From IMG/VR virus record IMGVR_UViG_3300042892_003674: a DNA stretch of 64,000 nucleotides, one strand, 5' to 3'. Under the pieces are notes generated by a model. The model was given only the letters and a program-made list of their open reading frames with translations. It did not search any database and was not told where the DNA came from. The DNA comes from a virus (Duplodnaviria; Heunggongvirae; Uroviricota; Caudoviricetes). Positions 1-64,000 of this stretch are shown piece after piece; position 1 is the first letter of the stretch; each line of letters begins with the position of its first letter. The translations under genes were made by a program, and so were the position numbers.

Positions 1-144
1 TATGTACCTAACTTAATAGTAAAAGATGGTGGTTATGTAAAGGGAACAAGTGGAGATGGTCAATTAATATTTAATGGTAGTAATGAAGCTTATATATCAT
101 CAGGTACAAATATTATTGGTATACTAGGTGCAAATAGTGCAGTT

Positions 145-3100
145 ATGGCTGCTTATAATGGTATTTTTATTACAGATAATACAGATACTATTACTACAAC
201 ATCAACAAGTGCAAATGCTATTATATTATCTTCAAATACGGTAGTGAATGATAGTTTAACTAATACCGTTGTTATTGGCGGACAGTTTTTAACGGTAGAT
301 AGTTCTGATACCGTTTATCTAGGTGGTACAGTAGATATAAATAATCAATATAAATTACCTTTATCAGATGGTATATCAGGACAAGTTATAAAAACAGATG
401 GTGCTGGAAATCTTAGTTGGTCTTCCGGAGTTGGAACACCAGTTATTACAGTAACTGCTGCCGCATTTACAGCACTTTCATCATTTTCATCATCTAGTAC
501 TTATAGAATAACAGGTGTTGATATAGATTTATATGGAGGAACAGAAATATACCTAACTACAAACTCACAAGGAGTATTAAATGAGGTTGGAGAAGGTAAA
601 TTCTATAATCCTAGGTATGATCAAACAGTTCATGGATATAAAATATGGGAGGGTACTTCATCATCTTATGCAACGGGTTCCACTGTTTATTGGGGTGGTA
701 GGGCATGGTCTAATAATAGTGGAACTAATACTTCACCTGCATTGACTATATTCTTCTTAAATCCAACAGAATGGACAGTTATTCCTTATACAAATGGTCT
801 TTATTATGATATTAGTTATGATAAAATTATGTATGATAGAGTTACTGATAAAATCATTTATAGAAATGAAAAAGGTACAAATATAGTAAGTACTAATAGT
901 GAGAATATTAGATATTGGGTAGATGATATTGGATTATATAATCCGATAAAAGTATTTCAATGGGGTAATTTATATAATCCACTTAATGCTAAGGGAATTG
1001 CTAGTCAAAATATAGTAAATTCTTATAATGAAAATATCAATTTTAGAGGTGTTTTACAAACCAATATAACAATGAATAACCTATCATCTCAATTTAATAT
1101 GAATACTGGTACAAGTTCAGTACAAGATAATTTAATATTGAATAATTATTCTTATGATAGACAATCAACATTATTAGGAACTGAGTATAATATGTCTTTT
1201 CAAAGTGGTGATACTATTACTATTGATGGTAATTTAGTGGTTCAAGGTACAACAACAACAATAAATAGTGAGAATTTGATAGTTAAAGATCCTATTATAG
1301 TATTAGCTGCAAGTCAATCAGGAACACCAACACTAGATTCAGGTTTATTTGTAGATAGAGGTATTGGTGCAACTCAAGCTTTTATTTGGGATGAGTCAAT
1401 GGATGAGTTCAAGTTTATTTCAACAACAAGTGGTGCAACAGTATCAGGTAATGTTAGTATAACAGATTATTCTAATGTGAGAACAGGAGTTTTAAAAGTT
1501 GGTACTGGTGATTTTGATTCGAATGATAGATTTGTAGTTTCTTCATATGGTGGAACAGTTTCTTTAATAGTTGATGAGTCTGGTAGTGTTTATAATAGAG
1601 GTAGAGCTGGAATTGTAACTAATACAGTATTTGGTTTAAGTGCATTAAGTTCTAATACAAGTGGCTATCAAAATACGGCAATTGGTGCAAGTGCATTACT
1701 TTCAAATACACTAGGATTTGAAAATACTTCAGTTGGTGCAAGTACATTACTTCTAAACACAACAGGTAGTAGAAATACTGCAGTTGGTGATTCGTCATTA
1801 AGATCAAATACAACTGGATTTTCCAATACAGCAATTGGTGTCGATTCATTATATTCTAATACAACAGGAGTTTCCAATACAGCACTTGGTGTATATTCAT
1901 TAGTTAATAACAAAACAGGAGGTTCTAATACAGCACTTGGATCAGATTCATTACGTTTTAATACAGGAGGTTCTTTTAACACGGCAGTTGGTTATAATTC
2001 ATTATATAATAATACAACTGGTGTTACTTTAGATGAATTTTCTTTTTCACCAGGTGCTGGATATATTGATGGATATTATAGTGGTGTTACATTGATATAC
2101 TCAACTGGTAGTAATAATTTTATGAATTCTCCAATAGTTAGTATAGAAATATTTAGTGGTGAAATAGTATCTGTTTCTACAGAATATATAGGTAGTGGAT
2201 TTTCTGATACTACAACAGTTTTTACAATTAATTCATATGGTATATATGCAACAGGTTCTGGGTTTGAGATAGGTATACTATCATTGTTAAGTGGTCTTAA
2301 TAATACTGCAGTTGGTTATACTTCATTATATTCAAATACAACGGGCTTAGCCAATGTGGCAGTTGGTTATAATTCATTATATTCAAATATATCTGGTAGT
2401 TTTAATAGTACACTTGGTTCAGGTGCATTATTTTCTAATACATTTGGTTCTAATAATACTGCACTTGGTAATTCATCATTATATTCAAATACAACTGGTT
2501 TTTCCAATACTGCACTTGGTGTCGTTGCATTACGTTTTAATACATCTGGTTCTTATAATACTGCACTCGGTTATCAATCATTATATTCAAATACAGGTGG
2601 TTTTTCCAATAATGCAATAGGTAATAGTGCATTATATTCAAATACAACTGGTATTTCCAATAATGCAATAGGTAATAGTGCATTATATTCAAATACAACT
2701 GGTTCTAGAAATATCGCATTTGGTGAAAGTTCATTACGTTCTAATACAACTGGTTCTTGGAATATTGCACTTGGTATGCAATCATTATATAATAATACAA
2801 CAGGTTATGAAAATACCGCACTTGGTTTTAATTCATTATTTTCAAATACAACTGGATGGGGTAATATTGCACTTGGTGTTGCATCATTATATTCAAATAC
2901 AACTGGAGATAGAAATACTGCACTTGGATATGTAGCAATGAGATATTATAGGGGATCATGGAGTGTTGGACTTGGAGGTTCCGCATTGTCAGTTGCCTCA
3001 ACTGGAATAAAAACACTATCTGCTACATTCTCATCAGGTACTGGTTATATACCGGGTACATACTCAAATGTTAGATTAGTATGGTCTGGTGATGGTACTT

Positions 3101-4068
3101 TTTGGCCAGCACCTAGTAATTCAACAAATGATTATCCTACTGCAGAAATAGTTGTTGGTGTAGGTGGTACAGTTAGTTCAGTAACATTAAAAAATAGAGG
3201 TGTTTTAATTCCAGATACTACAACTAGATTCACTGTACAAACAGGTACTCAGAGTTATCAATTAGGAACTGCATCAGGTAGTGGATTTTCAATAGGTATT
3301 GGTACTATTGCTACTGCAGATATGAATACTGCACTTGGATATGGGGCAATGTACAGACTTGGTGTAGGCTCTGATAATATTGGAATAGGTATGTGGGCAG
3401 GTACTTCATATGGAATGCCTGGAGGTTTCAACAATAATGCCTTAACAGGATCAGATCAATCTATATTCATAGGTAGATTTACATCTGCACTTAATAATGA
3501 TAGTGTGAATGAAATTGTTATTGGAAATGAAGCAGTGGGTAATGGTAATAATACAGTTACTTTAGGTAATGATAGTGTAACTAAAACAATTCTTAAAGGA
3601 AATGTAGCAGTAGGATTTACCGGTTCAGTTTCTCCAAATTGTGATTTAGAAATAAAAGGTAATCAAACATTTACTGTTCCTGATACTAATAGTAGAACCG
3701 CTGGTGATGTTGTTTATTTTGGTTCTGGTACAGGTTTAACACCAGGAGTAATATATTATTATAATGGAACAGCTTGGCAATTGGCAGATGCTTCAGTAGA
3801 AGCAAGTTCATCTGGATTATTAGCAATCGCTTTAGGAACAAATGTTTCTGATGGTATGTTATTAAGAGGATTTTCTAAATTTAGTGATGCTATATATACT
3901 GCAATGACCGCAGGTTCTGTACAATTTTTATCAGTAACAAGTGGTCAATTTGGAGAATCACAACCGGTTTCAAGTGGTGAGGTTGTTAGAGTAATTGGTT
4001 ATTGTGTTGATGATACAAATAACGTATTATATTTCTGTCCTGATACTACTTGGATAGAATTACTATAA
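145..4068 (+). CDS. Giant tail-fibre/adhesin-like structural protein with tandem 17-aa NTAxG repeats. The reading frame is open from position 1, so the gene may start before the window.
   Basis: 1307-aa ORF with no in-frame stop between nt 1 and 144. Residues ~495-935 are ~25 degenerate repeats of the form SL(Y/R)SNTTGxxNTA(L/I)Gxx, resembling YadA-head/Hep_Hag-type adhesin repeats. It is Gly/Thr/Asn-rich with no clear enzymatic motifs. Confidence 0.85.
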   Translation: MAAYNGIFITDNTDTITTTSTSANAIILSSNTVVNDSLTNTVVIGGQFLTVDSSDTVYLGGTVDINNQYKLPLSDGISGQVIKTDGAGNLSWSSGVGTPVITVTAAAFTALSSFSSSSTYRITGVDIDLYGGTEIYLTTNSQGVLNEVGEGKFYNPRYDQTVHGYKIWEGTSSSYATGSTVYWGGRAWSNNSGTNTSPALTIFFLNPTEWTVIPYTNGLYYDISYDKIMYDRVTDKIIYRNEKGTNIVSTNSENIRYWVDDIGLYNPIKVFQWGNLYNPLNAKGIASQNIVNSYNENINFRGVLQTNITMNNLSSQFNMNTGTSSVQDNLILNNYSYDRQSTLLGTEYNMSFQSGDTITIDGNLVVQGTTTTINSENLIVKDPIIVLAASQSGTPTLDSGLFVDRGIGATQAFIWDESMDEFKFISTTSGATVSGNVSITDYSNVRTGVLKVGTGDFDSNDRFVVSSYGGTVSLIVDESGSVYNRGRAGIVTNTVFGLSALSSNTSGYQNTAIGASALLSNTLGFENTSVGASTLLLNTTGSRNTAVGDSSLRSNTTGFSNTAIGVDSLYSNTTGVSNTALGVYSLVNNKTGGSNTALGSDSLRFNTGGSFNTAVGYNSLYNNTTGVTLDEFSFSPGAGYIDGYYSGVTLIYSTGSNNFMNSPIVSIEIFSGEIVSVSTEYIGSGFSDTTTVFTINSYGIYATGSGFEIGILSLLSGLNNTAVGYTSLYSNTTGLANVAVGYNSLYSNISGSFNSTLGSGALFSNTFGSNNTALGNSSLYSNTTGFSNTALGVVALRFNTSGSYNTALGYQSLYSNTGGFSNNAIGNSALYSNTTGISNNAIGNSALYSNTTGSRNIAFGESSLRSNTTGSWNIALGMQSLYNNTTGYENTALGFNSLFSNTTGWGNIALGVASLYSNTTGDRNTALGYVAMRYYRGSWSVGLGGSALSVASTGIKTLSATFSSGTGYIPGTYSNVRLVWSGDGTFWPAPSNSTNDYPTAEIVVGVGGTVSSVTLKNRGVLIPDTTTRFTVQTGTQSYQLGTASGSGFSIGIGTIATADMNTALGYGAMYRLGVGSDNIGIGMWAGTSYGMPGGFNNNALTGSDQSIFIGRFTSALNNDSVNEIVIGNEAVGNGNNTVTLGNDSVTKTILKGNVAVGFTGSVSPNCDLEIKGNQTFTVPDTNSRTAGDVVYFGSGTGLTPGVIYYYNGTAWQLADASVEASSSGLLAIALGTNVSDGMLLRGFSKFSDAIYTAMTAGSVQFLSVTSGQFGESQPVSSGEVVRVIGYCVDDTNNVLYFCPDTTWIELL
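1627..2950 (+). repeat. Tandem ~51-nt (17-codon) repeat array inside the first CDS, interrupted at ~2040-2290.
   Basis: Recurring nucleotide blocks such as ttatattcaaatacaactgg...aatactgcacttggt. The array causes spurious antisense ORFs at 1652..1982 and 2354..3016. Confidence 0.8.
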
Positions 4069-4070
4069 CA

Positions 4071-4106
4071 GAAAAGACTTTGAGAAATCAAAGTCTTTTC
4101 TTTATT
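4071..4106. terminator. Bidirectional intrinsic terminator between convergent genes.
   Basis: Stem aaaagacttt / aaagtctttt with loop gagaaatc, flanked by an A-run and a T-run. Confidence 0.6.
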
Positions 4107-4897
4107 ATATAATCATATACTGTTTCAATTACCAGCTCATTCTCTTTAGTTTTTTTACTATCTGATAAAAAGTGTGTATATCCTAATATACTTGCTGCAT
4201 CATCAATATTATTTATTGATGAGAAATCAGTAATCAACTTAACATTGTAGTTAAAATAATTACATAAATTAGTAATATAAAATTGTTCAAAAATTAAAGA
4301 TGTTATCTCATATTCCATATTGTAATTATCAATATATTCAATGTATTTTAATGCTTCACTCCACCAAATATCTAATATATCTAATCTATTAAATCCAATT
4401 ATACCACAATTATAAGACTCTTTAAAATTCCAATTTATATATTTTGAATCAAGTCTAAAGTTATTTATAAGATTAATGTAGGGACGTATATGACCTAATC
4501 CTACATCTTTCATAATTTCACTTTGCTGAAAACAAGCATCACTGTTTAGTAAATCTATTGGTGGTTTCTTTGACCAAATTACGTCATTATCTATATGAAT
4601 AAATGGTTCCTTCTGTATCTTACAGGCATATATTTTACCAATGGCCCAATGTTTAGAATCAATATTACTAAGAGCAGTTTCTAATTCAATAGATACTGAT
4701 GTAAATGGTAGTTTATACTTATCAATTAAAAGCTCTTTTCCCTTAATATCTGTTACCAATTCAACCTTAGAAAAATAATTTTTACTCATTTCTAATGAAA
4801 TTGATAAACATTTTATGAATATTTCCTCTCTATTAAATCCAAGTAAAAAGTCATCCATTGGTTTTGTCCAAAGTGAATATATTGCCTTATCTATCAT
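4088..4897 (-). CDS. Hypothetical protein.
   Basis: 269-aa ORF whose TAA lies inside the terminator hairpin. Contains a HIDNDV (DxD-like) motif, but no firm family assignment is possible. Confidence 0.7.
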   Translation of the reverse strand: MIDKAIYSLWTKPMDDFLLGFNREEIFIKCLSISLEMSKNYFSKVELVTDIKGKELLIDKYKLPFTSVSIELETALSNIDSKHWAIGKIYACKIQKEPFIHIDNDVIWSKKPPIDLLNSDACFQQSEIMKDVGLGHIRPYINLINNFRLDSKYINWNFKESYNCGIIGFNRLDILDIWWSEALKYIEYIDNYNMEYEITSLIFEQFYITNLCNYFNYNVKLITDFSSINNIDDAASILGYTHFLSDSKKTKENELVIETVYDYIIKKRL

Positions 4898-4928
4898 TTA
4901 ATTTATATTAAATAACTTAAATAAGTTG

Positions 4929-5014
4929 AAGAGAGCAAGGGAATCGAACCCTACCCAGTTTCCCGGGCGTCTCGCTTAGCAGGCGGACCCTATCACCATC
5001 AAGGTTTACTCTCC
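4929..5014 (-). tRNA. tRNA-Ser(GCU), class II with a long variable arm. The anticodon stem has one mismatch.
   Basis: Acceptor GGAGAGU/GCUCUCU, T-arm GGGTTCGATTCCC, variable stem CCCGG-GAAA-CTGGG, anticodon loop CTGCTAA, length 86 nt. Confidence 0.6.
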
Positions 5015-5020
5015 ATATTG

Positions 5021-5106
5021 CAGTGAACAAGGGAATCGAACCCTATGCGATTCAACGCACGTGCTGCTTTCCAGGCAGACCCAATCACCATCAAGGTTTA
5101 CTCACT
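5021..5106 (-). tRNA. tRNA-Ser(GGA), class II.
   Basis: Anticodon stem CTGC/GCAG with loop CTGGAAA, T-arm GGGTTCGATTCCC, D-arm identical to the previous tRNA, 86 nt. Confidence 0.7.
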
Positions 5107-5112
5107 ATGTTG

Positions 5113-5199
5113 CGGAGAAAACAGGGCTCGAACCTGCACACCAGTTTCCCGATACCGGTTTTCAAGACCGGGGCGATACCAATTACGCTTTACTTCTCC
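5113..5199 (-). tRNA. tRNA-Ser(UGA), class II.
   Basis: Acceptor GGAGAAG/TTTCTCC, anticodon stem CCGGT/ACCGG with loop CTTGAAA, T-arm CAGGTTCGAGCCCTG, 87 nt. Confidence 0.75.
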
Positions 5200-5210
5200 A
5201 AGTAATTTAG

Positions 5211-5294
5211 AAGAGAGTGTGGGACTCGAACCCACAAAGGTACTACCCTTTACTAGTTTTCAAAACTAGGCCTTCATCCAGCCAGTTACTCTCC
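5211..5294 (-). tRNA. tRNA-Ser(UGA), second copy, class II.
   Basis: Acceptor GGAGAGT/ACTCTCT, anticodon stem CTAGT/ACTAG with loop TTTGAAA, variable stem AAAGG-GTAGTA-CCTTT, T-arm TGGGTTCGAGTCCCA, 84 nt. Confidence 0.75.
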
Positions 5295-5303
5295 ATATAT
5301 TTG

Positions 5304-5375
5304 TGATTCCAGAGGGAATCGAACCCCCACCTGATCGTTCGTAGCGACCTATCCTATCCGTTAAACGATGGAACC
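5304..5375 (-). tRNA. tRNA-Arg(ACG).
   Basis: Acceptor GGTTCCA/TGGAATC, anticodon stem GGTCG/CGATC with loop CTACGAA, T-arm GGGGGTTCGATTCCCTC, 72 nt. Confidence 0.8.
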
Positions 5376-5379
5376 AATT

Positions 5380-5416
5380 AAAAACAAAAAACCCACAAAC
5401 TTTGAGGTTTGTGGGT
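5380..5416 (-). terminator. Intrinsic terminator, candidate attenuator hairpin, directly upstream of tRNA-Arg.
   Basis: On the minus strand: ACCCACAAAC-CUCAAAG-UUUGUGGGU followed by UUUUUUGUUUUU. It sits 19 nt after the stop of leader ORF A and ends 2-3 nt before the 5' end of the tRNA. Confidence 0.6.
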
Positions 5417-5436
5417 ATACTAATTTTTTATATCAA

Positions 5437-5514
5437 TTATGAATACAACAGAACCTCCCTCAAATTACTTGAGCGACTAGACGAACTTGACGATGTTGTG
5501 ATAATTGTTTTCAT
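5437..5514 (-). CDS. Candidate Ser-rich leader peptide A, 25 aa: MKTIITTSSSSSSRSSNLREVLLYS.
   Basis: ATG lies 6 nt after the TTTTAATATATAAATAAT motif. Nine Ser codons (TCG, TCA, AGT, TCT) plus CGC, matching the anticodons of the five tRNAs immediately downstream: Ser GCU/GGA/UGA x2 and Arg ACG. The ORF is below the 60-aa cutoff of the ORF track. Confidence 0.45.
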   Translation of the reverse strand: MKTIITTSSSSSSRSSNLREVLLYS

Positions 5515-5535
5515 ATTATTTATATATTAAAATTT
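5515..5535 (-). promoter_or_regulatory. Conserved TTTTAATATATA upstream motif, candidate phage promoter for leader A and tRNA block 1.
   Basis: Minus strand reads GAATAAAATTTTAATATATAAATAATATG. The same motif recurs upstream of more than 12 start codons in this window. Confidence 0.45.
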
Positions 5536-5558
5536 TATTCTTTGTTTTTATTTATTTG

Positions 5559-5689
5559 ATAGAAAGGTGGGACTCGAACCCACAACCACGGCTTTAACAG
5601 AGCGAAGTAACTTATTTCATTGCTACTAATTTCTTAGAGAAAGACTGACTAAGTATGATTACGTGCTCTACCAATTGAGCTACTTTCTA
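5559..5689 (-). tRNA. tRNA-like gene with a ~57-nt structured insertion between the D-arm and the anticodon stem. It may be an intron-containing tRNA-Asn(GUU) or a tRNA pseudogene.
   Basis: Perfect acceptor UAGAAAG/CUUUCUA, canonical D-arm GCTC-AATTGGTA-GAGC, T-arm GTGGGTTCGAGTCCCAC, anticodon-like loop CTGTTAA (GUU) with a 4/5-bp stem. Total length is 131 nt against an expected ~75. The inserted segment can fold as GUAA...UUAC enclosing CTTAG...CTAAG. Confidence 0.45.
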
Positions 5690-5693
5690 TTTG

Positions 5694-5764
5694 CACGTCG
5701 ACTAGGACTCGAACCTAGAACATTGGTTTTGGAGACCAAGATGATGCCATTTCACTATCGACGT
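5694..5764 (-). tRNA. tRNA-Trp(CCA).
   Basis: Acceptor ACGTCGA/TCGACGT, D-arm GTGA-AATGGCA-TCAT, anticodon stem TTGGT/ACCAA with loop CTCCAAA, T-arm CTAGGTTCGAGTCCTAG, 71 nt. Confidence 0.8.
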
Positions 5765-5771
5765 GTTTTGG

Positions 5772-5844
5772 GTTGACAGACGGGACTTGAACCCGCAATC
5801 CCTTGGTTCACAACCAAGTGCTTTAACCATTAAGCTACCATCAA
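5772..5844 (-). tRNA. tRNA-His(GUG), with no encoded G-1.
   Basis: D-arm GCTT-AATGGTTA-AAGC, anticodon stem CTTGG/CCAAG with loop TTGTGAA, T-arm GCGGGTTCAAGTCCCGT, 73 nt. Confidence 0.7.
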
Positions 5845-5846
5845 AG

Positions 5847-5921
5847 TGACCCCGGTGGGGATCGAACCCACGACCCCTCGATTAAAAGTCGAGTGCTCTA
5901 AACCAGCTGAGCTACGAAGTC
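5847..5921 (-). tRNA. tRNA-Lys(UUU).
   Basis: D-arm GCTC-AGCTGGTTTA-GAGC, anticodon stem CTCGA/TCGAG with loop CTTTTAA, T-arm GTGGGTTCGATCCCCAC, 75 nt. Confidence 0.85.
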
Positions 5922-5930
5922 ATTATTTTG

Positions 5931-6002
5931 TGCGGACTGACGGAATCGAACCGACCTCTTAGGGACTTCACTCCTACGCTAAACCGTCTCAGCTAAATCC
6001 GC
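5931..6002 (-). tRNA. tRNA, probably Phe(GAA). The structure is irregular: A-C at positions 31-39, G32/G37, and a U-U in the T-stem.
   Basis: Acceptor GCGGATT/AGTCCGC, anticodon arm TAGG-A-GTGAAGT-C-CCTA, T-arm GTCGGTTCGATTCCGTC, 72 nt. Confidence 0.5.
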
Positions 6003-6008
6003 AATTTG

Positions 6009-6081
6009 GGTGAAAGACGGGGATCGAACCCGCGACAACTTGAACCACAATCAAGCACTCTACCACTGAGCTACAATCACC
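6009..6081 (-). tRNA. tRNA-His(GUG) with an encoded G-1 pairing C73.
   Basis: Extra 5' G before acceptor GTGATTG/CTTTCAC (two U-U pairs), D-arm GCTC-AGTGGTA-GAGT, anticodon stem CTTGA/TCAAG with loop TTGTGGT, T-arm GCGGGTTCGATCCCCGT. Confidence 0.7.
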
Positions 6082-6088
6082 ATGTTTG

Positions 6089-6161
6089 TGGACCCTCAGG
6101 GAATCGAGCCCTGTCCTTTGGATTTTCAGTCCAACGTACGCACCAGCTATACGAAAGGTCC
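6089..6161 (-). tRNA. tRNA-Phe(GAA).
   Basis: Acceptor GGACCTT/AGGGTCC, anticodon stem TTGGA/TCCAA with loop CTGAAAA, T-arm CAGGGCTCGATTCCCTG, 73 nt. Confidence 0.75.
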
Positions 6162-6171
6162 ATTATATTTG

Positions 6172-6245
6172 CACAAGCCAAGGGAGTCGAACCCTTTCCA
6201 TCCGAGGTTTTGGAGACCTGGTGCATACCATTATGCTGACCTGTA
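6172..6245 (-). tRNA. tRNA with a CCA anticodon (Trp-like, second copy). The D-arm and the 26-27 junction are irregular.
   Basis: Acceptor ACAGGTC/GGCTTGT, D-stem GCAT/ATGC, anticodon stem (C)AGGT/ACCT(C) with loop CTCCAAA, T-arm AAGGGTTCGACTCCCTT. Confidence 0.5.
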
Positions 6246-6250
6246 TTTTG

Positions 6251-6323
6251 TGATCCCGGTGGGACTCGAACCCACAACCTTCTGATTAAAAGTCAGAAGC
6301 TCCACCAATTGAGCTACGAAATC
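6251..6323 (-). tRNA. tRNA-Lys(UUU), second copy.
   Basis: Acceptor GATTTCG/CGGGATC, D-arm GCTC-AATTGGTG-GAGC, anticodon stem TCTGA/TCAGA with loop CTTTTAA, T-arm GTGGGTTCGAGTCCCAC, 73 nt. Confidence 0.85.
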
Positions 6324-6329
6324 ATTTTG

Positions 6330-6402
6330 TTCCCCCGCCGGGAGTCGAACCCGGCCCCATAAGTTAAAAGCCTATTGCCTACCGCCAGTTTGCTACGAGG
6401 GA
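6330..6402 (-). tRNA. tRNA with a UUU-type anticodon loop (third Lys-like). The D-arm is poor.
   Basis: Acceptor TCCCTCG/CGGGGGA, anticodon stem ATAGG/CTTAT with loop CTTTTAA, T-arm CCGGGTTCGACTCCCGG, 73 nt. Confidence 0.55.
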
Positions 6403-6404
6403 TT

Positions 6405-6445
6405 ATAAAATAAAAAAACCCAAACTTAATTTTAAGTTCGGGTTT
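6405..6445 (-). terminator. Intrinsic terminator, candidate attenuator hairpin, immediately upstream of tRNA block 2.
   Basis: On the minus strand: CCCGAACUU-AAAAUU-AAGUUUGGG, perfect only as RNA thanks to a G-U pair, followed by UUUUUUUAUUUUAU that ends 3 nt before the 5' end of the tRNA at 6402. Confidence 0.6.
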
Positions 6446-6474
6446 ACGTTTATGCTTTATTCTCTTTTATGACA

Positions 6475-6585
6475 TTATCCTACAATAACATCTTCTTTTG
6501 AGAACGACATACTCATACATCCGAACTTGTGGCTAAACCACTTGAACGACTTACTAAAGCTTGTATGTTTGAAATTTGTTCTCAT
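6475..6585 (-). CDS. Candidate F/K/H/W-rich leader peptide B, 36 aa: MRTNFKHTSFSKSFKWFSHKFGCMSMSFSKEDVIVG.
   Basis: ATG lies 6 nt after TTTTAATATATATAAC. Composition is 6 Phe, 5 Lys, 2 His, 1 Trp and 7 Ser in 36 codons, matching the Lys/Phe/His/Trp tRNAs downstream. Codons AAG-UUC-GG are complementary to the 5' arm of the terminator. Confidence 0.5.
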   Translation of the reverse strand: MRTNFKHTSFSKSFKWFSHKFGCMSMSFSKEDVIVG

Positions 6586-6606
6586 TGTTATATATATTAA
6601 AAGTTT
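6586..6606 (-). promoter_or_regulatory. Conserved TTTTAATATATA upstream motif, candidate promoter for leader B and tRNA block 2.
   Basis: Minus strand reads AATAAACTTTTAATATATATAACAATG. Paralogous to the 5515..5535 copy. Confidence 0.45.
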
Positions 6607-6675
6607 ATTCTCTCTTTTTGTTTTTTTGTTATTTTTATAGTACAAAAGTAATAAAAGTTTACTTATCTACCTAAT

Positions 6676-6912
6676 TTATTTTAATTTATTTTTAATTTTA
6701 GTTGTAATCTTCTCTAAACTTGATTTAGAATTTGTTTTTTGTTTTGGAAATCTGCCATGATTTCCCATACTATCATAGTCAGCACATTCATATGCTGAAG
6801 GTGATGGTAGTCCACTATAGTGACAAAATTCATCCTCACTAAGTATTTCCTCTTTTTTATCTTCTTGTTTCATATTTAAAACTTCTTCTTTATTTATATT
6901 ACAAAGATACAA
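6676..6912 (-). CDS. Hypothetical small protein.
   Basis: 78-aa ORF in a co-oriented gene block. Confidence 0.5.
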   Translation of the reverse strand: MYLCNINKEEVLNMKQEDKKEEILSEDEFCHYSGLPSPSAYECADYDSMGNHGRFPKQKTNSKSSLEKITTKIKNKLK

Positions 6913-6920
6913 CTATATTT

Positions 6921-7199
6921 TTATAAACCAAGAATTTCTTCAAGTTTTCTATCTCTATACTCTTCTAAAGTTATAAAATCCCTAGCATAATACTGACCAA
7001 GTTTGTTTTTTCTTTCATCATAAACATCATATATAGGACAAATACCATAGTCACCTAAAAGTTTGACTTCGGTATATACACCATAATAAGTTTCATTCAC
7101 AACTAATTCTTTGTTTCTTGTATAGGAAATGTCTGGCTCTGCTATACAAAATATTTTTAAAATCATATTAAAGTCTTTTAATGTCAGGTAAAGTTTCAC
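6921..7199 (-). CDS. Hypothetical small protein.
   Basis: 92-aa ORF. Confidence 0.5.
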   Translation of the reverse strand: MKLYLTLKDFNMILKIFCIAEPDISYTRNKELVVNETYYGVYTEVKLLGDYGICPIYDVYDERKNKLGQYYARDFITLEEYRDRKLEEILGL

Positions 7200-7434
7200 T
7201 TGAATTAAGCATGTTACGAATAACTACTTTTTTTAACGGTGTTAGTTTTTTGTTTTTTAAAGCCTCTTCCACAATAAGGTGGTATGATAAACCCGATATA
7301 CTGTGACTTTTAAAGTTAGTTGACTCTTTTTTAACGAGTTCATCATAATTTGCACTTGGCATAGATTCTTTAAATAATTGACGATGTATATCGAGAATTA
7401 TCTTTTCCTCTTTACTAATTTTGGTCATTTCCAT
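7168..7434 (-). CDS. Hypothetical small protein.
   Basis: 88-aa ORF; its 3' end overlaps the next ORF by 32 nt. Confidence 0.45.
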   Translation of the reverse strand: MEMTKISKEEKIILDIHRQLFKESMPSANYDELVKKESTNFKSHSISGLSYHLIVEEALKNKKLTPLKKVVIRNMLNSSETLPDIKRL

Positions 7435-7481
7435 AATTGTATTTTGTGTTTTTTATATATAAAAGAAAAAAACTGTTAAAA

Positions 7482-7685
7482 ATGCCCGCCCGCTCAAAAC
7501 AGCAATTAAAGTACATTTTTGCGATGCGTCGTAAATATAAAAACAAAAAAAGTGCTCCTAAACATATGAAGTGGGTATTTAACAAAGATTGGACCCACGA
7601 TGTCAATGTAAGTGGGTTACCAACCAAAGTTAAAAGCTTTCAAACTTATGTAAGTGAGAACTACGATGCTACTACTAAAAAGTAG
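7482..7685 (+). CDS. Candidate small Lys/Arg-rich basic protein, possibly nucleic-acid binding.
   Basis: 67 aa from ATG 7482: MPARSKQQLKYIFAMRRKYKNKKSAPKHMKW... It begins with an unusually GC-rich stretch, gcccgcccgc. It sits in an otherwise non-coding gap. The competing antisense ORF 7415..7627 is hydrophobic junk. Confidence 0.3.
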   Translation: MPARSKQQLKYIFAMRRKYKNKKSAPKHMKWVFNKDWTHDVNVSGLPTKVKSFQTYVSENYDATTKK

Positions 7686-8914
7686 TTTTTCTTACCTCTC
7701 TGAACTATAATAAATTTGTTATTTATTAAATCACCATCAGTTACGATGTATATTTCTTCTCTTTTTATTTTATTTACTGCAACAGAGTTTTCTTTTAAAG
7801 CTCGTCTTGCTTCATTATTAGATTTTAAGAAGCCAGTTTTAAATAGAATGTCGGTCATTGATATACCATTCACAATCTCTTCCATTGGAACATTTGCCAT
7901 TGGTAATCCACTAAATATATCTAAAATAGTTTCATTATCAAGTGAATTTAAGTTACCATTGTTAAATAGAATGTTTGAAGCTTCTACTGCTTTGTTAAAC
8001 TCTTCTTCACCATGTACCATTATAGTCAATTCTTTGGCTAATGTTTTTTGTAATAAAAACAAATGTCTAGCTTTATTGTGTTCTTCTATTAAACCATCAA
8101 TAGTTTCTTTATCTAAAAATGTAAAGATTTTAATAAATCTTTCTGCATCTGCATCATCTGTGTTTAACCAAAATTGGAAAAACTTGTAAACAGATGTTTT
8201 ATCTTTATCTAACCATATATTCCCACCTTCTGACTTACCAAATTTTGTACCATCTGCTTTTGTTAAAAGTGGACAAGTCATAGCAAATGCTTCTCTACCT
8301 GGGAACATCTTGTGTATCAATTCTGTACCTGTTGTTATGTTACCCCATTGATCAGAACCACCCATTTGTAATAAACAGTTATGTTCTTTATTAAGGTGTA
8401 AGAAATCGTATCCTTGAATCAACTGGTATGTAAATTCAGTGAAAGACATACCTTCACCTTCGATACGGTTTTTTACAGATTGTTTTGATAACATGTAATT
8501 TACGGTAATTCTTTTACCGATGTCTCTTACAAAGTCTATGAAACTAAACTTTGACATCCAATCGTAGTTGTTTAGAACTGGTGTATCACCTAAAAATCTT
8601 GTTAAAGTATTTCTGATACCTTCGACGTTTTTATTAAGTGTTTCTTCATCTAAAAGATTTCTTTCAGATGATTTCCCAGATGGGTCACCGATCATACCAG
8701 TAGCACCACCGACAACTGCGATTGGATTATGTCCAAAGTTCTTCATATGTTTTAAAAGAATGATTGGAACTAAACTACCAATATGTAGAGAATCTGACGT
8801 TGGATCAAATCCAATATAAGCGGTGGTGGCTTCTTTTAAAAGTTGAGCCTCCGTTCCGGGTATAATATCATGTACTAACCCACGCCATTTTAATTCTTCT
8901 ACTATATTTTTCAT
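7661..8914 (-). CDS. tyrS: Tyrosyl-tRNA synthetase, bacterial type.
   Basis: GFDPTSDSLHIGSLVPI (HIGH-type motif), KFGKS (KMSKS), C-terminal S4-like domain, 417 aa. Confidence 0.9.
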   Translation of the reverse strand: MKNIVEELKWRGLVHDIIPGTEAQLLKEATTAYIGFDPTSDSLHIGSLVPIILLKHMKNFGHNPIAVVGGATGMIGDPSGKSSERNLLDEETLNKNVEGIRNTLTRFLGDTPVLNNYDWMSKFSFIDFVRDIGKRITVNYMLSKQSVKNRIEGEGMSFTEFTYQLIQGYDFLHLNKEHNCLLQMGGSDQWGNITTGTELIHKMFPGREAFAMTCPLLTKADGTKFGKSEGGNIWLDKDKTSVYKFFQFWLNTDDADAERFIKIFTFLDKETIDGLIEEHNKARHLFLLQKTLAKELTIMVHGEEEFNKAVEASNILFNNGNLNSLDNETILDIFSGLPMANVPMEEIVNGISMTDILFKTGFLKSNNEARRALKENSVAVNKIKREEIYIVTDGDLINNKFIIVQRGKKNYFLVVAS

Positions 8915-9318
8915 TATGCTAATACTTCTTTAATAACTTCTGATACAACTTTTCTGTCCACTTGTAAAGTAGCAAACTCTTTCATAATTCCACCAACATT
9001 GGTAATCCCTGATGCTACAAGTGCACTAACTTTTACAACAACATCTTCTCTTGTCATAGCAGCTGGAAGTAAAGCTTCAACCATTTCTAATTGAGTTTTA
9101 GATTCCGTGTCACCAGAAGTTGCAATAACTTCTTTAAGAGATTTCGCAGTTTTATTAAGAATTTTAATTACTTCTGCATCAGAAAGACAATCTACTCCTG
9201 TATTTTTTTCAATAGTTTGGATCTCTCCTTTCACTACAGAAAGTAAGTTTTTTGCTACGACATTTTTCTCTTTGAAAGCAGTCATGTAGTCTTTGCTAAT
9301 TTGTTCTTTTAAATTCAT
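8914..9318 (-). CDS. GatB/YqeY domain protein.
   Basis: 134 aa with a typical YqeY architecture. Its stop overlaps the tyrS start by 1 nt. Confidence 0.75.
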   Translation of the reverse strand: MNLKEQISKDYMTAFKEKNVVAKNLLSVVKGEIQTIEKNTGVDCLSDAEVIKILNKTAKSLKEVIATSGDTESKTQLEMVEALLPAAMTREDVVVKVSALVASGITNVGGIMKEFATLQVDRKVVSEVIKEVLA

Positions 9319-9557
9319 AATATTTTGTTTTTAATAATTTCTAAAAAAATACACTTTTATTTTCATATTTTATATTTAATATCGAGGTAGTTCACTGTTT
9401 TTATTAAAAGTGTATAAGAAAACGTATTTCACAGCTAATTACTACCATAAACACTAACTATAACTATGTGACCAAAACTTATTCTCTAACAGGTCAGTTG
9501 TAGTAGCTCATTATTTATTGTACAAATATACGGTAAAGTTTCAATTTAAAAAAATAT

Positions 9558-9574
9558 ATTTTAATATATAGTTT
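9558..9574 (+). promoter_or_regulatory. Upstream motif TTTTAATATATAGTTTATG, an exact 17-mer shared with the sequence upstream of 38240(-) and 46641(+).
   Basis: Ends at the ATG of ORF 9575. Confidence 0.5.
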
Positions 9575-11248
9575 ATGAAATACTTAAAATTATATGAAGG
9601 GTTTGAATCTGATAGAGTTAGTGCAATACTTTCATTTCTAAATAAAAAGATAAAGAATGAGTATAACACTCAAGATTTTTTAAAAATATTAAAAAAACTT
9701 GCAGATAAATTTGATTTCCCTCTAAGTACTTTAAGTGATAAAGAAATACAATACTTACCAGTAAATAAAGCGTTGTCTGTTGGTAAAGGTGAAGAAGCAA
9801 TGAATCCATCTGGTACTTACTGTATTAAGTATTGGTTTTCATTGGAAAAAGGATATTTATGTAGTACTGGAACTGGAAATAAGACTATGGATTATAATAA
9901 GTATAATTCTTATGGTTCTTATAGAATGTCAAATGAAGAAGGATTAGATCAATCTCACTTAGCTTACTTAGCTAGAGAATATAAAATAGGTGGTATTATT
10001 ACTCCAGCTAGATTAGGAGATTTAACAACTGGTGATAAAGTAGTAATGGTTTGTGGTGATGATTTTAATGGAGATCCTGCTTATTTAACTTTTGGAGAAA
10101 TATATGGTGATAATAGAAGAAATGGTGATGATGTTGAATATTACTTTTATCAAAATGATCATGAGGGTACTGATCCTGGTTCAACTAGAAATAATATCGT
10201 ATTACCAGATAGATATAATCTTTATGCGGGTAATGCTGCTTATCAATATTCTTGGTCATTAGGAAGTGCAGAAGATCCATCAGATGATCATTGTATGATG
10301 CATAAAGTAATACTAGATGATAAACCTCTAAGGTTTAGAGACGAAGATTTAGATAAGATGAATAAGACAGAAGAATCTGTTTGGGATTTTAATTTACCAT
10401 TAGATGGAACAACTTTGGAAGAATGGAATGGTAGAAAGACTCAAATTTTTAATAGAGTGAGTAAGGAAGCAAATTTTGCAATTGTTCTTTTTCTTGATGA
10501 TATAATAATTAAAAATGTTGATGATACTAAATCTGATATTATGAAAAGAAGAAAGTCACTTAAAAAGGGTGCATTGGCTTTAAAGAAACCAGAAGATATT
10601 AGAAAAGAAAATGTTGAGAGGTATCTAACTACTTTATTTACAAAATTAGGAATAGAAAAAGATAAACAAGAATTTAAAAATCTCAACTCGGTTGTTCTAT
10701 CATCAATTATTGGAGATTATTTTATAATTGCTCTTTATAATAGTAGTGCTTATATTGATAGATTATCAGACTTTATTACATTTTTGTATAGACTAATGTC
10801 AGAAAGTGATAACTCATATAATTTTGAAAAAACTTATGATTTATTTAAAACTATTAAGAAAAGACGTTTAAAACAAACTACTGCTTACTTTAATGGTATT
10901 AAAACTATTAAAGATACTGATAATCAAAATGCAGAAAGGATGTCTGATATAATTGACAGAATAACTAATATAGGTCAAATTTTATCAAATTCAATTAAAA
11001 ATAGAGATATAGAAACTATTGAAGATCTTAAATCAGTACAAGTTAGATTAGCATCATTATATGAATTAGTACAAGATGATATTTTTATACTTTCTAGAAA
11101 TACTAAAAATATTCTTATAAACTTAGATGGTGATACTTCAGCATTAAAACTAATTATGAGTAGATTAAGATATAGTGAAGAAGAGTATAATAGTGATGTT
11201 AAAAGATTAGATAAACTTGAAAAAGTATTTAAAGATCTTTTAAGATAG
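9575..11248 (+). CDS. Hypothetical protein; member of the N-terminal MKYLK..F.E signature family.
   Basis: 557 aa; N-terminus MKYLKLYEGFESDR. Confidence 0.8.
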   Translation: MKYLKLYEGFESDRVSAILSFLNKKIKNEYNTQDFLKILKKLADKFDFPLSTLSDKEIQYLPVNKALSVGKGEEAMNPSGTYCIKYWFSLEKGYLCSTGTGNKTMDYNKYNSYGSYRMSNEEGLDQSHLAYLAREYKIGGIITPARLGDLTTGDKVVMVCGDDFNGDPAYLTFGEIYGDNRRNGDDVEYYFYQNDHEGTDPGSTRNNIVLPDRYNLYAGNAAYQYSWSLGSAEDPSDDHCMMHKVILDDKPLRFRDEDLDKMNKTEESVWDFNLPLDGTTLEEWNGRKTQIFNRVSKEANFAIVLFLDDIIIKNVDDTKSDIMKRRKSLKKGALALKKPEDIRKENVERYLTTLFTKLGIEKDKQEFKNLNSVVLSSIIGDYFIIALYNSSAYIDRLSDFITFLYRLMSESDNSYNFEKTYDLFKTIKKRRLKQTTAYFNGIKTIKDTDNQNAERMSDIIDRITNIGQILSNSIKNRDIETIEDLKSVQVRLASLYELVQDDIFILSRNTKNILINLDGDTSALKLIMSRLRYSEEEYNSDVKRLDKLEKVFKDLLR

Positions 11249-11593
11249 TAAATATAGATCATGTTGTCTTGCTTCTAACTCTGTCAAAAGATAAACACAT
11301 TCTCTTCTTAGATCCTTTAATTTTAAAAAGTCTGCGGTATTTTTAGTTTTATTTAATTGTGAATTAAGATTATCAATTTCAATTGTTATTAAATTCTTCA
11401 TTAAATTCATTTCCTTACTAACCTCTTCTTTTAAATCAAGTGCTAATGATTTAAAATATGGATTTGCCATGATAACACCTTTATAATTATTAGAACTAAA
11501 GTTCTTCATAAGTCTTTTGAGTGTATCAATGGCTTGTTCCTCTGTTGTTGATAGATGTAGCTTATCGAGATATTCTAATAAGGTCAATTTCAT
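11240..11593 (-). CDS. Hypothetical coiled-coil protein.
   Basis: 117 aa. Confidence 0.6.
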   Translation of the reverse strand: MKLTLLEYLDKLHLSTTEEQAIDTLKRLMKNFSSNNYKGVIMANPYFKSLALDLKEEVSKEMNLMKNLITIEIDNLNSQLNKTKNTADFLKLKDLRRECVYLLTELEARQHDLYLLS

Positions 11594-11596
11594 ACA

Positions 11597-12028
11597 TTAT
11601 ATATTTCTTTGCATCTCTCTGGTAAGGTCTCTTTCTTTGATAGTTTCACGCTTATCCCAAGTTTTCTTACCTTTAGCAACTGCTATTTTAATTTTAATTC
11701 TATTATTCTTAACAAACATACCAAGTGGAATTGCGGTTATACCTTTGTCTTCCAATTTTCGTTTAATTCGAGTAATTTCTTTTTTATTTAAAAGAAGTTT
11801 TTTATCACGATTTTCTTCGTGTTTATCTAAAGTATGTGCAGACTTATATGCAGCAACTTTTAGATTTTTTATCCAAACTTCATTATCTTTTATATAAATG
11901 AAGGCATCAACCATGGTAACATTACCCATTCTAACGGACTTTACCTCACTTCCAACCAGTATAATACCACAGTCAAATTCTTCTATAAAAGTATATTCGT
12001 AACGGGCTCTTCTATTTAATGCTATCAT
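11597..12028 (-). CDS. smpB: SsrA-binding protein SmpB.
   Basis: Strong SmpB signature, including RRARYEYTFIEEFDCGIILVGSEVKS and IAVAKGKKTWDKRETIKERD. Confidence 0.9.
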   Translation of the reverse strand: MIALNRRARYEYTFIEEFDCGIILVGSEVKSVRMGNVTMVDAFIYIKDNEVWIKNLKVAAYKSAHTLDKHEENRDKKLLLNKKEITRIKRKLEDKGITAIPLGMFVKNNRIKIKIAVAKGKKTWDKRETIKERDLTREMQRNI

Positions 12029-12587
12029 ATTTTATAGTTTTGTGAGAAGATGATTCTCTGTTCTTAATAACTTGTATTACTTTATTATCACTTTGTTGAC
12101 TTATAACCACTACCAAATCTGAATAATATAAAGGTGTCGAACCACCCATAAAAGCATCAATCATATTATTATCTCTATTTAGGCCATTAGATTGTAGTGG
12201 ACAAGTAAGTATCAGTTTAATATCATTTATATCCTTACCATTTCTACTATCTCTTAAACAATCTCTTATATCGTAGATAGTATTTTTTATTATACCTGCT
12301 CGGTTTATATCTTCATTAGTAAATTTTCTTTGTTCAATATAAGAATTTCTTATATCATTTATATCTAATAATAGGTAATCGATTTTCTCTTCTTCATTTA
12401 AAACTTGATCAATTTTCATATCTCTAAGAATTGACTTCACAGAAAAAGATGAACTTAGATCTATTTTCTTGGTTCCCCCAAGATTAGAAATAATTTCATC
12501 TTTAATTCTTTCATCTGAAAATCGATAACCAATTAAGGTTGTCTCTGTTTTACTTATTAGATCATATAAATAATCTATATTTTCCAT
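12012..12587 (-). CDS. Hypothetical protein.
   Basis: 191 aa. Confidence 0.65.
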   Translation of the reverse strand: MENIDYLYDLISKTETTLIGYRFSDERIKDEIISNLGGTKKIDLSSSFSVKSILRDMKIDQVLNEEEKIDYLLLDINDIRNSYIEQRKFTNEDINRAGIIKNTIYDIRDCLRDSRNGKDINDIKLILTCPLQSNGLNRDNNMIDAFMGGSTPLYYSDLVVVISQQSDNKVIQVIKNRESSSHKTIKYDSIK

Positions 12588-12907
12588 TAGTTTAAGTATT
12601 GCTCAACAAGTTCAGACAATTTTTCTTTAGTTGTCATACCAACACTTCTATCTACAATTTCTCCGTCTTTATAAACCAAGATTGTAGGAATGTTTCTGAT
12701 ACCTAACTCAGCAACTTTTTCACCATTTGGTGTTGCATCTAATTTACCAACTGATACTCTTCCTTGGAAATCAACTGAAAATTGATCTACAATTGGTGCA
12801 ATTTGACGACATGGTCCACACCAAGTTGCCCATATATCAACTAAAACAACTCCTTCTTGTGTAAACTCATTATAGTTACTTTCTGATAATTCTGTTATAA
12901 ATCCCAT
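12587..12907 (-). CDS. trxA: Thioredoxin.
   Basis: WCGPC active site, 106 aa. Confidence 0.9.
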   Translation of the reverse strand: MGFITELSESNYNEFTQEGVVLVDIWATWCGPCRQIAPIVDQFSVDFQGRVSVGKLDATPNGEKVAELGIRNIPTILVYKDGEIVDRSVGMTTKEKLSELVEQYLN

Positions 12908-12961
12908 AATTTTTATTTAGTTTTTATTTATATTATATTTTACTGAAAAGTTTTAAATTGG

Positions 12962-14182
12962 TTAGTGTTCACTGTCCTTTATTTTAGATAATACCGCTTG
13001 AACCCTTGTATTATGTACCTCATCAACAATTTCTTTTCTTACTGAAAGTTCATAAAGTAAAGCGGTTGTATCATCAATCTCTTGTCCTGGTTCAATAGTA
13101 TGTTTTTCTAATACTGAAAAAGCAATTGTTGGATCTTCTTTATATAGTTCCAATAATGATTTTAATATTGTAACTTGTTCAGTTAGTTTATAACCTCTTA
13201 GATTAAGAATTGTCTTTGGTAAAAACTTAATTGTTTTTGAAAGTAATTTCATATCTTCTAAATCAACACCACCATCTACATAATCTTCATTTATAAATAA
13301 AGGTCTCAATTGATTCCATATATCCACCAATTCCGGTTTCATATAAATGTTTCTTAGATAAAATAAGAAATCGTCACCTTTATGAATTGCAAGTAGATTA
13401 TTATCTAATAATACCTCTTTTTTAGTTTTTAAAGTCCATAGATTTACATCTTTGTCATATGTCGTTTTGACGTGTGTCATACAATCTAAATCTTGTTCTA
13501 TTGTAAAATAGTTTTCAAGTATCTTATGATTGTTAAACATATTAAAATATCTATCTTGAAATCTAACTTTATAAACATCTTGAAGTTGACGAGATAAGAC
13601 CCCTTGAATAATCTCTAATTCAAATAAGTCTAAATCAACTTTTAGTTCTTCTGATTTCTTTACAATTCTAATTGCCGTATGACACGGTGTTTTCAAATTA
13701 GTTATCTGTAATTTACCTTTATTTAAGAACTTCTCAAATTCTGGTGTCCAATAAAACTTATCTTCTTCAATTGAATAACCAATTGCGGTACAATTTATAT
13801 CAAATGATTTGATAATGATTTCTGGATTATGAGTATTTGATTTATAACTAACGTAGTTGAATATACCTTCTGTAGTTGATTCACAAATAGAATAATAGTT
13901 TTTGGCTCTATCAATAAATCTTAGTCCAGAATAATCATCATACCAGACATTTTCTTCATCTTCTTTAAATGAATAAAGGTATTCTCTTCTATCTTCGTTA
14001 TAGTTTTCTAAGAGTCCATCAAACAAAAAAACATCAATATCATTGATGATTGCTTTTGTTCCAGAAACCTCTTCCCAGATAAGATTTGAAATAGAACCTC
14101 CTGCAATAAATCCTCTTTTAGGTAATCCCCATTGTGATTTTATTTTATCAAGAGCTCTTTTTGCTAACTGTTCAACGTTCAT
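12962..14182 (-). CDS. Putative Pol-beta-superfamily nucleotidyltransferase. Possibilities include a CCA-adding or tRNA-repair enzyme or a cGAS/CD-NTase-like enzyme; this is unresolved.
   Basis: 406 aa; N-terminal GGS...(22 aa)...DIDVF (GS-DxD-like) motif. Confidence 0.7.
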   Translation of the reverse strand: MNVEQLAKRALDKIKSQWGLPKRGFIAGGSISNLIWEEVSGTKAIINDIDVFLFDGLLENYNEDRREYLYSFKEDEENVWYDDYSGLRFIDRAKNYYSICESTTEGIFNYVSYKSNTHNPEIIIKSFDINCTAIGYSIEEDKFYWTPEFEKFLNKGKLQITNLKTPCHTAIRIVKKSEELKVDLDLFELEIIQGVLSRQLQDVYKVRFQDRYFNMFNNHKILENYFTIEQDLDCMTHVKTTYDKDVNLWTLKTKKEVLLDNNLLAIHKGDDFLFYLRNIYMKPELVDIWNQLRPLFINEDYVDGGVDLEDMKLLSKTIKFLPKTILNLRGYKLTEQVTILKSLLELYKEDPTIAFSVLEKHTIEPGQEIDDTTALLYELSVRKEIVDEVHNTRVQAVLSKIKDSEH

Positions 14183-14322
14183 TACTTTTGTTTTTTAATA
14201 TTTAAAACTTTTGCTACGTGGTCATTTATTACTCTAACAGTAGTATCAGAAGAAGTCGGATTTACATCATTCACTTCTTCTGATTGTTCTTCTGTTGTTT
14301 TTATTTCTTTGTCTTTATTCAT
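14182..14322 (-). CDS. Micro-ORF, 46 aa and acidic, with TAATG stop/start coupling. Possible anti-sigma or regulator.
   Basis: MNKDKEIKTTEEQSEEVNDVNPTSSDTTVRVINDHVAKVLNIKKQK. Its ATG immediately follows the sigma gene stop, and its TAA overlaps the ATG of the next gene. Confidence 0.35.
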   Translation of the reverse strand: MNKDKEIKTTEEQSEEVNDVNPTSSDTTVRVINDHVAKVLNIKKQK

Positions 14323-14925
14323 TTAGTCTAAATACATTTCATCTATTTGTTCAAACTCTTTCCTAGATTGTTCCATCAAAATCTGACGACCATTTCTAAT
14401 TTGAGATTTTATTGTAGATAGATTCTTTCCTAAAGTATCTGCAATGTCTTTGTATTGCATTCTTTCTATCTCTCTCATTATAATAACTGTCTTATACGGC
14501 TCTTTTAACTCGTCGATATGTTTTTTCATTACATCTGCTTTTTGTGTGAAAACATCATAGATAGCTTCATTACTTTCAGTTTCTTGTATGAAATCTTTTA
14601 AAGTAGTTCCTTCATCATCAAACTCAATGTCTAATGATATGTTTCTATTTTCTAGTTTTTTATCTTGTAAAGATAAGTTTTTTGCGATTGTGAATAACCA
14701 CGTTGAGAATTGTGATTTTTCTTTTTGATACATTTCTATTTTTTCCAGAGCTATCATAAATGAGTCTGTCGAAATATCTTCTGCTTTTTGTACATCATTA
14801 CAAATTCTTGATGTAAAGTAGATTAGTTTTGGGTAATACTTTTGGTAAAGTGTTGCGAAGTCTTTACCTGTTCTTTCTTTAAAAATTTTCTCTTGTTCAG
14901 AGAATGGGGTTTTGCTTAATTCCAT
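14323..14925 (-). CDS. Sigma-70 family (ECF-like) RNA polymerase sigma factor.
   Basis: Region 2 (STWLFTIAKNLSLQDKK) and region 4 HTH (YKDIADTLGKNLSTIKSQIRNGRQIL), 200 aa. Confidence 0.85.
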   Translation of the reverse strand: MELSKTPFSEQEKIFKERTGKDFATLYQKYYPKLIYFTSRICNDVQKAEDISTDSFMIALEKIEMYQKEKSQFSTWLFTIAKNLSLQDKKLENRNISLDIEFDDEGTTLKDFIQETESNEAIYDVFTQKADVMKKHIDELKEPYKTVIIMREIERMQYKDIADTLGKNLSTIKSQIRNGRQILMEQSRKEFEQIDEMYLD

Positions 14926-14927
14926 AG

Positions 14928-14994
14928 ATTGCTTTTGATTTTTCTTTTTGACATGCTGTCAATTGCTTTTGATTGATTTCTTTTGATTGATTTT
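14928..14994 (-). promoter_or_regulatory. Regulatory region upstream of the sigma gene: palindrome TTGACAtgcTGTCAA flanked by nested direct repeats.
   Basis: ATTGCTTTTGATT appears twice (14928-14940 and 14962-14974), CTTTTGATTGATTTT appears twice (14966-14980 and 14980-14994), and the palindrome lies at 14948-14962. Confidence 0.45.
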
Positions 14995-15035
14995 GTGCTT
15001 GTAATTATTCTAATTGCCGTAATATTATTATATGA

Positions 15036-15053
15036 TATATATATTAAAAGTTG
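15036..15053 (-). promoter_or_regulatory. Conserved TTTTAATATATATA motif ~110 nt upstream of the sigma factor gene.
   Basis: Minus strand reads CTTTTAATATATATATCAT. Confidence 0.4.
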
Positions 15054-15457
15054 TCGGGTTCCTTGAGAATCTCTTTTATTTTTATATCTCTAATATACGA
15101 TTTACTTTCAAATAATTTTTCAATACGTTCATTCAATTCATTAGAATTAAATATAAGTTTACTAAACCTTTCTGCAGTAAATCCTTTACTTACAAGGTAT
15201 TCAAAACACATAGGTGCTAGTTCTTCTTCTGGTAGTAAATAGGATCTACCACCATGTAAGTCTAACTCATTCTCAAAAGTTCCAAACACAAGATAATAAA
15301 AATCTTCATCTTTATTGAAATCTTCCCAAAATGATACTATTTCACTATATAATGTATCTCCACAATGACCGTCGTCGTCATAATAATCACTGCCATCAAA
15401 TTCATCTAATGGTCCTAACCGACTGAGCATAAACCCTCTAATTTCTTTTAATGTCAT
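15044..15457 (-). CDS. Hypothetical acidic protein.
   Basis: 137 aa. Confidence 0.6.
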   Translation of the reverse strand: MTLKEIRGFMLSRLGPLDEFDGSDYYDDDGHCGDTLYSEIVSFWEDFNKDEDFYYLVFGTFENELDLHGGRSYLLPEEELAPMCFEYLVSKGFTAERFSKLIFNSNELNERIEKLFESKSYIRDIKIKEILKEPDNF

Positions 15458-15459
15458 AT

Positions 15460-15828
15460 TTATTTAAGTATTTGCTCGATTTTATCATTTCTTTTAGTTG
15501 CTAAATCATCTTCAATCCATTCAATATTACCCGATAACATCCAAGTATTATCAACCATATCCGAAATCTTCTTTCTAATATTATCATCATTGAATTTAGA
15601 TTGACTTGCAACCATTGATATAACTTTTACTTTTGATCTTAGTGAAGTTTTTTCTAACTCACCTAATTCAAATTGAACATCAAATGACTTACCATCACAA
15701 GTATAATGGTTTGACCAAATACCTCTTTTAATAAATTTTATTTTTTTACTTTGATCTTTACCTATGAAGTAAAGACAAGTAGAACCCATACCTAGTATGA
15801 GTCCTATAAATATCCCTAACCAAATCAT
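15460..15828 (-). CDS. Hypothetical membrane protein with an N-terminal transmembrane helix.
   Basis: MIWLGIFIGLILGMGSTCLYFIG; 122 aa. Confidence 0.6.
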   Translation of the reverse strand: MIWLGIFIGLILGMGSTCLYFIGKDQSKKIKFIKRGIWSNHYTCDGKSFDVQFELGELEKTSLRSKVKVISMVASQSKFNDDNIRKKISDMVDNTWMLSGNIEWIEDDLATKRNDKIEQILK

Positions 15829-15829
15829 A

Positions 15830-16423
15830 TTATTTTGTTTTACGTTTTCTTCTTAATGCAATCTTGGCTTCTTTAAAAACTGAAAGTAATTCATCACTAA
15901 CTGGATTAGTCACATATTTTCTTTGAGAATAATCATAGTATCTATGAGAACTACAATCTCTAAAATTATGAATAGTTAAAATTGCTTTCATCCACTCTAA
16001 ATCAGTAGATAAATTTAAAAGATATCCTTTGTGATCAATAATGTATTTTTTGAAATTATCAATCTCAAATTTTACATTATTTAATCCGTGTAAAGTATTT
16101 GCTCTTCTTTTCACATCTTTCTCTAATGTAGGATACATACTTACTATTGTTAGTACTGCATTATCCATTGGGTCTAATTGATCTAATAAAGATTTTAATT
16201 GAAGATCTCTCTCATTACTAACTTTAGTTTGATCTACTCTTGCTTTATAATCAACAAGTGTACCAGACTCACTAACTTCAAAAATTTGATAAGTCATTCT
16301 TGCAGCATAACTGTTTTCAAAATCTTGTCTTGAAATTATTCTTTTTATATTATTTAAAAAGGTTGTTTCGGATCTATAGACAGAATCACCTAATACAAAT
16401 ATTTTATTTCTCTTCTTCGCCAT
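15830..16423 (-). CDS. Hypothetical protein.
   Basis: 197 aa. Confidence 0.65.
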   Translation of the reverse strand: MAKKRNKIFVLGDSVYRSETTFLNNIKRIISRQDFENSYAARMTYQIFEVSESGTLVDYKARVDQTKVSNERDLQLKSLLDQLDPMDNAVLTIVSMYPTLEKDVKRRANTLHGLNNVKFEIDNFKKYIIDHKGYLLNLSTDLEWMKAILTIHNFRDCSSHRYYDYSQRKYVTNPVSDELLSVFKEAKIALRRKRKTK

Positions 16424-16712
16424 TTAATATATTTTTTAATCTATTTTCTCTTAATTCTTTAACAATAAAACTTTTATCCTTATTAAACTCGTAGTAGTAA
16501 CGAAATTTATAAGCATTTAAAATAGTATGTAGTTGGTCTTTATTTGCCTTATGAAGGTTCTTAATAATACCCTCTTCGACATTTTTGAAAGTAGCTGCTT
16601 CTATATTAGAAGAAAAATTCTTGGCTCTAATTGCAAAGTCTTGTAAATCTAATATGTCTTTTTGAAGATTCTCTAATCTTTCAATAATTACTTCTGATAT
16701 ATCTCCTTTCAT
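16404..16712 (-). CDS. Hypothetical protein.
   Basis: 102 aa. Confidence 0.55.
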   Translation of the reverse strand: MKGDISEVIIERLENLQKDILDLQDFAIRAKNFSSNIEAATFKNVEEGIIKNLHKANKDQLHTILNAYKFRYYYEFNKDKSFIVKELRENRLKNILNGEEEK

Positions 16713-18547
16713 TATGATAATAAGTTTTCTAATTCTTCTACTGTTAAGATTACAACTCCAAGAGAGATAGCTTTCGTTTCTTTACTTGAGCCCGAACCTT
16801 TTGATTTCATTACTAAGTATGTTGTAGTTTTGGATACAGAACCAGCAACTTTACCACCACGTGATTCAATTACTTCTTCTAAATCTTTTCTACGAACACC
16901 AGTAAATACAAATGATTTACCTTCTAAATCTGTGCCAACTTTTACTGTTTCTACTTTCTCTACAATTTTTACAGGAAGATTTCCTACAAATGTAAAGAAA
17001 TTATCGTAATTATCCACAAAAACTTTTGCAGAAATTTCAGCAAATCCTTCAATCTCCATAACTTGGTCAACTGTAGGTTTAGTTGTAAAGTGTTCTAATA
17101 AAGCTAACTTCTTACTACCTAATCCTTTGAACAAGCCTGTGGCGTGTTGAAGTTTAGATAGTTGAACATCAGTAACCGATTTTTGAATTGAGTTATAAAC
17201 AATCTGAGCTTTTCTTTTACCAAATCTGTCAATCTTCTCTAATTGATCTGTAGTAACATTTAAAATGTCTTCGATAGTTTTATAACCAGCATCCCATAAT
17301 TGAGTGATGATACCTTCTGACACATTGTCTGCTTCTAAGATTTCAAAGAACGCAATATTTTGTCTTATCTTTTGATCGTCAGTCTCAGTCAAAGTAACTA
17401 ACTCAATACCATTTTCATTCCATTCGATTTCAGTACCGTCAACAACTGGCATAACAAAGTCAACAGTTTCTAATACTTCAACAATCAATGGAATAACCAT
17501 ACCACTTCTCTTAACTACAACTTTCGCACCAATTCCTAAACCCATATCTTTTACGAATTTAGCATTGTTACCAGTTACGTTAGAAACAGTAACACCGTCT
17601 AATTTAATTGGAGTAATATGTAAAACAGGTTTTAAGAGTCCGTGTTTAGAGATATTCCAAGAAATACCTAATACTGTCGCCTCTGCTTTTTGTTCAAAGG
17701 AGTCGTGTTTAAATGCTCTTGCGTAACAAGGATTGTTAGAAGAAGTCTCACGACCTAGACTATTTTGTAAGTTAAGATCATTTACTTCAAGAATTATACC
17801 ATCGATTTCATAATCAGTAGACCATCTTTTGAATAACTCTACTAAAAAGTCTTCTGTAATATCTTTGGCGATAAATAAATGATAGTTTACTTTAACTTCT
17901 TGACCAGTGTTTAATATATCCAATATGTCTGACTTAGTTCTAAAGTTAAATCCTTCATTTGGTATAGCACCATATTTAATAAATTGTAAATCTTTTAGGG
18001 GTTCAGTTACCTCTTTTGAGTTAAGTAAGCCAGCAACTAAGTTTCTTGGATTGGCAAACTCTGTTGAATATTTATCAATAAAAACTTGTTTAGGCATGAT
18101 AACCTCACCGTAAGTATATGTGAATGGATCACTTTTTAAAGATAAGTGATTTTTTATTAGTTTGTAGTGTTCATCTGACTTCTGGCCGAACTCACCATCG
18201 CCTCTAGTCCAGGTATTTGTATTGATTTCGTCATGACATAAAGAAAGTCCATCATATTTTGGAGTACATACAATTTCGGTATTCGGATTGATACCTTTTA
18301 ATCTTAACCATGTGTGTATGTCTTCAATGGTTTTAATTTTATTCATAGAAGCCATATCGATAGGTAATCTTGACTTTCTTGTTTCATCAAGAACTTCAAT
18401 TCCTACTTTTGAAAAAATTTCATTTTCTGGATCATATGAATATAATAATTCAAGTAATGAATCATACTCTTTATCAGACATAATTTCATTACCAGTTCTA
18501 TAAGCGATATTTGCTTCTTCTAATTTTGTTACTATTCTATCTATCAT
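16712..18547 (-). CDS. ligA: NAD-dependent DNA ligase (LigA).
   Basis: KYDG adenylation motif without the Arg seen in ATP ligases, OB and HhH regions, and a C-terminal BRCT (KSFVFTGVRRKDLEEVIESRGGKV); 611 aa. Confidence 0.85.
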   Translation of the reverse strand: MIDRIVTKLEEANIAYRTGNEIMSDKEYDSLLELLYSYDPENEIFSKVGIEVLDETRKSRLPIDMASMNKIKTIEDIHTWLRLKGINPNTEIVCTPKYDGLSLCHDEINTNTWTRGDGEFGQKSDEHYKLIKNHLSLKSDPFTYTYGEVIMPKQVFIDKYSTEFANPRNLVAGLLNSKEVTEPLKDLQFIKYGAIPNEGFNFRTKSDILDILNTGQEVKVNYHLFIAKDITEDFLVELFKRWSTDYEIDGIILEVNDLNLQNSLGRETSSNNPCYARAFKHDSFEQKAEATVLGISWNISKHGLLKPVLHITPIKLDGVTVSNVTGNNAKFVKDMGLGIGAKVVVKRSGMVIPLIVEVLETVDFVMPVVDGTEIEWNENGIELVTLTETDDQKIRQNIAFFEILEADNVSEGIITQLWDAGYKTIEDILNVTTDQLEKIDRFGKRKAQIVYNSIQKSVTDVQLSKLQHATGLFKGLGSKKLALLEHFTTKPTVDQVMEIEGFAEISAKVFVDNYDNFFTFVGNLPVKIVEKVETVKVGTDLEGKSFVFTGVRRKDLEEVIESRGGKVAGSVSKTTTYLVMKSKGSGSSKETKAISLGVVILTVEELENLLS

Positions 18548-18616
18548 AATTATTATATTTTTACAAATATACGAATTTTATTTTAAATAACAAATAAACC
18601 ATTAAAGAAAACTGAC

Positions 18617-18632
18617 AATTTAATATATACTA
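18617..18632 (+). promoter_or_regulatory. Upstream motif CAATTTAATATATACT.
   Basis: 20 nt before the ATG at 18652. Confidence 0.4.
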
Positions 18633-18651
18633 AAAAATCAAAAATCATAAA

Positions 18652-21600
18652 ATGGTTCAAAGTTCATTTCCAAAAGTAGCGGATCAAATAATAACGTATA
18701 ATAAAAATATTGTTGAAATTTTATCTAAGATCAATTCTTTAACGACAACAACAGATTCTTCTGTTACTCTTCAAGTATATGATGAGAATGGTGTATTGAG
18801 AAATTTTACATTACCTTCTTTTACATCATTAAAAGCAGATATTGATAGATTAAATAATAATATTAATTCGCTTTATAGTATTGATGCAGCAGGTGCTTTA
18901 ATTCAAACCTCAACACAAAATAAATACAAAAAGATTATTACAGTTGATTTGAATAGAGATCCTACTCCAATTGGAAGTTTGGGTACTTTAAGTACTTTTA
19001 AATCTTCTGCCAATTGGTTTTTCGATTCACTTATGGATCCTATGGTTTCTGTAGAACTTGACTTATCGGGTAAAATAGAAGATAATGTTAGAAAGTGTTT
19101 AATTAGACGATATATTGTAGATTTTGCAAAAAACGCTGATGGTTCTTTTACTACATTAGGACAATCTGCACTTAATAGTTATAATCAATTATTTAGATCG
19201 AATGCAAATATTATTATATCGGAATTTGAAAACTGGTATACTACTACTACTGGATTATTAAATCCAACTAATCCTAAGTATGATGAACAAATGTTTGATT
19301 TAGAACCTAACAACTTACTATATGATGGTCAATTTAGTGTTTTAAGAATACAAGAAGATAGATTGAATAGAAAACTTTGGTATGTTCTAGACACTTTAGA
19401 TTATTTAGTAGTTGATACAAATTCAACTAGAAAGCTATCTATTGGAGATGAGGTTATTATAAATTCAGAAAAAACATCAACAAGATATAAAATATTAGAA
19501 GTTTCTACTGCAGAATCTAATCCAAGAATTAGAGTGGAAAGAGTTGAGGGTATCGAACCAATTCCGGTTGGAATTGGAACTTTGAAGATCTATTCATCTG
19601 TTATCTATACTAAGAGGGTTAGAGTAAGTGTTGGTTATAATGAAAGAAATGTTCTTTTTGTTAAACCAGTAAATGCTGATAATAATCTAGTTGCAAAAAA
19701 ATGGAGTTTAGGTACTGGTTATTATACAAATGATTTGAGACTTACTTCTGATTCTAGTGCAAATGGATTATCAATGGAACAATTCTATATTGATTACGTT
19801 TATGATTATGGTGTTGTTCTACAAGATTTAGTTGCAAAGAAAACACCAAACTCATTGGCAGGGACACCTGGATCACCAGTACTTGCATTGGATAACTTTA
19901 AAGTAGTTCAAATAAATAAACACCTTACAGATACACCAGACTCTAACTTAGTTAAACAAAAACATAATTATCAATTGTCTTTGAAGTCAGAGATACAACA
20001 ATTACAAGAAGCTATTTTATCAAGAAATAAAGCAGCAAAATTTACTAAGTTTAAATCAGACTCTGCAAAAAAACAAGCGGATTTAGAAGTTGAAGAACTA
20101 ACAAATAAGAAAGATAGTAAAAGTAAATTACTTGCTTCTGTTACTCAAGAAGTTATTGACTTGTCTAAGGATCCAAAAAATAAAGTTGCACCTAAATTTA
20201 GTGTAAGAGGTTTCTGGACAATTCCAAGTGCAGTAGTTACTACTGGTACTAAACCTCAAGAAATTGTACAATTTAGAATACAATATAGATATACTAGTAA
20301 AGATGGTAGAGAAGCACCTGTAGATACATTTACAATTACAGATTCTCAAAGTAAGGCTTCTTTTTCTAACTGGACAGAATTTAAAACTGATGCAAGAAAG
20401 AGAGAGTATAACACTTCAACAGGTGAATATACTTGGGCTATTGAGGATGTTACTAGTGCAGATACTCCAAATATTAATCAAATAGATATTCCGATACAAT
20501 CTAATGAAAGAGTTGATATTAGAATTAAATCTATATCAGAAGTAGGATGGCCCGAGTCTGCGGTTGAATCGGACTGGTCTGAGATTATTACAATTGATTT
20601 CCCAGATGATCTAAATACGATTGCAAATGAAAATGATTTTATTTTAACAACTGCAACTAAAGAGGATTTAAAAATAAGTATGAATTCTGAGTTGTCTGCA
20701 AAAGGTTTAGATAATCACTTAGCAGATACAGTAACCGTAAATAATGTTACGTTCCATCATGATGCGAAAAAGATTTTATCTGGTTTCCAAGATGAGAATG
20801 GTGTTTCATTAGATTTGTATGTGTATATACAAAAGTTATCTGATAGAATTACATCATTAGAAGAGAAAATTACAAGAGCTAAAGGTGAACTACAAATTAT
20901 TATTCTTAGAAATAATCAAGAGTTTATAGTAAATAATGGTTCTGAGACAACATTTAATGTTGAATGTGAAGACTATTGTACTTTATTTAATGGTCAAGGT
21001 GCACCAACTGGTAGAGTTTATGAAAATAATATTTATGTTATTAAAGATTTTGTTATGAAAATTAAAAATAATGCAAAGGAATCATTACTAGGTTTACTAT
21101 CTAATAGAACTTATTTACAAAGTAGTTCTGTGTATAATACACAAGCACCTCAAAGTTTTTGGGTAAATAATCAAGACGAGTTATTGACAAATGATGTTAT
21201 TGAAACTAGTCAAACAAGAACACACTTAGATAATCAATTTGTTTGGCAAATGAATTATGATTCTATTACACAGAATACTGTGGCAAAATTATCTGAAAAT
21301 ATAGGTAATACATTTGATAATCCGACAGTAAATTCAAACTCTATAACAAATATACTTTCAACAAGTGATTATAATGTTGGTTATAATGAATCAAGTATTC
21401 TAAAATTTATTGGTAATAATAAATCCTTATTAGACCCTGCAAAATGGAATGATGTAACTGTATCAATTGCATCAACAACCAAATTCTTAACAACTATACA
21501 TCCAGTGGTTAAAAGTTTAGAGAATATACAAGAGAATAATAGTGATAAGGTTAAAACAGTAAATGTTGGTGATAAAAATTCTATTATAATTCCATTAAAT

Positions 21601-21858
21601 ATTTATTTTAAACTTAATTCATTAGATAATAGTCAAACTGGATTAAACTATCAATATATTGATCTTAATAATTCAACAAAAACGGTAAAACATGTTAAGA
21701 AAATTAAATTCTTCTTAGAAAATGAGGCAGAAAATAGACCATTTATATTTACATTAAAATTTAACTTAAATAGAAATAAAGTTATTGTAAGAAAATTCAA
21801 CTCAACTGGTGGTAGTCCAGCATATATAGATGATTGGTCAACATCAAGTAAAAAATAA
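18652..21858 (+). CDS. Large hypothetical virion-structural candidate.
   Basis: 1068 aa, Asn/Thr/Ser-rich, no enzymatic motifs. Confidence 0.85.
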   Translation: MVQSSFPKVADQIITYNKNIVEILSKINSLTTTTDSSVTLQVYDENGVLRNFTLPSFTSLKADIDRLNNNINSLYSIDAAGALIQTSTQNKYKKIITVDLNRDPTPIGSLGTLSTFKSSANWFFDSLMDPMVSVELDLSGKIEDNVRKCLIRRYIVDFAKNADGSFTTLGQSALNSYNQLFRSNANIIISEFENWYTTTTGLLNPTNPKYDEQMFDLEPNNLLYDGQFSVLRIQEDRLNRKLWYVLDTLDYLVVDTNSTRKLSIGDEVIINSEKTSTRYKILEVSTAESNPRIRVERVEGIEPIPVGIGTLKIYSSVIYTKRVRVSVGYNERNVLFVKPVNADNNLVAKKWSLGTGYYTNDLRLTSDSSANGLSMEQFYIDYVYDYGVVLQDLVAKKTPNSLAGTPGSPVLALDNFKVVQINKHLTDTPDSNLVKQKHNYQLSLKSEIQQLQEAILSRNKAAKFTKFKSDSAKKQADLEVEELTNKKDSKSKLLASVTQEVIDLSKDPKNKVAPKFSVRGFWTIPSAVVTTGTKPQEIVQFRIQYRYTSKDGREAPVDTFTITDSQSKASFSNWTEFKTDARKREYNTSTGEYTWAIEDVTSADTPNINQIDIPIQSNERVDIRIKSISEVGWPESAVESDWSEIITIDFPDDLNTIANENDFILTTATKEDLKISMNSELSAKGLDNHLADTVTVNNVTFHHDAKKILSGFQDENGVSLDLYVYIQKLSDRITSLEEKITRAKGELQIIILRNNQEFIVNNGSETTFNVECEDYCTLFNGQGAPTGRVYENNIYVIKDFVMKIKNNAKESLLGLLSNRTYLQSSSVYNTQAPQSFWVNNQDELLTNDVIETSQTRTHLDNQFVWQMNYDSITQNTVAKLSENIGNTFDNPTVNSNSITNILSTSDYNVGYNESSILKFIGNNKSLLDPAKWNDVTVSIASTTKFLTTIHPVVKSLENIQENNSDKVKTVNVGDKNSIIIPLNIYFKLNSLDNSQTGLNYQYIDLNNSTKTVKHVKKIKFFLENEAENRPFIFTLKFNLNRNKVIVRKFNSTGGSPAYIDDWSTSSKK

Positions 21859-21867
21859 TAGTTTAAA

Positions 21868-24800
21868 TTGAAAAGTTTTGGTTTATTAAGAACAAATGTT
21901 GGATTGACAACAAATATTAAGGTTATGGTTGATACTAGTTATAAACTAAGTTTAGATAGTATTGAATCTGATCCTAACTTATCTTTTGATAAATTTAAGA
22001 AGGTTAGTTTTACTAAAGATAACTACTATGATGAGTTGATACCATACTTTTACAAAACTTTACCGGCAGATACTGCATTTTCAATTAAGTATGAAAATGA
22101 TGTTGATACAATGTCAAATGATTTTAAAAATCAATATGATGAATTGTATAGTTATGGAGCTCGTAATATAGTTAATAATAAAAACTATACTGAAGAGTAT
22201 GAATATTTTGCACCTTTATACATTACTAAAAATCATTTACCTAAAAACTTTATTATTTTTAGAGTTGATGGTTCTGGTATAGGGACTACAGATAGAAATA
22301 ACTTTAATACGGAAATAATTAAAAAATTAAAGACAGTTAAATTATTTGATTTAAGTAAGCAAAGTGTATTGGGTGAGTGGTTAGGAAAGAATTTTATAGA
22401 TAATAAATATTTCCCAGATTCTCCATTGGATATAGATTTTAGAAATTTGGAATTTTGTAGATGGAATGGTATAGATTATCAGAATGGTGGATATACATAT
22501 AAATCTTTATTTATTGATGATATATTAGACGAGGAAAAAGAAATATTTGAACTTGAGAAGTTTATATTTGACTCTTATAAAAATAACAAAGTTGTTTTTC
22601 CTAATATATTAAACTTCTCGTTTTTATTCGATGATAAACCATCAACACCCGAAATTAAAAGAAAATGGTCTATAAATAGATATTATGGATTTTACTTAAA
22701 TGATTTAGAATTGATTAAAACGGTTTCACCTTATTTATCAGTACCTTTACGTAGTGATATTATTGTTACTCAAAATAGTAGTAATACTGGAATATCAAAT
22801 ATAATTTACTCACCAAGTAATGACAATCCATTTCTTCAAGAATGGTCAAGTAAAAAACCATTTTATGTAGAATATAATGGAAATTATTATAAAGTAGAAC
22901 AATTTACTGAAACTATTTCAAATCAATTAGTTAAAATTAATAATCCATTAAGTAATACCGAAAGTAGAATGTCAAAAGATTTGGGATTTAGTTCATCAAA
23001 ATATAATCCAAATGCGAGTGTTATAAAAAAATCAGTTACGACAAATACTAAATCCGCAGTAGAGGATTTTACAGATGTTATTGTTACAAAATATAAAATA
23101 ATAACTGACTTAAATTTAACTGGCTTAACTGCATCTAGTTTTAACCAAAATTATGCAGAGATTGATACTACTAATAAACTAATTACTAGTGATGGTAGTA
23201 CAATAAAAGACCTTCAAATAAATGGTTTTGATGATGCCGATGTTTGGATAATTGAAATCGATGGTATATATCATAACTTAGTTAAGATAGATAATTATAT
23301 AATGCTTAGTACAGATTATTCTTTTATTTTTAACCAAAATGACTTCATATATAAAGTTGGAGGTGAATCTACAAAAGTTAGTACGGTAGTTGATTTCAAT
23401 AATGAACCTAAGAAGTTTTCAATTTATAAATTAAATTTCTCTGATATAAAAGATTTTGATACAAGAATTGTTGATACTGATTATTCAAAATATGAATATG
23501 AGGAGTCTACAAATATTACTTCTACTGATGAGACAAAAATGTATTTAGAAGATATAAGAAGTTTAACTGACCCTATAAATTTAGATGATTTTAGTTATCA
23601 AAATAGAATAGTTAATATACCAACATCTTCCGAATATACTGCTAATTATGAGACATTTAAAATAGATGGTAATGATTTATCTGAAATATGGAGAAAAAAT
23701 CCGGTTTATTGTAAATGGGGATTTCATAAATCACTTTCTGCAAATGATTTACCATACTCATTAAATAACTCTTTAATTTTTGAGGACTTTAATAGAACGG
23801 CCAATATTTATGAACCATTTCCAATAAGATCTGAAAGAAATTTAGATTATTTTTATACAATAAACTCGGCATCATCTTCTTATGTTTATCATAGTTTACA
23901 TGTGCAAAATTTAGATAGTAATAATAATATAGATACTACATTTAAGTTTGAATTAAATAAGTATTTAAACTTTACATATTCTTATTTTGATAGTGTTACT
24001 TCAACAACACAGTCAACAACATCATATCCATATGACTATTTTACATATCTATTTAGTAAATCTAGTAAATTATTTAATGGTAAAATTAAAGAGAATTCTA
24101 ATAAATATTCGTATTTTAATGTAGGTGATGAGTCAGTACCAAATCATACTTTATTTAGAGGTATAAAATTTGATATTTATGAAGTTGATAGTATCAAGAT
24201 CAATACAAATAATCAAATTGATAAAATCAATATAAAATCATCTAATTTATTTGATGATTATAAATTTTCGGTTTTACTATCTGACAATAACTCTACACCA
24301 ATATTTGATACTAGTGATACTAGTAAAGTAATTGGTCTTACCGCTTCAGATAGTAAACTTATTTGGAATGTTATTGATGAATGGAAAATGGATAAACAAT
24401 ATGTATATGGTGGAACAGGTTGGGCAAATGCAATAAAAGTTTTACATGATGATATTCTATACTTTAGAAATTCTTCAAGTACTACTAATAATCCAATATT
24501 TGCAACATATGGTATTACAATACCGTCTGCGCCTTACACACAAAGATGGAGTTATAACAATGATAGAAATAGTGTTTTTTGGTCACCATTAGTAATGGGA
24601 TATAGTTCTGCAATAAGTGGTGCAAGTCCATCAGTTGTATATAATTCGGGAGAATATTATTATTGTGCATCGGAATCCAATACTATTGATTTTTGGAACC
24701 CAGCAAAATCTATTACAACCGGTTATACAACTGCATCAATAGTTATCTATAAAAATAATTATTATACATCATTAGTTGATAATAATTACTTCAAACCAAC

Positions 24801-26067
24801 TATGAATACTTGGACTATGTCTTCGGGTACTCCATCAAAATGGGAATTAGTAGAGTCTTGGAATTCAACTAAACAATACTATTATGATGGTACATTTTCT
24901 GGTAATGTTGTTTATAATAATAATATTTATAAATTATCTTGGGTATCTGCAAGTGCTAGTATTTTTGTATTACCTGGTATCAATCCAATACAATCAAACT
25001 ATTGGGTAGAAAGAAGGGATAGATCATTTAATTCAGTTGCGGGTACAAATTCAATAATTAGATTAAATAATAGATATAATATTTTAGTTGGTGGTGGACA
25101 ATCTACTCCTTCTAATCTTAATAATGGTATTGTTATTTACATCAATAAGAAGTGGAAGAATGTATTAGTAAATATAAACATAAGTGATGGTACAACACCA
25201 AATATATCTAATTCAAATAGAGATAGTTTATATAATGATATAAATCAAAAGCTAACTGCTGCAAATTTTACAAATGCAATAAATGATATTACTAATAAAT
25301 ATGGATTTAGTAACTATCTATCATATATTATTATTGATGAAAATAATAATATTAAAAGATACAGTTATTCACCGATTGATGGTGGTAGTATAAAAGATTT
25401 ACCATATATACTAAAGTGTGAAGAGCCAGATAAATTAGATGTTAAAGTGAATTCATTATTTAAAAGAGCGGTTGAACTTCCAAATACACTAAATCCAATT
25501 AAAAAATTGGATGCGGGAAGAATAGTGGATATAACAGAATTAAATTATTATAATAATATTCCAGTTGCTGCTAATATTATTGAAAATCAATATCCACCTA
25601 AAGTTTTTGAGAACTATCATGGTAATAAAAATATTATCTCAAACGAAATACATAGATTTAGTGGTTATTATAGTCCTGTCTTTTATGATATTCAATTATT
25701 TGAAAGAGATTCTAATGGAATACCATCGGGTGGTAATTATAAATTTGATACTTTATTAAATAATTTTGGTTTAATGAGAGAAAGAAAGATCAGAAAAATC
25801 AACAGAAAAGGAAACATATTAAGATTGGGTAACATAAATGATGAAAAGTCAATATATCCAATGTTAGATGAGTTTGGATATTCTATTTATGACTTTTTTA
25901 TATTCTCATCAACTTGGGATTTAAAGTATTATTTAGAAACCGTTTCTAATAGTAAAAATAAAGATTATTTACAAAAATATACTGCGGATGAAAATGTAAT
26001 AAATACATTTGATATTACGACACCAATTGTAATACCATCTTTTATAGGAAAAACACAAGATAATTAA
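21868..26067 (+). CDS. Large hypothetical virion-structural candidate.
   Basis: 1399 aa; Asn/Tyr/Ser-rich. Confidence 0.85.
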   Translation: MKSFGLLRTNVGLTTNIKVMVDTSYKLSLDSIESDPNLSFDKFKKVSFTKDNYYDELIPYFYKTLPADTAFSIKYENDVDTMSNDFKNQYDELYSYGARNIVNNKNYTEEYEYFAPLYITKNHLPKNFIIFRVDGSGIGTTDRNNFNTEIIKKLKTVKLFDLSKQSVLGEWLGKNFIDNKYFPDSPLDIDFRNLEFCRWNGIDYQNGGYTYKSLFIDDILDEEKEIFELEKFIFDSYKNNKVVFPNILNFSFLFDDKPSTPEIKRKWSINRYYGFYLNDLELIKTVSPYLSVPLRSDIIVTQNSSNTGISNIIYSPSNDNPFLQEWSSKKPFYVEYNGNYYKVEQFTETISNQLVKINNPLSNTESRMSKDLGFSSSKYNPNASVIKKSVTTNTKSAVEDFTDVIVTKYKIITDLNLTGLTASSFNQNYAEIDTTNKLITSDGSTIKDLQINGFDDADVWIIEIDGIYHNLVKIDNYIMLSTDYSFIFNQNDFIYKVGGESTKVSTVVDFNNEPKKFSIYKLNFSDIKDFDTRIVDTDYSKYEYEESTNITSTDETKMYLEDIRSLTDPINLDDFSYQNRIVNIPTSSEYTANYETFKIDGNDLSEIWRKNPVYCKWGFHKSLSANDLPYSLNNSLIFEDFNRTANIYEPFPIRSERNLDYFYTINSASSSYVYHSLHVQNLDSNNNIDTTFKFELNKYLNFTYSYFDSVTSTTQSTTSYPYDYFTYLFSKSSKLFNGKIKENSNKYSYFNVGDESVPNHTLFRGIKFDIYEVDSIKINTNNQIDKINIKSSNLFDDYKFSVLLSDNNSTPIFDTSDTSKVIGLTASDSKLIWNVIDEWKMDKQYVYGGTGWANAIKVLHDDILYFRNSSSTTNNPIFATYGITIPSAPYTQRWSYNNDRNSVFWSPLVMGYSSAISGASPSVVYNSGEYYYCASESNTIDFWNPAKSITTGYTTASIVIYKNNYYTSLVDNNYFKPTMNTWTMSSGTPSKWELVESWNSTKQYYYDGTFSGNVVYNNNIYKLSWVSASASIFVLPGINPIQSNYWVERRDRSFNSVAGTNSIIRLNNRYNILVGGGQSTPSNLNNGIVIYINKKWKNVLVNINISDGTTPNISNSNRDSLYNDINQKLTAANFTNAINDITNKYGFSNYLSYIIIDENNNIKRYSYSPIDGGSIKDLPYILKCEEPDKLDVKVNSLFKRAVELPNTLNPIKKLDAGRIVDITELNYYNNIPVAANIIENQYPPKVFENYHGNKNIISNEIHRFSGYYSPVFYDIQLFERDSNGIPSGGNYKFDTLLNNFGLMRERKIRKINRKGNILRLGNINDEKSIYPMLDEFGYSIYDFFIFSSTWDLKYYLETVSNSKNKDYLQKYTADENVINTFDITTPIVIPSFIGKTQDN

Positions 26068-26069
26068 AA

Positions 26070-26768
26070 ATGAGAAGAAGTTATATATCACCTGAATATC
26101 AGAATAGGGCAGTTTATGGAACATTAAATATGGTTGAGGAGAGTACTTTCTTTGGTGCTAAAATGCTTGAGGTAGAAGACTCTATAATAATAGATAATCA
26201 AGATATTATATATTATCAAAGAACTAATGGAGAGCAGTTAGATGTTTCTGTTGAAACATCATTAGACTCGTATGTTTATTCACCAGGTGGTAATAATGGA
26301 GATAAGTTTAAAAATCATACCTTAGTCATTGATACTACACAACCAAAATTTCAACTAGATAATAATACTAGATGGATACTAACTATTGATCTAAAAACAA
26401 TACTTACTAATTATTTATTTGCAACACTTAAAAAGTATAGAACTTTTGAAGGTGTTAAGAATGATATGACAATGTTTAATGATGTGAACGTTGCAGTGAC
26501 TAGTTATGTACGTTCAAATGTTTTAGATAGATATAAGTATAAAAGTGTGGAACTTTATGTAAGATACCAAGATTTAAGAAATCAGAACTTACTTAGATAT
26601 AATAATACGTGGTCAACTAATATAATAGATCCTACTTATAAACTAATTAAGATACAAACTGAAACAGAGTTTGATCAATCTTCAATTAAAATAATGTTTA
26701 ATCAAGAAAAACCAAGTTCTTCTTATAAATTTGACTATTACTTTAACATTTTATTTGAAAAAATATAA
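26070..26768 (+). CDS. Hypothetical protein.
   Basis: 232 aa, tightly packed after the previous CDS. Confidence 0.7.
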   Translation: MRRSYISPEYQNRAVYGTLNMVEESTFFGAKMLEVEDSIIIDNQDIIYYQRTNGEQLDVSVETSLDSYVYSPGGNNGDKFKNHTLVIDTTQPKFQLDNNTRWILTIDLKTILTNYLFATLKKYRTFEGVKNDMTMFNDVNVAVTSYVRSNVLDRYKYKSVELYVRYQDLRNQNLLRYNNTWSTNIIDPTYKLIKIQTETEFDQSSIKIMFNQEKPSSSYKFDYYFNILFEKI

Positions 26769-26784
26769 ACCTTATCATTTAATT

Positions 26785-26800
26785 ACTTATAATATATAGT
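26785..26800 (+). promoter_or_regulatory. Upstream motif ACTTATAATATATAGT.
   Basis: Ends at the ATG at 26801. Confidence 0.4.
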
Positions 26801-27166
26801 ATGAATAACGAAGAATTAAATGAAATTTTGGCAAACTTTTTAAAGATGTTTAAGAATAGACCTTATCATCTAGCAAAATATCTAATTGAAAATTCTGCTC
26901 TAAATAAACCATTCTTAAATAAAATAATAAAAAGTGCGAAGTTAAATAATCCTAAAACCCAGGATGTTTATTTAACTAGTATTTCTGAAATGGATGATTT
27001 TTATAGTTCCATTTTAGATCCGGTAAAAATAGGTAATAAAACTTTAGAAGAAGTTACTAAAGAGATAAATGATAAAATGGATGAGCTTATCAAAAACGAA
27101 AAGTTTGAAGAAGCTGCAAAGCTAAGAGATTATATGTTAAAAAAATCTATAAAAAGAATTAAATAA
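26801..27166 (+). CDS. Hypothetical protein with a UVR-like motif.
   Basis: 121 aa; the C-terminal EEAAKLRDYMLKK resembles the UvrB/UvrC UVR domain. Confidence 0.6.
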   Translation: MNNEELNEILANFLKMFKNRPYHLAKYLIENSALNKPFLNKIIKSAKLNNPKTQDVYLTSISEMDDFYSSILDPVKIGNKTLEEVTKEINDKMDELIKNEKFEEAAKLRDYMLKKSIKRIK

Positions 27167-27217
27167 TTTAAAACTTTTTAATAATTCACACTAAAACTTA
27201 AACACTAAAAAAATTAT

Positions 27218-28306
27218 ATGACAAACGAAATTTTAAACCCAGAAGTAGGAAACCCAAACTTTGAACTTTTATTTGAAGAAAAAAGTTACAGAAAGGGTAA
27301 GAATATGAGTGATAAAGACTTAGATGCTCTTTATAGCTCTATTAAATTAGAAATACCACAAGTAGGTAATGTGGTTAGATCTAGTTACCAAGGTATTATG
27401 GCAAATCAGTTTGTATTTAGCGTTGACGGATTCAAAGATGATGTTAGAGTTGAAGACAAACCAAATGAGGCAAAGTACCTTAAAAATTGCAACACTGGAG
27501 ATGAGGTTGATGTTTTAATTACCGAGATAAATCACGGTCAATATTTCATCAAAGGAAGTATAGCTTCTTTATATGAGTCAAGAGCTCACGAAAACCTTAA
27601 ATCTTTAGAGGAAGGAGAATCAGTAACTGCTTATGTAAGATCACTTAACCCAGCAGGTTACGATGTTGAAATCACAAATGGAGGAGTAACTCTTCCAGGA
27701 TTTATGCCAAATACCTTAGCTGGTATCAACAAACTTTACGACCCAACTTCAATCGTTGGTGATACGTTTCAAGTAATGATTGAGTCTTTCTCAGAACATG
27801 AAGGAACTTATATCGTAAGTCGTAGAAAGTATCTACAAACATTGATTCCAGAAGAAATTGGTAATCTTGAGTTTAACACCTTATATGGTGGTAGAGTAAC
27901 TGGAACAACACCGTTTGGTATCTTTGTTGAGTTCAACGAGTGCTTAACTGGTATGATTCACAAAGCTAACGTGACTGAGGAGTGGCAAAACAGAATCTCC
28001 GAAATTAAACCAGGACAAGAGATTGAGTTCTATATTAAAGAAATCATCAAGGAGAAAATTATCCTTACTCAAGTCTTGAGAGAAACACTTTGGGATAACA
28101 TCAAAAACGGTCAAGTTATTGATGGTAGAGTGAAAGATGTTAAACAATTTGGAACTTTAGTAATCTTAGATGATGAAACAGTTGGACTAATACACACTTC
28201 AGAAATGGAGAAATTAGGCAAAAAGTTTGTATCTGGACAAGACATCAAAGTAAAAGTTCTTTCTGTAGATCGTCAAAGTCGTAAGATTTTCTTAACGATT
28301 GGATAA
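27218..28306 (+). CDS. Ribosomal protein S1-like multi-S1-domain RNA-binding protein.
   Basis: 362 aa with about 4-5 consecutive S1/OB-like modules, for example GDEVDVLITEI...G, GESVTAYVRSLNPAGYDVEI, GRVTGTTPFGIFVEF and GQVIDGRVKDVKQFGTLVIL...GQDIKVKVLSVDRQSRKIFLT. Confidence 0.7.
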   Translation: MTNEILNPEVGNPNFELLFEEKSYRKGKNMSDKDLDALYSSIKLEIPQVGNVVRSSYQGIMANQFVFSVDGFKDDVRVEDKPNEAKYLKNCNTGDEVDVLITEINHGQYFIKGSIASLYESRAHENLKSLEEGESVTAYVRSLNPAGYDVEITNGGVTLPGFMPNTLAGINKLYDPTSIVGDTFQVMIESFSEHEGTYIVSRRKYLQTLIPEEIGNLEFNTLYGGRVTGTTPFGIFVEFNECLTGMIHKANVTEEWQNRISEIKPGQEIEFYIKEIIKEKIILTQVLRETLWDNIKNGQVIDGRVKDVKQFGTLVILDDETVGLIHTSEMEKLGKKFVSGQDIKVKVLSVDRQSRKIFLTIG

Positions 28307-28345
28307 TTTAAAAACGACCCATTTTTAAATGAAAGAACAAAATGA

Positions 28346-28372
28346 ACCCTAGAGAAATCTAGGGTTTTTTTA
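28346..28372 (+). terminator. Intrinsic terminator.
   Basis: aaCCCTAGAgaaaTCTAGGGttttttt. Confidence 0.7.
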
Positions 28373-28386
28373 TTTAATATATAATC
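28371..28386 (+). promoter_or_regulatory. Upstream motif TATTTAATATATAATC directly after the terminator.
   Basis: 22 nt before the ATG at 28409. Confidence 0.45.
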
Positions 28387-28408
28387 TATTAAAAAATAAC
28401 TTATTAAG

Positions 28409-28819
28409 ATGATAATTAAAAAATTTGAAAACTTTAGAGGTGGTTTTAGACCAAGAGTAACAGATTTAGGTCCAATTCAAAAAAGAGTTGAAATTAGAAT
28501 TGATCTTGAAAAGGTAGAACATGCGGCTATTCAACAATATAGACATGGTTTTAATAAAGAAAGTGGTAAGATTGATGATGATGATATTAGAGGATTGGTA
28601 GAGTCTGCAATTGAGGAAATAACAATCGCTCTAATGCAAGATCAATTTGATATTATGGATGAATATGGTAATCCAAATAGATTTGTTATTAGAGATAAGA
28701 TAACAAAACTAAATATAGTTTGTGTACTAACACCTGGTGCAAATGAGTTTACACTAACTGTAATAACAGTAATGACAAAGGATGATTTTAAAACTGACAC
28801 ATGGGTTGTAGAAGTATAA
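28409..28819 (+). CDS. Hypothetical protein; N-terminal signature family.
   Basis: 136 aa; MIIKKFENFRG. Confidence 0.7.
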   Translation: MIIKKFENFRGGFRPRVTDLGPIQKRVEIRIDLEKVEHAAIQQYRHGFNKESGKIDDDDIRGLVESAIEEITIALMQDQFDIMDEYGNPNRFVIRDKITKLNIVCVLTPGANEFTLTVITVMTKDDFKTDTWVVEV

Positions 28820-28825
28820 AAATAA

Positions 28826-28852
28826 AAAAAAGCTATCAAATGATAGCTTTTT
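28826..28852. terminator. Bidirectional intrinsic terminator between convergent genes.
   Basis: aaaaAGCTATcaaatgATAGCTtttt with a flanking A-run and T-run. Confidence 0.6.
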
Positions 28853-29041
28853 CTTTTTAGTATATATTCCAATTTTTTATATGTATAACTCCATTTGAAT
28901 CTATTGTAGAACCTTTATCCTCAATCTCTTCTTCAAAGAAATCGGGTTTAAGAACATCATCAATTGTTTTATCTGATAACTCTATGTCTGCTACAAATGC
29001 TTCAAAAAGTTTTAAATACTTCACTTATTATATATTATTTT

Positions 29042-30226
29042 TTAATCCCAATCATCATCTTGCCACTCTTCATCATCATCATTTTCACTCCATATTATAC
29101 CCCTTGATCCAGGAAAACTTCTATTACTAATTTTACCAGTTGTTGGATCCCAATTATTCATATTATCAACTGATGGATATTGATCAAATTCACCAGGATT
29201 TATATGTGCAATAAATGTATCACTATAATTCATTTGTAAGTATCCTTTTGCATTACCATACTCAATAAATACATTTCTATCAGAATCTTTACTAGTATAA
29301 ATGGTGTCCATTACTTGTCTACCATCATCTAATGTCCAAAGAAGTGCTCTACCAATAATTTTATTATCAAAGTTTTCTGATTTTAACATAAGTAATTTAA
29401 CGGTTTGTGGATTTTTAATATAAATTTCTAACCAATTAAGATTCCCAACTGCTTGACAAGATCCACCTAATGTACCTTGATGTGGAAACTCATAGTTTCT
29501 TCTATGATACCAGAATCCTAAATCATCACCTTCAACTATCTCAAATCGAGAGAATACATCGTTCATAATTGATAAGACTGCTCTAAACTCATTTACAAAT
29601 GTTTCTATCGCTGCAGCGGTTGGATTGAAGTTATAAGCAGTCAATAGAAGTCTAACTGCTCTACCAATTCTTATTTCTTGCCTACTTTTAGTAAATACTA
29701 TCTTTTGTTTATCATCAACAATAGTTCTTAGTTTTTCTCTATTGTAAACACCTTCACCTGTTGGAAACTTAACATAACACCAAGTTTTACCAGTTTTTTC
29801 TGAAGTTACCTCACTAATTACTTCGCCAATAAGATTATTATTTGGATGAAATACTTCTTCTGTTGTAGGAGTAAACCCAAGTCTTGCAAAGATAGCACCA
29901 TTAGTTTTAACATTATTAGTCAACCAACCACCTCTACGACCAATGTAATTTACATATTCTCTTGTATCTTCAAGTATTTGCTGTGCAACTCTATCAGGAG
30001 TAAATGTCAATATGTTATCATTATCAATTTTTATATCAAAGAAATTAGAAACAACATCTAAGTCTTGATTTTCTATCTCTAATAATTTTTGGGCAATTTC
30101 ATTCTCGGGTATTTTTGTAAGTGCCTTTTTAAACTTATTAGAGTAAATAACATTAGACTCTAATAAAAGTTGTTCTAATATAAGTTTCTCTACAATAAAA
30201 TCTCCATACTTAGTTAAATTTCTCAT
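29042..30226 (-). CDS. Hypothetical protein with a strongly acidic C-terminal tail.
   Basis: 394 aa, ending ENDDDEEWQDDDWD; N-terminus MRNLTKYGDFIVEKL. Confidence 0.8.
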   Translation of the reverse strand: MRNLTKYGDFIVEKLILEQLLLESNVIYSNKFKKALTKIPENEIAQKLLEIENQDLDVVSNFFDIKIDNDNILTFTPDRVAQQILEDTREYVNYIGRRGGWLTNNVKTNGAIFARLGFTPTTEEVFHPNNNLIGEVISEVTSEKTGKTWCYVKFPTGEGVYNREKLRTIVDDKQKIVFTKSRQEIRIGRAVRLLLTAYNFNPTAAAIETFVNEFRAVLSIMNDVFSRFEIVEGDDLGFWYHRRNYEFPHQGTLGGSCQAVGNLNWLEIYIKNPQTVKLLMLKSENFDNKIIGRALLWTLDDGRQVMDTIYTSKDSDRNVFIEYGNAKGYLQMNYSDTFIAHINPGEFDQYPSVDNMNNWDPTTGKISNRSFPGSRGIIWSENDDDEEWQDDDWD

Positions 30227-30973
30227 TTAATATGTTAATATTTTTAAAACAACATCTTCAACAAATTCTTTCATATCTGTTGGATCAATTGTTGCAATCG
30301 TGTCTTTTGATGAATGACAATTAAATAACATTGAGTAATCTAAATATGTATCATCGTCCCATTTGACATTTGTTTTACCTTCTAAAACAGGAGGTAATGG
30401 ATTTATTACTACTGAATCAATTCCATTTCTTCTAAATGTTACTGAATCATTGAAAGGTGTTCTAACTATTGGGCAATCAAAAAGTGTTTTAATATGATTT
30501 GTTAAAGGTCCGGGATAATCTCCAATAAAAAAGTGTTTACCACCTTTACCACTTAATTCTAAGTTAAGTACCCACTCTATATCACCAAACTTACCTTCGT
30601 TTATTAGTTCTGATGCTCTATTAGAGCCTACACCACCAACTTCTTCACCATCTAATAGAATTACATTCATTGTTGGTAAGAGCTTCTTAATCATTATCGC
30701 ATTTATTACTGAAGCACTATTATCATTAGCATTATCTATATTAGGATTATTTACATCATGATGTGCAACAACCATTCTATTTGATGTTCCTTGTAGAATA
30801 AGATTATATCCTGTTACTTCAGCAGTATAGAATTTATCTAATTCATATTTAATACCTTCTGAATCTAAAAGTTCCATTAGAAATTGAACTCTTGGAGGTG
30901 GTGTCTGTGAATTATTATCATAGATAGTTCCTTCATTTCTTACTTTACAGAAGTCGTATATTTTGTTGTACAT
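30227..30973 (-). CDS. Putative M20/M28-like zinc peptidase-fold protein.
   Basis: 248 aa; AHHD...DNAS...DGEE metal-ligand-like pattern, weak. Confidence 0.6.
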   Translation of the reverse strand: MYNKIYDFCKVRNEGTIYDNNSQTPPPRVQFLMELLDSEGIKYELDKFYTAEVTGYNLILQGTSNRMVVAHHDVNNPNIDNANDNSASVINAIMIKKLLPTMNVILLDGEEVGGVGSNRASELINEGKFGDIEWVLNLELSGKGGKHFFIGDYPGPLTNHIKTLFDCPIVRTPFNDSVTFRRNGIDSVVINPLPPVLEGKTNVKWDDDTYLDYSMLFNCHSSKDTIATIDPTDMKEFVEDVVLKILTY

Positions 30974-30976
30974 GAT

Positions 30977-30993
30977 TGTATATATTAAAATTT
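30977..30993 (-). promoter_or_regulatory. Upstream motif TTTTAATATATACAATC immediately before the ATG at 30973.
   Basis: Minus strand reads AAATTTTAATATATACAATCATG. Confidence 0.45.
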
Positions 30994-31000
30994 ATAAATA

Positions 31001-31029
31001 AAAACACCCCTATTATAAATAGAGGTGTA
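31001..31029 (-). terminator. Intrinsic terminator downstream of the flotillin gene, on the minus strand.
   Basis: Minus strand reads ACACCTCTAtttataaTAGGGGTGT (8/9 bp) followed by TTTTTATTTAT. Confidence 0.5.
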
Positions 31030-31049
31030 ATTTTCTTAAAAAGGTTTTA

Positions 31050-32945
31050 TTATTTTTTTCCTTTTTTGTCTTCTGTTACTACTTCGGTAGGAATTTCAAT
31101 AGTTTCGTTTTCAAGATTTTTAAAGCCTTTACCCATCATATTCATGATTTGAACTCCAAGTAATCCATCTAATGAACCATTTCCACCTTGACCTCCACCA
31201 TTGATAAGTAAGTCTGGCATAATTTTGACATTACCTTTACCGATTTCTTCTGTTACTTTATAGGTAGTGAAGTTATCTTGACCCATTGCATCAACAGCCA
31301 ATCTATAAGATTCTGCAGTTGATTTACCCACTGCTAAGATAGCATTAGCATCTGCGTCTCCAATAAGAGTTTTACTTGTAGCTTGTGCTTTAGCATTTAA
31401 TGTTGTGGCTTCTGCGTTAGCTTCTGCGGCAATTTTTACTGAACGAGCTTTACCAGTTGCATCTTTAACTGCGGAGTCTGCTAATCTCTCAGAGATTTGA
31501 ACACCTTGGTCTGCTTTTACTAACTCACCTTGCATATCTGCAATAGCAGTTTCTTTTTCAAGAGTTTGTCTTTGAACTTGAGCTTTTTTCTGTGTCTCGT
31601 AAGTCACTTGTTGCTCTTCTGCAATCTTACGATCAGTAAGAGTTTTCATCAAAGACTCTGGTGGAGTAATATCTCCAATCAATGTATCTACTGCGTGAAC
31701 GTTATATTCTTCAAGTACTGCAGAGATCGCTTGTTTAGCAGCATCTTGTCTTGATTGACGAGTCGATAAGAAAGCAATAACATCTGAATCTTGTGCAGAG
31801 TTACGGAAGTAGTTACCAATTGTTGGCTCTAATACTTGTGATACAAGTGCTTGTGTAGAACCGAAACGTGCAATTACTTTTGGTGCTTCAGCCATTGGAA
31901 TGTGAATGATTTGAGAAACATCTAAGTTAAATGGGAAACCATCTTTAGAACGTACCGTAATCGTGCTCAATCCTTTGTCTAAGTTGTGAGACTCTGTTCT
32001 AGCATTTGCCCAGTTAAGAACTAAGTTAGTAGTTGGAACAATCTCAATACGATTAGTATATTTATTTATAGCATACTTACCAGGTCCATAAGGCTCTGCC
32101 CAAACACCCTTTTGTCCTTTGCTAACTAAGTTACCGTGTTTAAATCCGGCACCAGTTACGTCAACACCTTCAGCACCAACATAAGATATAACAACACCAC
32201 AATTACCAATTGGAATTTCAGTCATTTGAACTTCTTCAACTTGAACTGCCCATGGGTTTAAGTTATAAGAACCTGCTTGGATAACTTGAGTTTGTAAACC
32301 TCTATTACCACCTGCTAATAAGAATGCATCAAAGTCTTGGAAGTTATTATGTCCTGTTACTTGTTCACCTGCAATTTGACCAGCACTAAGTGGCTCACCG
32401 TCTAATGTAGTAACAATACCTACCATGTTTTCTTGTACACTTACTTGTTTAACTGCAGATACTTCAAATAAGAATGTATTGATTTTATAGCTACCGTTAG
32501 TAATATAAGCGGACTGACGACCTTTTTGACCACCATTTTGAAGGAACGCTGTAGCATCTTGATAGTTATCACAATCAACTCTACGTCCTAAGATACGTCC
32601 TGTTTGTGGAACTTTACCATCTTTAGAAGAAACTAATCCAATATGACCCTCTGGAATAACTATAAATCCTTGCATATCAACAGAGTACTGCCAAGGCCAC
32701 ATCCACCAGTGTAAACCAGTTTCTAACATTTTTGCTTGTAAACCTGCTTCTCCGTTTACTGCGATGATTCTATCACCACTTAATTGTTTATTATCTCCGA
32801 AAAGAACGAATTTTTTCGTTACTAAACCAATCTTGTTCTCAGGAACAATAACTAGTCCAAAAAATACTCTAAAGATAAATTTGTACATAAGTACTGCTAC
32901 TACTAAGAGCATCCAAGGCCAATAGGCCAAAATTTGTGTTACCAT
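31050..32945 (-). CDS. Flotillin / SPFH (band-7) domain membrane protein.
   Basis: 631 aa; N-terminal transmembrane helix, SPFH core, Ala/Glu/Lys-rich coiled-coil tail. Confidence 0.8.
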   Translation of the reverse strand: MVTQILAYWPWMLLVVAVLMYKFIFRVFFGLVIVPENKIGLVTKKFVLFGDNKQLSGDRIIAVNGEAGLQAKMLETGLHWWMWPWQYSVDMQGFIVIPEGHIGLVSSKDGKVPQTGRILGRRVDCDNYQDATAFLQNGGQKGRQSAYITNGSYKINTFLFEVSAVKQVSVQENMVGIVTTLDGEPLSAGQIAGEQVTGHNNFQDFDAFLLAGGNRGLQTQVIQAGSYNLNPWAVQVEEVQMTEIPIGNCGVVISYVGAEGVDVTGAGFKHGNLVSKGQKGVWAEPYGPGKYAINKYTNRIEIVPTTNLVLNWANARTESHNLDKGLSTITVRSKDGFPFNLDVSQIIHIPMAEAPKVIARFGSTQALVSQVLEPTIGNYFRNSAQDSDVIAFLSTRQSRQDAAKQAISAVLEEYNVHAVDTLIGDITPPESLMKTLTDRKIAEEQQVTYETQKKAQVQRQTLEKETAIADMQGELVKADQGVQISERLADSAVKDATGKARSVKIAAEANAEATTLNAKAQATSKTLIGDADANAILAVGKSTAESYRLAVDAMGQDNFTTYKVTEEIGKGNVKIMPDLLINGGGQGGNGSLDGLLGVQIMNMMGKGFKNLENETIEIPTEVVTEDKKGKK

Positions 32946-32987
32946 AATTTAATTGTTTTTAATTGTTTTTAATTCTATTGCTAATTT

Positions 32988-33716
32988 CTAATTTGTTTCG
33001 ATTAAATCTAATATATCTTTTAAAGACATATTTAAAAGATCTTCATAATCATCTGTCTTTACTTCTGTTTTTTTAGATACTTGTTGAATACCCCAGTCTA
33101 AGATCTTCAACCCATGTCTATTAGGATCTAAAATGGATTTTGACACAATTCTCAATAGTTCCAAGTTTTTATCTTTAACTAAATCAATCTTTCTTGTTTC
33201 ATTAGTTGTTATTAAACCTGTTTCTTCATCAAATAGTAATTGGTTTAAAGCTAATTCTCTCGCTTCAGCAGTTGTTAGTTTTCTAAAACACCAACCATTG
33301 AGTTTTAGTTTTCTTTTTACTCCTTGAAACTTAATAACGTAGTCTATATAAGGTGTCAATATAACACCACTATAAGAAGTCCTAGGTGTTACTTTACGAG
33401 TAATCTCTTCAACACGATACATACCATCTTTTACTAAAGTCTTATACCTATCTTGTATACAAACAATTATATCACCTTTTGAAACATCTTCACCTTTTAA
33501 TAGTTCAAATCTATTATAGAAGTTTGTTGGTAATGGTATATCAATCTCTGGAAGAGGTTTACCATCCGTTGTAGTAAAGTTTTTTACAGAGTAACCGCCG
33601 AAATCTTTAAGTCGAACACTTTTATAAGTAGAACCTGGACTATTATTCATAGAAACTACTTCATATGAATGACCCTTTACTAGTTTTGTACTACCTTTTT
33701 TACATATTACTATCAT
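32988..33716 (-). CDS. Hypothetical protein.
   Basis: 242 aa. Confidence 0.7.
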   Translation of the reverse strand: MIVICKKGSTKLVKGHSYEVVSMNNSPGSTYKSVRLKDFGGYSVKNFTTTDGKPLPEIDIPLPTNFYNRFELLKGEDVSKGDIIVCIQDRYKTLVKDGMYRVEEITRKVTPRTSYSGVILTPYIDYVIKFQGVKRKLKLNGWCFRKLTTAEARELALNQLLFDEETGLITTNETRKIDLVKDKNLELLRIVSKSILDPNRHGLKILDWGIQQVSKKTEVKTDDYEDLLNMSLKDILDLIETN

Positions 33717-34132
33717 TAGTCTAAAATTGTATTAGTTGGATCAGACATTTTACCTGATTTATTTTTTTGTGTAATTTTTATTGCAGAAGATGGATTATCT
33801 TTTAATCCGTTTTGCATCCATTCTTTGAATTCTAAATTCTCAAGGTAGTCTTGTGCGGTTGGAATGAATCTCATTCCAAAATCTTCTAATATATGTTGTT
33901 CACATATATCTTTTACAGATACAATTTTATCATCTGAGTTTGTAATTGTGTATCCGAATATAGGTATCATAACCTCATGTATCCAAAAGCCATGGTGTGT
34001 TAAAGCTCTATGTCTATTATCGGATAAATAAGCTTTAGAACAATCCATTTTTATATGTATTGTTAAGTAGTCTTCTGGTTGTCCACCAAATCTACGTGCC
34101 GAAGATACTGAATGTATGTGTGCGTTTGCCAT
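33716..34132 (-). CDS. Hypothetical protein.
   Basis: 138 aa. Confidence 0.65.
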   Translation of the reverse strand: MANAHIHSVSSARRFGGQPEDYLTIHIKMDCSKAYLSDNRHRALTHHGFWIHEVMIPIFGYTITNSDDKIVSVKDICEQHILEDFGMRFIPTAQDYLENLEFKEWMQNGLKDNPSSAIKITQKNKSGKMSDPTNTILD

Positions 34133-34579
34133 TTAATATTCTATTTTTTCTAATGTTTCGTGTAATTGTTCATCTGATAACTTATTAAGTACAAAAGTAA
34201 GTAATTGTTCTGAGTTACCAAAATTTGTTTGAATAGATTGTTTAATAAAATCTAAATAATCTTCTCTTGTACCTATTCCTAACTTTAACATATTGGCCTC
34301 TCTTTGCCATTGTGTACCACCATTGATTTCAAAGTCAGTGATATAATCTCCAGAAAATGATAAATTATATTTTATTTTATCATGTACTTCCTTAGTTGAT
34401 ATACCTGTTGGTATATCAAACTCAACAGGTACATAAGGCCTTTGACAAATTCTATCAACTATATCTTTAGAATCTCTTAAACCTAGGTCACAAAGTTCTT
34501 TTATGTTTTTAACAAATTGTAACTTATTATTACAATCATTTACTAACTTTATTTTTATTACATTCTTCATTATACACAA
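34133..34579 (-). CDS. Protein with a ribosomal L7/L12 C-terminal-domain-like N-terminus.
   Basis: 148 aa. KLQFVKNIKELCDLGLRDSKDIVD resembles [23 protein letters not shown] of the L7/L12 CTD. Confidence 0.55.
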   Translation of the reverse strand: MCIMKNVIKIKLVNDCNNKLQFVKNIKELCDLGLRDSKDIVDRICQRPYVPVEFDIPTGISTKEVHDKIKYNLSFSGDYITDFEINGGTQWQREANMLKLGIGTREDYLDFIKQSIQTNFGNSEQLLTFVLNKLSDEQLHETLEKIEY

Positions 34580-35217
34580 AGTATTAAACTTTCTTTATAT
34601 AAATATTCATCAATGACTTTTTGATCAATTTGATTTACTTGTTTTACCAAACTTGGTAATTTTGTAGGTTGTAAACCAATGTTTCCTACTACTTCACCAT
34701 TATTATAATTATTTATAATATAGTCGGCCATTTGATTTTTCTGAAGAGGATCCATTTCAGTTTTCATTCTATCTCTAATGTTTAGTAGACCTTCATTAGT
34801 TTGATAACGAGCTCTTTTTAATCTATCTCCCTCTGGTGAGAATACGGTAATACTTAAATCAACTTTTCTATCCCACTCTCTTTCAAATAAAAGTGATGAA
34901 TGGAATATTGTATAGATTGCACCTTTTTGTTCATATCTATCACAGAACTTGTTATAAGCATTAAAAAGATCATCTTCAACAATATCGAGAACTTTATCAA
35001 AAGTGGATTTCTTTAATCTACGAAGATCTAATTGATGATTTACAAATAGGTCTGAACCTATTTCTTTTCTCACTTCACTTAATAGTTCATGATTATGATT
35101 TAATATAAACTTTAAAATAAGGTCTCCATCAAAAACAGGTATGCCTATTCTCTTGAATACCTCAACAGTTGTTTTTTTTCCTGAGTATCTACTACCTGAT
35201 AATCCTAATCTAATCAT
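34570..35217 (-). CDS. P-loop kinase, dephospho-CoA kinase (CoaE)-like.
   Basis: 215 aa; N-terminal IGLSGSRYSGKKT Walker A followed by the DGD of CoaE-type kinases. Confidence 0.6.
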   Translation of the reverse strand: MIRLGLSGSRYSGKKTTVEVFKRIGIPVFDGDLILKFILNHNHELLSEVRKEIGSDLFVNHQLDLRRLKKSTFDKVLDIVEDDLFNAYNKFCDRYEQKGAIYTIFHSSLLFEREWDRKVDLSITVFSPEGDRLKRARYQTNEGLLNIRDRMKTEMDPLQKNQMADYIINNYNNGEVVGNIGLQPTKLPSLVKQVNQIDQKVIDEYLYKESLILCV

Positions 35218-35321
35218 ATTTCGTTTTTATATTTTGAAATACAAATATACAACTATTTTTTAGCAAAACAAAACTAAACTAATAAATTTTTATCAATATA
35301 AATAACTAAAACAATTAAGAT

Positions 35322-36431
35322 ATGATAATAAATTTAAAGAGTCAAACAGACCTTTCTGGGTTTTATGTAGTTTATGAAGGTTCAACAAACCTAGAAAAAC
35401 CAGGATGGTATGGAATAACACACTTGATGGAACATTTGGTTTGTAAATCATTTGACCATTTACAAGAAGACTTTGATAGAGATGGTATTGATTGGAATGC
35501 TTATACCTCATCAAATGAAATTGTATTCTATTTAACTGGACTAGACGAAAAAGTAAATAAATATAAAAATCAATTTGTTGATTTACTAACTTCTTTTAAA
35601 GTTACTAAAGAAGAGTTTGAGAATGAAAGAAAAATTGTTCTTGAAGAGTATATGGACTGTTTCAATGACCAATCACAATCACATATGTTAAATCTTTCTA
35701 GAAAGCTATTTAATGATTATGATCCAATTGGATTGAAAAAGGATTTAGAGAACCTGAAATTTATGGATTGTCTTAACTTCTTTGAGTTACAATATGCAAA
35801 ACCAACTAAAATTATCAATGTATCTAAAAACAAAGATTATAAAAATAAAGCTGTTGAGTTTCAAGAAAGAAAAATTGTAACTAATTTGAGTTTTGGTAAT
35901 CACGATACAGATTTAGAATTAAACAATGATTTTAAAGATAAAACCTCTATAGTAATCCTTTCACCAGTAATTGAAGAAGATTTTGCTTATGTACACTTTA
36001 TCAATGCGATGTTGTCGTTAGGATTAAAATCTCCACTATATCAAGAAATTAGAGAGAAAAAAGGATTAGTTTATTTTGTTCATTGTTATCAGTCAAGAGT
36101 AAACGATAAAGGATTAAATTCTATCTCAACATTGACTTCAAATAAGAATTTTAATGAGGTTGTAGAAGCAGTTAAAAAAGTAATTACGAATCCGGATAAG
36201 TTTCTAACTAAAGAAAGATTTAACCTTATTAAAGATTATTATGGTGTTAGAAAACAAAAAGATGAAATCAATAGATATGCGTCAGTAAATCAATGGATTA
36301 ACCCAGAAGGTTGGTCAGTGTATGATATATTAGAAGATGTTACTTTGAAAAAGATTAAAGAAGTTTATACTAAGTATTATGACTTTGATAAGTTCTACAT
36401 TTCTTCTGATAAGAAAGAATTTAAGAAATAA
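35322..36431 (+). CDS. M16 (insulinase/pitrilysin)-family peptidase-like protein.
   Basis: 369 aa; inverted zinc motif HLMEHL (HxxEH) near the N-terminus. Confidence 0.7.
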   Translation: MIINLKSQTDLSGFYVVYEGSTNLEKPGWYGITHLMEHLVCKSFDHLQEDFDRDGIDWNAYTSSNEIVFYLTGLDEKVNKYKNQFVDLLTSFKVTKEEFENERKIVLEEYMDCFNDQSQSHMLNLSRKLFNDYDPIGLKKDLENLKFMDCLNFFELQYAKPTKIINVSKNKDYKNKAVEFQERKIVTNLSFGNHDTDLELNNDFKDKTSIVILSPVIEEDFAYVHFINAMLSLGLKSPLYQEIREKKGLVYFVHCYQSRVNDKGLNSISTLTSNKNFNEVVEAVKKVITNPDKFLTKERFNLIKDYYGVRKQKDEINRYASVNQWINPEGWSVYDILEDVTLKKIKEVYTKYYDFDKFYISSDKKEFKK

Positions 36432-36435
36432 TTTT

Positions 36436-36466
36436 AAACCCACTTAAAAAAGTGGGTTTTTTGTTA
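36436..36466 (+). terminator. Intrinsic terminator.
   Basis: aaaCCCACTTaaaaAAGTGGGttttttg. Confidence 0.75.
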
Positions 36467-36470
36467 TTTA

Positions 36471-36490
36471 TTTTTAATATATAATAAAAA
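36471..36490 (+). promoter_or_regulatory. Upstream motif TTTTTAATATATAATAAAAA directly after the terminator.
   Basis: 14 nt before the ATG at 36504. Confidence 0.45.
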
Positions 36491-36503
36491 ATTATTATTT
36501 GTA

Positions 36504-37241
36504 ATGAGATACATTAAAAAATTCAATGAGAGCTTCTTAGACAGATTAGAAGCTGCTGTTAAAGGTAAATCTGATAAGGGTAAACTTATTGGAGAAATGT
36601 TAAAAAAACAAAATATTACAGAACAGGGATTTGCTTATACATTCAGATATATGGGTGGGGATCTTACTGATGAAACAAAAAGTCATCCAATTTCATACTT
36701 GGTAAATTATAAACCAAATGAAGGTAAATTAAAAGTTGAAGGTGGTAAAGTTTTACTAACTGATGAAATGTTTAATGATAAAAAAGTTGTAAATGTTATT
36801 CCAATGTTGGATAAAGAAATTGCGGCAGAAGGAAAGACAGAATTAGAAGAACATGGTCGTATTTGGTCAAGTGCGGTAATTAAATTTGATTATAAGTTTG
36901 ACTTAGCTGCAGAGAATCCAACTCTAACATTCTCAAACGCTTTACTTTTTGATATAGAAAAAGGAACTTGGGTAAAAAATGAAGATATAAAAATAGATAC
37001 GGTTGAAATACTTGATGGTGAAGTAAATCCAGAAACTGAAAAAGCACTTGCTGACTCATTAGCAGGTACTGTTTGGAATCAAGAATTGGTTACTACTTAT
37101 AAAACATTTATTGATGAATGTAATAAAAGAAAAGATATTGTAGATATTATTTCAAAACATCATTCGGGTGTTGAAAAACCAGAGACAACACAAGAACCAG
37201 CAGTTGCAGAAAGTGTCATTACAAAATTTAATAGATTTTAA
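36504..37241 (+). CDS. Hypothetical protein; N-terminal signature family.
   Basis: 245 aa; MRYIKKFNESFLDRLE. Confidence 0.8.
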   Translation: MRYIKKFNESFLDRLEAAVKGKSDKGKLIGEMLKKQNITEQGFAYTFRYMGGDLTDETKSHPISYLVNYKPNEGKLKVEGGKVLLTDEMFNDKKVVNVIPMLDKEIAAEGKTELEEHGRIWSSAVIKFDYKFDLAAENPTLTFSNALLFDIEKGTWVKNEDIKIDTVEILDGEVNPETEKALADSLAGTVWNQELVTTYKTFIDECNKRKDIVDIISKHHSGVEKPETTQEPAVAESVITKFNRF

Positions 37242-37242
37242 T

Positions 37243-37272
37243 AAAAAAACCACTCATTTGAGTGGTTTTTCT
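37243..37272. terminator. Bidirectional intrinsic terminator between convergent genes.
   Basis: aaaaaaACCACTCatttGAGTGGTttttc. Confidence 0.7.
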
Positions 37273-37273
37273 T

Positions 37274-37831
37274 TTAGTAATTTTCTTTTACCCAGTCAAC
37301 TAATTTTAGTAAGTTTTCTGTATTGTTTGGATATCTGTCTAACATAGACTCTAAGAATTTTAATCTTCCATCTTTATAAGCATCACCATATGCTTTATAC
37401 TCATTAAAAATTCCATTTTCCCATTCTAATAATTGGTCGAAATCTCTTTCAACAATATTCATATCATAGTGATTAAATGATTCTGAAAGGTTTGTAGTAG
37501 CTTCATGATTTTTAGTATCTAAAATCATTTGTCTAATTTCTTTATTATCTTTACTATCTTTATCTTGACAACATTCTATAAAGAAGTCTGCAGATCTTTC
37601 TTCATTATCAGTTTTCATTGGATCATAAATACAATCATGAAAAAGTGCAGTAATTAGTAATTTTTCATATTCTTTTTGAGAGTATTTAGATTTTCCCTCA
37701 TTGATTTGTTCAATTAAATCATTTAAGTGATTTAATGTGTGATAAGAACGATGTGACTCATTCCACATAGCTAGTAGTGTAGTAACATCACATTTAATAT
37801 TCCATTCGTTTAATAGTTCTTGTAAATCCAT
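37274..37831 (-). CDS. HD-domain phosphohydrolase.
   Basis: 185 aa; H...HD motif (YHTLNHLND ... ALFHDCIYDP). Confidence 0.7.
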   Translation of the reverse strand: MDLQELLNEWNIKCDVTTLLAMWNESHRSYHTLNHLNDLIEQINEGKSKYSQKEYEKLLITALFHDCIYDPMKTDNEERSADFFIECCQDKDSKDNKEIRQMILDTKNHEATTNLSESFNHYDMNIVERDFDQLLEWENGIFNEYKAYGDAYKDGRLKFLESMLDRYPNNTENLLKLVDWVKENY

Positions 37832-37835
37832 TTAT

Positions 37836-38240
37836 TTAATTATTTTTATAAAAATCGACTTTATATCGATTTGCAATTTCTTCAGCTTTATTTAAGAAAG
37901 GTTCCGTTACATAAAATACCCATTTAAAACCAGGATACTGTTGATTTATGTCAATTACTGACATATAACTACCAAATATTTCCTTACCATCTACATCTTC
38001 TTTTTTACCAATTAAATCACCATTAGTGTCAACAAACTTTGGAATACTTGCAAATCCTTGTTTGTACATTAGATCATCCATTTCTTTACGAATTTTATCT
38101 CTTGTTTGCCAACTAGTTTTTATGAAATCAACTACTACACTTGGATAGATAGTTTTTTCTTCACCTCTACTATTATTAAATGTTATTGGTGATACAATGA
38201 AATCATCATCTAAACTCTCATTAAATTTTCTTATACGCAT
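37836..38240 (-). CDS. Hypothetical protein; N-terminal signature family.
   Basis: 134 aa; MRIRKFNESLDDDF. Confidence 0.7.
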   Translation of the reverse strand: MRIRKFNESLDDDFIVSPITFNNSRGEEKTIYPSVVVDFIKTSWQTRDKIRKEMDDLMYKQGFASIPKFVDTNGDLIGKKEDVDGKEIFGSYMSVIDINQQYPGFKWVFYVTEPFLNKAEEIANRYKVDFYKNN

Positions 38241-38258
38241 AAACTATATATTAAATAT
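38241..38258 (-). promoter_or_regulatory. Upstream motif TTTAATATATAGTTTATG, the exact 17-mer.
   Basis: Minus strand reads ATATTTAATATATAGTTT followed by the ATG at 38240. Confidence 0.5.
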
Positions 38259-38479
38259 TCTTTTTATACTTTCTTTACGAGAATATTTTATTCCTAATTT
38301 CTTATATGAATTCATCATATTAGTCATATGAGTATAAACATTTATACTACCCGTTCTTCTTGGTTTTAATAAGTACACTTTTTATTATCTTTTTTCTTTT
38401 AGCTGGTCTCATTAAAAAATTTATAGTTGACTGAAAGTTTTTCATAACATCATTATAAGTAGTTGCCCCTCTATCCATA

Positions 38480-38734
38480 CTATTTTTTTAAAATTTCATC
38501 AATTTTAGCTTCCCTTTTGGCCGCTTTTTCTCTTAATAAACGAGCATCTCTTTCTTGTTCGGTTTCTTCTCTTTTTTCAGACTTATCTGCTTTATAGGAT
38601 AAAAGATCACTAAACAGACTATTATAGTACGTGTTACCATATTTATCTACTTTCATATAACTACCTAAATCGTAGTATTTATCTTTTACACTATATGATT
38701 TTCTAAAATCATCAAAATAATTTTTATCGTTCAT
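38480..38734 (-). CDS. Hypothetical small protein.
   Basis: 84 aa; Lys/Glu-rich C-terminus. Confidence 0.5.
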   Translation of the reverse strand: MNDKNYFDDFRKSYSVKDKYYDLGSYMKVDKYGNTYYNSLFSDLLSYKADKSEKREETEQERDARLLREKAAKREAKIDEILKK

Positions 38735-38751
38735 TATATTTATTTATTTAT

Positions 38752-39471
38752 TTATTTGTTTATTTGATTAAAAATATATTGCATTCCTTTTGTGGCAACT
38801 TTTTTCACGTGATGGAAATAAGGTAATTTGTAGTCTGGTATATCATACATAATCATATCTATATTAGATGGTTCAATATAATATACAGGTACTTTCACAT
38901 CTGTTAGAAATGGAATTTCATTTGCAGGTGAAACTTGTAATGAAGTTCCCACTATTATACAATAGTCACATTGTTCTGCTGCTTTTATTGCAGAGTTTAT
39001 ATAGTCTTGATTTAACATTTCTCCAAACCAAACGATATGAGGTCTTAATTGAGAGCCTTTATCACATTTATCTCCGATATTTACATCTTCTGTCCAATCA
39101 TAGATCAATCTTGGATCTAATGTTGAACGTACTTTAGTTAGTTCACCGTGTAAGTGTATTATGTTGGTAGATCCTGCTCTTTCGTGTAAGTCGTCGACAT
39201 TCTGTGTAACTACGGTTACATCAAATTCATTTTCTAATTCTGCAATAAGTCTATGTGCTAAGTTTGGTTTTACTTCTTTTAATTGAGCTCTACGCTCATT
39301 ATAGAATTTTAATACTAATTCTTTATCTTTTCGCCATGCATCAATAGTGGCAACATCTTCAATCTTGAAGTTATTCCACAAACTTTCCTTAGAATCTCTA
39401 AATGTCTCAATTCCACTTTCTTTAGAAACACCTGCACCAGAGAATACTAATATTTTTCTTTTATTATTCAT
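38752..39471 (-). CDS. Sir2-family NAD-dependent protein deacylase (CobB-like sirtuin).
   Basis: 239 aa; GAGVSKESGIETFRD, HLHGEL, PHIVWFGE, VGTSLQVSPA. Confidence 0.85.
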   Translation of the reverse strand: MNNKRKILVFSGAGVSKESGIETFRDSKESLWNNFKIEDVATIDAWRKDKELVLKFYNERRAQLKEVKPNLAHRLIAELENEFDVTVVTQNVDDLHERAGSTNIIHLHGELTKVRSTLDPRLIYDWTEDVNIGDKCDKGSQLRPHIVWFGEMLNQDYINSAIKAAEQCDYCIIVGTSLQVSPANEIPFLTDVKVPVYYIEPSNIDMIMYDIPDYKLPYFHHVKKVATKGMQYIFNQINK

Positions 39472-39517
39472 ATTTAATTATACTTAAAAGGATAAAATTA
39501 GTTTAGATACTATTAAT

Positions 39518-39533
39518 AAATTTATATATAGAT
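39518..39533 (+). promoter_or_regulatory. Upstream motif AAATTTATATATAGAT.
   Basis: 18 nt before the ATG at 39551. Confidence 0.35.
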
Positions 39534-39550
39534 AAAAACTAAACCGTTTA

Positions 39551-42500
39551 ATGAGTTCAACAAATTTAGTGAAAAAAAATCTATTCACCAAACCTTATTT
39601 AATAACCTTAGATGAATTAAATCAAATTGGTCAAGATATTAATTTAGTAGGATATGATCCACAATTAAATCTAACAAGTGATGATACCAATGTTGTTTTA
39701 AGATATGGTATACCTTGTAGTCCTAAACTTTTAAATTGGGTTGAACCTTATCAAATTGCAGGTATTGATTATACCTTATTTTATACAGAGGTTAATTCTG
39801 GATTTAGTATAGGAGATAGAGTATTTATAATAAATGGTACTTATGATAGTAATTTACTAATAACAAGTGATAAGTATAAAAAAGGTCATGACGGTTATAA
39901 AGTATTATTTGTAGATAAATGTCAGGTTGTATTAGACATAGAGTTTAATGGTATTTTGCCTAGTAATGAGACAACAGAACCTAGTGATGATTTAGATAAT
40001 TTAATTAAGGTTTACTATGTTAAAGATCAGAATGATTTTATTCATGTAAATAGACAGATTACAACTCGTGGAGATAACTTTGACTATAGATTTAATAGGA
40101 ATCAAAATAATATAATATTTTCTGAAAAACAAAGTTATGATCCAACTGGACCTTGGGGTGAGTCTTTAGGTTTATTAAATGGACCTGGATTTTTTATTAA
40201 AAATGGAACAGCAAGTTGGATAAATATAAGCAATGACTTTATGGTCGGTTCATATTCTATTGCGACTGCAAGTGATGCAAGTAATAAAATAGTTATATTA
40301 AATAATAGTTTTGAATTTCAAGGTTATGCATTTCAGGAAAATTTAGTTTATAGTTATGAAACAATTGGTACATTTTCTGGTTGGCAGGTAAATGTAAAAC
40401 ATGAAAATAAAAATGTTCCTCTAATATCTAAATCTAACTTTAGAAATGGTACTTTTAATGGAAATTGGAATGGTGGTATTTATGGTAGTAATGATAAAAG
40501 AATTACTTGGGGTTCTACCTCATCTATTTGGAACTCAGGTACTTTATTAAATACTATTTGGGAAAAGGGTATAATGGAGTCTAAACAAAGTCAACCACAA
40601 AGTTTTATTGCAGAATTTGATAGTATTGTAGGTACTTTTGGATCACCATACCAAAGATCAACTAATCCAGATAATGATGGATATGGTTATAACTTTGTTA
40701 TAAATTCAGAGATAAGAAATGCAATTATCAATAATGCAAATGTTAGTAATTCAGTATTAGGTACATCATCTATAACATATTCAATTGTAGAAGAACATCT
40801 AAGAGGAACACTGACATCACAATTTATTCAGGATAATTTTAGTGATACACTTATAAATAAGGCTTACTTTGAAAGTTGTGGTATTCAAAATGCTAATATA
40901 CAAAACTCAGTTGTAAAAAATTCAAGAGTTGAGAATAGTAGGTTTTATAATGTTAAGTCTATAAATACACAATATAAAAAGTCTTTATTTAAAAACTCTA
41001 ATTATATTAGTGATAATAAAATAAAAATATTACATTTTGAGGAAACAGATTTTAGTCAAAATGGTACAATACCAACACATAGAATTTATAAGTTCTATGT
41101 GAATAAAAGAAGTTATGAGAAATTTAAGTTTAAAGATTCCTTTTATATAAATGGATTAAAAATAAATAATGGTAGTAATTCATTACTTAACTTCTTTGAT
41201 AAAAAGTTTAAAATTGGTCCATATATTGATTATGTTGATCAATTTGATACTGCTAATCAAAAATGGTATAAAAGAGGATTTGAATATAATTGTTCAATTT
41301 CAACATCTAAGGAAAATGAATATCTATCTGATGTTGATATTGCTTTTACAAATTCAAATATTACAACTAACGAAGATCCATTTGGTTATTCAATTGATAT
41401 TTTTGTTTCTATAAATGATATTCAAGGTATTGCACAAACAGTTTATTCATATTCTGATATTATTGATTATTCAGAGGCATATATTTTAAATTCTGATTTT
41501 GAAAGTGGTGTTTTTGAGAATTCTAATTGGAATAGTGGTAATCACTTCAATTTTAGTAGTGATGTAAATATAACGTATAGTAAATCTAATAACCCTTTTT
41601 GGTATCTTGGTAATAGTGGAGATATTTCAAATAATGGTGGTTATTATGATATGTCATTAATTAGTGGAACATCATCTTTAAATGTTACTACACTTTACTC
41701 ATATAATCCTAATACTGGTAATAAATATCCTGAATTAGAAGAAGATTACTTGGCAATAAATGAAGTAGTATTTTTAAATGCAGTAGACTATGATACTAGA
41801 GGAAAGGTAGTAAGTATTACATTCTCTGGTACTGGTTCAAACTATTTAGGTGCTAGTAATTTATCTACTGTATATACTGGTTCTGGAACAGGACTAACTG
41901 TTGATATTACGGCAAGTCTTATTGGTTCAGTAACAGGCTTCAGTATAATATATGAAGGCTCTGGATTCCCAGATCCAAATTTGAACACTTATAGTACCTC
42001 TACTAACTCTACAGGAACTGGACTACAATTCAATATGGTTGGTGGTAATACCGCTTCTATATCTATTGAAAGTGCTGGATTAGGTTATACGGTAGGTGCA
42101 ACAGTATCTATGTTAAGAGGTGGTTTTGGTTATGATAATGATATTATTATGATTACTTCTGTAAATAATGGTGCTGTTTTATCAGTAAACGTTAATTATC
42201 CAGGTTTAGGTTATTCAGAAGGTGATATATTGACAATTCTTCAACCATTATCAAATAACAATGCAACTTTTTCGGTAACTGGAATAACTGGTTCACTGAC
42301 TAGATTACCAGATCAGTATAAAATAGTTAAAGATCTACCACAGGGTAATTATCAACTACAAGAAATTATTGCAACTGGTTCAACTAGTGTTTTACCTAAT
42401 TTATTACCAAATGGTAAATTTAGTTCATATGATGCAAATAATAGATATGGATATCTACATAAGACTAAATTCTATAGATCAAAAATAGTATCAGGTATAT

Positions 42501-44929
42501 TCAAAAAAGCTTATTTTAATACATCTTTAATTAAAAATGAATTATATGATGTTAGTGATAGAGATTTTAATAATATTGAAAAGATAAAAAATTTACTTAT
42601 AGTAGACTCGATATTTTCAGGTAATTCAAATATACTATCTAAGGCAACTTATATGAATTCATTTTTTGTTAATAACTCTGATATATGGGAAAATGGTATT
42701 TTATATAACTCTATCTGGAATGGTATGACATTTACTAATGGGTTAGTTAAATCATCAACTTGGTTAGACGGTATATTTAGTAACGGTCTATTCTATACTT
42801 CAAATAGTTTTGATGATGCTGATCAAAAAGCTTATAATCAAAATAATATAAATTCATTTTATAAGAGTGGTATCACTAAAAATGGTCTATTTAATAATAG
42901 ATTATCTTGGCAAAAAGGTACTTTCTTAAATGGTGAGTTCTATAAAAGTGATTGGGAAGATGGTCAGTTTAATGGAGGTAAATTTTATTACTCAAAATTC
43001 TATGGTGGTTTTATAAATGGTGGTATAATAGGAGATAAATCAATAGCTACTACTTATACTAAAGTTTATAGTGGTACTATAAATTATACAACTGTTGAGA
43101 ATGCCGAAGTTAGTGCTCAACCTACTAATAATATTACTAATGCAAGTACTAGTATTCAATGGAATAATGGTATATTTAATGGTGGTATTTTTAGTACATT
43201 TGATAGTTCTAATATCGCTACTTGGTCTGGTGGTATATTTAATGGTGGTGATTTCACAGGAACTGCAAAATGGTTAAATGGTATATTTAATGGTGGTAAA
43301 TTTACATCGATATATAACTCAAATATACTTAATTTATATGATGTAACAGATATTAGAAGCAACTATTCTTGGGAGTATGGTGTTTTTAACGGTGGTGAGT
43401 TTGGAACAGGAACTATAACAAATTCTAGTTGGTTTGATGGAGAGTTTAATGGAGGTTATTTTAAAGGTAAAGTTTGGAATAATGGAGTATTTACATTTGG
43501 TGAGTTTTCTGGAAGTGGTAAAACACAATCTGGTTATTATGCAACGGGCGGTACTGAATCAGGTAGTGCACAACAATTTGTATCATCTTTTGGTACTGTT
43601 ATAAATCCTAACACATATGGTATTTGGAAAGATGGTTTTGTAACAGATACCAAGGATAGATATATCAATAGAAGAATGTTTAGTGATTTAAAAAGAGTTA
43701 GTGATACGGATAAAATTATAAAATCTGCTTTAATAAGAGATGTGATTTGGATGAATGGAACATTCAGTCATCCAAGTGGAACTATACAAAACTCTGTTTG
43801 GTTAGATGGTACATTTGAAAATGGTACATTTAAGTCAAGTTCATTTAATCCATATGTAACTAGAAATATATTTTCACAACCTTTGGCTGCTAAAACTTTT
43901 AGTATTAGTGATACTTGTATTTGGAAAAATGGTAATCTTGTAGATAGTGATTTTTATATATCAAATTGGGAGAATGGTAACTTTATATCAGGAAATGGAT
44001 ATGGTATGATTTGGAAAAATGGTATCGTAAGTTATATGAATGCTTATAATATTTTCTGGGAGAATGGTCTTTGGAGAAATGGTAACTGGTATGGATCTAA
44101 CTTCAATCTAAATACAGATGGTAGTATAACTAATGATTTTGCAAGACAGATTCTATTTAGAGGTATGAATTGGGGAGGTACATCATCTTCTCATGTTTGG
44201 AATGTTTTCTATAATGAATTATTATCAGATGTCAATAGTAGTATAGAGTCACCTGCAAATAATGTGGCTTGGTCACCTGATCCTAATGCAGTTATTGATA
44301 ACACACCACCAGTTTGGTTAGGTAGTTCTACATTTGGTACACCACTGGCACCAACAAATCCAATAACTATAGTATATTTTGATACTGGTTTAAATACTGA
44401 TAGAGTAGATACCGATATTTCAATAAAAACTTTATTGACAAGTAATATAAGTAATTTAACTGCTCTTGCAGAATGGCAAATTAGTACAGATAATATAAAT
44501 TGGAGTTTTTATTCTTTAGTAACTACAACTGATAATTTATATACGTTTACTCCTCCTGGTGATAGTTATTTTAGAATTAAGGATGGTTTGTTAAATTCTA
44601 ATGTTTTAAAACATACACAAGTATCTGCAACATATGTATTAAATATGTCTAATCAACCAGCAGAACCTAATAATCCTTATGTTGTGGGTAGTGTAATAGT
44701 TAATGTAGCACCAGTAACACTAATCTTAGATGTATTTGGTGGTGTTTCTAGTGGTAATACTAGTAAAGGTGAAATTCAAATAAACTCGGTATCTATTCAT
44801 ACTACAGCAACAGCACCACAATATCAACATATATACTATTCAGTAGTAATAAATACAACCGGTACACATATGATAACTCTTATTGGTACATTTGCTGGTA
44901 ATTCAGGTAACTACGTTAGAATAGACTAA
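39551..44929 (+). CDS. Giant structural (tail-fibre-like) protein with W/F-NGG repeats.
   Basis: 1792 aa with many repeats of the form (W)xNG(I/V/L)FNGGxF(T/S), for example GIFNGGIFSTF, GGIFNGGDFTG, NGIFNGGKFTS, YGVFNGGEFGT, DGEFNGGYFKG. Confidence 0.9.
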   Translation: MSSTNLVKKNLFTKPYLITLDELNQIGQDINLVGYDPQLNLTSDDTNVVLRYGIPCSPKLLNWVEPYQIAGIDYTLFYTEVNSGFSIGDRVFIINGTYDSNLLITSDKYKKGHDGYKVLFVDKCQVVLDIEFNGILPSNETTEPSDDLDNLIKVYYVKDQNDFIHVNRQITTRGDNFDYRFNRNQNNIIFSEKQSYDPTGPWGESLGLLNGPGFFIKNGTASWINISNDFMVGSYSIATASDASNKIVILNNSFEFQGYAFQENLVYSYETIGTFSGWQVNVKHENKNVPLISKSNFRNGTFNGNWNGGIYGSNDKRITWGSTSSIWNSGTLLNTIWEKGIMESKQSQPQSFIAEFDSIVGTFGSPYQRSTNPDNDGYGYNFVINSEIRNAIINNANVSNSVLGTSSITYSIVEEHLRGTLTSQFIQDNFSDTLINKAYFESCGIQNANIQNSVVKNSRVENSRFYNVKSINTQYKKSLFKNSNYISDNKIKILHFEETDFSQNGTIPTHRIYKFYVNKRSYEKFKFKDSFYINGLKINNGSNSLLNFFDKKFKIGPYIDYVDQFDTANQKWYKRGFEYNCSISTSKENEYLSDVDIAFTNSNITTNEDPFGYSIDIFVSINDIQGIAQTVYSYSDIIDYSEAYILNSDFESGVFENSNWNSGNHFNFSSDVNITYSKSNNPFWYLGNSGDISNNGGYYDMSLISGTSSLNVTTLYSYNPNTGNKYPELEEDYLAINEVVFLNAVDYDTRGKVVSITFSGTGSNYLGASNLSTVYTGSGTGLTVDITASLIGSVTGFSIIYEGSGFPDPNLNTYSTSTNSTGTGLQFNMVGGNTASISIESAGLGYTVGATVSMLRGGFGYDNDIIMITSVNNGAVLSVNVNYPGLGYSEGDILTILQPLSNNNATFSVTGITGSLTRLPDQYKIVKDLPQGNYQLQEIIATGSTSVLPNLLPNGKFSSYDANNRYGYLHKTKFYRSKIVSGIFKKAYFNTSLIKNELYDVSDRDFNNIEKIKNLLIVDSIFSGNSNILSKATYMNSFFVNNSDIWENGILYNSIWNGMTFTNGLVKSSTWLDGIFSNGLFYTSNSFDDADQKAYNQNNINSFYKSGITKNGLFNNRLSWQKGTFLNGEFYKSDWEDGQFNGGKFYYSKFYGGFINGGIIGDKSIATTYTKVYSGTINYTTVENAEVSAQPTNNITNASTSIQWNNGIFNGGIFSTFDSSNIATWSGGIFNGGDFTGTAKWLNGIFNGGKFTSIYNSNILNLYDVTDIRSNYSWEYGVFNGGEFGTGTITNSSWFDGEFNGGYFKGKVWNNGVFTFGEFSGSGKTQSGYYATGGTESGSAQQFVSSFGTVINPNTYGIWKDGFVTDTKDRYINRRMFSDLKRVSDTDKIIKSALIRDVIWMNGTFSHPSGTIQNSVWLDGTFENGTFKSSSFNPYVTRNIFSQPLAAKTFSISDTCIWKNGNLVDSDFYISNWENGNFISGNGYGMIWKNGIVSYMNAYNIFWENGLWRNGNWYGSNFNLNTDGSITNDFARQILFRGMNWGGTSSSHVWNVFYNELLSDVNSSIESPANNVAWSPDPNAVIDNTPPVWLGSSTFGTPLAPTNPITIVYFDTGLNTDRVDTDISIKTLLTSNISNLTALAEWQISTDNINWSFYSLVTTTDNLYTFTPPGDSYFRIKDGLLNSNVLKHTQVSATYVLNMSNQPAEPNNPYVVGSVIVNVAPVTLILDVFGGVSSGNTSKGEIQINSVSIHTTATAPQYQHIYYSVVINTTGTHMITLIGTFAGNSGNYVRID

Positions 44930-44951
44930 AAAATATAATAAATAATATAAT

Positions 44952-46601
44952 ATGACACCAATAATATTAGAATGGTCAAACGCATTTGACGTAGATAATA
45001 ATATAACCGGATATGAGTTATCGTATAAAACAACTGGATCTTGGATATCCTTACCATTTATAACATCCTCACAAACAAGTGGGAGTTATAGTTTCACACC
45101 AACACAACAAGTTACTCATTCATTTAGAATAAGAGTTCGTGATTCATTTTCTGCTGTTAGTTCATATAAATATTTTAATTATGTAATTAGTGCAGAATAT
45201 CAAATATCAAGTGTTTATTATAATAATACTTTCGATGAAAATAATGACGTACGTGATACATGTCAGATTGTATCAGATCCAACAAATACTTACACAGATA
45301 TTTATCTTAGTAGTGCACCACCTGCTGTTGGAGTTATTGTTTATACAGATCAACAACAAACAAACGATTATTTTGGACATAATGAATATTGGATAATTAA
45401 ATCACCATCTGGATTACACTATTCATGTTGGATAGATGATTTTGGCGTTATCCAGGCGGTATATTTATGTGGTGCAAATAGTGCACAGATTTCGGCAAAT
45501 GCACCAAACTGGTTAGGTCGTTTGGCTGCATCACAAACCTGTGGATTAGCACTTACTGGTACTGTATATTGGGATTCACAGTATTCTTTTGCGGTTGGTA
45601 CAATATTATATACAGATCCATTATTCACGACACCATTAAACGGTCAATCAAGATTCTTTCGTATGGAATATACTAATTCACTTGGGTTGACTTTAACAAA
45701 GATTGTAAAAGTTGGTAATCTAACAAACCCATCGGTTATAGTTTCTATGGATAATGTATCTACTGTGTGTTCTGCACTTTTTATGGCATATAGAACTACA
45801 GGAACGAATTTCAATACTAGTTTGGGTAACTCAATCGATGGAACTTCTTTATGTCAATTATCCCCAAATACAAAATGTTATATAAGGGTAGCAGATCCAA
45901 GTATTATTAGTACTGGTGATATAGTATACACTGTTAGTGGAACGAACGCGGGACCAACCTTTAGTGGAGGTAACCAATATTATAATATGTATATAGCTTT
46001 TGCTGCTAATGGACCAAATACTAATGCAATTTGTCAGGTTGATGATTATGGTGTAATAACAGTGCAAGGATACTGTAGTGGTAGTTCTGCTGGTTGTTGT
46101 TTATTACCCGGTACAAATATAACCTTATTTGATGGTTCTACTATTAGTATAGAAGATATAATTGGTGGTGAATCATTACTAACTTATAATATTGAAGAAT
46201 CAACTTTTGAAGAAGGCTTAGTTACCAATATATTTACTCCAATACATAATGATATTGTAAAACTTGTAATCGGAGATAATACAATAGATTGTACATCAAC
46301 ACATCCTTTCTGGTCAGTAAATAAGAAAGAATGGGTTTCTTTAAATCCTAAAGAAACTATGCTTACTATGAATATAAATATCGAACATTTAGAAATTGGT
46401 GATATTTTATTAAATGAGAGAAATGAAGAAGTTATATTAGATGATATTATACAAATAGATAGTGAAGATATAGTAACTTATGATATTTCAGTAGAACCAA
46501 ATCACACATATTATGCTAATAGTATATTAGTTCATAATAAAACTGATGAAAATGGGAATGACATAATATTTAACCCTATTAATAATTTTACTAACCCTTA
46601 A
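44952..46601 (+). CDS. FN3-like structural protein with a C-terminal Hint (intein-like/BIL) domain.
   Basis: 549 aa. N-terminal fibronectin-III-like fold (ILEWSNAFDVDNNITGYELSYKTTGSW). C-terminal Hint domain, described in the next feature. Confidence 0.9.
   Translation: MTPIILEWSNAFDVDNNITGYELSYKTTGSWISLPFITSSQTSGSYSFTPTQQVTHSFRIRVRDSFSAVSSYKYFNYVISAEYQISSVYYNNTFDENNDVRDTCQIVSDPTNTYTDIYLSSAPPAVGVIVYTDQQQTNDYFGHNEYWIIKSPSGLHYSCWIDDFGVIQAVYLCGANSAQISANAPNWLGRLAASQTCGLALTGTVYWDSQYSFAVGTILYTDPLFTTPLNGQSRFFRMEYTNSLGLTLTKIVKVGNLTNPSVIVSMDNVSTVCSALFMAYRTTGTNFNTSLGNSIDGTSLCQLSPNTKCYIRVADPSIISTGDIVYTVSGTNAGPTFSGGNQYYNMYIAFAANGPNTNAICQVDDYGVITVQGYCSGSSAGCCLLPGTNITLFDGSTISIEDIIGGESLLTYNIEESTFEEGLVTNIFTPIHNDIVKLVIGDNTIDCTSTHPFWSVNKKEWVSLNPKETMLTMNINIEHLEIGDILLNERNEEVILDDIIQIDSEDIVTYDISVEPNHTYYANSILVHNKTDENGNDIIFNPINNFTNP
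46098..46538 (+). other. Hint domain (mini-intein / bacterial intein-like, no endonuclease).
   Basis: Block A CLLPGTNITLFDGSTISIEDI, block B TSTHPFW (TxxH), C-terminal blocks VTYDISVEPNHTYYANSILVHN. The residue after HN is Lys, so canonical splicing is unlikely and only cleavage is expected. Confidence 0.75.
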
Positions 46602-46624
46602 TAACGTGGTTAGACAGTATGAAA

Positions 46625-46640
46625 ATTTAATATATAGTTT
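46625..46640 (+). promoter_or_regulatory. Upstream motif AATTTAATATATAGTTTATG, the exact 17-mer.
   Basis: Ends at the ATG at 46641. Confidence 0.5.
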
Positions 46641-49600
46641 ATGCCATTTATAGATACAAACTTAAATCAAACCTGGGTTGTTGTACAAACACCAAGTACA
46701 GGTATAACTAGAAACTCTACTGTAGGATTATACTATATAAATAGTGTAACAAATAATCAATCTGTACTAAATCAACCGGATTATACAACGGGATATACAT
46801 ATAGTCAGGGAAAAAACTATCAGATAATTACAGAAGCATCTCCAGTATCTTCAACAATAGATAGTTTGTATGTTAGATTTAGTGCACCGTTTAAAGATTC
46901 GGTTGCATCAGTTACTAGAACTTTAGCTACCTCTTCAAGTGTTGGTTTTTATACTTATGCAAGTCCTTTATCTACACTAAAGTCGAAATCAATAGTTAAA
47001 TATGGTGCCAATGAAACTTTTGCACAATCAATAATTACAAATTCTACATTAAATGAAATTGACTTTCTAATAAATGGTTATAGAGAGTTTAGTTATCTAG
47101 ATATACCAATTGATGATAGTACTCAACCAAATGGTTGGTATTTTAATTCTGGTTCATATAACTGGTCTTATAACACTAATAATATAGCACCAACATATTC
47201 AGTATTTGGATCTGGATTAGATGATATTATTACTAAAAACTTTATTGCAAAACCTATCGAGTACGATACATTTAGTTTAGAGTTAAAATATACATCTTCT
47301 GCATTTACTAATACAAGTGATGGAATGAGTATTTATATAGTTAGGACTGATTTATTAAAATCACCAGGTTCTTGGGGTCCTTCTATTGTAAGTCTTACAA
47401 ATTCAACAACATTTGCAACTAGTAGTTTGGTAGGTACAAATACAAATGGTTCTAAAAATTATTTAGTTATTACTGCATCTCAGAGTGCTAATTATATGGC
47501 GAATTTATCTAATATTTATATTGTTGGTGCTTATCATCCGGATAATAATAGATTGCAACTAACTAGTGATGGTAGTAATAGTTATTCTGGTACTACACCA
47601 ATAATGGTTGATCTACCTAGTGCAACATATTCACACACATTATTACAAAATGGAATACCTTATATACTATCATCTAGAATTGGTAATGGTTTATTTAGGG
47701 TTGGTATTTGGGAAAATGGTGTTTGGAATAGTGGTTGGAGAGATGATGAAGAATCTAGAGATTTTGATGATGTTGCATTTTCGGTTTTAACTGAGTCTGA
47801 TATCTCATGGAAGATTGAAATTAGAGGTTCTACATATTCAATTGGAAACTTTGCAACTGGGTCAGCAGTATCAATTGGTAATATTGTTGCGATAGATATA
47901 AATGATAATAGAAAACTTTTAAAAGATTTTTATAAAATAGAGAATTTAGGTATTGGTTATAATTACTCACCAACTGGAGAGACGCAATCTGCATATGGAT
48001 GGTTAAGAGTAAATCTAGATACTACTTTCCCTTACAGAAGAATTGAAAAAGATTCACAAAATCACAAGATAAAAGTAACTAAAAATATTTGGTTATCGGG
48101 TGGATTCTTCAATGGGTATTTCTCAGGTGTTTGGAATAATGGACTATTCAAAGGATTTCCACTTATTACAGAGATGTTCAATACACATTGGATTGATGGA
48201 TTCTTTAATGGAGGTCGCTTTAATTCTATCTATTCAGATGTTTATACATTTAGTGGATTAGAGCCTCGTCAAGCATGTAGCAATGGTTATATAAATCTTA
48301 CATTTTTGGATCAGTATACATCATTCTTACCGGGAGATTATATATTGATTACACTATCTAGTGGAGTTAGTAGTAGTTTTGGTGGAATTGCACAAGTTAT
48401 TGCAGTAGATCATCAGATTGATGCAAATGGTGATATAAGAGATGTTATTACGATTGATAAGATATTTAGTGGTAATATATTATACTCTTCTACAGGAACT
48501 ATTTTAGGATCTGTAATAAGATATACTGCAACTGGTCTAATACAAAACTTTAAATTCTATGATAATAATAGATCTAAAATAAAATCAATTGATAATCCAT
48601 TATCAACTGCGGTATTTAGCTTTAATTCTTGGATTGATGTAAATTATGATGATACAAGATCGGTTACTTTAGGTAGAGATTTTAGAATGTATGAACCGCT
48701 TACAAAAAAATCTATAAATAGAAATAACTTATATGGTTATCCAACTTATGACGTTTTGGGATCTTTATCACGTTTTAGAGATAGTAATACTTTAGATTAT
48801 AAGTTATATAAATTAGGTACTAAATATAAGGTATTTACAGACCTTGTTGGAAATGGTTCTGGATTTAACGAACCATTTAATGAGTTAGACTTTAGTAATT
48901 TTACAAATGCTGGTTGGACATATTCATATAGTAATGTAAATAATTTTACTTTAAAAAGAACAGAGAATATAATATCATTAAATAATACAACATCTACAGA
49001 TTTCTTAAACTCTGGGGTGACTGGTGATGAGTTATATATAACTGCAAGTAATACTGGATTGATATTAAATAATAGTAATGTAAATATTCTAAAATCTAGA
49101 TATTCAGTTATAGAATTTGATGTTATAACGTATAGTGTTACAAACTATAACTTTACATATAAAAATCCTGATATTTATTTAGGAAAAGGTATTGATAGTA
49201 CTGGTTTAACATTTAGTGAGTCAATTTTTGCGGGCCCACTTTCATCACTAAGTAATACTATAACAAGTAGTTATATACTATCAGGTCCTTCTGGTATAGA
49301 AGTAGATGATATTGTAGTTATGGTTGATTTATATGGTGATGTACCTGGTACAACAATTAATTTAAGAGCACCTAATGGTAGTATAATAAATCTTAAAAAG
49401 AATGGAAGTGGTTTGGGTGGAAGACTGGCAAAAACTAAATTTAGTTTAAGAGATGTTTATACTAAATTCAGTCTAATTACAACACCATACAGTTTAAATA
49501 ATACAACTATTTCTTATACTGATACGTATTTAATGGATAGAGAAATAAGTCAAGGTGATGCACCATATTTATCTGATGTTAATACATTATCAGCATTGAC

Positions 49601-51233
49601 AAGTTTAAATACATCCATTTATGGCACATGGACATTATACATTAAATATAATCCACTTGGTGTAGTTCCTTGTGATTTAACAAATTGGTCAATAACTATT
49701 CAATATAAAGACTTGGTTAGTATAGATACAGAACCAATTTCAACATTACCAATATTAAACTTTTCTAATCTTAATTATGATATTACTACACAATTATCTG
49801 GTTATGACAATGTACAAATTTACAAGAAAATGAATTATCTCCCAATACGAGAAAATGTCAACCATCTAAGAGTTAATAATACATTTAGATTGGACTCTAT
49901 TGAAGAATCTAGACCTACTAAGTGGGGTGGATTTGGAAAAAATCAACCAACTAAAAAGTACGAGTATTTCTATAATAAAACTGATATGATGTTAAGTATC
50001 AACGGTAATGGTGCAACAGGTGCAAGTACATCAATGGTTGTATTAGATAATCTTAACGTGTATGAAGTAGATATGATTCCATTCTTTAAATATTTTGATG
50101 AGTCAAATATTTATAAAGGAATACAAATTCCATATATTGGAGAAGCACCTAATATTGATTATCTAAATTCAGACTTTGTATTCATTGATAATATTACTGT
50201 TGGTGTTGATGCAATTGATGCAAATGGAAATAACTCACTCGGAGTAAATTGTCAGGTTGGTGTGGTGATTACTAATAGTGACACATTTACTGTTGTTCCA
50301 AACCCATCTATACTGGCAAGAAATAATACTGATGATGTTACATTAAATGCAACTACAACTGGAACATTAGCACTTGATCCTACGACAGTTAGTTGGTCAC
50401 TTGTATCTGGAAATCCAATAACAATTATTGCAAGTAATACTTTAACACCTACCATAACAGGGTTATCATCTGGTACTTATCAGCTTAGAGTTGCAGCAAC
50501 ATCTGTTTTACCAGGTTCGATATCACCTTCTGCACCATCACCTTCTGCACCATCATCAGGACCTCAAATACCAGTAACTTCGGAGGCATTTGTTACTATT
50601 GTTGTTGGTGTACCTGCGGTTAGTGGTCCTTCGATAACAATTACGAATCCTAATAAGAGTAAAGGTATTACATATAGTTTGGATGATCTAAACCTACAAT
50701 TCCCTGGTAAGAATTTAACTTATACTGAACTTATTTCCGGATATAGTAGTTCGGTGGGTATGGCGGCTAGTATTAAAATTACTTCACTAACAAATATTGG
50801 TAATTTAATTATTGATAATGGTTCATATACTAATTTAACAGTAAATAGTATTATTACAGTGGGTGATTTAATTTCAGGAAGAATGGCTTATTTTCCTTTT
50901 AGTAATCCAACATATACAACAGGAACGACAATACCAGAAACTACTGCAATTGGATCACATTATTCAACATCATTCTCATATGTAATTATTGATAGTGCTG
51001 GTAATATAAGTCCACAAACTGTTACATTTACATTATACTGTACTAAAGTTAATGCTTTGTCTGGACCTAGTCCAAGTCCTAGTTCATCTCCTAGTCCTAG
51101 CTCATCTCCACCTTCTTCTGGTGAACCATCAAATGCATCGGGAGATCAAGATGAAATACCATCACCAGCATCTGATGGTGGTCCTAGTGATGATGGAGGT
51201 GATGGATATGATTATGATCCTTATGGTGGTTAA
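46641..51233 (+). CDS. Giant structural protein with FNGG-type repeats and a Pro/Ser-rich C-terminal linker.
   Basis: 1530 aa; WLSGGFFNGYFSGVWNNGLFKGF, HWIDGFFNGGRFNS. The C-terminus contains SPSAPSPSAPSSGPQ and PSPSPSSSPSPSSSPPSSGEPS. Confidence 0.9.
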   Translation: MPFIDTNLNQTWVVVQTPSTGITRNSTVGLYYINSVTNNQSVLNQPDYTTGYTYSQGKNYQIITEASPVSSTIDSLYVRFSAPFKDSVASVTRTLATSSSVGFYTYASPLSTLKSKSIVKYGANETFAQSIITNSTLNEIDFLINGYREFSYLDIPIDDSTQPNGWYFNSGSYNWSYNTNNIAPTYSVFGSGLDDIITKNFIAKPIEYDTFSLELKYTSSAFTNTSDGMSIYIVRTDLLKSPGSWGPSIVSLTNSTTFATSSLVGTNTNGSKNYLVITASQSANYMANLSNIYIVGAYHPDNNRLQLTSDGSNSYSGTTPIMVDLPSATYSHTLLQNGIPYILSSRIGNGLFRVGIWENGVWNSGWRDDEESRDFDDVAFSVLTESDISWKIEIRGSTYSIGNFATGSAVSIGNIVAIDINDNRKLLKDFYKIENLGIGYNYSPTGETQSAYGWLRVNLDTTFPYRRIEKDSQNHKIKVTKNIWLSGGFFNGYFSGVWNNGLFKGFPLITEMFNTHWIDGFFNGGRFNSIYSDVYTFSGLEPRQACSNGYINLTFLDQYTSFLPGDYILITLSSGVSSSFGGIAQVIAVDHQIDANGDIRDVITIDKIFSGNILYSSTGTILGSVIRYTATGLIQNFKFYDNNRSKIKSIDNPLSTAVFSFNSWIDVNYDDTRSVTLGRDFRMYEPLTKKSINRNNLYGYPTYDVLGSLSRFRDSNTLDYKLYKLGTKYKVFTDLVGNGSGFNEPFNELDFSNFTNAGWTYSYSNVNNFTLKRTENIISLNNTTSTDFLNSGVTGDELYITASNTGLILNNSNVNILKSRYSVIEFDVITYSVTNYNFTYKNPDIYLGKGIDSTGLTFSESIFAGPLSSLSNTITSSYILSGPSGIEVDDIVVMVDLYGDVPGTTINLRAPNGSIINLKKNGSGLGGRLAKTKFSLRDVYTKFSLITTPYSLNNTTISYTDTYLMDREISQGDAPYLSDVNTLSALTSLNTSIYGTWTLYIKYNPLGVVPCDLTNWSITIQYKDLVSIDTEPISTLPILNFSNLNYDITTQLSGYDNVQIYKKMNYLPIRENVNHLRVNNTFRLDSIEESRPTKWGGFGKNQPTKKYEYFYNKTDMMLSINGNGATGASTSMVVLDNLNVYEVDMIPFFKYFDESNIYKGIQIPYIGEAPNIDYLNSDFVFIDNITVGVDAIDANGNNSLGVNCQVGVVITNSDTFTVVPNPSILARNNTDDVTLNATTTGTLALDPTTVSWSLVSGNPITIIASNTLTPTITGLSSGTYQLRVAATSVLPGSISPSAPSPSAPSSGPQIPVTSEAFVTIVVGVPAVSGPSITITNPNKSKGITYSLDDLNLQFPGKNLTYTELISGYSSSVGMAASIKITSLTNIGNLIIDNGSYTNLTVNSIITVGDLISGRMAYFPFSNPTYTTGTTIPETTAIGSHYSTSFSYVIIDSAGNISPQTVTFTLYCTKVNALSGPSPSPSSSPSPSSSPPSSGEPSNASGDQDEIPSPASDGGPSDDGGDGYDYDPYGG
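50523..50552 (+). repeat. Perfect 15-nt tandem duplication encoding SPSAP x2.
   Basis: tcaccttctgcacca x2. Confidence 0.8.
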
Positions 51234-51247
51234 AACTAAAATATAAT

Positions 51248-51772
51248 ATGAATTTAAAATACGGAAAAATAGATGTAGATGTAAAGTGGAAATCACCAAG
51301 TGTAGAGTCATTTTTTTCTTGGCGTGATGATTTTTTCAAAATACCCAATGCAGAAAAATTTGATGTTTACTTATTAGGAAGTTTTGCAAATAAATTAGTA
51401 GATAATACTGGTACACCCAGTGATATTGATATTATTTTAACAGGTCATCACAATATTTATGATATTGAAAATGTAATATATCAGGGTACAAAACTAGGAA
51501 TAGAAAAGTATAGTATATTTTTTGATATTCAGTGGCATAGTGAGATAGTATTTTATAATAATATGGAAGATATTCAAAAGAAGAAATCAAATCAAGTATA
51601 TATGCATGGTAATAAATGGATAGTAAATGATGAGGTAAAAAAAGATTATAAAAATTCCGTAAAAGTATGTGAAAGTTTATATAAACTTAATTGTTATTGG
51701 CCTAGTGTTAAACAAACAGAGAGAATTAAAAATGGATATGTTTATAAAGATCCATTTTTAATTAACTACTAG
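51248..51772 (+). CDS. Minimal nucleotidyltransferase-fold protein.
   Basis: 174 aa; GSFANKLVDNTGTPSDIDIIL (GS...DxD motif of the Pol-beta NTase superfamily). Confidence 0.65.
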   Translation: MNLKYGKIDVDVKWKSPSVESFFSWRDDFFKIPNAEKFDVYLLGSFANKLVDNTGTPSDIDIILTGHHNIYDIENVIYQGTKLGIEKYSIFFDIQWHSEIVFYNNMEDIQKKKSNQVYMHGNKWIVNDEVKKDYKNSVKVCESLYKLNCYWPSVKQTERIKNGYVYKDPFLINY

Positions 51773-52469
51773 TAATTAGTAAGTAACCTACTTTACCAGG
51801 TTCATTTTTAGAACAGTGACCCATTGCATCAATACGAGTCTCTTCACCAGTTAGTTTTATTTTAGAAAGTTTTTGTTTGCCTAAAATACGTTTTTCACCA
51901 TTACAAGTTTTACAAGGTGTTAAACCTACTTTACCTTTACCAAAACAAAAAGAACATTCTTGACCCATATATTGTCCAGTTCCCTCACAGAAGTCACATC
52001 CATCATCAGAGTCAAATATCTTTAAGATATTACCATCATTATCTTTAATGATGATTTTAGATGAAAGATCTTTACCAGTACCATCACAAGGTTTACAACG
52101 AACCCATCGTTCATATTCTAAAGTACCATCAAAAGTATGATCAACTTTAATATGAATGTTAAAAACCTCATTCTTTTTAAAATTTTCTAATTTATCTTTT
52201 GTATCATCATGTGAATAATCAAAATTTGTTTCAAATAATTCAAAGTATTCATTATAACAGTTTCCAAACTTACTTTTTTTATCATAGTCTTCTCTTTCCT
52301 CACCACACAAGACATCATAAGCTTCGGTCATCTCACCAAAGATAATAGCATCACCTCCTTTGTCAGGATGGTTCTCAAATGAGAGTTTATAATACGCTTT
52401 CTTAATTTCTTTTTCAGTTGATGTATTTGCTACACCAAGTAAAGAATAATAATTTTTATTTAAGTTCAT
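51762..52469 (-). CDS. DnaJ-like protein: J-domain plus CxxCxGxG zinc finger.
   Basis: 235 aa; N-terminal J-domain with HPD (YYKLSFENHPDKGGD); CKPCDGTG, CDFCEGTG, CSFCFGKG, CKTCNGE. Confidence 0.8.
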   Translation of the reverse strand: MNLNKNYYSLLGVANTSTEKEIKKAYYKLSFENHPDKGGDAIIFGEMTEAYDVLCGEEREDYDKKSKFGNCYNEYFELFETNFDYSHDDTKDKLENFKKNEVFNIHIKVDHTFDGTLEYERWVRCKPCDGTGKDLSSKIIIKDNDGNILKIFDSDDGCDFCEGTGQYMGQECSFCFGKGKVGLTPCKTCNGEKRILGKQKLSKIKLTGEETRIDAMGHCSKNEPGKVGYLLITSS

Positions 52470-52671
52470 GTGCTATTATTAGTTCTGATATTTTTTCTTC
52501 TATAATCAAATATTCATAGTTTAAGACAATATCAGAAACATCTTCTGAAAACTCATCTTCAATTATTAAACAATCTGTGTTCTCGATAAAAGAAATCAAT
52601 TTCTTCAATCCTTGGCTTTGATAAACCGTTAAAATCTTTTCCTTACTTAAATAGCGCTTGTTAAATCCCAT
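52456..52671 (-). CDS. Hypothetical small acidic protein.
   Basis: 71 aa. Confidence 0.45.
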   Translation of the reverse strand: MGFNKRYLSKEKILTVYQSQGLKKLISFIENTDCLIIEDEFSEDVSDIVLNYEYLIIEEKISELIIAHELK

Positions 52672-52801
52672 ATTTTTATTAATTTATTTATTTTTATTAC
52701 TCTTAAAAACTTTCTATATTCTATCCAATTCATTCCTGTAGGACCAGGTTGACCTTGTGGTCCTTGTGCACCAAATGTTATATTATTATTCATATATTAG
52801 T

Positions 52802-54499
52802 TTAGTTATCATATTCTACTTCTTCAATAGAAGAAAAAACTTCCTTATTTATCTTAATAATTCTATCAAACATTTCTTGGTTCAAAATTGCGTGATGAAC
52901 CACAAATATATTGATGTTATAATCATTTGCAAACGATTTAAGAAGCAATAATATAGAATCTATACCTTCGATGTCAATTGATGAAAAAACCTCGTCTAAG
53001 AACAATATGTTGATGTGTTTCTTAGTTCTGATTAGTTTCAAATAAGCAATTAAGATCGCTATATTTACTTTTTTAGACTCTCCAGTACTTAATGAATCAT
53101 GTTCAACAACAGAACCTAATGTTTTAATTTCAGAACTAAATGTCTCATCTAATTTTACATCAAATGGTAATCCCATTTTCTTAATATTTTCTGCAATAAA
53201 ATGATTTATTGGTTTAATAATACCTGCTATAATTGATTTCTTAGCACCATCTTCACTAAATACTCTAGTTAGTTCTTTATAGAATAATTCCTTCTCTTTA
53301 CAGATAGTTATATGTTCTTGACTAACATTTTTTTTAGAATCTAATTCACCAATAGTATTTTGAAATTCTTGTACATTTACTGATTCACCAGTTTCTTTTG
53401 ATTTCTTTGTATTAAGAGAATCAATTTGAGCCTTATAATTTCTAAGAAGGTAGTTTAAATCATTAAATGAATTTGTTGTACTATCTGCAATAGTTTTTAA
53501 CTTTATTTGTTTTGATTTAATTGATGTTATATTGTCATTTATTTCTGATAATACTGATTCAAAACTTTCTTTCTTTTCAACTAATGTTGTTCTAAGACTA
53601 ATAAAGTGATCTGAATTAAAATCTGTACTACAAGTAGGACATTTACCAGAATCATAAAGACTTATTTCTTTTTGAACATTTCTTACTTCATTTTGAGTTG
53701 TACTCAATTGTCTTTTTTCAACATCTAATTCATCAGTAAGTATTTTATCTTTTTCTTTAATCTTATCTACTTTTTCTTTAAGAAGTTTATAATCTTCTTT
53801 TTTAGAATTCATTTCCTCAGTAAGAGTTTCGATTTCTTGTTGTATATTCTCTTTAGCTTTTTCGATTGCTTTTTCGATTGATTTTTGAATTGATCCAATA
53901 GAATCCTCTAATGTTCTAATTTCAGAATCTAAAGAAGCCATTCTAAGTTTATTATTCTTATTTATATCTTTAAGAATACCATTTAAAATATTGATAACTT
54001 CAAGATTAAATAATTTATCTAAAAGTAATTGTTTCTCTTCATTTGTTAAAGATATAAAGTTTTTAAAGTCATTGATTGACATTGAGATAAATGATTTGAA
54101 TGTTTCTATATCTAAACCGATATACTTTTCAATTTTATCATCAATATTCGCTTTACCTGCTCTTTCATTTGGAATTCCATTTTCAACTAATTCTAATACT
54201 GATGGAGAAATACCTCTTTTGATTTCTACATCAGTTCCATTTGAAATAAATTTTATACGATTTAATAGTTCACCGTTTATACGGTTTGGCAACGAAGATA
54301 GTTTGTGCCATTTTTTTGCTTTCCCGGATTTTACTTTTCCGTAAATAGCATATTCAAAAGATTCAAGTAATGAAGATTTACCATTACCATTATTTCCTAC
54401 AAGAAGAACTAATTCTCCTTTTTCTGTGTTTAATTTTAATACTTGTTCATTATTTCCAAAGGATTTGTAGCCTCTGATTCCTATTTCACTAATTAGCAT
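52802..54499 (-). CDS. SbcC/Rad50-like SMC-family ATPase with a zinc hook.
   Basis: 565 aa; Walker A GNNGNGKSS, long coiled coil with a CPTC hook, C-terminal signature/Walker B region (SLSTGESKK ... ILFLDEVFSSID). Confidence 0.8.
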   Translation of the reverse strand: MLISEIGIRGYKSFGNNEQVLKLNTEKGELVLLVGNNGNGKSSLLESFEYAIYGKVKSGKAKKWHKLSSLPNRINGELLNRIKFISNGTDVEIKRGISPSVLELVENGIPNERAGKANIDDKIEKYIGLDIETFKSFISMSINDFKNFISLTNEEKQLLLDKLFNLEVINILNGILKDINKNNKLRMASLDSEIRTLEDSIGSIQKSIEKAIEKAKENIQQEIETLTEEMNSKKEDYKLLKEKVDKIKEKDKILTDELDVEKRQLSTTQNEVRNVQKEISLYDSGKCPTCSTDFNSDHFISLRTTLVEKKESFESVLSEINDNITSIKSKQIKLKTIADSTTNSFNDLNYLLRNYKAQIDSLNTKKSKETGESVNVQEFQNTIGELDSKKNVSQEHITICKEKELFYKELTRVFSEDGAKKSIIAGIIKPINHFIAENIKKMGLPFDVKLDETFSSEIKTLGSVVEHDSLSTGESKKVNIAILIAYLKLIRTKKHINILFLDEVFSSIDIEGIDSILLLLKSFANDYNINIFVVHHAILNQEMFDRIIKINKEVFSSIEEVEYDN

Positions 54500-54546
54500 T
54501 TAATATAATAATTTCTTATTTATATAGTAAATGTTATATAAGTTGA

Positions 54547-54831
54547 TTATTCTTCGTCAAAGAAACCAGAAAAATCCAGTTCGTCTAGTCTTCCTAAAAT
54601 TTCATCACAAGGAATAACTTTTTTCATTATATCTAAGACTAAGTTGTTATAACCTGACCATAATTCTACCTGACCTATAATTTGTTCTAAATCATCATCT
54701 ATTGTAAGTGTTACAAAATTATCTTTATAATAAAAAGTGGTGTCATAGTAGTTATCATCATAATTTAATGAAATAAGTACTAAAACACCATCTTCAAATT
54801 TTCCTAAATATTCAATTATATCAAAGGTCAT
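54547..54831 (-). CDS. Hypothetical small acidic protein.
   Basis: 94 aa. Confidence 0.5.
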   Translation of the reverse strand: MTFDIIEYLGKFEDGVLVLISLNYDDNYYDTTFYYKDNFVTLTIDDDLEQIIGQVELWSGYNNLVLDIMKKVIPCDEILGRLDELDFSGFFDEE

Positions 54832-55109
54832 TATCCTAATATAGTTTCAATTTTTTCTTCTCTTTCTTCTTGAGTTATATTTTTCAAGTAACCACCTTTA
54901 ATTAAAGTATTCATCATACTTTTTGCTCTACCTGGCATATTGTCTGTGACTGCATACATAATATCTTTATAGTAGTTATGTATATGTTGTCTTTCTTCTT
55001 CTGAGTTTAGAGTTGATACTTTATCAAGATCTAAATAGTAATCTTCTATATTCATAGTTTTATTATAATTTTTGACCAACAATAAATTCAATCTTTTTAA
55101 ATTTATCAT
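54831..55109 (-). CDS. Hypothetical small protein. The start is more likely the internal ATG near 55055, which removes the overlap with the next ORF.
   Basis: 92 aa as drawn. Confidence 0.45.
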   Translation of the reverse strand: MINLKRLNLLLVKNYNKTMNIEDYYLDLDKVSTLNSEEERQHIHNYYKDIMYAVTDNMPGRAKSMMNTLIKGGYLKNITQEEREEKIETILG

Positions 55110-55335
55110 CAGTATCGGTGAAAACGATTTGTATTTTATCTACATCAACAAATTCCTTTGCTTCTCCAGAAAACTCATTTACCATTACGTCTTTTTTATA
55201 GATAACATCAATTCCAGGTTCTTCACCTAAAAATCTACGCATATCCTCTTTAATTTGTGATATTTTCCAATCATCATTTACAAAGTCAATTTTTGAAATA
55301 TATTCTCTAATTGAAAATTCTTTAAGTGAACTCAT
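55063..55335 (-). CDS. Hypothetical small protein.
   Basis: 90 aa. Confidence 0.5.
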   Translation of the reverse strand: MSSLKEFSIREYISKIDFVNDDWKISQIKEDMRRFLGEEPGIDVIYKKDVMVNEFSGEAKEFVDVDKIQIVFTDTDDKFKKIEFIVGQKL

Positions 55336-55368
55336 ACTTATATTTTATTTTTTATATCTTATTTATTA

Positions 55369-55701
55369 CTAAAAGTTGGGTTTATCTAAGTAGTATGTAT
55401 TATGTTCAGTAATAAACTCAAAGTTGTCGTGTAAAGTTTGACAATATCCGTTAAATGAGTGAACGTCTTCTTGTGTTAGGTTGAACCATTCACCTCTAAC
55501 TCTTTTACTTCTAAATATTCTATGAAGACTAGATTCTATTTTAGTTCCCCATTTTGATGTAAATGAGTCAACCAGATAAAGATCGGCTGCATTTCCAGTC
55601 TTAAACTCTTTAAGACGTTTTTCAATCTTTCTTTTAGTGAAACCTATCTTATGTAGTTTTTCACCTTCTATATCCGCACAAATTAAATAAATGTTTGTCA
55701 T
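55369..55701 (-). CDS. T5orf172 (GIY-YIG-like) domain protein.
   Basis: 110 aa; IYLI...KIGFTKRKIEKRLKEF...RGEWF, matching the T5orf172/MUG113 pattern that ends in GEWF. Confidence 0.7.
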   Translation of the reverse strand: MTNIYLICADIEGEKLHKIGFTKRKIEKRLKEFKTGNAADLYLVDSFTSKWGTKIESSLHRIFRSKRVRGEWFNLTQEDVHSFNGYCQTLHDNFEFITEHNTYYLDKPNF

Positions 55702-55712
55702 AGAAGTATATA

Positions 55713-56117
55713 TTACTTCTTAACAACTCTCTTTTTTACTTTTTTTGGAGATTTAACTACAGGCTTTTTATAGATCTCAACTAAGGTATCACCATAATTT
55801 ATCTTTTCATAGTAATACTTAACAGATACAAAATTATGTCTTCTATCTATTTCTAACCGACCAGTTACTTTAATATTTCTTATATTTACTATATAAGGAC
55901 CATTTTTAAGTTTTTTATAGTTTTTTAGAATAGTATCACACACCTCTCTTCTTATAAGAGGTCTTGATTTATAATTGGAATAAACAACCATTGAGTCTGA
56001 TCCTCTAACCCTACTTATTGCTTCCATACCATCATAACCATAGTTATAGTATTCTACTCTTTGTTGTGAATAAACAAAAGTGGTTATAAATAGTAATAGT
56101 ATTTTAATTATTTTCAT
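55713..56117 (-). CDS. Secreted protein with a bacterial-type signal peptide and a basic C-terminal tail.
   Basis: 134 aa; MKIIKILLLFITTFVYSQQ signal peptide; C-terminus KKPVVKSPKKVKKRVVKK. Confidence 0.65.
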   Translation of the reverse strand: MKIIKILLLFITTFVYSQQRVEYYNYGYDGMEAISRVRGSDSMVVYSNYKSRPLIRREVCDTILKNYKKLKNGPYIVNIRNIKVTGRLEIDRRHNFVSVKYYYEKINYGDTLVEIYKKPVVKSPKKVKKRVVKK

Positions 56118-56296
56118 ATTAGACTAAAGTCATGCTCTTGTACATAAACTCCAGGACTAATATACATATTCTTTTCTGTAAGACCTAATAATCTTCTTAA
56201 TTTTTTTAAACGATTATGATGTCGAACACTCTTTTTTAATCTTTCATCATAGTTCAGATTTGTATATGGATCATTATGTGGTATATATCTACTCAT
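56114..56296 (-). CDS. Hypothetical small basic protein.
   Basis: 60 aa. Confidence 0.4.
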   Translation of the reverse strand: MSRYIPHNDPYTNLNYDERLKKSVRHHNRLKKLRRLLGLTEKNMYISPGVYVQEHDFSLI

Positions 56297-56618
56297 TTAC
56301 TTTAAATATATTATTGATTTTTCTTTTTCTTGTTTTGTGTTTTGTATCACCATATTGATAATCCATATAATGTAAAGTGCCTAATGGTGCAGACATTGGT
56401 TGAACTGATACTAAATCTAATCCTACAGTTCGTGCGGCTACTTTCATTGCGATTGGTAACATATTAGTAAAACTTGACGAAGTGCTTGTTGTAGTTTGTG
56501 ATTGAAGACCAGCGTATTGTGACATCCAGGTTGCTTTAGATCCAGTTAGGCCCATATTTCCAATAAGATTGTCCCATTTATCTTGAGTATCTTTTCTGGT
56601 ATTTTTTAAATTTTTCAT
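56289..56618 (-). CDS. Hypothetical protein.
   Basis: 109 aa. Confidence 0.55.
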   Translation of the reverse strand: MKNLKNTRKDTQDKWDNLIGNMGLTGSKATWMSQYAGLQSQTTTSTSSSFTNMLPIAMKVAARTVGLDLVSVQPMSAPLGTLHYMDYQYGDTKHKTRKRKINNIFKVNE

Positions 56619-56654
56619 AATAAAAATTTGTTTATTATAGAAAGATTTATTATT

Positions 56655-56942
56655 TTAGTTTAGAGTTTTGTATTCTTCTTTAAGAGCATCTTCTAAATGT
56701 GCTTCTTGTTCTTCATCTAATTGTTTATTAAACTCTTTTTTATACCAAGAGATTAGTTTATGTACAATGATTTCTTCTGCCTCACCATTACTGATTGCTT
56801 TATAATCACCTTCTTCAATCCATTCTTTTACCTCATCAGCAAGCATTTCAGAAACAGTCTCTTCTGTGAATTGTTCTTTAATCTTCACAACTGCATGATG
56901 TTTATCAAAAGTATTCTCGTTATATTTTTTTAAATATCTCAT
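56655..56942 (-). CDS. Hypothetical protein; N-terminal signature family.
   Basis: 95 aa; MRYLKKYNENTFDKHH. Confidence 0.6.
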   Translation of the reverse strand: MRYLKKYNENTFDKHHAVVKIKEQFTEETVSEMLADEVKEWIEEGDYKAISNGEAEEIIVHKLISWYKKEFNKQLDEEQEAHLEDALKEEYKTLN

Positions 56943-57367
56943 ATCTCATTATTATATTTTACATAAATGCTTATTCCCGAAATCTCTTCTATAGTATGTG
57001 ATTTTAATTCCTCTATTGTAAATGGAGTACTTTCATAATTAAGATCCCATACTAATATAATTTGTTCATCATCCAATCTATCTTCTAGATTATAAGGTCC
57101 AAAAGCAGGAACTAATTTATATTTTTTATTTAAAATCTCTATAAATGGAATTAAATGATCTTTAACATCAATCCATCTAATATTTTGATGATTATCTGTA
57201 TGAATCTCTATTGCTACACAACTATCCTCGTAAGTATATACAGAAAGTTTAATATTATCATCATCTAATAAGTAAGCTAAATACATTTCACTAACTTCTT
57301 TTAGTTCATTTATAAAGTCTTCAATATAAAGATTCTCAAATAATTTATAAAACTTCAAATATTTCAT
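56939..57367 (-). CDS. Hypothetical protein; N-terminal signature family.
   Basis: 142 aa; MKYLKFYKLFENLYIEDF. Confidence 0.65.
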   Translation of the reverse strand: MKYLKFYKLFENLYIEDFINELKEVSEMYLAYLLDDDNIKLSVYTYEDSCVAIEIHTDNHQNIRWIDVKDHLIPFIEILNKKYKLVPAFGPYNLEDRLDDEQIILVWDLNYESTPFTIEELKSHTIEEISGISIYVKYNNEI

Positions 57368-58320
57368 TACTTTAACTTAATATGTACATATAACCAAAAT
57401 GAGTGTGGTTTAACACTAATCAAAACTTTTTGACCCCATTTTTTAGTCATAACCCAAGAAGTGAAATTGTTTTTAATATTCAAAAGTTCACCTTCATCTA
57501 ATTTACCATTATCCCATTTACCAATACCATAGTATCCAAATGAAATTACTTTATCAGAAATTGTTGGTTTTGATTCTTTTTCAAAATATCCAGGTTTAAA
57601 ATCTTTCATATCAGTTTTAATCTTACCAAGAAGTAACATATCGGTATGTGATATATTTACAATTTCTTTTTTCAAAGAAGCTGCTGATTTAGATTCAATA
57701 GTTACTAACCATCTTACAACTGAAGGAGTTAGTTTGAATTGTCCAATTGGATTCAATTTATCATAAGTAACACCATATTCAAATGTTCCATCACATTTAA
57801 TACCAAAGTAAAGACCACATTCATTTTTACCATAATCAATCATATCTAAATATCTTGTCAATGATTTGAATCTACTAAAGACAGATTTAACATCTGTTGA
57901 AGATAACTCTGGATAATAATAAAATAATAAGAAGTGAGAAGGACATTTTTCAATATTTGAAGTTTTGTCTTTTTGACCTAATGCAGTCAATGATTTTAGA
58001 AATGAATTAAAGATTGATTTACCTGCAATTGTAATTTCTGCAGACTCATTAATTTCAGTTGAGACTAAAACCTCTGGATCTTTCTCCTCGATTCCATTTT
58101 GTAGATAAGTATCAATTTGTGATTTAATATCATCTTGTTCAGATTGTTCTAACATATTTATAGCATTAGACAGTCTTATAGTAGAAGGGATATCCCCTAA
58201 AAATCGATTTACTATGTTTTTAACATATTCATCATCATACAAAGACTCAACCCACTCTCCAAGTGAATTGAAGTCTTGTAATTCAGATTCTTTAATAAAC
58301 TCTAAATACTTTTTTATCAT
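57367..58320 (-). CDS. Hypothetical protein; N-terminal signature family.
   Basis: 317 aa; MIKKYLEFIKESELQDF. Confidence 0.75.
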   Translation of the reverse strand: MIKKYLEFIKESELQDFNSLGEWVESLYDDEYVKNIVNRFLGDIPSTIRLSNAINMLEQSEQDDIKSQIDTYLQNGIEEKDPEVLVSTEINESAEITIAGKSIFNSFLKSLTALGQKDKTSNIEKCPSHFLLFYYYPELSSTDVKSVFSRFKSLTRYLDMIDYGKNECGLYFGIKCDGTFEYGVTYDKLNPIGQFKLTPSVVRWLVTIESKSAASLKKEIVNISHTDMLLLGKIKTDMKDFKPGYFEKESKPTISDKVISFGYYGIGKWDNGKLDEGELLNIKNNFTSWVMTKKWGQKVLISVKPHSFWLYVHIKLK

Positions 58321-58323
58321 AGA

Positions 58324-58340
58324 GTATATATTAAAATTAT
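58324..58340 (-). promoter_or_regulatory. Upstream motif TTTTAATATATACTCT before the ATG at 58320.
   Basis: Minus strand reads ATAATTTTAATATATACTCTATG. Confidence 0.45.
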
Positions 58341-58348
58341 ATTTTACT

Positions 58349-61300
58349 TTATTTAATTTTTCTATTTACTAGTATACCTAAACCATGAGATTCTTTATAG
58401 TTATAAAATTCTAAATCATAGTTGTGTGATAATTCTTGACAAGCTCTTTTTACTTCAGGAAAAGATTCGGTATCATGAAAAATTGTAACTCTTGAATGTT
58501 GTACTGACCAGGCACCACATTCATATGTATGTTCAAAGTCATGAATTATATCAATATGTACTAATCCATAATTATCTGAGTTATCTTTAATAAAATCCTT
58601 ATAATCAGACTTTACTAATTCAATATTTTTATATGATTCTAAATAACTTTTAGTTTGTTCTAAATGAACATCTTTTATATTACTATGGATATCCCCAGTG
58701 AATGTATCCACTCCTATTACATTAGTAAAGTAGTTAGATATTGCAGAAGTTGAATATCCATATTCTACACCAAATTCTAAGGCATTAGTTGTATCAATAT
58801 CAAATCTTTCAATAATGTCTTTTAAAATAGTTGGTATATTACCCCAAGCAGAAGGACGTGGTTGTTCTGCCAATCTTGGAAAGTCTCTATTTTCGGGAAA
58901 AAACTCTATTTCATTATTACTTCTATATTGTGGAGTTTTACCAGATTCTATTATAGATATTACTTGTTTAGATGTAATTGATTTACTACACTCAAACTGT
59001 TTATCAGTTCCTTTATTTACTGGACACCAATTCCAGTCACCTGCATCTAGCCTATAAGTATTGAAACATCCATTACAGACGGATTCATTAAATATTCTAA
59101 TAACATTATCATCTAATGGTTCAGTAACAGGTTTACTAAACCCTGATATAATTACGGTCTTTTTATTTAAAGCCCAAGATAACCAACTAATACCGGAACT
59201 TATACCAATAAACATTTCACAGTTATATAAATATGTCATTAAAGTATCCATAGAATTATCTTTCATATAAAGTACTCCTTTTGGATTTACATTACCCATA
59301 TATCCACTTTCTTCAGAACTTACAATCACAACTTCATAACCTTTTAATTTATAGTGATCTACAATTTCTTGCCAACCGTTTGGATTATTCCAATACTTTG
59401 CTTGTGCAGTTGAATGTATTGCAATACAAATATATTTGGTATCCAATGGTGATTCTCTATTTATCACTTTAAGAAATGGTTTTATTGAACTTTCTTTCAA
59501 TCCTAAAATATCGGATGTTGTTGCTTGTAAAGGTATATTTTTAAAGTCCCTTGGATTTTTATAAATATTTATTTTATTATTATCATAAAACCATCCTATC
59601 ATATAATTACAATAAGTATTCTCATAATTTGCACCAGGATTTACAAAGTGTAACCTAGGATATTTTTCAGTCTCAAATAAAAAGTTCTTAAATGTACTAA
59701 GAATTACAACACAGTTATTTTTTTCTGCAAACTCATTTACATGTGGCATCCACGCTAATGTATCCCCTAAAGATGATGAATCTAAACTAACTCTAACAAT
59801 TTTATTATCTAAATCAAATTTGTTAATAGTTATCTCATTTGTTGATAAATTTTGAATTTCTATTCTCCAATTTACAAAATATTTTATAGAGCATCTAGTC
59901 CATTGATTTGGTGATATGGTACATTCATATAGCAAATTATCACTATTAGAATCTATAAACTTAATAAGGTATTTATAATCTGAATCACCAAGTACTTCTA
60001 CAAATGGTCCATCTAAATAATTTACTATTATTTTATCTTCTTTCTTATTGATAAAATCTATATTATCTAATATACCAGGTGTTTTAATATTTATAGATCC
60101 TGTCGCATCATCAATATTAAATATGTCTGAATCTACAGAAATACCTTTTTCTAAATCACTTCTATTAATTTTTATTAGTTTACATTTTTCATTTGCAGTA
60201 ATTACATATTTTTTACTATCTATTGATAGATTATAATTTTGCCCATTATTTTGCATAAAAACAATATAATAATTATTATCATTTTTTGCTATCATGCAAC
60301 CAGAACTGGAAATCCAACGAGTGTTTACTGCTATAGCATTTACTATATTATTTTGTCTTATTGTATCAATATCAATTAAATGATATTTAATATTATTCTC
60401 AATTATTGTGGATCCAATAACATTTTCTAATGTTACTGAACCAGGATATTTGAAATAGTTTCTTTTTGAATTTAGATCTTTTACAATAGTATTAAATAAA
60501 GAAATATTTACCGAAAAGAATCCTGTATTTACTGCTAATTTTTCATTATATGTATTCCATTTATAACTAACAAGATCGTTACTATCTAGTAGTAGTGAGT
60601 TATTCTCTAATGTATCATCATTTATTACATAATCATAATTTACAAAGTGAACCTTCTCAAATCCATTCAGTTCTGCTAATATACCGGCATTTTTTATTAG
60701 TTTAAGTGCTGCATAACTGTGATTAAAATCAAATGGTTTTGTAACATCAAAATCATTAAAACTCCAAAATGTAAATATTGTATCACTTGTATATTCTTTT
60801 GACTCTTTAAAAGTTATTGTTGGATTATCTCTATCAATTATAACATAGTCTGATAAACTACTTATATGTTGTGGTATATCTATATGAGAAGATATAATCG
60901 TGGTATATCCATTTCTTTTATTTGCAAGTACACATTTTTCTAATAAATCTAATTTTTCATCATCATCTGCGTGTGACATAACAATAACCACATCATCTTT
61001 GGTTATTTCAAATTTTGTATTCATATCTACTATTTCCTTTAGTGTATTGAATCCATCTTTACCAATTTTACTCCAATTAAAATTACTTTTAATTATTTCG
61101 GCATCTTTTAAGGCAGATTCTTTTTTGGTTTGATAGTTTTCATAACAATCAATTAAAACTCTCTGTAAATCATTATAATCAGGTTCTGCGTATAATCCAG
61201 GTGTATCACCAGCAAATCCCAAATCTTTACCTATATTCGCAGATAATTCTGTTCTTATAGCAACTGGATTTCCTAATCCTTGTGCAAATTCTAATTGAGC

Positions 61301-62176
61301 ACCCCAATTTGAGTATGTTGTAGGTGTTCCTGCGGCCATAGCTTCAATTAAAGGAATATTCCATCCTTCACTGCGTGCACAGGTAATTAAAACATTACCG
61401 GTTTTAATATAATTTACATACTCTTCATATTTTGGAAAGTGAAGAACCTTTATTCTATCATCATTAAAATTATAATGTTTTAATCTTTCTTCTGTTGATT
61501 CAAATCCATCCACCGAATAAGGATTATCTGCGCTTAATATAAGTTCGACATTATCATTATTAGGAAATGATTTTAAAAAGGTATCAATTATTTCAGGAAC
61601 TGCTTTTCTATAGTCCCATCTACCAAAAAACATAAATTTGAACTTATCATTATCACTTTCAATATGATCGAAGAATATAGAATTTACTCCTTCATTTACA
61701 ATAAAAACTTTATCTACAGGATAACCTTGTTTGATTATCATATCTTTGTGCCATTGTGTAACAACCCAAAGGTAGTCAAACTTTAGAAGCTGATTAAAAA
61801 ACCCTTGTTCTAGTTCTGTACTTTCCCAAACGGTGTAGGCTATTTTTATTTTTGCATCATAGTCTTCATAGAAATATCTATGGTGCATATCCATAAGTAC
61901 AATATCAACATCTTGTTTAAAATCTTGTTTATGTATCCAAGGTAGATTTGGAAATGAATATGATATAGGATAATCAGATTGTGTATTATCTGAATTGCTT
62001 AATGTGATCTTATCTAAAATTGAATAGTCAATTTCGTCTAATTTAGGATTAGAATCCCAAGTATAGTTTCTAACTCTTAGATCAACGTGTTTTGATAATT
62101 CTCTAAAAAAATTTCTTGCGTGTGAGGCAAAGCCAGTGTGTCCTAAATAGCAAGTATGTGCTCTAACTTTAATCAT
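58349..62176 (-). CDS. Giant multidomain glycosyltransferase / methyltransferase.
   Basis: 1275 aa. N-terminal GT4-like (GT-B) domain with EGWNIPLIEAMAAGTP (E-x7-E); a central GT-like region; a C-terminal class-I SAM-methyltransferase motif (ALEFGVEYGYST ... VIGVD). Confidence 0.8.
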   Translation of the reverse strand: MIKVRAHTCYLGHTGFASHARNFFRELSKHVDLRVRNYTWDSNPKLDEIDYSILDKITLSNSDNTQSDYPISYSFPNLPWIHKQDFKQDVDIVLMDMHHRYFYEDYDAKIKIAYTVWESTELEQGFFNQLLKFDYLWVVTQWHKDMIIKQGYPVDKVFIVNEGVNSIFFDHIESDNDKFKFMFFGRWDYRKAVPEIIDTFLKSFPNNDNVELILSADNPYSVDGFESTEERLKHYNFNDDRIKVLHFPKYEEYVNYIKTGNVLITCARSEGWNIPLIEAMAAGTPTTYSNWGAQLEFAQGLGNPVAIRTELSANIGKDLGFAGDTPGLYAEPDYNDLQRVLIDCYENYQTKKESALKDAEIIKSNFNWSKIGKDGFNTLKEIVDMNTKFEITKDDVVIVMSHADDDEKLDLLEKCVLANKRNGYTTIISSHIDIPQHISSLSDYVIIDRDNPTITFKESKEYTSDTIFTFWSFNDFDVTKPFDFNHSYAALKLIKNAGILAELNGFEKVHFVNYDYVINDDTLENNSLLLDSNDLVSYKWNTYNEKLAVNTGFFSVNISLFNTIVKDLNSKRNYFKYPGSVTLENVIGSTIIENNIKYHLIDIDTIRQNNIVNAIAVNTRWISSSGCMIAKNDNNYYIVFMQNNGQNYNLSIDSKKYVITANEKCKLIKINRSDLEKGISVDSDIFNIDDATGSINIKTPGILDNIDFINKKEDKIIVNYLDGPFVEVLGDSDYKYLIKFIDSNSDNLLYECTISPNQWTRCSIKYFVNWRIEIQNLSTNEITINKFDLDNKIVRVSLDSSSLGDTLAWMPHVNEFAEKNNCVVILSTFKNFLFETEKYPRLHFVNPGANYENTYCNYMIGWFYDNNKINIYKNPRDFKNIPLQATTSDILGLKESSIKPFLKVINRESPLDTKYICIAIHSTAQAKYWNNPNGWQEIVDHYKLKGYEVVIVSSEESGYMGNVNPKGVLYMKDNSMDTLMTYLYNCEMFIGISSGISWLSWALNKKTVIISGFSKPVTEPLDDNVIRIFNESVCNGCFNTYRLDAGDWNWCPVNKGTDKQFECSKSITSKQVISIIESGKTPQYRSNNEIEFFPENRDFPRLAEQPRPSAWGNIPTILKDIIERFDIDTTNALEFGVEYGYSTSAISNYFTNVIGVDTFTGDIHSNIKDVHLEQTKSYLESYKNIELVKSDYKDFIKDNSDNYGLVHIDIIHDFEHTYECGAWSVQHSRVTIFHDTESFPEVKRACQELSHNYDLEFYNYKESHGLGILVNRKIK

Positions 62177-62220
62177 TAAATTATTTTATTCTTTATATGT
62201 GAATATAATAGTTTGTTTAG

Positions 62221-62394
62221 TTAAATTATCTCTTTTGGGAAATATCCTGGACGTATTTCTTCGGTCGTACCATAATATTCTTCTATTAGATAAAGTTGAT
62301 TATAATTATCATAATATGTGATTTTTCTTCTATCTTGTATAATACCCTGAATTTCTACTTGATAGTCTTCGATTTCATAAGTTCCTTGTTTCAT
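62221..62394 (-). CDS. Hypothetical small protein. The internal ATG at 62394, placed directly after the upstream stop, is more plausible than the ORF-track start at 62469.
   Basis: MKQGTYEIEDYQVEIQGIIQDRRKITYYDNYNQLYLIEEYYGTTEEIRPGYFPKEII. Confidence 0.4.
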   Translation of the reverse strand: MKQGTYEIEDYQVEIQGIIQDRRKITYYDNYNQLYLIEEYYGTTEEIRPGYFPKEII

Positions 62395-62396
62395 AT

Positions 62397-64000
62397 TTAA
62401 TATCTTATTTTTACGTGAGCTAATATCCTCACTGATGTTGGTGCAGTTACCCAAACTGGTGTTACCCAAGTTATTTGTAAAAAGTCTCCGGTAGTAACTG
62501 CAAGAGGTGTACTTAAAACATAGTTATCTATTAAACCACTACCACTATTGGTTGTTACTGTATTTGAAATTACTCGTGATGTACCTTGTGTAACATTAAT
62601 CATGTTAAATGTACTAAATTCACCAGTACCTGCTAAACCTGATGGATATCTTAGAATTGACACCTCTGTTATAGATCCGGTGAATTGACTTATAGATTGT
62701 CTAAATACAAAATTGGTAACTGTTGCAGAAAGATCTGTTAAAGTTCCTATATAATAAATAACACCACCACTATTAGCAGGTGAAATTGGACCACTACCAA
62801 AACGATATATTACATCACCACTTGTACCTGATGTACCTGATGTACCTGAAGATCCTCCTGGGCCAACAGGACCAACGGGACCTTCAATTAAAGCATTTAT
62901 TGACCTAATATTAAAGTTTATACTTGCGAATGTAATAGTATTTGTTCCTATACCACCACCTCCAGACTGTCTTACCATCATTCTTACTGTATGAGAACTA
63001 AGTGCAGAAAGTGAGAAGATACCAGTTACTGATAATTCTCTAGGTGTTGTAGTAAATGAGGGAGTAGATATAGTAGTTAACATACCAACAACCGGATCTA
63101 CACCATCTATTGATACACCTATTTCAATACCATTACCGGTAGCTTCACCTTTGAAACAAGCTAGAGTGATTACAAATTGATAATAAATATCACTATCTTT
63201 CGAATCAATAGTTAGAGTATCAAGACCATCATATGTAACATCACTCGAGACTTCCCCATCAATAAGGTTGAATCCATTACTTATGGCAACCCAAGGTTTG
63301 GCACCAGAACCAGTACCAAGTGTGTTTGAGAAAGAAGATGCTGCATAAAGTTCCGCATAAACTAGTTCTGAACCAACTGGTAAAGGTTTTCCACTATAAT
63401 TCCAAGAGATTGTATAATTTTTACCGGCAGTTATTGTTCCTGCTCCTGCTAAATAAGAAACTGTAAATGTTGTAAACCATCCACCAAGAATACTTGAGAT
63501 TATTGATGTAATATCATATAATCCAATAATATTATTAGAACCTACTTCAACTAATTGTATAATTGCACTATTGCCATTAGCAACTATAGTTTCTATAGAA
63601 GATAACCAAGCTATATAGTCATCAGATACTCCTGTTAAAGAAGTTGATGAGATTACTATTGTAGTAATTGATCCAACTGAACTTGAATTAGTATTAAATT
63701 TAGTAACATTTGGATTACCAGTAGAACTAGTACTATTCAATAACCATCTTCCAGAGTTTGAACTATCATTACCTGCGATACCACTAGTACCACTTGAACC
63801 ACTTGAACCAGATCCTACAGAACTCCAAGTTGCTAAACCATTTGCATCAGAAACAAGAACTTTACCTGCACCTTGTGATCCATCTTCTAATCTAAAAGCA
63901 GATGATGTTGAATAAATATGTAGATTTGTAGATGGACCGGTTAAACCAATACCAACATCTCCTTTAAGAATTGTTTTAGTCGCTAAATCATTACCTAAAG
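62397..64000 (-). CDS. Structural protein with Gly/Ser/Thr collagen-like stretches. It is 5'-partial: the reading frame stays open to the window edge, and the ORF-track start is a TTG.
   Basis: The frame remains open upstream of 63740 (…SGSSGTSGIAGNDSSNSGRWL-LNSTSS…). Contains GPVGPVGPGGSSGTSGTSGTSG. Confidence 0.8.
   Translation of the reverse strand, partial: LGNDLATKTILKGDVGIGLTGPSTNLHIYSTSSAFRLEDGSQGAGKVLVSDANGLATWSSVGSGSSGSSGTSGIAGNDSSNSGRWLLNSTSSTGNPNVTKFNTNSSSVGSITTIVISSTSLTGVSDDYIAWLSSIETIVANGNSAIIQLVEVGSNNIIGLYDITSIISSILGGWFTTFTVSYLAGAGTITAGKNYTISWNYSGKPLPVGSELVYAELYAASSFSNTLGTGSGAKPWVAISNGFNLIDGEVSSDVTYDGLDTLTIDSKDSDIYYQFVITLACFKGEATGNGIEIGVSIDGVDPVVGMLTTISTPSFTTTPRELSVTGIFSLSALSSHTVRMMVRQSGGGGIGTNTITFASINFNIRSINALIEGPVGPVGPGGSSGTSGTSGTSGDVIYRFGSGPISPANSGGVIYYIGTLTDLSATVTNFVFRQSISQFTGSITEVSILRYPSGLAGTGEFSTFNMINVTQGTSRVISNTVTTNSGSGLIDNYVLSTPLAVTTGDFLQITWVTPVWVTAPTSVRILAHVKIRY
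62824..62850 (-). repeat. 9-nt tandem repeat x3 (gtacctgat) encoding (SGT)n.
   Basis: gtacctgat gtacctgat gtacctgaa. Confidence 0.7.

Follow-up and report, generated by a model that had tools for sequence, protein, structure and literature searches.

Tagged genes in the window

The window is a 64,000-nucleotide stretch of huge-phage DNA (IMGVR_UViG_3300042892_003674) from a genome of 29% GC (range 26–34%). Eight genes in the window begin with related N-terminal peptides of 9–12 residues (Table 1), and in each case the tag starts at the first ATG past an in-frame stop located 0–22 codons upstream, indicating true gene starts. All eight N-termini listed in the initial annotation were found in place, on proteins of 95–557 aa as it had reported, and its view that the bodies are unrelated was borne out by an all-against-all BLASTP comparison that detected no similarity past the N-terminus. 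Its term "protein family" was wrong, since the shared element is a tag common to unrelated proteins. No match to Pfam or PHROG was obtained for any of the eight; Pfam matches numbered 0 of 8 for tagged window proteins versus approximately 20 of 24 for the untagged proteins tested.

Alongside the majority subtype, typified by gene 36504, we identified a second subtype in gene 58320 and a third register, MKYLK.Y..FE[SN], in genes 9575 and 57367. The tag of gene 30226, previously described as a looser match, is present and is a degenerate form of the MIKKYLEFIKES subtype, because the ortholog in LR745206.1 begins MIKKYLDFIKES.

Table 1. Tagged genes and associated features of the window (genes are named by their start positions; arrows within motifs mark candidate cleavage sites)
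Feature	Position	Strand	Basis	Homologs
9575 tag MKYLKLYEGFES, register MKYLK.Y..FE↓S	9575..9610	+	PSSM 20.4	LR745206 ortholog begins MRYISLYEAFES
9575 protein, 557 aa, no known domain	9575..11248	+	Pfam/PHROG	Body just 28% identical to LR745206 ortholog
28409 tag MIIKKFENF, one residue shorter form	28409..28435	+	PSSM 11.5
28409 protein, 136 aa, no known domain	28409..28819	+	Pfam/PHROG	No homolog in LR745206
30226 degenerate tag MRNLTKYGDFIVEK	30185..30226	-	PSSM 4.2, under threshold
30226 protein, 394 aa, very acidic C-terminus	29042..30226	-	No Pfam/PHROG match	LR745206 ortholog 45% identical
Peptidase_M16, HLMEH site intact, directly upstream of tagged 36504	35322..36431	+		LR745206 ortholog 77% identical
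36504 tag MRYIKKFNES, canonical majority type	36504..36533	+	PSSM, homologs	Tag kept in 66 homologs
36504 protein, 245 aa, confident AF2 body, no PDB fold match	36504..37241	+
38240 tag MRIRKFNES	38214..38240	-	PSSM 12.1
38240 protein, 134 aa, no known domain	37836..38240	-	Pfam/PHROG	No homolog in LR745206
56942 tag MRYLKKYNEN	56913..56942	-	PSSM	LR745206 ortholog begins MKYLRKYNES
56942 protein, 95 aa, acidic	56655..56942	-	No Pfam/PHROG match
57367 tag MKYLKFYKLFEN	57332..57367	-	PSSM 20.2
57367 protein, 142 aa	56939..57367	-	No Pfam/PHROG match	No homolog in LR745206
58320 tag MIKKYLEFIKES, T4-CTS-like subtype (K.Y.EFI.E)	58285..58320	-		Tag kept across the 120 homologs listed of 782 found
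58320 protein, 317 aa, conserved clade-wide, confident AF2 body, no PDB fold match	57367..58320	-
Promoter-like TAATATATA, 4 nt ahead of 9575 ATG	9562..9570	+
Promoter-like TAATATATA upstream of 28409	28375..28383	+
Promoter-like TAATATATA upstream of 36504	36475..36483	+
Promoter-like TAATATATA, 4 nt ahead of 38240 ATG (TAATATATAG ends there)	38245..38253	-
Promoter-like TAATATATA heading three consecutive tagged genes, 58320 > 57367 > 56942	58325..58333	-

The pattern [KR]K[FY][NE][EN] matched four times at protein residue 4–5 and not once in 19,163 internal positions. When a relaxed regular expression was applied to every ATG in six frames it returned the same eight gene starts and no others, and a PSSM built mostly from other genomes matched 6 of 54 gene starts versus 3 of the 846 ATGs elsewhere (Fisher p = 2.6e-6). 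Dinucleotide-preserving shuffles gave 0 expected matches versus 2 observed. Tagged genes often lie in tandem runs, as at 58320 > 57367 > 56942 in the window and at 451–458 kb and 624–626 kb in LR745206, and multi-copy paralog families occur among tagged proteins. We also noted that an M28 aminopeptidase gene adjoins gene 30226 and that the phage encodes DnaJ.

Lineage specificity and selection on the peptide

The exact motif had 105 matches in IMG/VR, 98 of which were at ORF starts (no in-frame ATG back to the preceding stop). Prokaryote genomes totalling 596 Gb yielded 10, every one on AT-rich MAG contigs. Tags were found in 0 of 79 ORFs in a Lak-A1 sample (25% GC, Prevotella host) and were essentially absent from a 50-kb sample of the cultured relative PTm1; both samples are as AT-rich as the window. 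No cultured relative is known to carry the tag. In LR745206.1, 120 of 936 ORFs (13%) are tagged at a control false-positive rate of 0.2%, and about one protein in eight carries the tag in related 0.6-Mb phages. A set of 465 tagged proteins fell into 236 unrelated body clusters. Because synonymous codon use within the tag is as variable as background codon use (K5, AAA 128 and AAG 33; Y3, TAT 80 and TAC 60; E9, GAA 105 and GAG 37), with TAC and GAG commoner than background, and because replacements are conservative (K/R, Y/H/W, L/I, F/Y, E/D), selection acts on the peptide; the tag is N-terminal only and is virus- and lineage-specific.

The AF2 models of proteins 58320 and 36504 have confident bodies preceded by residues with pLDDT < 50, namely residues 1–14 of 58320, which lack secondary structure, and residues 1–10 of 36504, whose first helix begins at residue 11. 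Despite this low pLDDT the tag columns are among the most conserved in both alignments. The tags are predicted to be unstructured and to lie outside the folds.

A T4-type head module in relatives

Between 290 and 336 kb, LR745206.1 (Mahaphage, 634.8 kb) is collinear with the window. A head module of T4 type, comprising a portal, a gp23-type capsid protein and a gp21-like protease, was seen in relatives and not in the window: TerL matched T4 gp17 (E = 7e-44), the portal matched gp20 (1e-20) and the capsid protein matched Pfam Gp23 (1.8e-26). Immediately upstream of the capsid gene lies one that resembles T4 gp21 (hhalign probability 77%, E = 2e-5), with alignment of the GE..HP and VSSR motifs, which hold the catalytic His85 and Ser140; its match to Pfam S77 (E = 0.005, under the gathering score) is weak taken alone. 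This protease is fused to a scaffold, a repeat-rich acidic domain of 14-residue repeats with 9–13 copies of Y[LI]AE↓N. A contig that is 84–90% nucleotide-identical to the window at 51.7–62.2 kb bears the same capsid gene. The search for a prohead protease proposed in the initial annotation located a gp21-type protease beside a gp23-type capsid gene in both the complete collinear relative and this contig. The tag is missing from the most abundant proteins, namely capsid, portal, sheath, TerL and protease.

Tag ends and likeness to the T4 capsid-targeting sequence

A Glu lies at residue 7–14 in 98% of tags, in a hydrophobic-x-E context with F, L, Y or I at P3, in agreement with the earlier observation that the shared N-terminus ends in Glu. 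The following residue is Ser or Asn in 50% of cases versus 11.6% in the background, and information content drops sharply to background past residue 10–12. In 55 capsid sequences the last Glu ahead of the mature capsid domain falls in an invariant S-I-N-E↓N, and the tag ends (Glu, then Ser or Asn) resemble this invariant INE↓N of the capsid propeptide. Cleavage after Glu is common to all prohead proteases of T4-type and giant phages (PMC5694885).

The T4 capsid-targeting sequence (CTS) is MKTYQEFIAE (PMC8442874), and MIKKYLEFIKES of gene 58320 shares its core K.Y.EFI.E. We found 2 matches to K.Y.EF[ILV].E in 217,000 residues, both N-terminal, and 11 N-terminal versus 5 internal matches to a relaxed form of this pattern. 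IMG/VR sequences grade continuously from the T-even form MKTYQEFIAE into MKKYLEFIKE, the latter in AT-rich contigs of huge phages, and deeper Mahaphages carry hybrid tags (MKYIKEYSEFVNE, MKKYIEFINEE and ..F.NFINEA). One homolog of the 58320 family bears MKYLKLYENFISG in place of the usual tag. The T4 CTS scored -9.0 with the PSSM of the majority subtype, MKYLKKFNE, and was not recognised; co-occurrence, the hybrids and rare swaps within orthologs suggest a link between this subtype and the CTS.

Cargo and promoters

Where domains occur on tagged proteins elsewhere they are rare and effector-like (LRR, SET, GNAT, NUDIX, Acb1/2H-phosphoesterase and M15 peptidase). T-even internal proteins have only the CTS in common (PMC3012670; PMC12373910), and the domain-poor, effector-like tagged cargo matches their profile. 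Other properties fit capsid targeting less well. T4 internal proteins are highly basic (PMC8442874), and tagged bodies are acidic, with a net charge per residue of -0.056 versus -0.014 (p = 2e-11). The approximately 120 tagged proteins per genome amount to 20–40 times the T-even internal protein number, a poor fit to a capsid destination. Among the tagged proteins are a CCA-adding enzyme, a methyltransferase and a primase-like protein, for which a need for packaging is not obvious, and these too count against it. The comparison with the T4 CTS put forward in the initial annotation withstood the analyses made here and is partly supported. The 58320 core, the terminal Glu, the tags predicted to be unstructured, the gp21-type protease and the rejection of AT bias speak for it; the majority subtype and cargo that is acidic, numerous and in part enzymatic fit it poorly.

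The promoter-like TAATATATA of the window is of the same motif class as that found ahead of head genes in LR745206, where AATATATA precedes the portal, TerL and protease genes. This latter motif was present upstream of 54 of the 120 tagged genes and of 124 of the 816 that lack a tag (odds ratio 4.6, p = 1.4e-12), and 55% of tagged genes had no promoter motif within 60 nt. The downstream genes suggest that this is a late promoter. No Shine-Dalgarno sequence was found upstream of genes in the genome.

Interpretation

The reading that we favour, at about even confidence, is that the tag is a portable capsid-targeting-like peptide, a lineage-specific and greatly expanded relative of the T4 CTS. 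Tagged proteins would be synthesised alongside head proteins, and the unstructured 9–12-residue tag, with its basic and aromatic start and its Glu end, would dock on the procapsid scaffolding core, formed in these phages by the acidic, repeat-rich domain that is joined to the prohead protease of gp21 type. This protease would then cut past the terminal Glu (...F-N-E↓S, ...F-I-K-E↓S), and the cargo retained in the head would reach the host together with the DNA, as a ready-made arsenal in which most proteins are novel and evolve fast. Scaffold docking, cleavage, packaging and injection are steps that we infer.

It is possible, though in our judgement rather unlikely, that the tag is instead a peptide-level address or regulatory signal for a phage-made destination or partner other than the capsid, be it a compartment, some membrane complex or a chaperone of the phage such as DnaJ, or a presequence or degron for the phage-encoded M16 and M28 peptidases, which would then time the activity of some 120 accessory proteins. 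The evidence for a lineage-specific, N-terminal and unstructured peptide fits such a signal equally well, and tags on 13% of ORFs, acidic bodies and CCA-adding and primase-like enzymes suit the cytoplasm better than a DNA-filled head. The majority subtype that gives no T4 CTS score, the M28 gene beside 30226 and the intact, conserved M16 gene (HLMEH) directly upstream of tagged 36504 also speak for it. Mitochondrial presequence peptidases belong to the M16 family, whose member here could, speculatively, be an alternative tag-processing or tag-degrading enzyme; the link to the tag is one of adjacency. To our knowledge, however, these phages have no destination of this kind, and a non-capsid signal accounts neither for a MIKKYLEFIKES subtype nearly identical to the core of the T4 CTS, nor for the Glu and Ser/Asn end that matches candidate cleavage sites in the capsid and scaffold, nor for the enrichment of the head-gene promoter motif.

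We regard as improbable that the tag is an expression device without a targeting role, that is, an N-terminal coding cassette promoting initiation or the first steps of elongation in Bacteroidetes hosts, on mRNAs that are leaderless or lack a Shine-Dalgarno sequence. Such a cassette would be retained for the strong influence of the first residues and codons on yield. Genes without a Shine-Dalgarno sequence are consistent with it, as is a promoter motif only 4–6 nt from the ATG in many genes, a spacing that implies leaderless transcripts; tagged genes show a modest enrichment in this class, at 40% versus 22% in the long-spacer class (p = 0.014). Every tag residue has AT-rich codons, and Lys-Tyr after the start codon has been reported to favour expression. 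Yet synonymous sites are free, with TAC and GAG above background, a promoter within 60 nt is missing from 55% of tagged genes, the most abundant proteins are untagged, and conservation through F7-N8-E9 with a sharp end is not predicted by a ramp effect. The motif is also nearly confined to viruses, with just 10 matches in prokaryote genomes that include AT-rich and Bacteroidetes ones, and is absent or essentially so from the Lak-A1 and PTm1 samples. Still less credible is a historical remnant, in which one ancestral gene or a mobile cassette of promoter plus first codons spread and the bodies diverged or were exchanged through recombination, leaving a start that now has no function of its own. 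Tandem runs, multi-copy paralog families and the same promoter motif often immediately upstream would be expected of such a remnant, but near-invariant amino acids with randomised synonymous sites would not, and the tag is invariant while bodies diverge into 236 clusters, is kept in orthologs just 28% identical and lacks the promoter cassette in 55% of tagged genes. Chance likeness through AT-driven codon bias, which the initial annotation had named as a possible trivial cause, draws on the low GC content (26–34%) and the AT-rich codons of the tag residues; it is refuted by the lack of internal occurrences, the relaxed regular expression, which fits no non-start ATG in any frame, the shuffles, the IMG/VR and prokaryote counts, the Lak-A1 and PTm1 samples and the codon data, and we give it virtually no weight.

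Comparison with known systems

Mitochondrial and plastid presequences are basic, amphipathic, unstructured N-terminal tags on hundreds of unrelated proteins and are removed by M16 peptidases, and next to a tagged gene the window has one for an M16 peptidase whose HxxEH site is intact. Presequences differ in having 15–50 residues and no fixed sequence, and the comparison involves no known import machinery or compartment here, the M16 link being adjacency only. Cargo peptides of encapsulins and bacterial microcompartments are short, portable and terminal and direct diverse cargo inside a protein shell, which in encapsulins has the HK97 fold, like phage capsids. They differ in being usually C-terminal (in encapsulins), uncleaved and of another consensus, and in serving cellular organelles, not virions.

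The DarB protein of the P1 Dar anti-restriction system resembles the tagged proteins in that an N-terminal signal is enough for an anti-defence protein or a reporter to be loaded into the head and so delivered to the host (PMC9024508). Its signal, in contrast, falls within the N-terminal 30 residues of one 250-kDa protein, and loading is stepwise and needs other Dar proteins in a phage without a separate scaffold (PMC9024508). The giant myoviruses phiKZ, 201phi2-1 and SPN3US likewise remove N-terminal propeptides in a Glu-specific manner with a gp21-related protease and have about 50 head proteins plus a bolus of ejection proteins (PMC5694885). Their cleavage motif is A/S/G-x-E, whereas P3 is F, L, Y or I here, and their propeptides are mostly >100 residues without a shared short consensus, compared with the conserved 9–12-mer described here; in SPN3US just 8 proteins are processed (PMC5694885).

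T4 differs from the present system in several respects: the majority consensus here, MKYLKKFNE, gives no T4 CTS score; about 120 proteins per genome are tagged versus 3 in T4 (at least 10 Ips across T-even phages; PMC12373910); the cargo is acidic rather than basic; and the predicted scaffold consists of 14-residue repeats and forms a fusion with the protease. The likenesses are nevertheless close. Both systems have an N-terminal peptide of about 10 residues on otherwise unrelated, non-essential, fast-evolving proteins, a Glu end in the hydrophobic-x-E context that the T4 gp21 protease cuts, and a phage with gp20-, gp21- and gp23-type head genes (here in relatives). The MIKKYLEFIKES subtype has the core K.Y.EFI.E, and the T-even Ip genes were found through their shared signal, as were the genes described here.

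An N-terminal tag shared by proteins with unrelated bodies

Eight proteins encoded in the window begin with a common peptide of 9–12 residues (the tag), for which the majority consensus is MKYLKKFNE. All eight N-termini described in the initial annotation were recovered at the coordinates given there, each starting at the first ATG that follows an in-frame stop, which lies 0–22 codons upstream. The proteins do range from 95 to 557 aa with unrelated bodies: an all-versus-all BLASTP comparison found no similarity past the first 10–30 residues, and scans of the eight proteins against Pfam and PHROG gave no match. We have dropped the original label of a protein family, the correct description being a common tag on proteins with unrelated bodies. 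Three registers recur, namely MKYLKKFNE[SN] (the majority type), MKYLK.Y..FE[SN] and M(I/L)KKYLEFIKE[SN]. As expected of a signal of the T4 capsid-targeting sequence (CTS) type, the tag is short (~10 aa) and lies at the extreme N terminus of unrelated bodies. By inspection, the tags lack the 7–15-residue hydrophobic core after a basic N-region that marks Sec, Tat or lipoprotein signal peptides; they are KYLKKFNE-like and then run into polar or acidic sequence.

The signature is strictly positional, which confirms the observation. The string [KR]K[FY][NE][EN] occurred four times at protein residue 4–5 and never in 19,163 internal positions of the window, and a relaxed regular expression applied to every ATG in all six frames of the window returned the eight tag sites and no others. 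A position-specific scoring matrix (PSSM), trained mostly on other genomes, scored 6 of 54 gene starts in the window compared with 3 of 846 other ATGs (p = 2.6e-6). The window has a GC content of 26–34% and 12 tRNA genes (Ser, His, Phe, Trp and Lys species are duplicated), and no Shine-Dalgarno sequences were found in it.

AlphaFold2 models built with alignments had confident bodies for the products of genes 58320 (mean pLDDT 81) and 36504 (mean pLDDT 77), with the tag unstructured (pLDDT ~31) over residues 1–14 and 1–10, respectively; the first helix of the 36504 protein starts at residue 11. In both families the tag columns rank with the best-conserved ones, and a segment modelled as unstructured yet conserved looks like a linear docking or cleavage motif. 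A Foldseek search of the two bodies against the PDB gave no significant match. Residues 222–245 of the 36504 protein were also modelled as unstructured, and its C terminus (window 37209–37238) ends ...VITKFNRF (...RIKKFK in homologs), echoing the N-terminal IKKFNE.

Features of the window, with gene names given as ORF start coordinates
Feature	Coordinates	Strand	Remark
Tagged gene 9575	start 9575	+	
Tagged gene 28409	start 28409	+	
Tagged gene 30226	start 30226	-	
Tagged gene 36504	start 36504	+	
Tagged gene 38240	start 38240	-	
Tagged gene 56942	start 56942	-	
Tagged gene 57367	start 57367	-	
Tagged gene 58320	start 58320	-	
Translation cluster	5112-6402, 7661-8914, 8914-9318, 11597-12028	-	tRNAs, tyrosyl-tRNA synthetase, YqeY-like, SmpB (tmRNA partner)
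NAD-dependent DNA ligase	16712-18547	-	Untagged
M28 aminopeptidase	30227-30973	-	Adjoins tagged gene 30226
SPFH/Band 7 membrane protein, 631 aa	31050-32945	-	Pfam; untagged
M16 (insulinase-like) peptidase, intact HLMEH site	35322-36431	+	Directly upstream of tagged gene 36504
Sir2-family protein	38752-39471	-	Untagged
549-aa protein, fn3-like start, C-terminal HINT/intein-splicing-like domain (Intein_splicing E = 8e-9, PT-HINT)	44952-46601	+	No LR745206 homolog; between two very large structural-looking genes
DnaJ with zinc-finger domain	51762-52469	-	Untagged
Rad50/SbcC-like ATPase	52802-54499	-	Untagged
1275-aa enzyme, GT1 and GT9 (heptosyltransferase-like) glycosyltransferase and methyltransferase domains	58349-62176	-	Immediately upstream of the three consecutive tagged genes; 1078-aa version in the 415-kb relative
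Promoter-like motif TTTAATATATA[GCA], 15 copies	5529, 6599, 9562, 15046, 18621, 26215, 26790, 28375, 29037, 30987, 36475, 38253, 46628, 55715, 58333		Motif starts; larger coordinate given if on the minus strand

Selection acts on the peptide

AT-driven codon bias, which the initial annotation had allowed as a trivial cause of the tag, was rejected on the internal positions and the ATG scan of the window, on shuffled sequence, on prokaryote genomes and on the AT-rich phages Lak-A1 and PTm1. A degenerate DNA pattern encoding M-[KR]-Y-[LIF]-K-K-[FY]-N-E was observed twice in the window and expected zero times from dinucleotide-preserving shuffles. In IMG/VR the same pattern gave 105 matches in 98 loci, all of 23–35% GC; in 98 of the 105 the match supplies the first ATG after the in-frame stop, and the ORFs that follow are diverse. 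Bacterial and archaeal genomes totalling 596 Gb contained only 10 matches, in three metagenome-assembled genomes (MAGs): nine matches were on AT-rich contigs resembling mis-binned phage and one (L102, 43% GC) was inside a long open frame. Four loci are JALOAD01 contigs (L099, L101, L103 and L105) from a 'Candidatus Muiribacterium halophilum' MAG and two (L100 and L104) are from a 'Clavibacter' MAG; these contigs have 25–37% GC and multi-copy tagged paralogs (MKYLKKFNENINSSEIDSICEKYNI.., 246–308 aa), and all six are very likely huge-phage contigs mis-binned into bacterial MAGs. Samples of 50 kb from Lak-A1 and PTm1, which match the tagged phages in AT content and in host phylum, contained 0 of 79 and ~0 of 56 tagged ORFs, respectively.

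Across 174 distinct tagged starts, synonymous codons were as variable as in gene bodies, or more so: AAA 128 and AAG 33 at K5, TAT 80 and TAC 60 at Y3, TTT 114 and TTC 23 at F7, and GAA 105 and GAG 37 at E9, with the AT-rich codon accounting for 81–87% of background usage. Amino acid replacements were conservative (K/R, Y/H/W, L/I, F/Y, N/E and E/D). The peptide is thus the object under selection, and this combination of synonymous variation and conservative replacement rules out that what is conserved is a DNA repeat, a promoter overlap or an RNA-level start signal. The synonymous-site conservation that would mark a repeated DNA element or RNA start signal was not found.

Scale and distribution in Mahaphages

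LR745206.1, a complete genome of 634,780 bp collinear with the window, is one of the 634–735-kb Mahaphage genomes with predicted Bacteroidetes hosts (PMC7162821). At a PSSM threshold calibrated on internal Met positions to a 0.2% false-positive rate, 120 of its 936 ORFs (12.8%) were tagged, scattered from 4 kb to 634 kb, a proportion comparable to that in the window (8 of 54). The PSSM was used in place of a loose regular expression, which had returned false positives such as a NadR-like protein starting MDKIYKNSL (AAA_28 and Citrate_ly_lig matches). ORFs in relatives are crude longest-ORF calls, and Mahaphages other than LR745206.1 were sampled at 50–100 kb each. The 465 tagged proteins in all fetched sequence fell into 236 clusters by body similarity, including 163 singletons.

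The window aligns in inverted orientation with 290–336 kb of LR745206.1, with proteins 28–80% identical, and four of its eight tagged proteins have no homolog in that genome. A 177-kb IMG/VR contig has 84–90% nucleotide identity to window 51.7–62.2 kb, and a 415-kb ENA contig carries a 97%-identical copy of the 58320 protein with gene order kept. A tblastn search with one widespread tagged family matched LR745206.1 and LR756502.1 only. The closest isolates by capsid protein are PTm1, PTm5, PAU, pT24, MaF61 and MA9V, at 24–29% identity. A search for a cultured proxy with virion proteomics failed: PTm1 was essentially tagless in the 50 kb sampled, and its GenBank annotation does not flag proteins detected by mass spectrometry. 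Literature searches with MKYLKKFNE and its variants found no papers mentioning these strings, and searches on Mahaphage and capsid targeting found no report of such a tag, or of a CTS, in Mahaphages.

A T4-type head module with a protease-scaffold fusion

T4 queries against LR745206.1 identified homologs of the large terminase (E = 7e-44), portal (1e-20), sheath and major capsid protein, the last of which matches Pfam Gp23 (1.8e-26). A prohead protease, the enzyme invoked in the initial annotation, is present in close relatives of the window and is of the T4 kind by its alignment to gp21. Its gene lies directly upstream of the capsid gene (LR745206.1 198546–200669, loci L109/L110) and encodes 707 aa, of which the first 190 align to T4 gp21. 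The match to Pfam Peptidase_S77 is below the gathering score (E = 0.005), and hhalign of a 22-sequence protease profile against gp21 gave a moderate match (probability 77%, E = 2e-5, 146 columns) that pairs the motifs GE(L/F)(N/D)HP and VSSR(G/A), which we take to hold the gp21 catalytic His85 and Ser140. A search of PDB sequences with the protease-domain profile gave nothing useful. The rest of the product comprises 11–14 tandem 14-residue repeats (9–14 when loci L315–L394 are included), NIAYSEY[IL]AENLDK, followed by a poly-acidic tail; judged from this sequence, it is a scaffold fused to a prohead protease. A second protein with three scaffold-type repeats is encoded at LR745206 460435.

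Protease-scaffold fusion and capsid protein are kept together in at least 55 distinct IMG/VR loci (L315–L394, about 1700–3920), and seven of these head-module contigs also carry exact majority-type tags, one being the 177-kb contig closely related to the window. The set of gp21-type protease, scaffold and gp23-type capsid protein is accordingly found in LR745206.1, in the 55 IMG/VR loci and in the 177-kb contig; no head module was seen within the 64-kb window itself.

Cleavage context

Cleavage after Glu is common to the prohead proteases of T4, phiKZ, 201phi2-1 and SPN3US (PMC5694885). Among 478 distinct tags, 98% have Glu at residue 7–14, with F, L, Y or I at P3, and the following residue is Ser or Asn in 50%, compared with 11.6% after other Glu residues of these proteins. 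Beyond residue 10–12 the information content is down to background; the 12 positions scored here are those on which the PSSM was selected. The pattern holds for each of the eight tags in the window (GFE↓S, KFE↓N, FNE↓S, FNE↓S, YNE↓N, LFE↓N, IKE↓S and IVE↓K, where ↓ marks the putative cut), and this hydrophobic-x-Glu end would suit a gp21-type protease. The 55 distinct capsid sequences have a conserved N-terminal propeptide ending in an invariant ..EFH(S/Q)INE↓NAY..; the Glu of INE↓N is followed by a variable linker devoid of Glu and then by the mature domain. T4 gp23 is cleaved in the equivalent region.

Each scaffold repeat likewise contains Y[LI]AE↓N, a context like that of the tag end, and the repeat core Y-x-E-[YF]-[IL]-x-E, with N or H next, resembles both the T4 CTS and the tag MIKKYLEFIKES of gene 58320. 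This core occurs in 11 copies in the scaffold, nine at N-termini and 18 elsewhere in 197,000 residues. The likeness between the repeat core and the T4-like tag suggests, speculatively, that tags dock by mimicking the scaffold repeat.

Relationship to the T4 capsid-targeting sequence

T4 internal proteins share only the 10-residue CTS MKTYQEFIAE, which carries them, and any protein fused to it, into the scaffolding core before it is cleaved away (PMC8442874; PMC3012670). T-even Ip genes have been found through this signal, three of them encoding injected inhibitors of type IV restriction enzymes (PMC12373910). Gene 58320 starts MIKKYLEFIKES, that is K-x-Y-x-E-F-I-x-E, the core shared with T4 K-T-Y-Q-E-F-I-A-E. 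Among 999 proteins of LR745206 and the window (217,000 residues) the strict core occurred twice, both times N-terminally, and a relaxed core 11 times at N-termini versus five internally. A scan of IMG/VR for M-K-x-Y-x-E-F-I-x-E, one additional residue being allowed, gave more than 200 loci that form a continuous series from T-even contigs (~170 kb, 37–42% GC; MKTYQEFIAE, MKTYKEFITE) to AT-rich huge-phage contigs (MKKYLEFIKE, MLKKYKEFIKES).

Deeper Mahaphages carry intermediate tags: MKYIKEYSEFVNE and MKYIKDYNDFINE in LR756500 (14 of 53 ORFs), and MKKYIEFINEE and ..F.NFINEA in LR756501. In the 300–350 kb and 520–570 kb sampled from LR756501.1 (735 kb; L398 and L402), MKYLKKFNE-type tags are almost absent and many N-termini follow M..(K)[FY]..[FY][IL]NE[AG] (MISYNNFINEA and MITNFSTYINEA, for example); these are nearer the T4 CTS, suggesting that in the clade of the window the majority tag is a derived form. 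Orthologous families usually keep their tag type, with occasional swaps: one 58320-family homolog starts MKYLKLYENFISG, the LR745206 ortholog of gene 30226 starts MIKKYLDFIKES, and one body cluster holds both MKNFKEFNES and MSKTYREFITE. From the continuum, the intermediate forms and the swaps we infer that MKYLKKFNE is a derived variant of a T4-like tag. The likeness to the T4 CTS proposed initially stands for position, architecture, cleavage context, head module and the 58320 core. Resemblance to MKTYQEFIAE is seen in the 58320 subtype and the deeper-Mahaphage hybrids; the PSSM of the majority MKYLKKFNE type scores the T4 CTS at -9.0, so that this type taken alone does not resemble it.

Tagged proteins and their expression

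None of the eight tagged window proteins has a Pfam domain, compared with ~20 of 24 untagged proteins tested, which include TyrRS, YqeY, SmpB, the NAD-dependent ligase, Sir2, DnaJ, the Rad50-like ATPase, M16, M28, an S1-domain protein, glycosyltransferases and an SPFH protein. The candidate assignment of this last protein as FtsH was rejected on its Pfam SPFH/Band 7 domain. In LR745206, where the 120 tagged proteins have a median length of 168 aa and significantly acidic bodies, domains were recognised on about a dozen: NUDIX twice, a 2H-phosphoesterase/Acb1-like domain with an RNase T domain, M15 peptidase, NFACT-R, a methyltransferase, a CCA-adding enzyme, a zinc protease and a primase-like protein. 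A few of 147 tagged proteins from IMG/VR loci have LRR, SET, GNAT, NUDIX, DUF5661 or zinc ribbons. By analogy with T-even Ips, most of the cargo reads like an accessory host-directed repertoire. T4 internal proteins are highly basic (PMC8442874), and the tagged set departs from a cargo of small, strongly basic, DNA-associated proteins present in low number. Its large size, the acidic bodies of its members and the presence of some housekeeping-type enzymes all fit poorly with capsid cargo.

The promoter-like motif TTTAATATATA[GCA] lies almost always just 5′ of genes. It precedes five tagged genes (9575, 28409, 36504, 38240 and 58320, the last heading the run 58320 > 57367 > 56942), the large structural-looking genes 18652 and 46641, and others. 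In LR745206 its core, AATATATA, is found upstream of the portal, terminase and protease-scaffold genes and one sheath-adjacent gene. Of the 120 tagged genes, 54 have it in the 60 nt before the gene, compared with 124 of the 816 that are untagged (odds ratio 4.6, p = 1.4e-12). Spacers from motif to ATG form two classes, 4–6 nt and 17–29 nt, with tags enriched in both and somewhat more in the short class, which implies leaderless mRNAs. Because it precedes the portal, terminase and protease genes, the motif is probably the late-type promoter of this clade, and its enrichment at tagged genes makes their co-expression with head genes plausible.

Interpretation and alternatives

We judge the evidence evenly balanced on whether the tag is a capsid-targeting-type signal. 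The broader proposal, that one subclade of Mahaphages addresses cargo on a proteome scale and sends more than 100 proteins per genome (~13% of genes, >200 unrelated families) to the procapsid, is tentative. Under it, the 9–12-residue tag would dock on, and mimic, the NIAYSEY[IL]AENLDK repeats (core Y.E[YF][IL].E) of the protease-fused scaffold, the prohead protease would clip it off after Glu, and the giant head would double as an injection device for a large, fast-evolving effector and anti-defence arsenal. In a variant, the majority MKYLKKFNE tag may have been re-purposed from a CTS for another destination.

A real peptide address or regulatory signal with a destination other than the head is somewhat unlikely, and draws on the two peptidases that neighbour tagged genes. 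The M16 gene, whose product is 77% identical to its LR745206 ortholog, is the sole megablast match between window 28–40 kb and that genome. M16 enzymes remove or degrade organellar presequences, and from gene neighbourhood the M16 and M28 enzymes could process or degrade tags. Improbable by comparison is a role in enhancing translation of leaderless mRNAs or acting on their nascent chains: synonymous sites vary freely, the most abundant proteins are tagless, the tag is absent from host-phylum genomes and from the Lak-A1 and PTm1 samples, and it has a sharp Glu-terminated end. Very little weight attaches to a relic without function, left by a duplicated gene or a start cassette, as the peptide has been conserved while synonymous sites were randomised and bodies became unrecognisable, and virtually none to chance or AT bias, which we regard as refuted.

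Significance and comparison with known systems

Huge phages have not been cultured, and the greater part of their genes lacks annotation. If the tag does target the capsid, a sequence rule would single out candidates for injection, ~120 in each genome and thousands in metagenomes as a whole, a ready catalogue of host-takeover and anti-defence effectors and a partial explanation of the many ORFans of huge phages; a T4 mechanism for three proteins would scale up to proteome-sized cargo. The cuts would be testable in existing viral metaproteomes as semi-tryptic peptides starting just after ..NE (SFLDRLEAAVK for the 36504 protein) or, for the 58320 protein, after the tag Glu (SELQDFNSLGEWVESLYDDEYVK). 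It would also provide a portable tag to load proteins into Bacteroidetes phage heads; the sufficiency of the T4 tag for directing a foreign protein into the head was reportedly the subject of an experiment by Mullaney and Black in 1996. Even with a role other than capsid targeting, such a lineage-specific N-terminal address, present on 13% of the viral proteome, would be a targeting or regulatory system deserving study.

Of known systems, the T4 CTS and internal proteins are functionally closest, sharing position, architecture, cleavage context and head module. In contrast, propeptides of the phiKZ/SPN3US type are long, have no shared consensus and end in an A/S/G-x-E motif (PMC5694885), and the P1 DarB signal is also different from the tag. 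New relative to the T4 CTS are a distinct consensus, tagged proteins more than 20 times as numerous, and the fusion of the protease to a scaffold with tag-like repeats.

Follow-up and report, generated by a model that had tools for sequence, protein, structure and literature searches.

Ribosomal protein bS1, which brings mRNA to the ribosome, is built of S1/OB domains in tandem, and the S1 domain in bS1 occurs '4 to 6 times' (Mizuno et al. 2019). In E. coli bS1, K43 points into the Zn pocket of uS2, and F5 and F9 of the N-terminal segment SFAQLFEES stack on uS2 F32; changing either phenylalanine to alanine abolishes ribosome binding (PMC4288201). The N-terminal residues 1-42 of F. johnsoniae bS1 adopt a helix-loop-helix fold that sits on uS2/uS8 and carries aromatic residues at positions 11-20. 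Translation in this bacterium is enhanced by adenines at -3, -6, -12 and -13; initiation on mRNAs lacking a Shine-Dalgarno (SD) sequence is stimulated by bS1, for which A-12/A-13 are the postulated points of contact (PMC13000457).

Mizuno et al. (2019) refer to previous reports of viral bS1 from metagenomes. Al-Shayeb et al. 2020 (Nature 578:425) described a "possible rpS1" from huge phages that lack Shine-Dalgarno sequences and put forward the hypothesis that initiation is hijacked; they suggested that the protein takes part in initiation, 'on or off the ribosome', and considered true rpS1 status hard to confirm. Both the S1-like gene of huge phages and the initiation idea have been known since that report, and a preliminary description of the DNA studied here arrived at the same hypothesis. 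The jumbo cyanophage PhiMa05 (described 2026) likewise encodes bS1; its gene is a recent acquisition from a Vampirovibrio-like host and is found together with further ribosomal protein genes. Unlike the PhiMa05 protein, the S1 family analysed below is old, divergent and clade-specific. To what was known we add evidence that this family derives from bS1 and not from a generic S1 protein, a D1/D2-specific match, conservation of contact residues, a putative anchor motif, the four-domain architecture and residues that could be mutated.

A huge-phage gene encodes a protein with four S1 domains

The window, meaning the whole stretch of 64,000 nucleotides of phage DNA that was analysed, contains an uninterrupted open reading frame at 27218-28306 on the plus strand, with its ATG at 27218, its stop codon at 28306 and 362 amino acids plus the stop. 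Pfam S1 (PF00575) matched the 362-aa protein with E=5.5e-22, most strongly over aa 296-361, and the Pfam profile search found no domains besides S1. In an AlphaFold2 model calculated with 31 homologues (mean pLDDT 72.9, pTM 0.41), the chain folds into four OB barrels, which span approximately aa 50-114, 133-201, 221-286 and 298-361. Ahead of the first barrel is a low-confidence segment with a pLDDT of 37-44 that includes two short helices, one at aa 15-18 and one at aa 33-40. We set the number of S1/OB domains at four because the model shows four barrels and no fifth. The protein stops after D4, the alignment with E. coli bS1 ending at residue 344-346 of 557, so that D5-D6 are absent. The features of the gene are as follows.

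27218-28306, plus strand: coding sequence of the S1-like protein (open reading frame list; Pfam S1; collinear phmmer match; exact protein on 11 metagenome contigs)
27218-27361, plus strand: N-terminal 48 aa, with an acidic aromatic helix NFELLFEE, a loop and a helix DKDLDALYSS; putative uS2 anchor
27362-27571, plus strand: OB domain 1, aa 49-118, counterpart of bS1 D1 (family D1 profile; GFK73 loop)
27608-27832, plus strand: OB domain 2, aa 131-205, counterpart of bS1 D2 (family D2 profile; Y148, F162)
27872-28087, plus strand: OB domain 3, aa 219-290, canonical RNA-binding S1 type (FGxFV...GxxH; profile best on bS1 D4/D5)
28103-28303, plus strand: OB domain 4, aa 296-362, canonical RNA-binding S1 type (Pfam S1; profile best on bS1 D4)

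The preliminary description had placed a virus-encoded S1-like gene at exactly these coordinates. The assignment held, the closest tblastn matches being huge-phage genomes, and two of the checks proposed for it, a Pfam S1 search and structure prediction, bore it out. Its count of "four or five S1 domains" narrows to four, the fifth being missing from the model.

The protein is a divergent homologue of bS1

The protein resembled bS1 along its whole length. NCBIfam rpsA models aligned collinearly with it over aa 36-361, and positions 19-342 of the 516 positions of TIGR00717 aligned with aa 50-361. In a phmmer search of the PDB the best match was E. coli bS1 (E=7.5e-24), in which aa 49-359 paired with residues 20-344, corresponding to D1-D4. 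Foldseek placed bS1 in 30S complexes at the top of its matches (9gut_B, E=2.5e-19), with RNase R and PNPase weaker by many orders. As a Bacteroidales bS1 for comparison we used a 597-aa protein from MT835643, a record mislabelled as bacteriophage; the protein passes NF004953 with 970 (969.6) against a cut-off of 720 bits. In BLASTP, residues 1-361 of the phage protein aligned with residues 1-368 of this comparator, that is, from the first residue onwards.

We further cut a family alignment of 120 members into domains and ran each domain profile against E. coli bS1 and the Bacteroidales-type bS1. The D1 profile scored best on bS1 D1, with 36.5 bits (Bacteroidales) and 17.9 bits (E. coli), against at most 11.3 bits on other domains. 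The D2 profile scored best on bS1 D2, with 45.5 and 41.6 bits, against at most 15 on other domains. The D3 profile was best on bS1 D4/D5 and the D4 profile gave 54.5 and 49.8 bits on bS1 D4; D3 and D4 thus behave as generic RNA-binding S1 domains. The D1 region on its own had no meaningful match in a phmmer search of the PDB. The strongest evidence for descent from bS1 is the match of D1 and D2, because these correspond to the ribosome-binding domains peculiar to bS1. As judged from sequence and predicted fold, the phage protein is a true bS1 homologue and the family a genuine bS1 derivative.

For annotation purposes it does not count as an orthologue of bS1: it lacks D5-D6 and falls far below every NCBIfam bS1 equivalog cut-off (115.2 vs 624, 101.9 vs 524, 99.4 vs 577 and 93.4 vs 368 bits). 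What it has in common with bS1 of E. coli (RpsA) and F. johnsoniae is the tandem order of S1/OB domains, the D1/D2 type, equivalents of K43, F120 and F130, and RNA-binding D3/D4. These bacterial proteins have 557-597 aa and six domains, whereas the phage protein has 362 aa and four domains, with about 22-25% identity. The four-domain S1 of Firmicutes (PRK06676) equals it in domain number, but here too the phage protein stays well short, with 93 vs 368 bits.

Models of other S1-domain proteins were matched in part. Those of PNPase, RNase R and GSP13 covered only one or two C-terminal OB domains (E 1e-7 to 1e-21); the PNPase model, for instance, aligned its positions 611-681 with aa 290-355 and remained below its cut-off. 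The PNPase, RNase R, RNase E and Tex models all scored below cut-off, with scores including 50 vs 525 and 30 vs 598 bits. All four were rejected as identities for the protein, as it matched the S1 part of these models only and contains no RNase PH, RNB, RNase E catalytic or Tex core domain. The preliminary description had named PNPase, RNase E or another non-ribosomal family as the matches that would speak against it; both sequence and fold favoured bS1 over all of these.

Residues at bS1 contact positions are conserved

Conservation of individual residues was counted over 120 representatives of the family. The D1 loop GFK73 aligns with GLK43 of E. coli, and K or R occupies this position in 103/120 representatives. 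In D2, the counterparts of F120 and F130 in the E. coli OB2 mRNA pocket are Y148, at which 117/120 representatives have an aromatic residue, and F162, at which 116/120 have F. D2 also bears a nearly invariant, family-specific motif, FMPNTLAGINKL, where bacterial bS1 has FLPGSL. D3 and D4 retain the FGxFV...GxxH signature; within D3, F233 is aromatic in 109 and F236 in 119 of the 120 representatives, and H248 is conserved in 93.

The N-terminal segment of the phage protein, NPNFELLFEE, resembles ESFAQLFEE of E. coli and ENFDWDAFEK of Bacteroidales bS1. Other N-termini of the family read NFDWDAC, SFDWDA or FSWEELE, and SFDWSPY in Lak, and are followed by a second helix, YAQDLY (DLDALY in the window). 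In 119 family N-termini the helix motifs occurred 69 and 65 times, vs 39±5 and 23±4 in shuffled sequences, an enrichment that is only indicative because these relaxed patterns were composed after the sequences had been viewed. The strict regular expressions used initially gave no enrichment (18 vs 12 expected). An HMM of the 48-aa N-terminal region of the family had no significant match to E. coli or Bacteroidales bS1, so the anchor assignment draws on the short motifs and the low-confidence AlphaFold2 segment. They are only suggestive of a bS1-like uS2 anchor, parallel to that of E. coli and Bacteroidia, and the predicted N-terminal helix-loop-helix of the phage protein may correspond to the one in Bacteroidia bS1. 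Both proteins belong to SD-less systems with A-rich leaders.

The S1-like gene belongs to a family of huge phages and is under purifying selection

In a tblastn search of a phage collection, the closest matches were LR745206 (634,780 bp, 66% identity) and LR756502 (642,428 bp, 62%), followed by LR756501/LR756503 (735,411 bp, 43%), LR756504 (40%) and LR756500 (31%); partial matches were found in all Lak Prevotella megaphages. The rpS1 of the Al-Shayeb huge phages (LR745206, LR756500-LR756504) is therefore of the same gene family, at 66-31% identity. Gene order is shared with the two closest of these curated genomes, and the window stems from another phage, with an identity of at most about 66%. 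The exact protein was present on 11 metagenome contigs, and a 93%-identical protein with the same neighbours lies on a contig of 639,601 bp. Clustering at 50% identity (E<=1e-30) gave 133 clusters, almost all of 340-420 aa, and at least 292 IMG/VR contigs, some of up to 675 kb, carry the family. A few long relatives of 774-811 aa were also seen; the cluster look-up yielded almost no names or taxonomy.

The S1-like protein of Lak megaphages (MK2500xx) is homologous in its D2-D3 core (37-41%). Its N-terminus, SFDWSPY, resembles NFDWDAF of Bacteroidales bS1. It differs by its three OB domains, by a large insertion within D1 and by an acidic tail that takes the place of D4 at the C-terminus.

A dN/dS of 0.10 against the 93% relative indicates purifying selection, and all four domains are retained in homologues down to about 30% identity; on both counts the gene is functional. 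A scan of GTDB genomes for bacterial relatives of the protein matched only five contigs and returned no cellular sister group. At least one of the five (L014) has the phage gene order of the window, so these matches are probably phage DNA in wrong bins. Cellular contamination was rejected, since both the genes around it and the contigs, which reach 640 kb, are phage; the window is a piece of a phage of about 640 kb of the Lak/"Mahaphage" type. The preliminary description had called S1-like proteins rare in phages, which is correct for phages overall; within this huge-phage clade the gene is standard.

The gene lies in a conserved pair with a UVR-domain gene

The surroundings of the S1-like gene contain the following features.

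26788-26798, plus strand: candidate promoter of the UVR and S1 pair, near-consensus TATAATATATA with one mismatch, ending 2 nt before the ATG of the UVR gene
26801-27166, plus strand: gene for a 121-aa UVR-domain protein (Pfam UVR), adjoining the S1 gene upstream
27167-27217, plus strand: A-rich leader of the S1 gene, ending in ACACTAAAAAAATTAT-ATG, with no GGAG-like core (read directly)
28344-28374, plus strand: intrinsic terminator of the S1 unit, with a 10-bp stem GAACCCTAG...CTAGGGTTT followed by a T-run
28373-28383, plus strand: promoter-like TTTAATATATA of the next gene (28409), an exact copy right after the terminator

The gene order g1399-g232-UVR-S1 is common to the window and the two closest genomes, LR745206 and LR756502, and the UVR-S1 pair is kept in five loci (L001, L002, L004, L012 and L014). 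In L012, the 93% relative, TTTAATATATA is found at the equivalent place (11154). The annotated neighbours of the S1 gene include no translation-related gene, and neither a nuclease nor a replicase gene was found adjacent to it. In PHROGs, no family was found for the S1 protein, an E=0.41 match to a nuclease family being disregarded, and the neighbours matched a single family, of unknown function. Elsewhere the window carries 12 tRNA genes and encodes a tyrosyl-tRNA synthetase, an NAD-dependent DNA ligase, an SbcC-like ATPase and several large proteins that match no family. An Rfam search returned tRNAs only. A tblastn search of related huge-phage genomes with E. coli bS21 as probe, which is too distant to show absence, matched no S21.

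Phage genes have A-rich leaders without Shine-Dalgarno sequences, and TTTAATATATA resembles a promoter

We surveyed the leaders of 60 greedily chosen open reading frames for GGAG, GAGG and AGGA at -18 to -4. An SD core was found in 0/60. G was depleted over this interval (2-12%), and A made up 55-67% of positions -18 to -9 with a peak at -13. Such SD-less, A-rich leaders are the pattern of Bacteroidia. Lak phages infect Prevotella and the clade is predicted to infect Bacteroidetes; from these relatives we infer a host of Bacteroidota type. Initiation without SD sequences, which the preliminary description had ascribed to the host, thus holds for the phage genes.

The motif TTTAATATATA occurs in 11 exact copies in the window, and matches with one mismatch number 41 vs 23±5 expected. 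It ends 4-5 nt before the ATG of an open reading frame in five of the 11 copies and lies 20-25 nt upstream in three. Three copies directly follow intrinsic terminators, including the one that closes the S1 gene at 28344-28367, and two stand ahead of tRNA arrays, with only 25-36-aa open reading frames behind them. Across 91 related phage loci, 18/33 copies are located 16-26 nt upstream of an ATG, giving a bimodal spacing of either 4-5 nt or 16-26 nt; loci of the 735-kb phage and of Lak also contain the motif. A scan of the locus for the sigma-70 consensus performed no better than on shuffled sequence (100 matches vs 97±10).

Its placement indicates that TTTAATATATA behaves as a promoter and not as a ribosome-loading element with fixed spacing. 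The earlier statement that the motif sits directly at start codons fits the five copies that end 4-5 nt before an ATG; others are 20-25 nt away or precede tRNA arrays. Its use as evidence for S1 targeting has to be given up, since terminators, tRNA arrays and bimodal spacing all point to promoter behaviour. The short-spacing copies may yield leaderless mRNAs. In E. coli these are the class of mRNA that needs S1 least; if many phage mRNAs were leaderless, the need for an S1 protein would be less obvious.

Discussion

The reading that we favour, at a probability of roughly 0.55, is that the protein is a phage-adapted minimal bS1. In an infected Bacteroidota-type host, the phage protein would dock on the 30S through its N-terminal helix-loop-helix, a putative anchor, and D1/D2. 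Docking would take place at the uS2/mRNA-exit site, which is normally occupied by host bS1, and the phage protein would supplement or substitute the latter. D3 and D4 would then capture SD-less, A/U-rich leaders and pass them to the decoding site, and phage translation would be sustained or favoured as the outcome. Homology and the identity of the domains are direct results of the comparisons above; docking and selectivity for phage mRNAs are what we infer. Discrimination between phage and host mRNAs is speculative. In favour of this reading are the bS1 homology, the conserved contact residues, the SD-less A-rich leaders, the clade-wide spread of the family, its low dN/dS and the tRNA and tyrosyl-tRNA synthetase genes of the window; against it are the scores far below the bS1 cut-offs, the missing D5-D6 and the lack of translation-related genes beside the S1 gene.

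A different role away from the ribosome is possible, if doubtful. A four-OB protein that binds A/U-rich single-stranded RNA could be an RNA chaperone or regulator, acting as an mRNA stabiliser, an unwinder or a cofactor of a phage nuclease or polymerase, with D1/D2 contacting a phage partner and not uS2. Host S1 itself serves T4 RegB and Qβ replicase in such ways; the same surface of S1 D1/D2 binds Qβ replicase, and 4q7j and 4r71 are among the Foldseek matches. The failure at all bS1 equivalog cut-offs and the family-specific FMPNTLAGINKL in D2, unlike bacterial FLPGSL, would also agree with this role, for which the conserved upstream UVR-domain protein could be the partner. It is opposed by the conservation of uS2-contact and OB2-pocket residues, by the retention of the anchor-like N-terminal helix across the family and by the lack of an adjacent nuclease or replicase gene. 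The truncated protein might alternatively be a competitive blocker, occupying the uS2 site and displacing host bS1, such that host translation dependent on D5-D6 is turned off and leaderless or very-short-leader phage mRNAs are still translated. N-terminal S1 fragments do displace S1 in E. coli and leave ribosomes selective for leaderless mRNA. Retention of the ribosome-binding half with D5-D6 missing fits a blocker, as do the five of 11 TTTAATATATA copies whose short distance to an ATG suggests leaderless or near-leaderless transcripts. Yet the RNA-binding signatures of D3/D4, needless in a pure blocker, are intact under purifying selection, and the 16-26-nt spacing of most TTTAATATATA copies in related phages implies that most mRNAs have leaders; we regard blocking as improbable.

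Two further readings, a generic S1-domain protein unrelated to bS1 (as in PNPase, RNase E/R, Tex or GSP13) and cellular contamination, are effectively refuted. The C-terminal domain does match S1 domains from PNPase, GSP13 and RNase R, but these matches span one or two OBs below cut-off and without catalytic domains, and the collinear match over the whole length is to bS1; the neighbouring genes and long contigs, being phage, argue against contamination.

A stronger version of the minimal-bS1 reading is tentative and, in our estimate, unlikely. In it, a bS1 reduced to the anchor, D1-D2 and two RNA-binding OBs would replace host bS1 on Bacteroidota ribosomes and thereby create phage-specialised ribosomes that prefer transcripts from the clade-wide TTTAATATATA promoter that are leaderless or have short A-rich leaders. 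If host bS1 were replaced in this way, the virus would have exchanged the ribosomal protein that recruits mRNA, and the selection of start sites in a system without Shine-Dalgarno sequences would be reprogrammed.

How Bacteroidia choose start codons without SD pairing is an active question, with attention now centred on bS1 and on upstream adenines (PMC13000457). The pared-down bS1 proteins of these phages, which retain the ribosome-contact features but just two RNA-binding domains, offer a natural deletion series for the parts of bS1 that are needed in SD-less initiation, and the family is a concrete candidate for a viral take-over of initiation.

The S1-like gene ends a five-gene cluster

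Five closely packed genes on one strand end with the S1-like gene; a copy of the promoter-like motif TTTAATATATA lies ahead of them, at 18619, and a terminator follows at 28344.

18652-28306 (+), five-gene cluster encoding, in order, proteins of 1068, 1399, 232, 121 and 362 aa
26801-27166 (+), UVR-domain protein of 121 aa, encoded immediately ahead of the S1-like gene

The 1068-aa protein matches phrog_29329, a family with no assigned function. The order 1399-232-UVR-S1 is common to the window, the huge-phage genomes LR745206 and LR756502, and L014, a contig in a bacterial bin. Pairing of the UVR and S1 genes is kept in the comparison loci L001, L002, L004, L012 and L014, down to 40% S1 identity; the UVR-domain protein may be a functional partner of the S1-like protein.

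The Lak-phage version of the S1-like protein (L006, 7524-8633; L007, 7440-8549) has three OB domains, D4 being replaced by an acidic C-terminal tail, and carries an insert of ~25 aa in D1. Its N-terminus, SFDWSPYDDGW, resembles NFDWDAFEKG of Bacteroidales bS1.

Probably misassigned records among the comparison loci

Loci L013-L017 are GTDB MAG contigs binned as Flavobacteriales, Ca. Muiribacterium, Flavobacteriaceae and Clostridium. L014 has the g1399-g232-UVR-S1 order of the window, so these contigs probably consist of phage DNA that was wrongly binned. The Flavobacteriales bins in this set give a weak hint of the host. Locus L018 (MT835643.1, 13794-20897) is labelled 'UNVERIFIED: Bacteriophage sp.' in GenBank, but the contig seems to come from a Bacteroidales chromosome. 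The bS1 encoded there has all six domains and passes NF004953, and the ORF that follows looks, from its sequence, like RNase Z.

Other genes of the window

The tRNA array contains Lys-UUU in three copies, Phe, His, Trp and Ser-UGA in two copies each, and Arg-ACG; the tyrosyl-tRNA synthetase gene of the phage adjoins it. On either side of the gene of the HINT-like protein lies a very large ORF, one of 1792 aa and the other of 1530 aa; no family match was found for either.

5112-6402 and 7661-8914 (-), tRNA array of 12 genes
44952-46601 (+), 549-aa protein with a HINT/intein-splicing-like C-terminal domain (aa 387-529)
58349-62176 (-), 1275-aa fusion of GT1 and GT9 glycosyltransferase and methyltransferase domains

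A candidate clade-wide promoter

Exact copies of TTTAATATATA are distributed over both strands of the window.

9560, 18619, 28373, 36473 and 46626 (+), TTTAATATATA
58335, 38255, 30989, 15048, 6601 and 5531 (-), TTTAATATATA

Terminators precede three of these copies, and tRNA arrays stand downstream of two. The motif is also contained in the loci fetched from Lak and from the 735-kb phage, and looks like a promoter used across the clade. Its distance to the ATG is bimodal, either 4-5 nt or 16-26 nt, which suggests a mixture of two classes of mRNA, one leaderless or near-leaderless and the other with A-rich leaders of roughly 20 nt.

Follow-up and report, generated by a model that had tools for sequence, protein, structure and literature searches.

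What does an intein-like domain do at the very end of a phage protein, where only a tail of 20 residues follows it? The question is raised by a gene in the window, the 64,000-nucleotide stretch of a Caudoviricetes record (IMG/VR IMGVR_UViG_3300042892_003674) that was analysed, which comes from a Mahaphage-type megaphage, a giant freshwater bacteriophage. An earlier note, made from the sequence alone, had read the end of the gene product as a Hint domain of the bacterial-intein-like (BIL) kind. BIL-type Hint domains are known in bacterial surface and toxin proteins and in ciliate polyubiquitin-like loci. The chemistry is known and the setting unstudied, and a literature search found no paper on a BIL-type Hint domain as a C-terminal cassette of huge-phage proteins. 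Most likely, the domain removes itself from the protein or transfers the protein to a partner.

Results

Domain organization of the precursor

The gene, its parts and its neighbours are as follows.

39551..44929, + strand: upstream giant gene, 1792 aa, 22 nt away, conserved neighbour
44952..46601, + strand: whole gene, 549-aa precursor plus stop codon (60.6 kDa, pI 4.3)
44952..45191, + strand: FN3-like domain, aa 1 to ~80 (sub-threshold Pfam fn3 match; AF2/Foldseek)
45249..46079, + strand: three tandem Cys-bracketed beta-domains, ~75-83 aa each (shared motif; phrog_21885)
46080..46097, + strand: Gly/Ser linker GSSAGC, ending in Cys382 at -1 (N-terminal junction)
46098..46538, + strand: Hint domain, aa 383-529, 147 aa, 16.6 kDa (type-A-BIL-like mini Hint, from sequence and model)
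46098..46139, + strand: block A, CLLPGTNITLFDGS, with Cys383 (Cys1), the predicted nucleophile of an N-S acyl shift
46293..46304, + strand: block B, T448-S-T-H451 (TxxH), T448 and H451 invariant
46479..46538, + strand: blocks F and G, YDISVEPNHTYYANSILVHN, ending in His528-Asn529 (invariant residues; TIGR01443 match)
46539..46598, + strand: C-terminal tail K530-P549, 20 aa, 2.3 kDa, Lys at +1, predicted disordered
46641..51233, + strand: downstream giant gene, 1530 aa, 39 nt away, conserved neighbour

The last quarter of the precursor, encoded at 46098-46538, is open throughout and forms a contiguous segment of 147 aa (CLLPGTNITLFDGS...TSTH...YDISVEPNHTYYANSILVHN) without a homing endonuclease. 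The segment spans positions 2-155 of the 155-position Pfam Intein_splicing profile (PF14890) with E 8.4e-9 and 35.9 bits, just above the cut-off of 35.8, and for NCBIfam intein_Cterm (TIGR01443) it scored 24.6 bits (cut-off 15.6). Among PDB sequences, phmmer found BIL2 (6y75/6tmm; E 1.9e-13, 27-28% identity) and the C. thermocellum BIL (2lwy; E 1.2e-6). Moreover, the segment was modelled by AF2 with a pLDDT of 80-93, and Foldseek ranked BIL2 first (TM 0.92, rmsd 1.5 Å) and 2lwy next (TM 0.88), followed by mini-inteins, with Hedgehog 1at0 at rank 29; the two best matches were the same by sequence and by structure. Pfam AXH also cross-matched this Hint family. The agreement of profiles, phmmer and AF2/Foldseek bears out the earlier note, which had proposed a Hint domain lacking an endonuclease, with intact hallmark blocks (Cys1, block B Thr/His and the terminal His-Asn) and a BIL-like arrangement.

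By sequence and predicted fold, the segment belongs genuinely to the intein-like (Hint) self-processing domains, and among them to the bacterial-intein-like type. It has the fold and the blocks A, B, F and G that define the HINT superfamily. In addition, it has what marks a type A BIL, namely Cys1, the block B Thr..His, a terminal His-Asn and no Cys, Ser or Thr at +1, as well as a variable, non-conserved host protein, since the gene is accessory and its C-terminal module varies. BIL2 and 2lwy, its nearest characterised relatives, are both taken here to be A-type. As the earlier note had stated, the tail begins with Lys (K530); its length is corrected from 21 to 20 aa, the last codon being the stop. 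The AF2 pLDDT of the tail is ~30, and it is weakly conserved (45-55% identity in close orthologues, dN/dS ~0.55).

No signal peptide was found in the 549-aa precursor, and its start (MTPIILEW...) is common to the orthologues. The FN3 content claimed earlier is only partly upheld: the Pfam fn3 match is sub-threshold (E 0.0097), but the model of aa 1-~80 (pLDDT 80-92) superposed on FN3 domains with a Foldseek probability of 1.0 and an rmsd of 3.2-3.7 Å over ~82 columns. The three beta-domains (aa ~100-175, ~193-275 and ~296-376) have the motif C..G.I.YT..G....I...D..C in common, with 30-34% identity between them, and phrog_21885, of unknown function, matches aa 86-173 (E 4.5e-9). A PDB fold search with the N-part returned no solved relative of the three repeats, an FN3 domain being the sole match. 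In the orthologues, alternative C-terminal modules are attached at the linker that follows.

Conservation of the Hint domain and its subfamily

Conservation was assessed in an alignment of 17 homologues whose overall identity falls as low as 22%. C383 (17/17), T448, H451, H528 and N529 are invariant, as are Y510, N523, L526 and V527, and K530 and C382 are nearly invariant. Furthermore, dN/dS is 0.23-0.24 in the Hint domain versus 0.44-0.68 in the repeats, the most variable part of the protein, and close orthologues are 85-92% identical in the former versus 56-71% in the latter. Every catalytic position of the Hint domain is thus conserved, and the domain is under purifying selection. dS is also lower in the Hint domain (0.17-0.28 versus 0.43-0.46), and given this difference its conservation may stem in part from recent exchange rather than constraint.

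A subfamily search gave 4075 matches at E<=1e-3, and residues were counted in 290 related domains from 146 proteins. Cys1 is a Cys in 284 (98%) of these domains and the domain ends in HN in 260 (90%); the +1 residue is Lys in 185 and Lys or Arg in 204, and a Cys stands at -1 in 64. Seventeen of the 146 proteins end exactly at HNK, 64 have <=25 residues past their last Hint domain, and a short or absent C-flank was also seen on IMG/VR phage contigs. Lys at +1, Cys at -1 and a short tail are therefore traits of a large uncharacterised HN-K subfamily and are not specific to this gene. With a disordered, variable tail here and many relatives ending near or at HNK, members of the family can do without a C-flank. 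Tandem Hint arrays are present in two-thirds of the top representative proteins, and BUBL-type proteins (RLRGG/CF ... HN-x-MQIFVK, the slash marking the junction) were found among the homologues. The conservation of Lys at +1 together with the frequent Cys at -1 suggests chemistry beyond simple hydrolysis. The nearly invariant -1 Cys in the alignment is an observation that the reading favoured below does not explain.

Genomic setting

The gene always lies between two giant repeat-protein genes, at a spacing of 14-39 nt. The upstream product carries many W-x-N/D-G-x-F repeats and an FN3-like C-terminal extension; in the downstream product, similar repeats are combined with P-domain/PKD-like segments and an acidic, PS-rich tail. 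The description of the neighbours as two giant fibre-like genes in the earlier note stands as to size, while 'fibre-like', like 'structural', is a putative label drawn from repeat content and weak fold similarity. A promoter and terminator scan of 39000-52600 gave counts at shuffle level and was uninformative, so a putative operon is judged from the 22-, 39- and 14-nt spacing alone.

The assignment of the source agrees with the ORF at 18652-21858, which is 75% identical to LR745206 (635 kb) and 68% identical to LR756502 (642 kb), both 'uncultured phage' genomes, and the ORF at 145-4068 is matched by a tail-spike/virion PHROG. Freshwater samples in which the contig is present include JGI 3300042318 and 3300042563. 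A PHROG search of the Hint protein itself gave no functional match, only phrog_21885. In BFVD, its fold matches Caudovirales proteins that are uncharacterised; weaker matches are to tip-attachment, tail-fibre and phage G gp424-427 proteins. On another huge-phage contig, a related C-terminal Hint domain sits on a tail-fibre-like protein adjoining a tail-tube gene. We infer that the mature protein is virion-associated; the release or attachment of the FN3 module during virion assembly, which the earlier note had suggested, is hypothetical.

Variation of the locus among related megaphages

The locus occurs in four states in related megaphages: the protein carries this Hint domain, a Hint domain of a second lineage or an unrelated C-terminal domain, or the gene is missing. 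The second BIL-like Hint domain is found in positional orthologues with synteny kept, is 28% identical, and has 2lwy as its best PDB match. Hint-less positional orthologues, again with synteny kept, carry instead an unrelated C-terminal domain of ~110 aa, which is conserved, has a poly-basic end and sits on a Gly-rich linker at the corresponding place. This domain had no match in Pfam, PHROGs or PDB sequences, and a protein homologue search with it returned one fragment only. In LR756502, the gene is missing between the two giant genes.

Sequence comparison between orthologues showed that the two parts of the protein diverge separately. In P0012, P0014 and P0019, the Hint domain is ~73% identical to the query and the N-part only 23-43%; P0011 shows the reverse pattern (Hint 42%, N-part 55-72%). 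The locus varies in a cassette-like manner: its gene is accessory, and the Hint domain is one among several C-terminal modules that can be exchanged. Hint-less orthologues keep their C-terminal domain in the mature protein, an arrangement that suits an 'attachment end' no less than a 'disposable end'.

The window was also searched for a second Hint domain and for a separately encoded ~110-aa C-domain, with nothing below E 1, and a trans-acting partner in the window was rejected on this ground. The whole protein had no tblastn match at E 1e-5 in 50,697 phage records, and none of the deposited Mahaphage and Lak genomes carries the gene or a close Hint domain. In a GTDB genome scan, the sole match was a distant and partial Hint domain of a Planctomycetota MAG; the 623-kb NCBI contig that carries P0027 was not among the results.

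Discussion

Fate of the putative thioester

With a probability of roughly 0.5, the Hint domain is an active type-A-BIL-like autoprocessing cassette on an accessory, surface-type megaphage protein, its thioester being resolved mainly by cleavage. After folding, Cys383 would attack the Cys382-Cys383 bond in an N-S acyl shift assisted by Thr448 and His451, and the 41.8-kDa N-part would then be held as a thioester. Cyclisation of Asn529, with the help of His528, could cut off the 2.3-kDa Lys-led tail. Cleavage of the thioester would leave a mature protein of 382 residues with Cys382 as its new C-terminus and a discarded Hint part of 16.6-18.9 kDa, so that the domain would act once in maturation and remove itself in doing so. 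We infer both the chemistry and the dominance of cleavage, the activity solely from the conservation of the catalytic positions. Hedgehog Hint domains do without the His-Asn and the +1 Lys. Under plain cleavage at the N-terminal junction, the strict conservation of His-Asn and Lys at +1 would be superfluous, which suggests a part in the chemistry for the Lys or for the C-terminal junction.

In an acyl-transfer (BUBL-like) conjugation, an amine or other nucleophile, rather than water, would capture the Cys382 thioester. The acceptor might be a Lys of a flanking giant protein or another virion protein, or, less probably, a nucleophile of the host surface or a lipid, and the C-terminus of the FN3/beta-repeat module would then be its covalent anchor, formed without ATP. 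The different, conserved poly-basic domain on a Gly-rich linker in the Hint-less orthologues suggests attachment through the C-terminus, the gene is constantly flanked by two giant repeat proteins, and Gly-rich -1 flanks (GGG-C/C) recall the ubiquitin RLRGG/C junctions of BUBL-type members. However, those members have A, S or M at +1 followed by MQIFVK, and ubiquitin-like flanks, which places the query in another subgroup; the BIL literature mostly describes plain cleavage (PMC4031507; PMC7664689), and both the acceptor and the virion location are hypothetical. We regard conjugation as possible but clearly less probable than cleavage. Its boldest form is more tentative still: the Hint domain might be a one-shot, ATP-independent protein ligase for virion building, welding an FN3/beta-repeat adhesin covalently to a lysine or other nucleophile on one of the two giant fibre-like neighbours, or even on the host surface.

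Type-A-BIL cis-splicing, by which the amine of Lys530 would ligate the 20-aa tail to Cys382 (product ~44.1 kDa), is unlikely. Either cyclisation of Asn529 would free the alpha-amine of Lys530, or its epsilon-amine would attack the thioester directly. Aminolysis of this kind has been proposed for type A BILs (PMC4031507), and for that reason the claim of the earlier note that classical splicing is not possible holds for the class-1 pathway, which is excluded by the lack of a +1 nucleophile, but is too strong as a blanket statement. The His-Asn and the +1 Lys are conserved in the query orthologues and the subfamily, and the orthologues always have a tail of at least 4 residues. Against this, that tail is disordered and poorly conserved, with the identity and dN/dS given above and a length of 5-23 residues counting Lys530; many relatives end at HNK and have nothing worth ligating, and in the type A BILs examined by experiment cleavage was dominant (PMC4031507).

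A chemically inert Hint domain, acting as a structural or binding module of an intact, functional 549-aa chain, is similarly improbable. AXH, a non-catalytic module, cross-matches the family in Pfam, and Hint-derived folds can lose catalysis. However, the catalytic positions are all invariant and under purifying selection, and Cys1 and the terminal HN persist through the 290 related domains at the frequencies given above.

It is very improbable that the domain is a selfish or degenerate element, either a classical intein with a truncated C-extein, descended from a longer gene made of the N-part and the ~110-aa C-domain, or a PT-HINT domain minus its toxin: Hint-less orthologues do exist at the same locus and the PT-HINT score (27.0 bits) is only slightly under its cut-off (27.7), but there is no endonuclease, nearly all members have Lys rather than a decayed Cys, Ser or Thr at +1, no toxin or immunity gene accompanies a tail of only 20 aa, and purifying selection is strong. 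The tail was also rejected as a remnant of such a C-extein, since comparison of the tails with the first 30 residues of the ~110-aa C-domain gave p 0.07-0.95 (500 shuffles each).

If only cleavage occurs, the cassette is an ordinary maturation device. If ligation occurs, it would be a new way to assemble phage appendages and a compact natural ligation tag, a phage counterpart of the BUBL 'ubiquitination by protein splicing'; the ~110-aa basic C-domain of sister phages would be a non-covalent answer to attachment, and the HN-K subfamily, in which tandem arrays occur, a general means of covalent cross-linking. The four-state locus in related megaphages is a natural experiment in either case, and it opens onto the large HN-K subfamily.

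Comparison with known systems

Peptidase S74 chaperone domains, the self-removing C-termini of phage fibres and spikes (PMC7824862), are a functional analogy only, with an unrelated fold and Ser-Lys dyad chemistry, and the query has no S74 match. Class-1 mini-inteins (DnaB, gp41-1) share with the query the fold and blocks A, B, F and G, but the query does not occupy a conserved site of a conserved protein; a canonical class-1 intein was rejected because of Lys530 at +1 and Hint-less alleles without contiguous exteins.

Hedgehog/Hog proteins (1at0) resemble the proposed reading for the query in having a C-terminal Hint domain, a thioester to an N-terminal cargo and self-removal by cargo transfer, and both have a junction of the Gly/Cys-Cys-Phe/Leu type. 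In contrast, Hedgehog lacks the terminal His-Asn that the query keeps, and a Hedgehog-type Hog was rejected on this conserved HN, the lack of a sterol-recognition region and the Foldseek rank of 1at0. PT-HINT domains (PF07591), which are thought to release the part downstream of them, likewise lie near the C-terminus of large surface or secreted multidomain proteins. A PT-HINT toxin module was rejected on the sub-threshold score, the 20-aa tail and the lack of a toxin or immunity gene, the gene that follows encoding the 1530-aa repeat protein.

BIL2, from the BUBL1 locus of Tetrahymena thermophila, is the best match in sequence and fold and also lacks a +1 nucleophile. It reportedly forms isopeptide bonds with Lys, handing its N-flank to other proteins (PMC8616854), a conjugation that is shown for BIL2 and hypothetical for the query. 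BIL2 is eukaryotic, with ubiquitin-like domains on either side, an N-flank ending in Gly-Gly and a +1 residue other than Lys, whereas the query has C382 and K530 at these positions. A BUBL protein was rejected because the N-flank consists of FN3 and beta-repeats, with no Ubl domain.

Type A BILs (2lwy) have the Hint fold, Cys1, TxxH and His-Asn, no Cys, Ser or Thr at +1 and no endonuclease, as does the query. Splicing by aminolysis is possible in them (PMC4031507), and cleavage products predominate (PMC4031507; PMC7664689). BIL domains occupy variable regions of non-conserved proteins and not conserved sites of essential enzymes (PMC7765530), and the query, too, is at home in a variable, non-essential protein. 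Unlike the type A BILs, which are bacterial, the query belongs to a megaphage, lies at the extreme C-terminus with a disordered flank of only 20 aa, and bears the HN-K signature of a subfamily in which Cys at -1 is frequent.

Identity and fold of the Hint domain

Translation of window 46098-46538 (+) yields 147 residues (CLLPGTNITLFDGS...IDCTSTHPFW...YDISVEPNHTYYANSILVHN), which correspond to residues 383-529 of the 549-aa product of ORF 44952-46601. Pfam Intein_splicing matched this region over its full length (E = 8.4e-9, 35.9 bits vs. a cut-off of 35.8), the NCBIfam intein C-terminal model scored above its cut-off, and Pfam PT-HINT scored slightly below its own (27.0 vs. 27.7). Among PDB sequences, the top match was BIL2 of the Tetrahymena BUBL1 (BIL-ubiquitin-like) locus (6y75/6tmm, E = 1.9e-13), followed by the bacterial intein-like (BIL) domain of Clostridium thermocellum (2lwy, E = 1.2e-6), with DnaB mini-inteins ranking behind both. 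An AlphaFold2 model of the Hint domain and tail, built on 17 homologues, showed pLDDT values of 80-93 for the domain and about 30 for residues 531-549. Foldseek again placed BIL2 first (TM 0.92, rmsd 1.5 Å) and 2lwy second (TM 0.88), with mini-inteins afterwards and Hedgehog (1at0) at rank 29. The sequence and fold searches, including the HMM search whose failure the earlier note had named as a refutation, thus bear out the Hint domain it proposed, although the tail that it gave as 21 aa is really 20 residues plus a stop codon.

Pfam AXH (ataxin-1/HBP1 module) also matched the Hint domain above its gathering cut-off (33.1 vs. 33 bits), with scores of up to 77 bits in Hint relatives (among homologous proteins P0043-P0144), and HBP1 AXH chains turned up in the PDB sequence search. 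These cross-matches suggest that the Pfam model is contaminated or that Hint and AXH are related in a way not yet recognised.

The N-terminal part and its gene neighbourhood

Residues 1 to ~80 are FN3-like, with a sub-threshold Pfam match (E = 0.0097). A separate model of residues 1-380 (mean pLDDT 83) superposed on FN3 domains with a probability of 1.0 and an rmsd of 3.2-3.7 Å, and this superposition, rather than Pfam, supports the earlier description of the protein as FN3-containing. Residues ~100-376 form three Cys-bracketed beta-domains in tandem with 30-34% mutual identity, for which the PDB fold search found no solved relative. A comparison with predicted viral structures linked the N-terminal part to uncharacterised proteins of Caudovirales (E down to 2e-11) and, with weaker similarity, to tip-attachment and tail-fibre proteins and to phage G gp424-427. 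No signal peptide was found in the 549-aa protein, which is plausibly a virion-associated structural protein.

A gene for a 1792-aa protein ends 22 nt before the Hint gene, and one for a 1530-aa protein starts 39 nt after it:

Giant genes flanking the Hint gene
39551-44929 (+), upstream giant gene, largely W-x-[ND]-G-x-F-x-[NG]-G-x-F repeats
46641-51233 (+), downstream giant gene, same repeats, with P-domain/PKD-like parts

The repeats of both products look beta-helix-like, and the two proteins gave only sub-threshold Pfam matches (Pentapeptide_4; K319L-like PKD). The upstream protein carries an FN3-like C-terminal extension that is absent from the LR756502 orthologue, and the C-terminal tail of the downstream protein is PS-rich and strongly acidic (...DGGDGYDYDPYGG). 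Related contigs share the order SIR2 (-), giant gene, gene, giant gene, ~174-aa gene, DnaJ (-) and SbcC (-).

The product of ORF 18652-21858 is 75% identical to LR745206 (635 kb) and 68% to LR756502 (642 kb), both 'uncultured phage', vs. ~30% to Lak megaphages. These two are the Mahaphage genomes reported by Al-Shayeb et al. (2020), and the window is therefore part of a megaphage genome of that clade. Its G+C content is ~29%, and its products include TyrRS, an NAD-dependent ligase, an S1 protein, SIR2, DnaJ, an SbcC-like protein, and M16 and M28 peptidases. Twelve tRNA genes (Lys x3, Phe x2, His x2, Trp x2, Ser x2, Arg) cluster at 5112-6402 (-), adjoined by the TyrRS gene (7661-8914, -), and ORF 58349-62176 (-) encodes a 1275-aa fusion of GT1 glycosyltransferase, GT9 (heptosyltransferase-like) and methyltransferase domains. 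ORF 145-4068 (+; 1307 aa) shows six repeated matches to tail-spike/virion-structural PHROGs (E = 1e-76); it is the sole clear virion gene of the window, ~40 kb from the Hint gene. The 109-aa ORF 56289-56618 (-) has an orthologue on a related contig (L022, 16848-17177) for which Pfam Gp23 (T4 major capsid) is listed as a precomputed match, a surprising one for a protein this short.

The Hint domain as an exchangeable, conserved cassette

Four states of the locus were found:

States of the locus among homologues
State 1, query Hint lineage: P0001-P0012, P0014, P0019, P0027
State 2, second, shorter Hint: P0018, P0028, P0029
State 3, without Hint; Gly-rich linker, then a ~110-aa conserved domain: P0013, P0015-17, P0020-26
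State 4, gene absent: LR756502 (L017, 314313-341204), two giant genes directly adjacent

The second Hint lineage shares 28% identity with the query Hint and likewise has 2lwy as its best PDB match. Searches of Pfam, PHROGs and PDB found nothing similar to the highly conserved domain of state 3 (KIICNLLYSQGFLSKEIWEADEKFGRL...KRKKRRK; e.g., 9111-10985 of locus L002). As LR756502 lacks the Hint gene and its giant genes are shorter (1324 and 1048 aa), the three-gene block is size-variable among Mahaphage-type genomes. Given these four states, the C-terminal module is an exchangeable cassette attached at the Gly-rich linker. Incongruent similarities support this view: P0012, P0014 and P0019 share ~73% identity with the query in the Hint domain but only 23-43% in the N-terminal part, whereas P0011 shares 42% and 55-72%, respectively.

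Cys383, Thr448, His451, His528 and Asn529 are invariant across 17 sequences with identities down to 22%, and Cys382 (-1) and Lys530 (+1) are nearly so. The Cys382-Cys383 junction lies at 46095-46100, and the -1 residue is Cys in 16 of the 17 homologues; a redox trap, metal binding and thioester chemistry are possible roles. Nei-Gojobori comparison of the query gene with two orthologues (L021, L022) gave dN/dS values of 0.23-0.24 for the Hint domain, 0.44-0.68 for the repeats and about 0.55 for the tail. In the same pairs, dS was 0.17-0.28 in the Hint domain, about half of the 0.43-0.46 in the repeats, which fits both recent cassette exchange and constraint, including at the codon level. Under either explanation, the Hint domain is not a decaying element.

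The wider HN-K family

With the Hint domain plus tail as query, HMMER was run in full over 1.84 billion representative proteins; 4075 of them matched at E <= 1e-3, of which 727 reached E <= 1e-10. Among 290 complete domains in the best 150 of the 4075 proteins, Cys1 was present in 284 and the terminal HN in 260; the +1 residue was Lys in 185 and Arg in 19, and the -1 residue was Gly in 65, Cys in 64 (22%) and Ser in 43. Two to seven tandem Hints (HNK-GG-CF..., HNK-CF...) occurred in 101 of these 150 proteins, the longest array being the seven of P0031. In the best-match proteins, the last Hint lay <=25 residues from the protein end in 64 of 146, and ...HNK was the exact end in 17 of 146. Lys at +1 and near-terminal Hints are thus found family-wide: the Lys-led tail that the earlier note described is typical of a subfamily and not peculiar to this gene, and the C-terminal flank is dispensable in the HN-K family.

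BUBL-type proteins (RLRGG|CF ... HN-x-MQIFVK) were also present among the matches. The same protein endings occur on IMG/VR contigs, including a 1284-aa protein (1292 codons if counted stop-to-stop) on a 434-kb contig; its N-terminus and those of its two upstream neighbours gave weak tail-fibre PHROG matches, and a tail-tube gene lies nearby. The 925-aa ORFs of loci L010-L014 and proteins P0030, P0042, P0053 and P0112 represent one recurrent viral/metagenomic type, in which a ~460-aa N-terminal region running to ...SHN is followed by Ala-Pro, 2-3 tandem HN-K Hints and an exact HNK end.

Proposed mechanism and comparison with known systems

By published definition, type A BILs end in His-Asn, as inteins do, and have no +1 nucleophile; splicing by aminolysis is possible, and their products are mainly those of cleavage (PMC4031507; PMC7664689; PMC7765530). 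The query Hint shows every sequence-level feature of this type, on which basis we propose a thioester mechanism. First, a thioester would form at Cys382|Cys383 by an N-S acyl shift; optional cyclisation of Asn529 would set the tail free, and the thioester would then be resolved. In our leading reading, with a probability of about 0.5, the Hint domain removes itself and leaves a 41.8-kDa mature protein, where both catalysis and the dominant product are inferred.

The main alternative, which we consider less probable, is acyl transfer of the N-terminal part to an amine of a partner. Three points speak for it. The nearest relative, BIL2, reportedly forms Lys isopeptides and joins its N-flank to several substrates (PMC8616854). 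The C-terminal domain kept in Hint-less orthologues suggests an attachment end, and the conserved His-Asn-Lys and Cys at -1 would be superfluous for mere hydrolysis. Both self-removal and acyl transfer are favoured over cis-splicing of the tail onto the N-terminal part and over a catalytically inert Hint, each of which we consider improbable, and a degenerate intein or toxin module is the most improbable of all.

A type-A-BIL-like Hint is itself a known kind of domain; its occurrence as a cassette at the C-terminus of an accessory protein in a megaphage is apparently undescribed, as no description was found in the literature searched. The importance would be high only if ligation takes place. 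For self-removal, phage fibres offer a functional analogy in their S74 chaperone domains, which likewise cleave themselves (PMC7824862), although their fold is unrelated to that of the query Hint.
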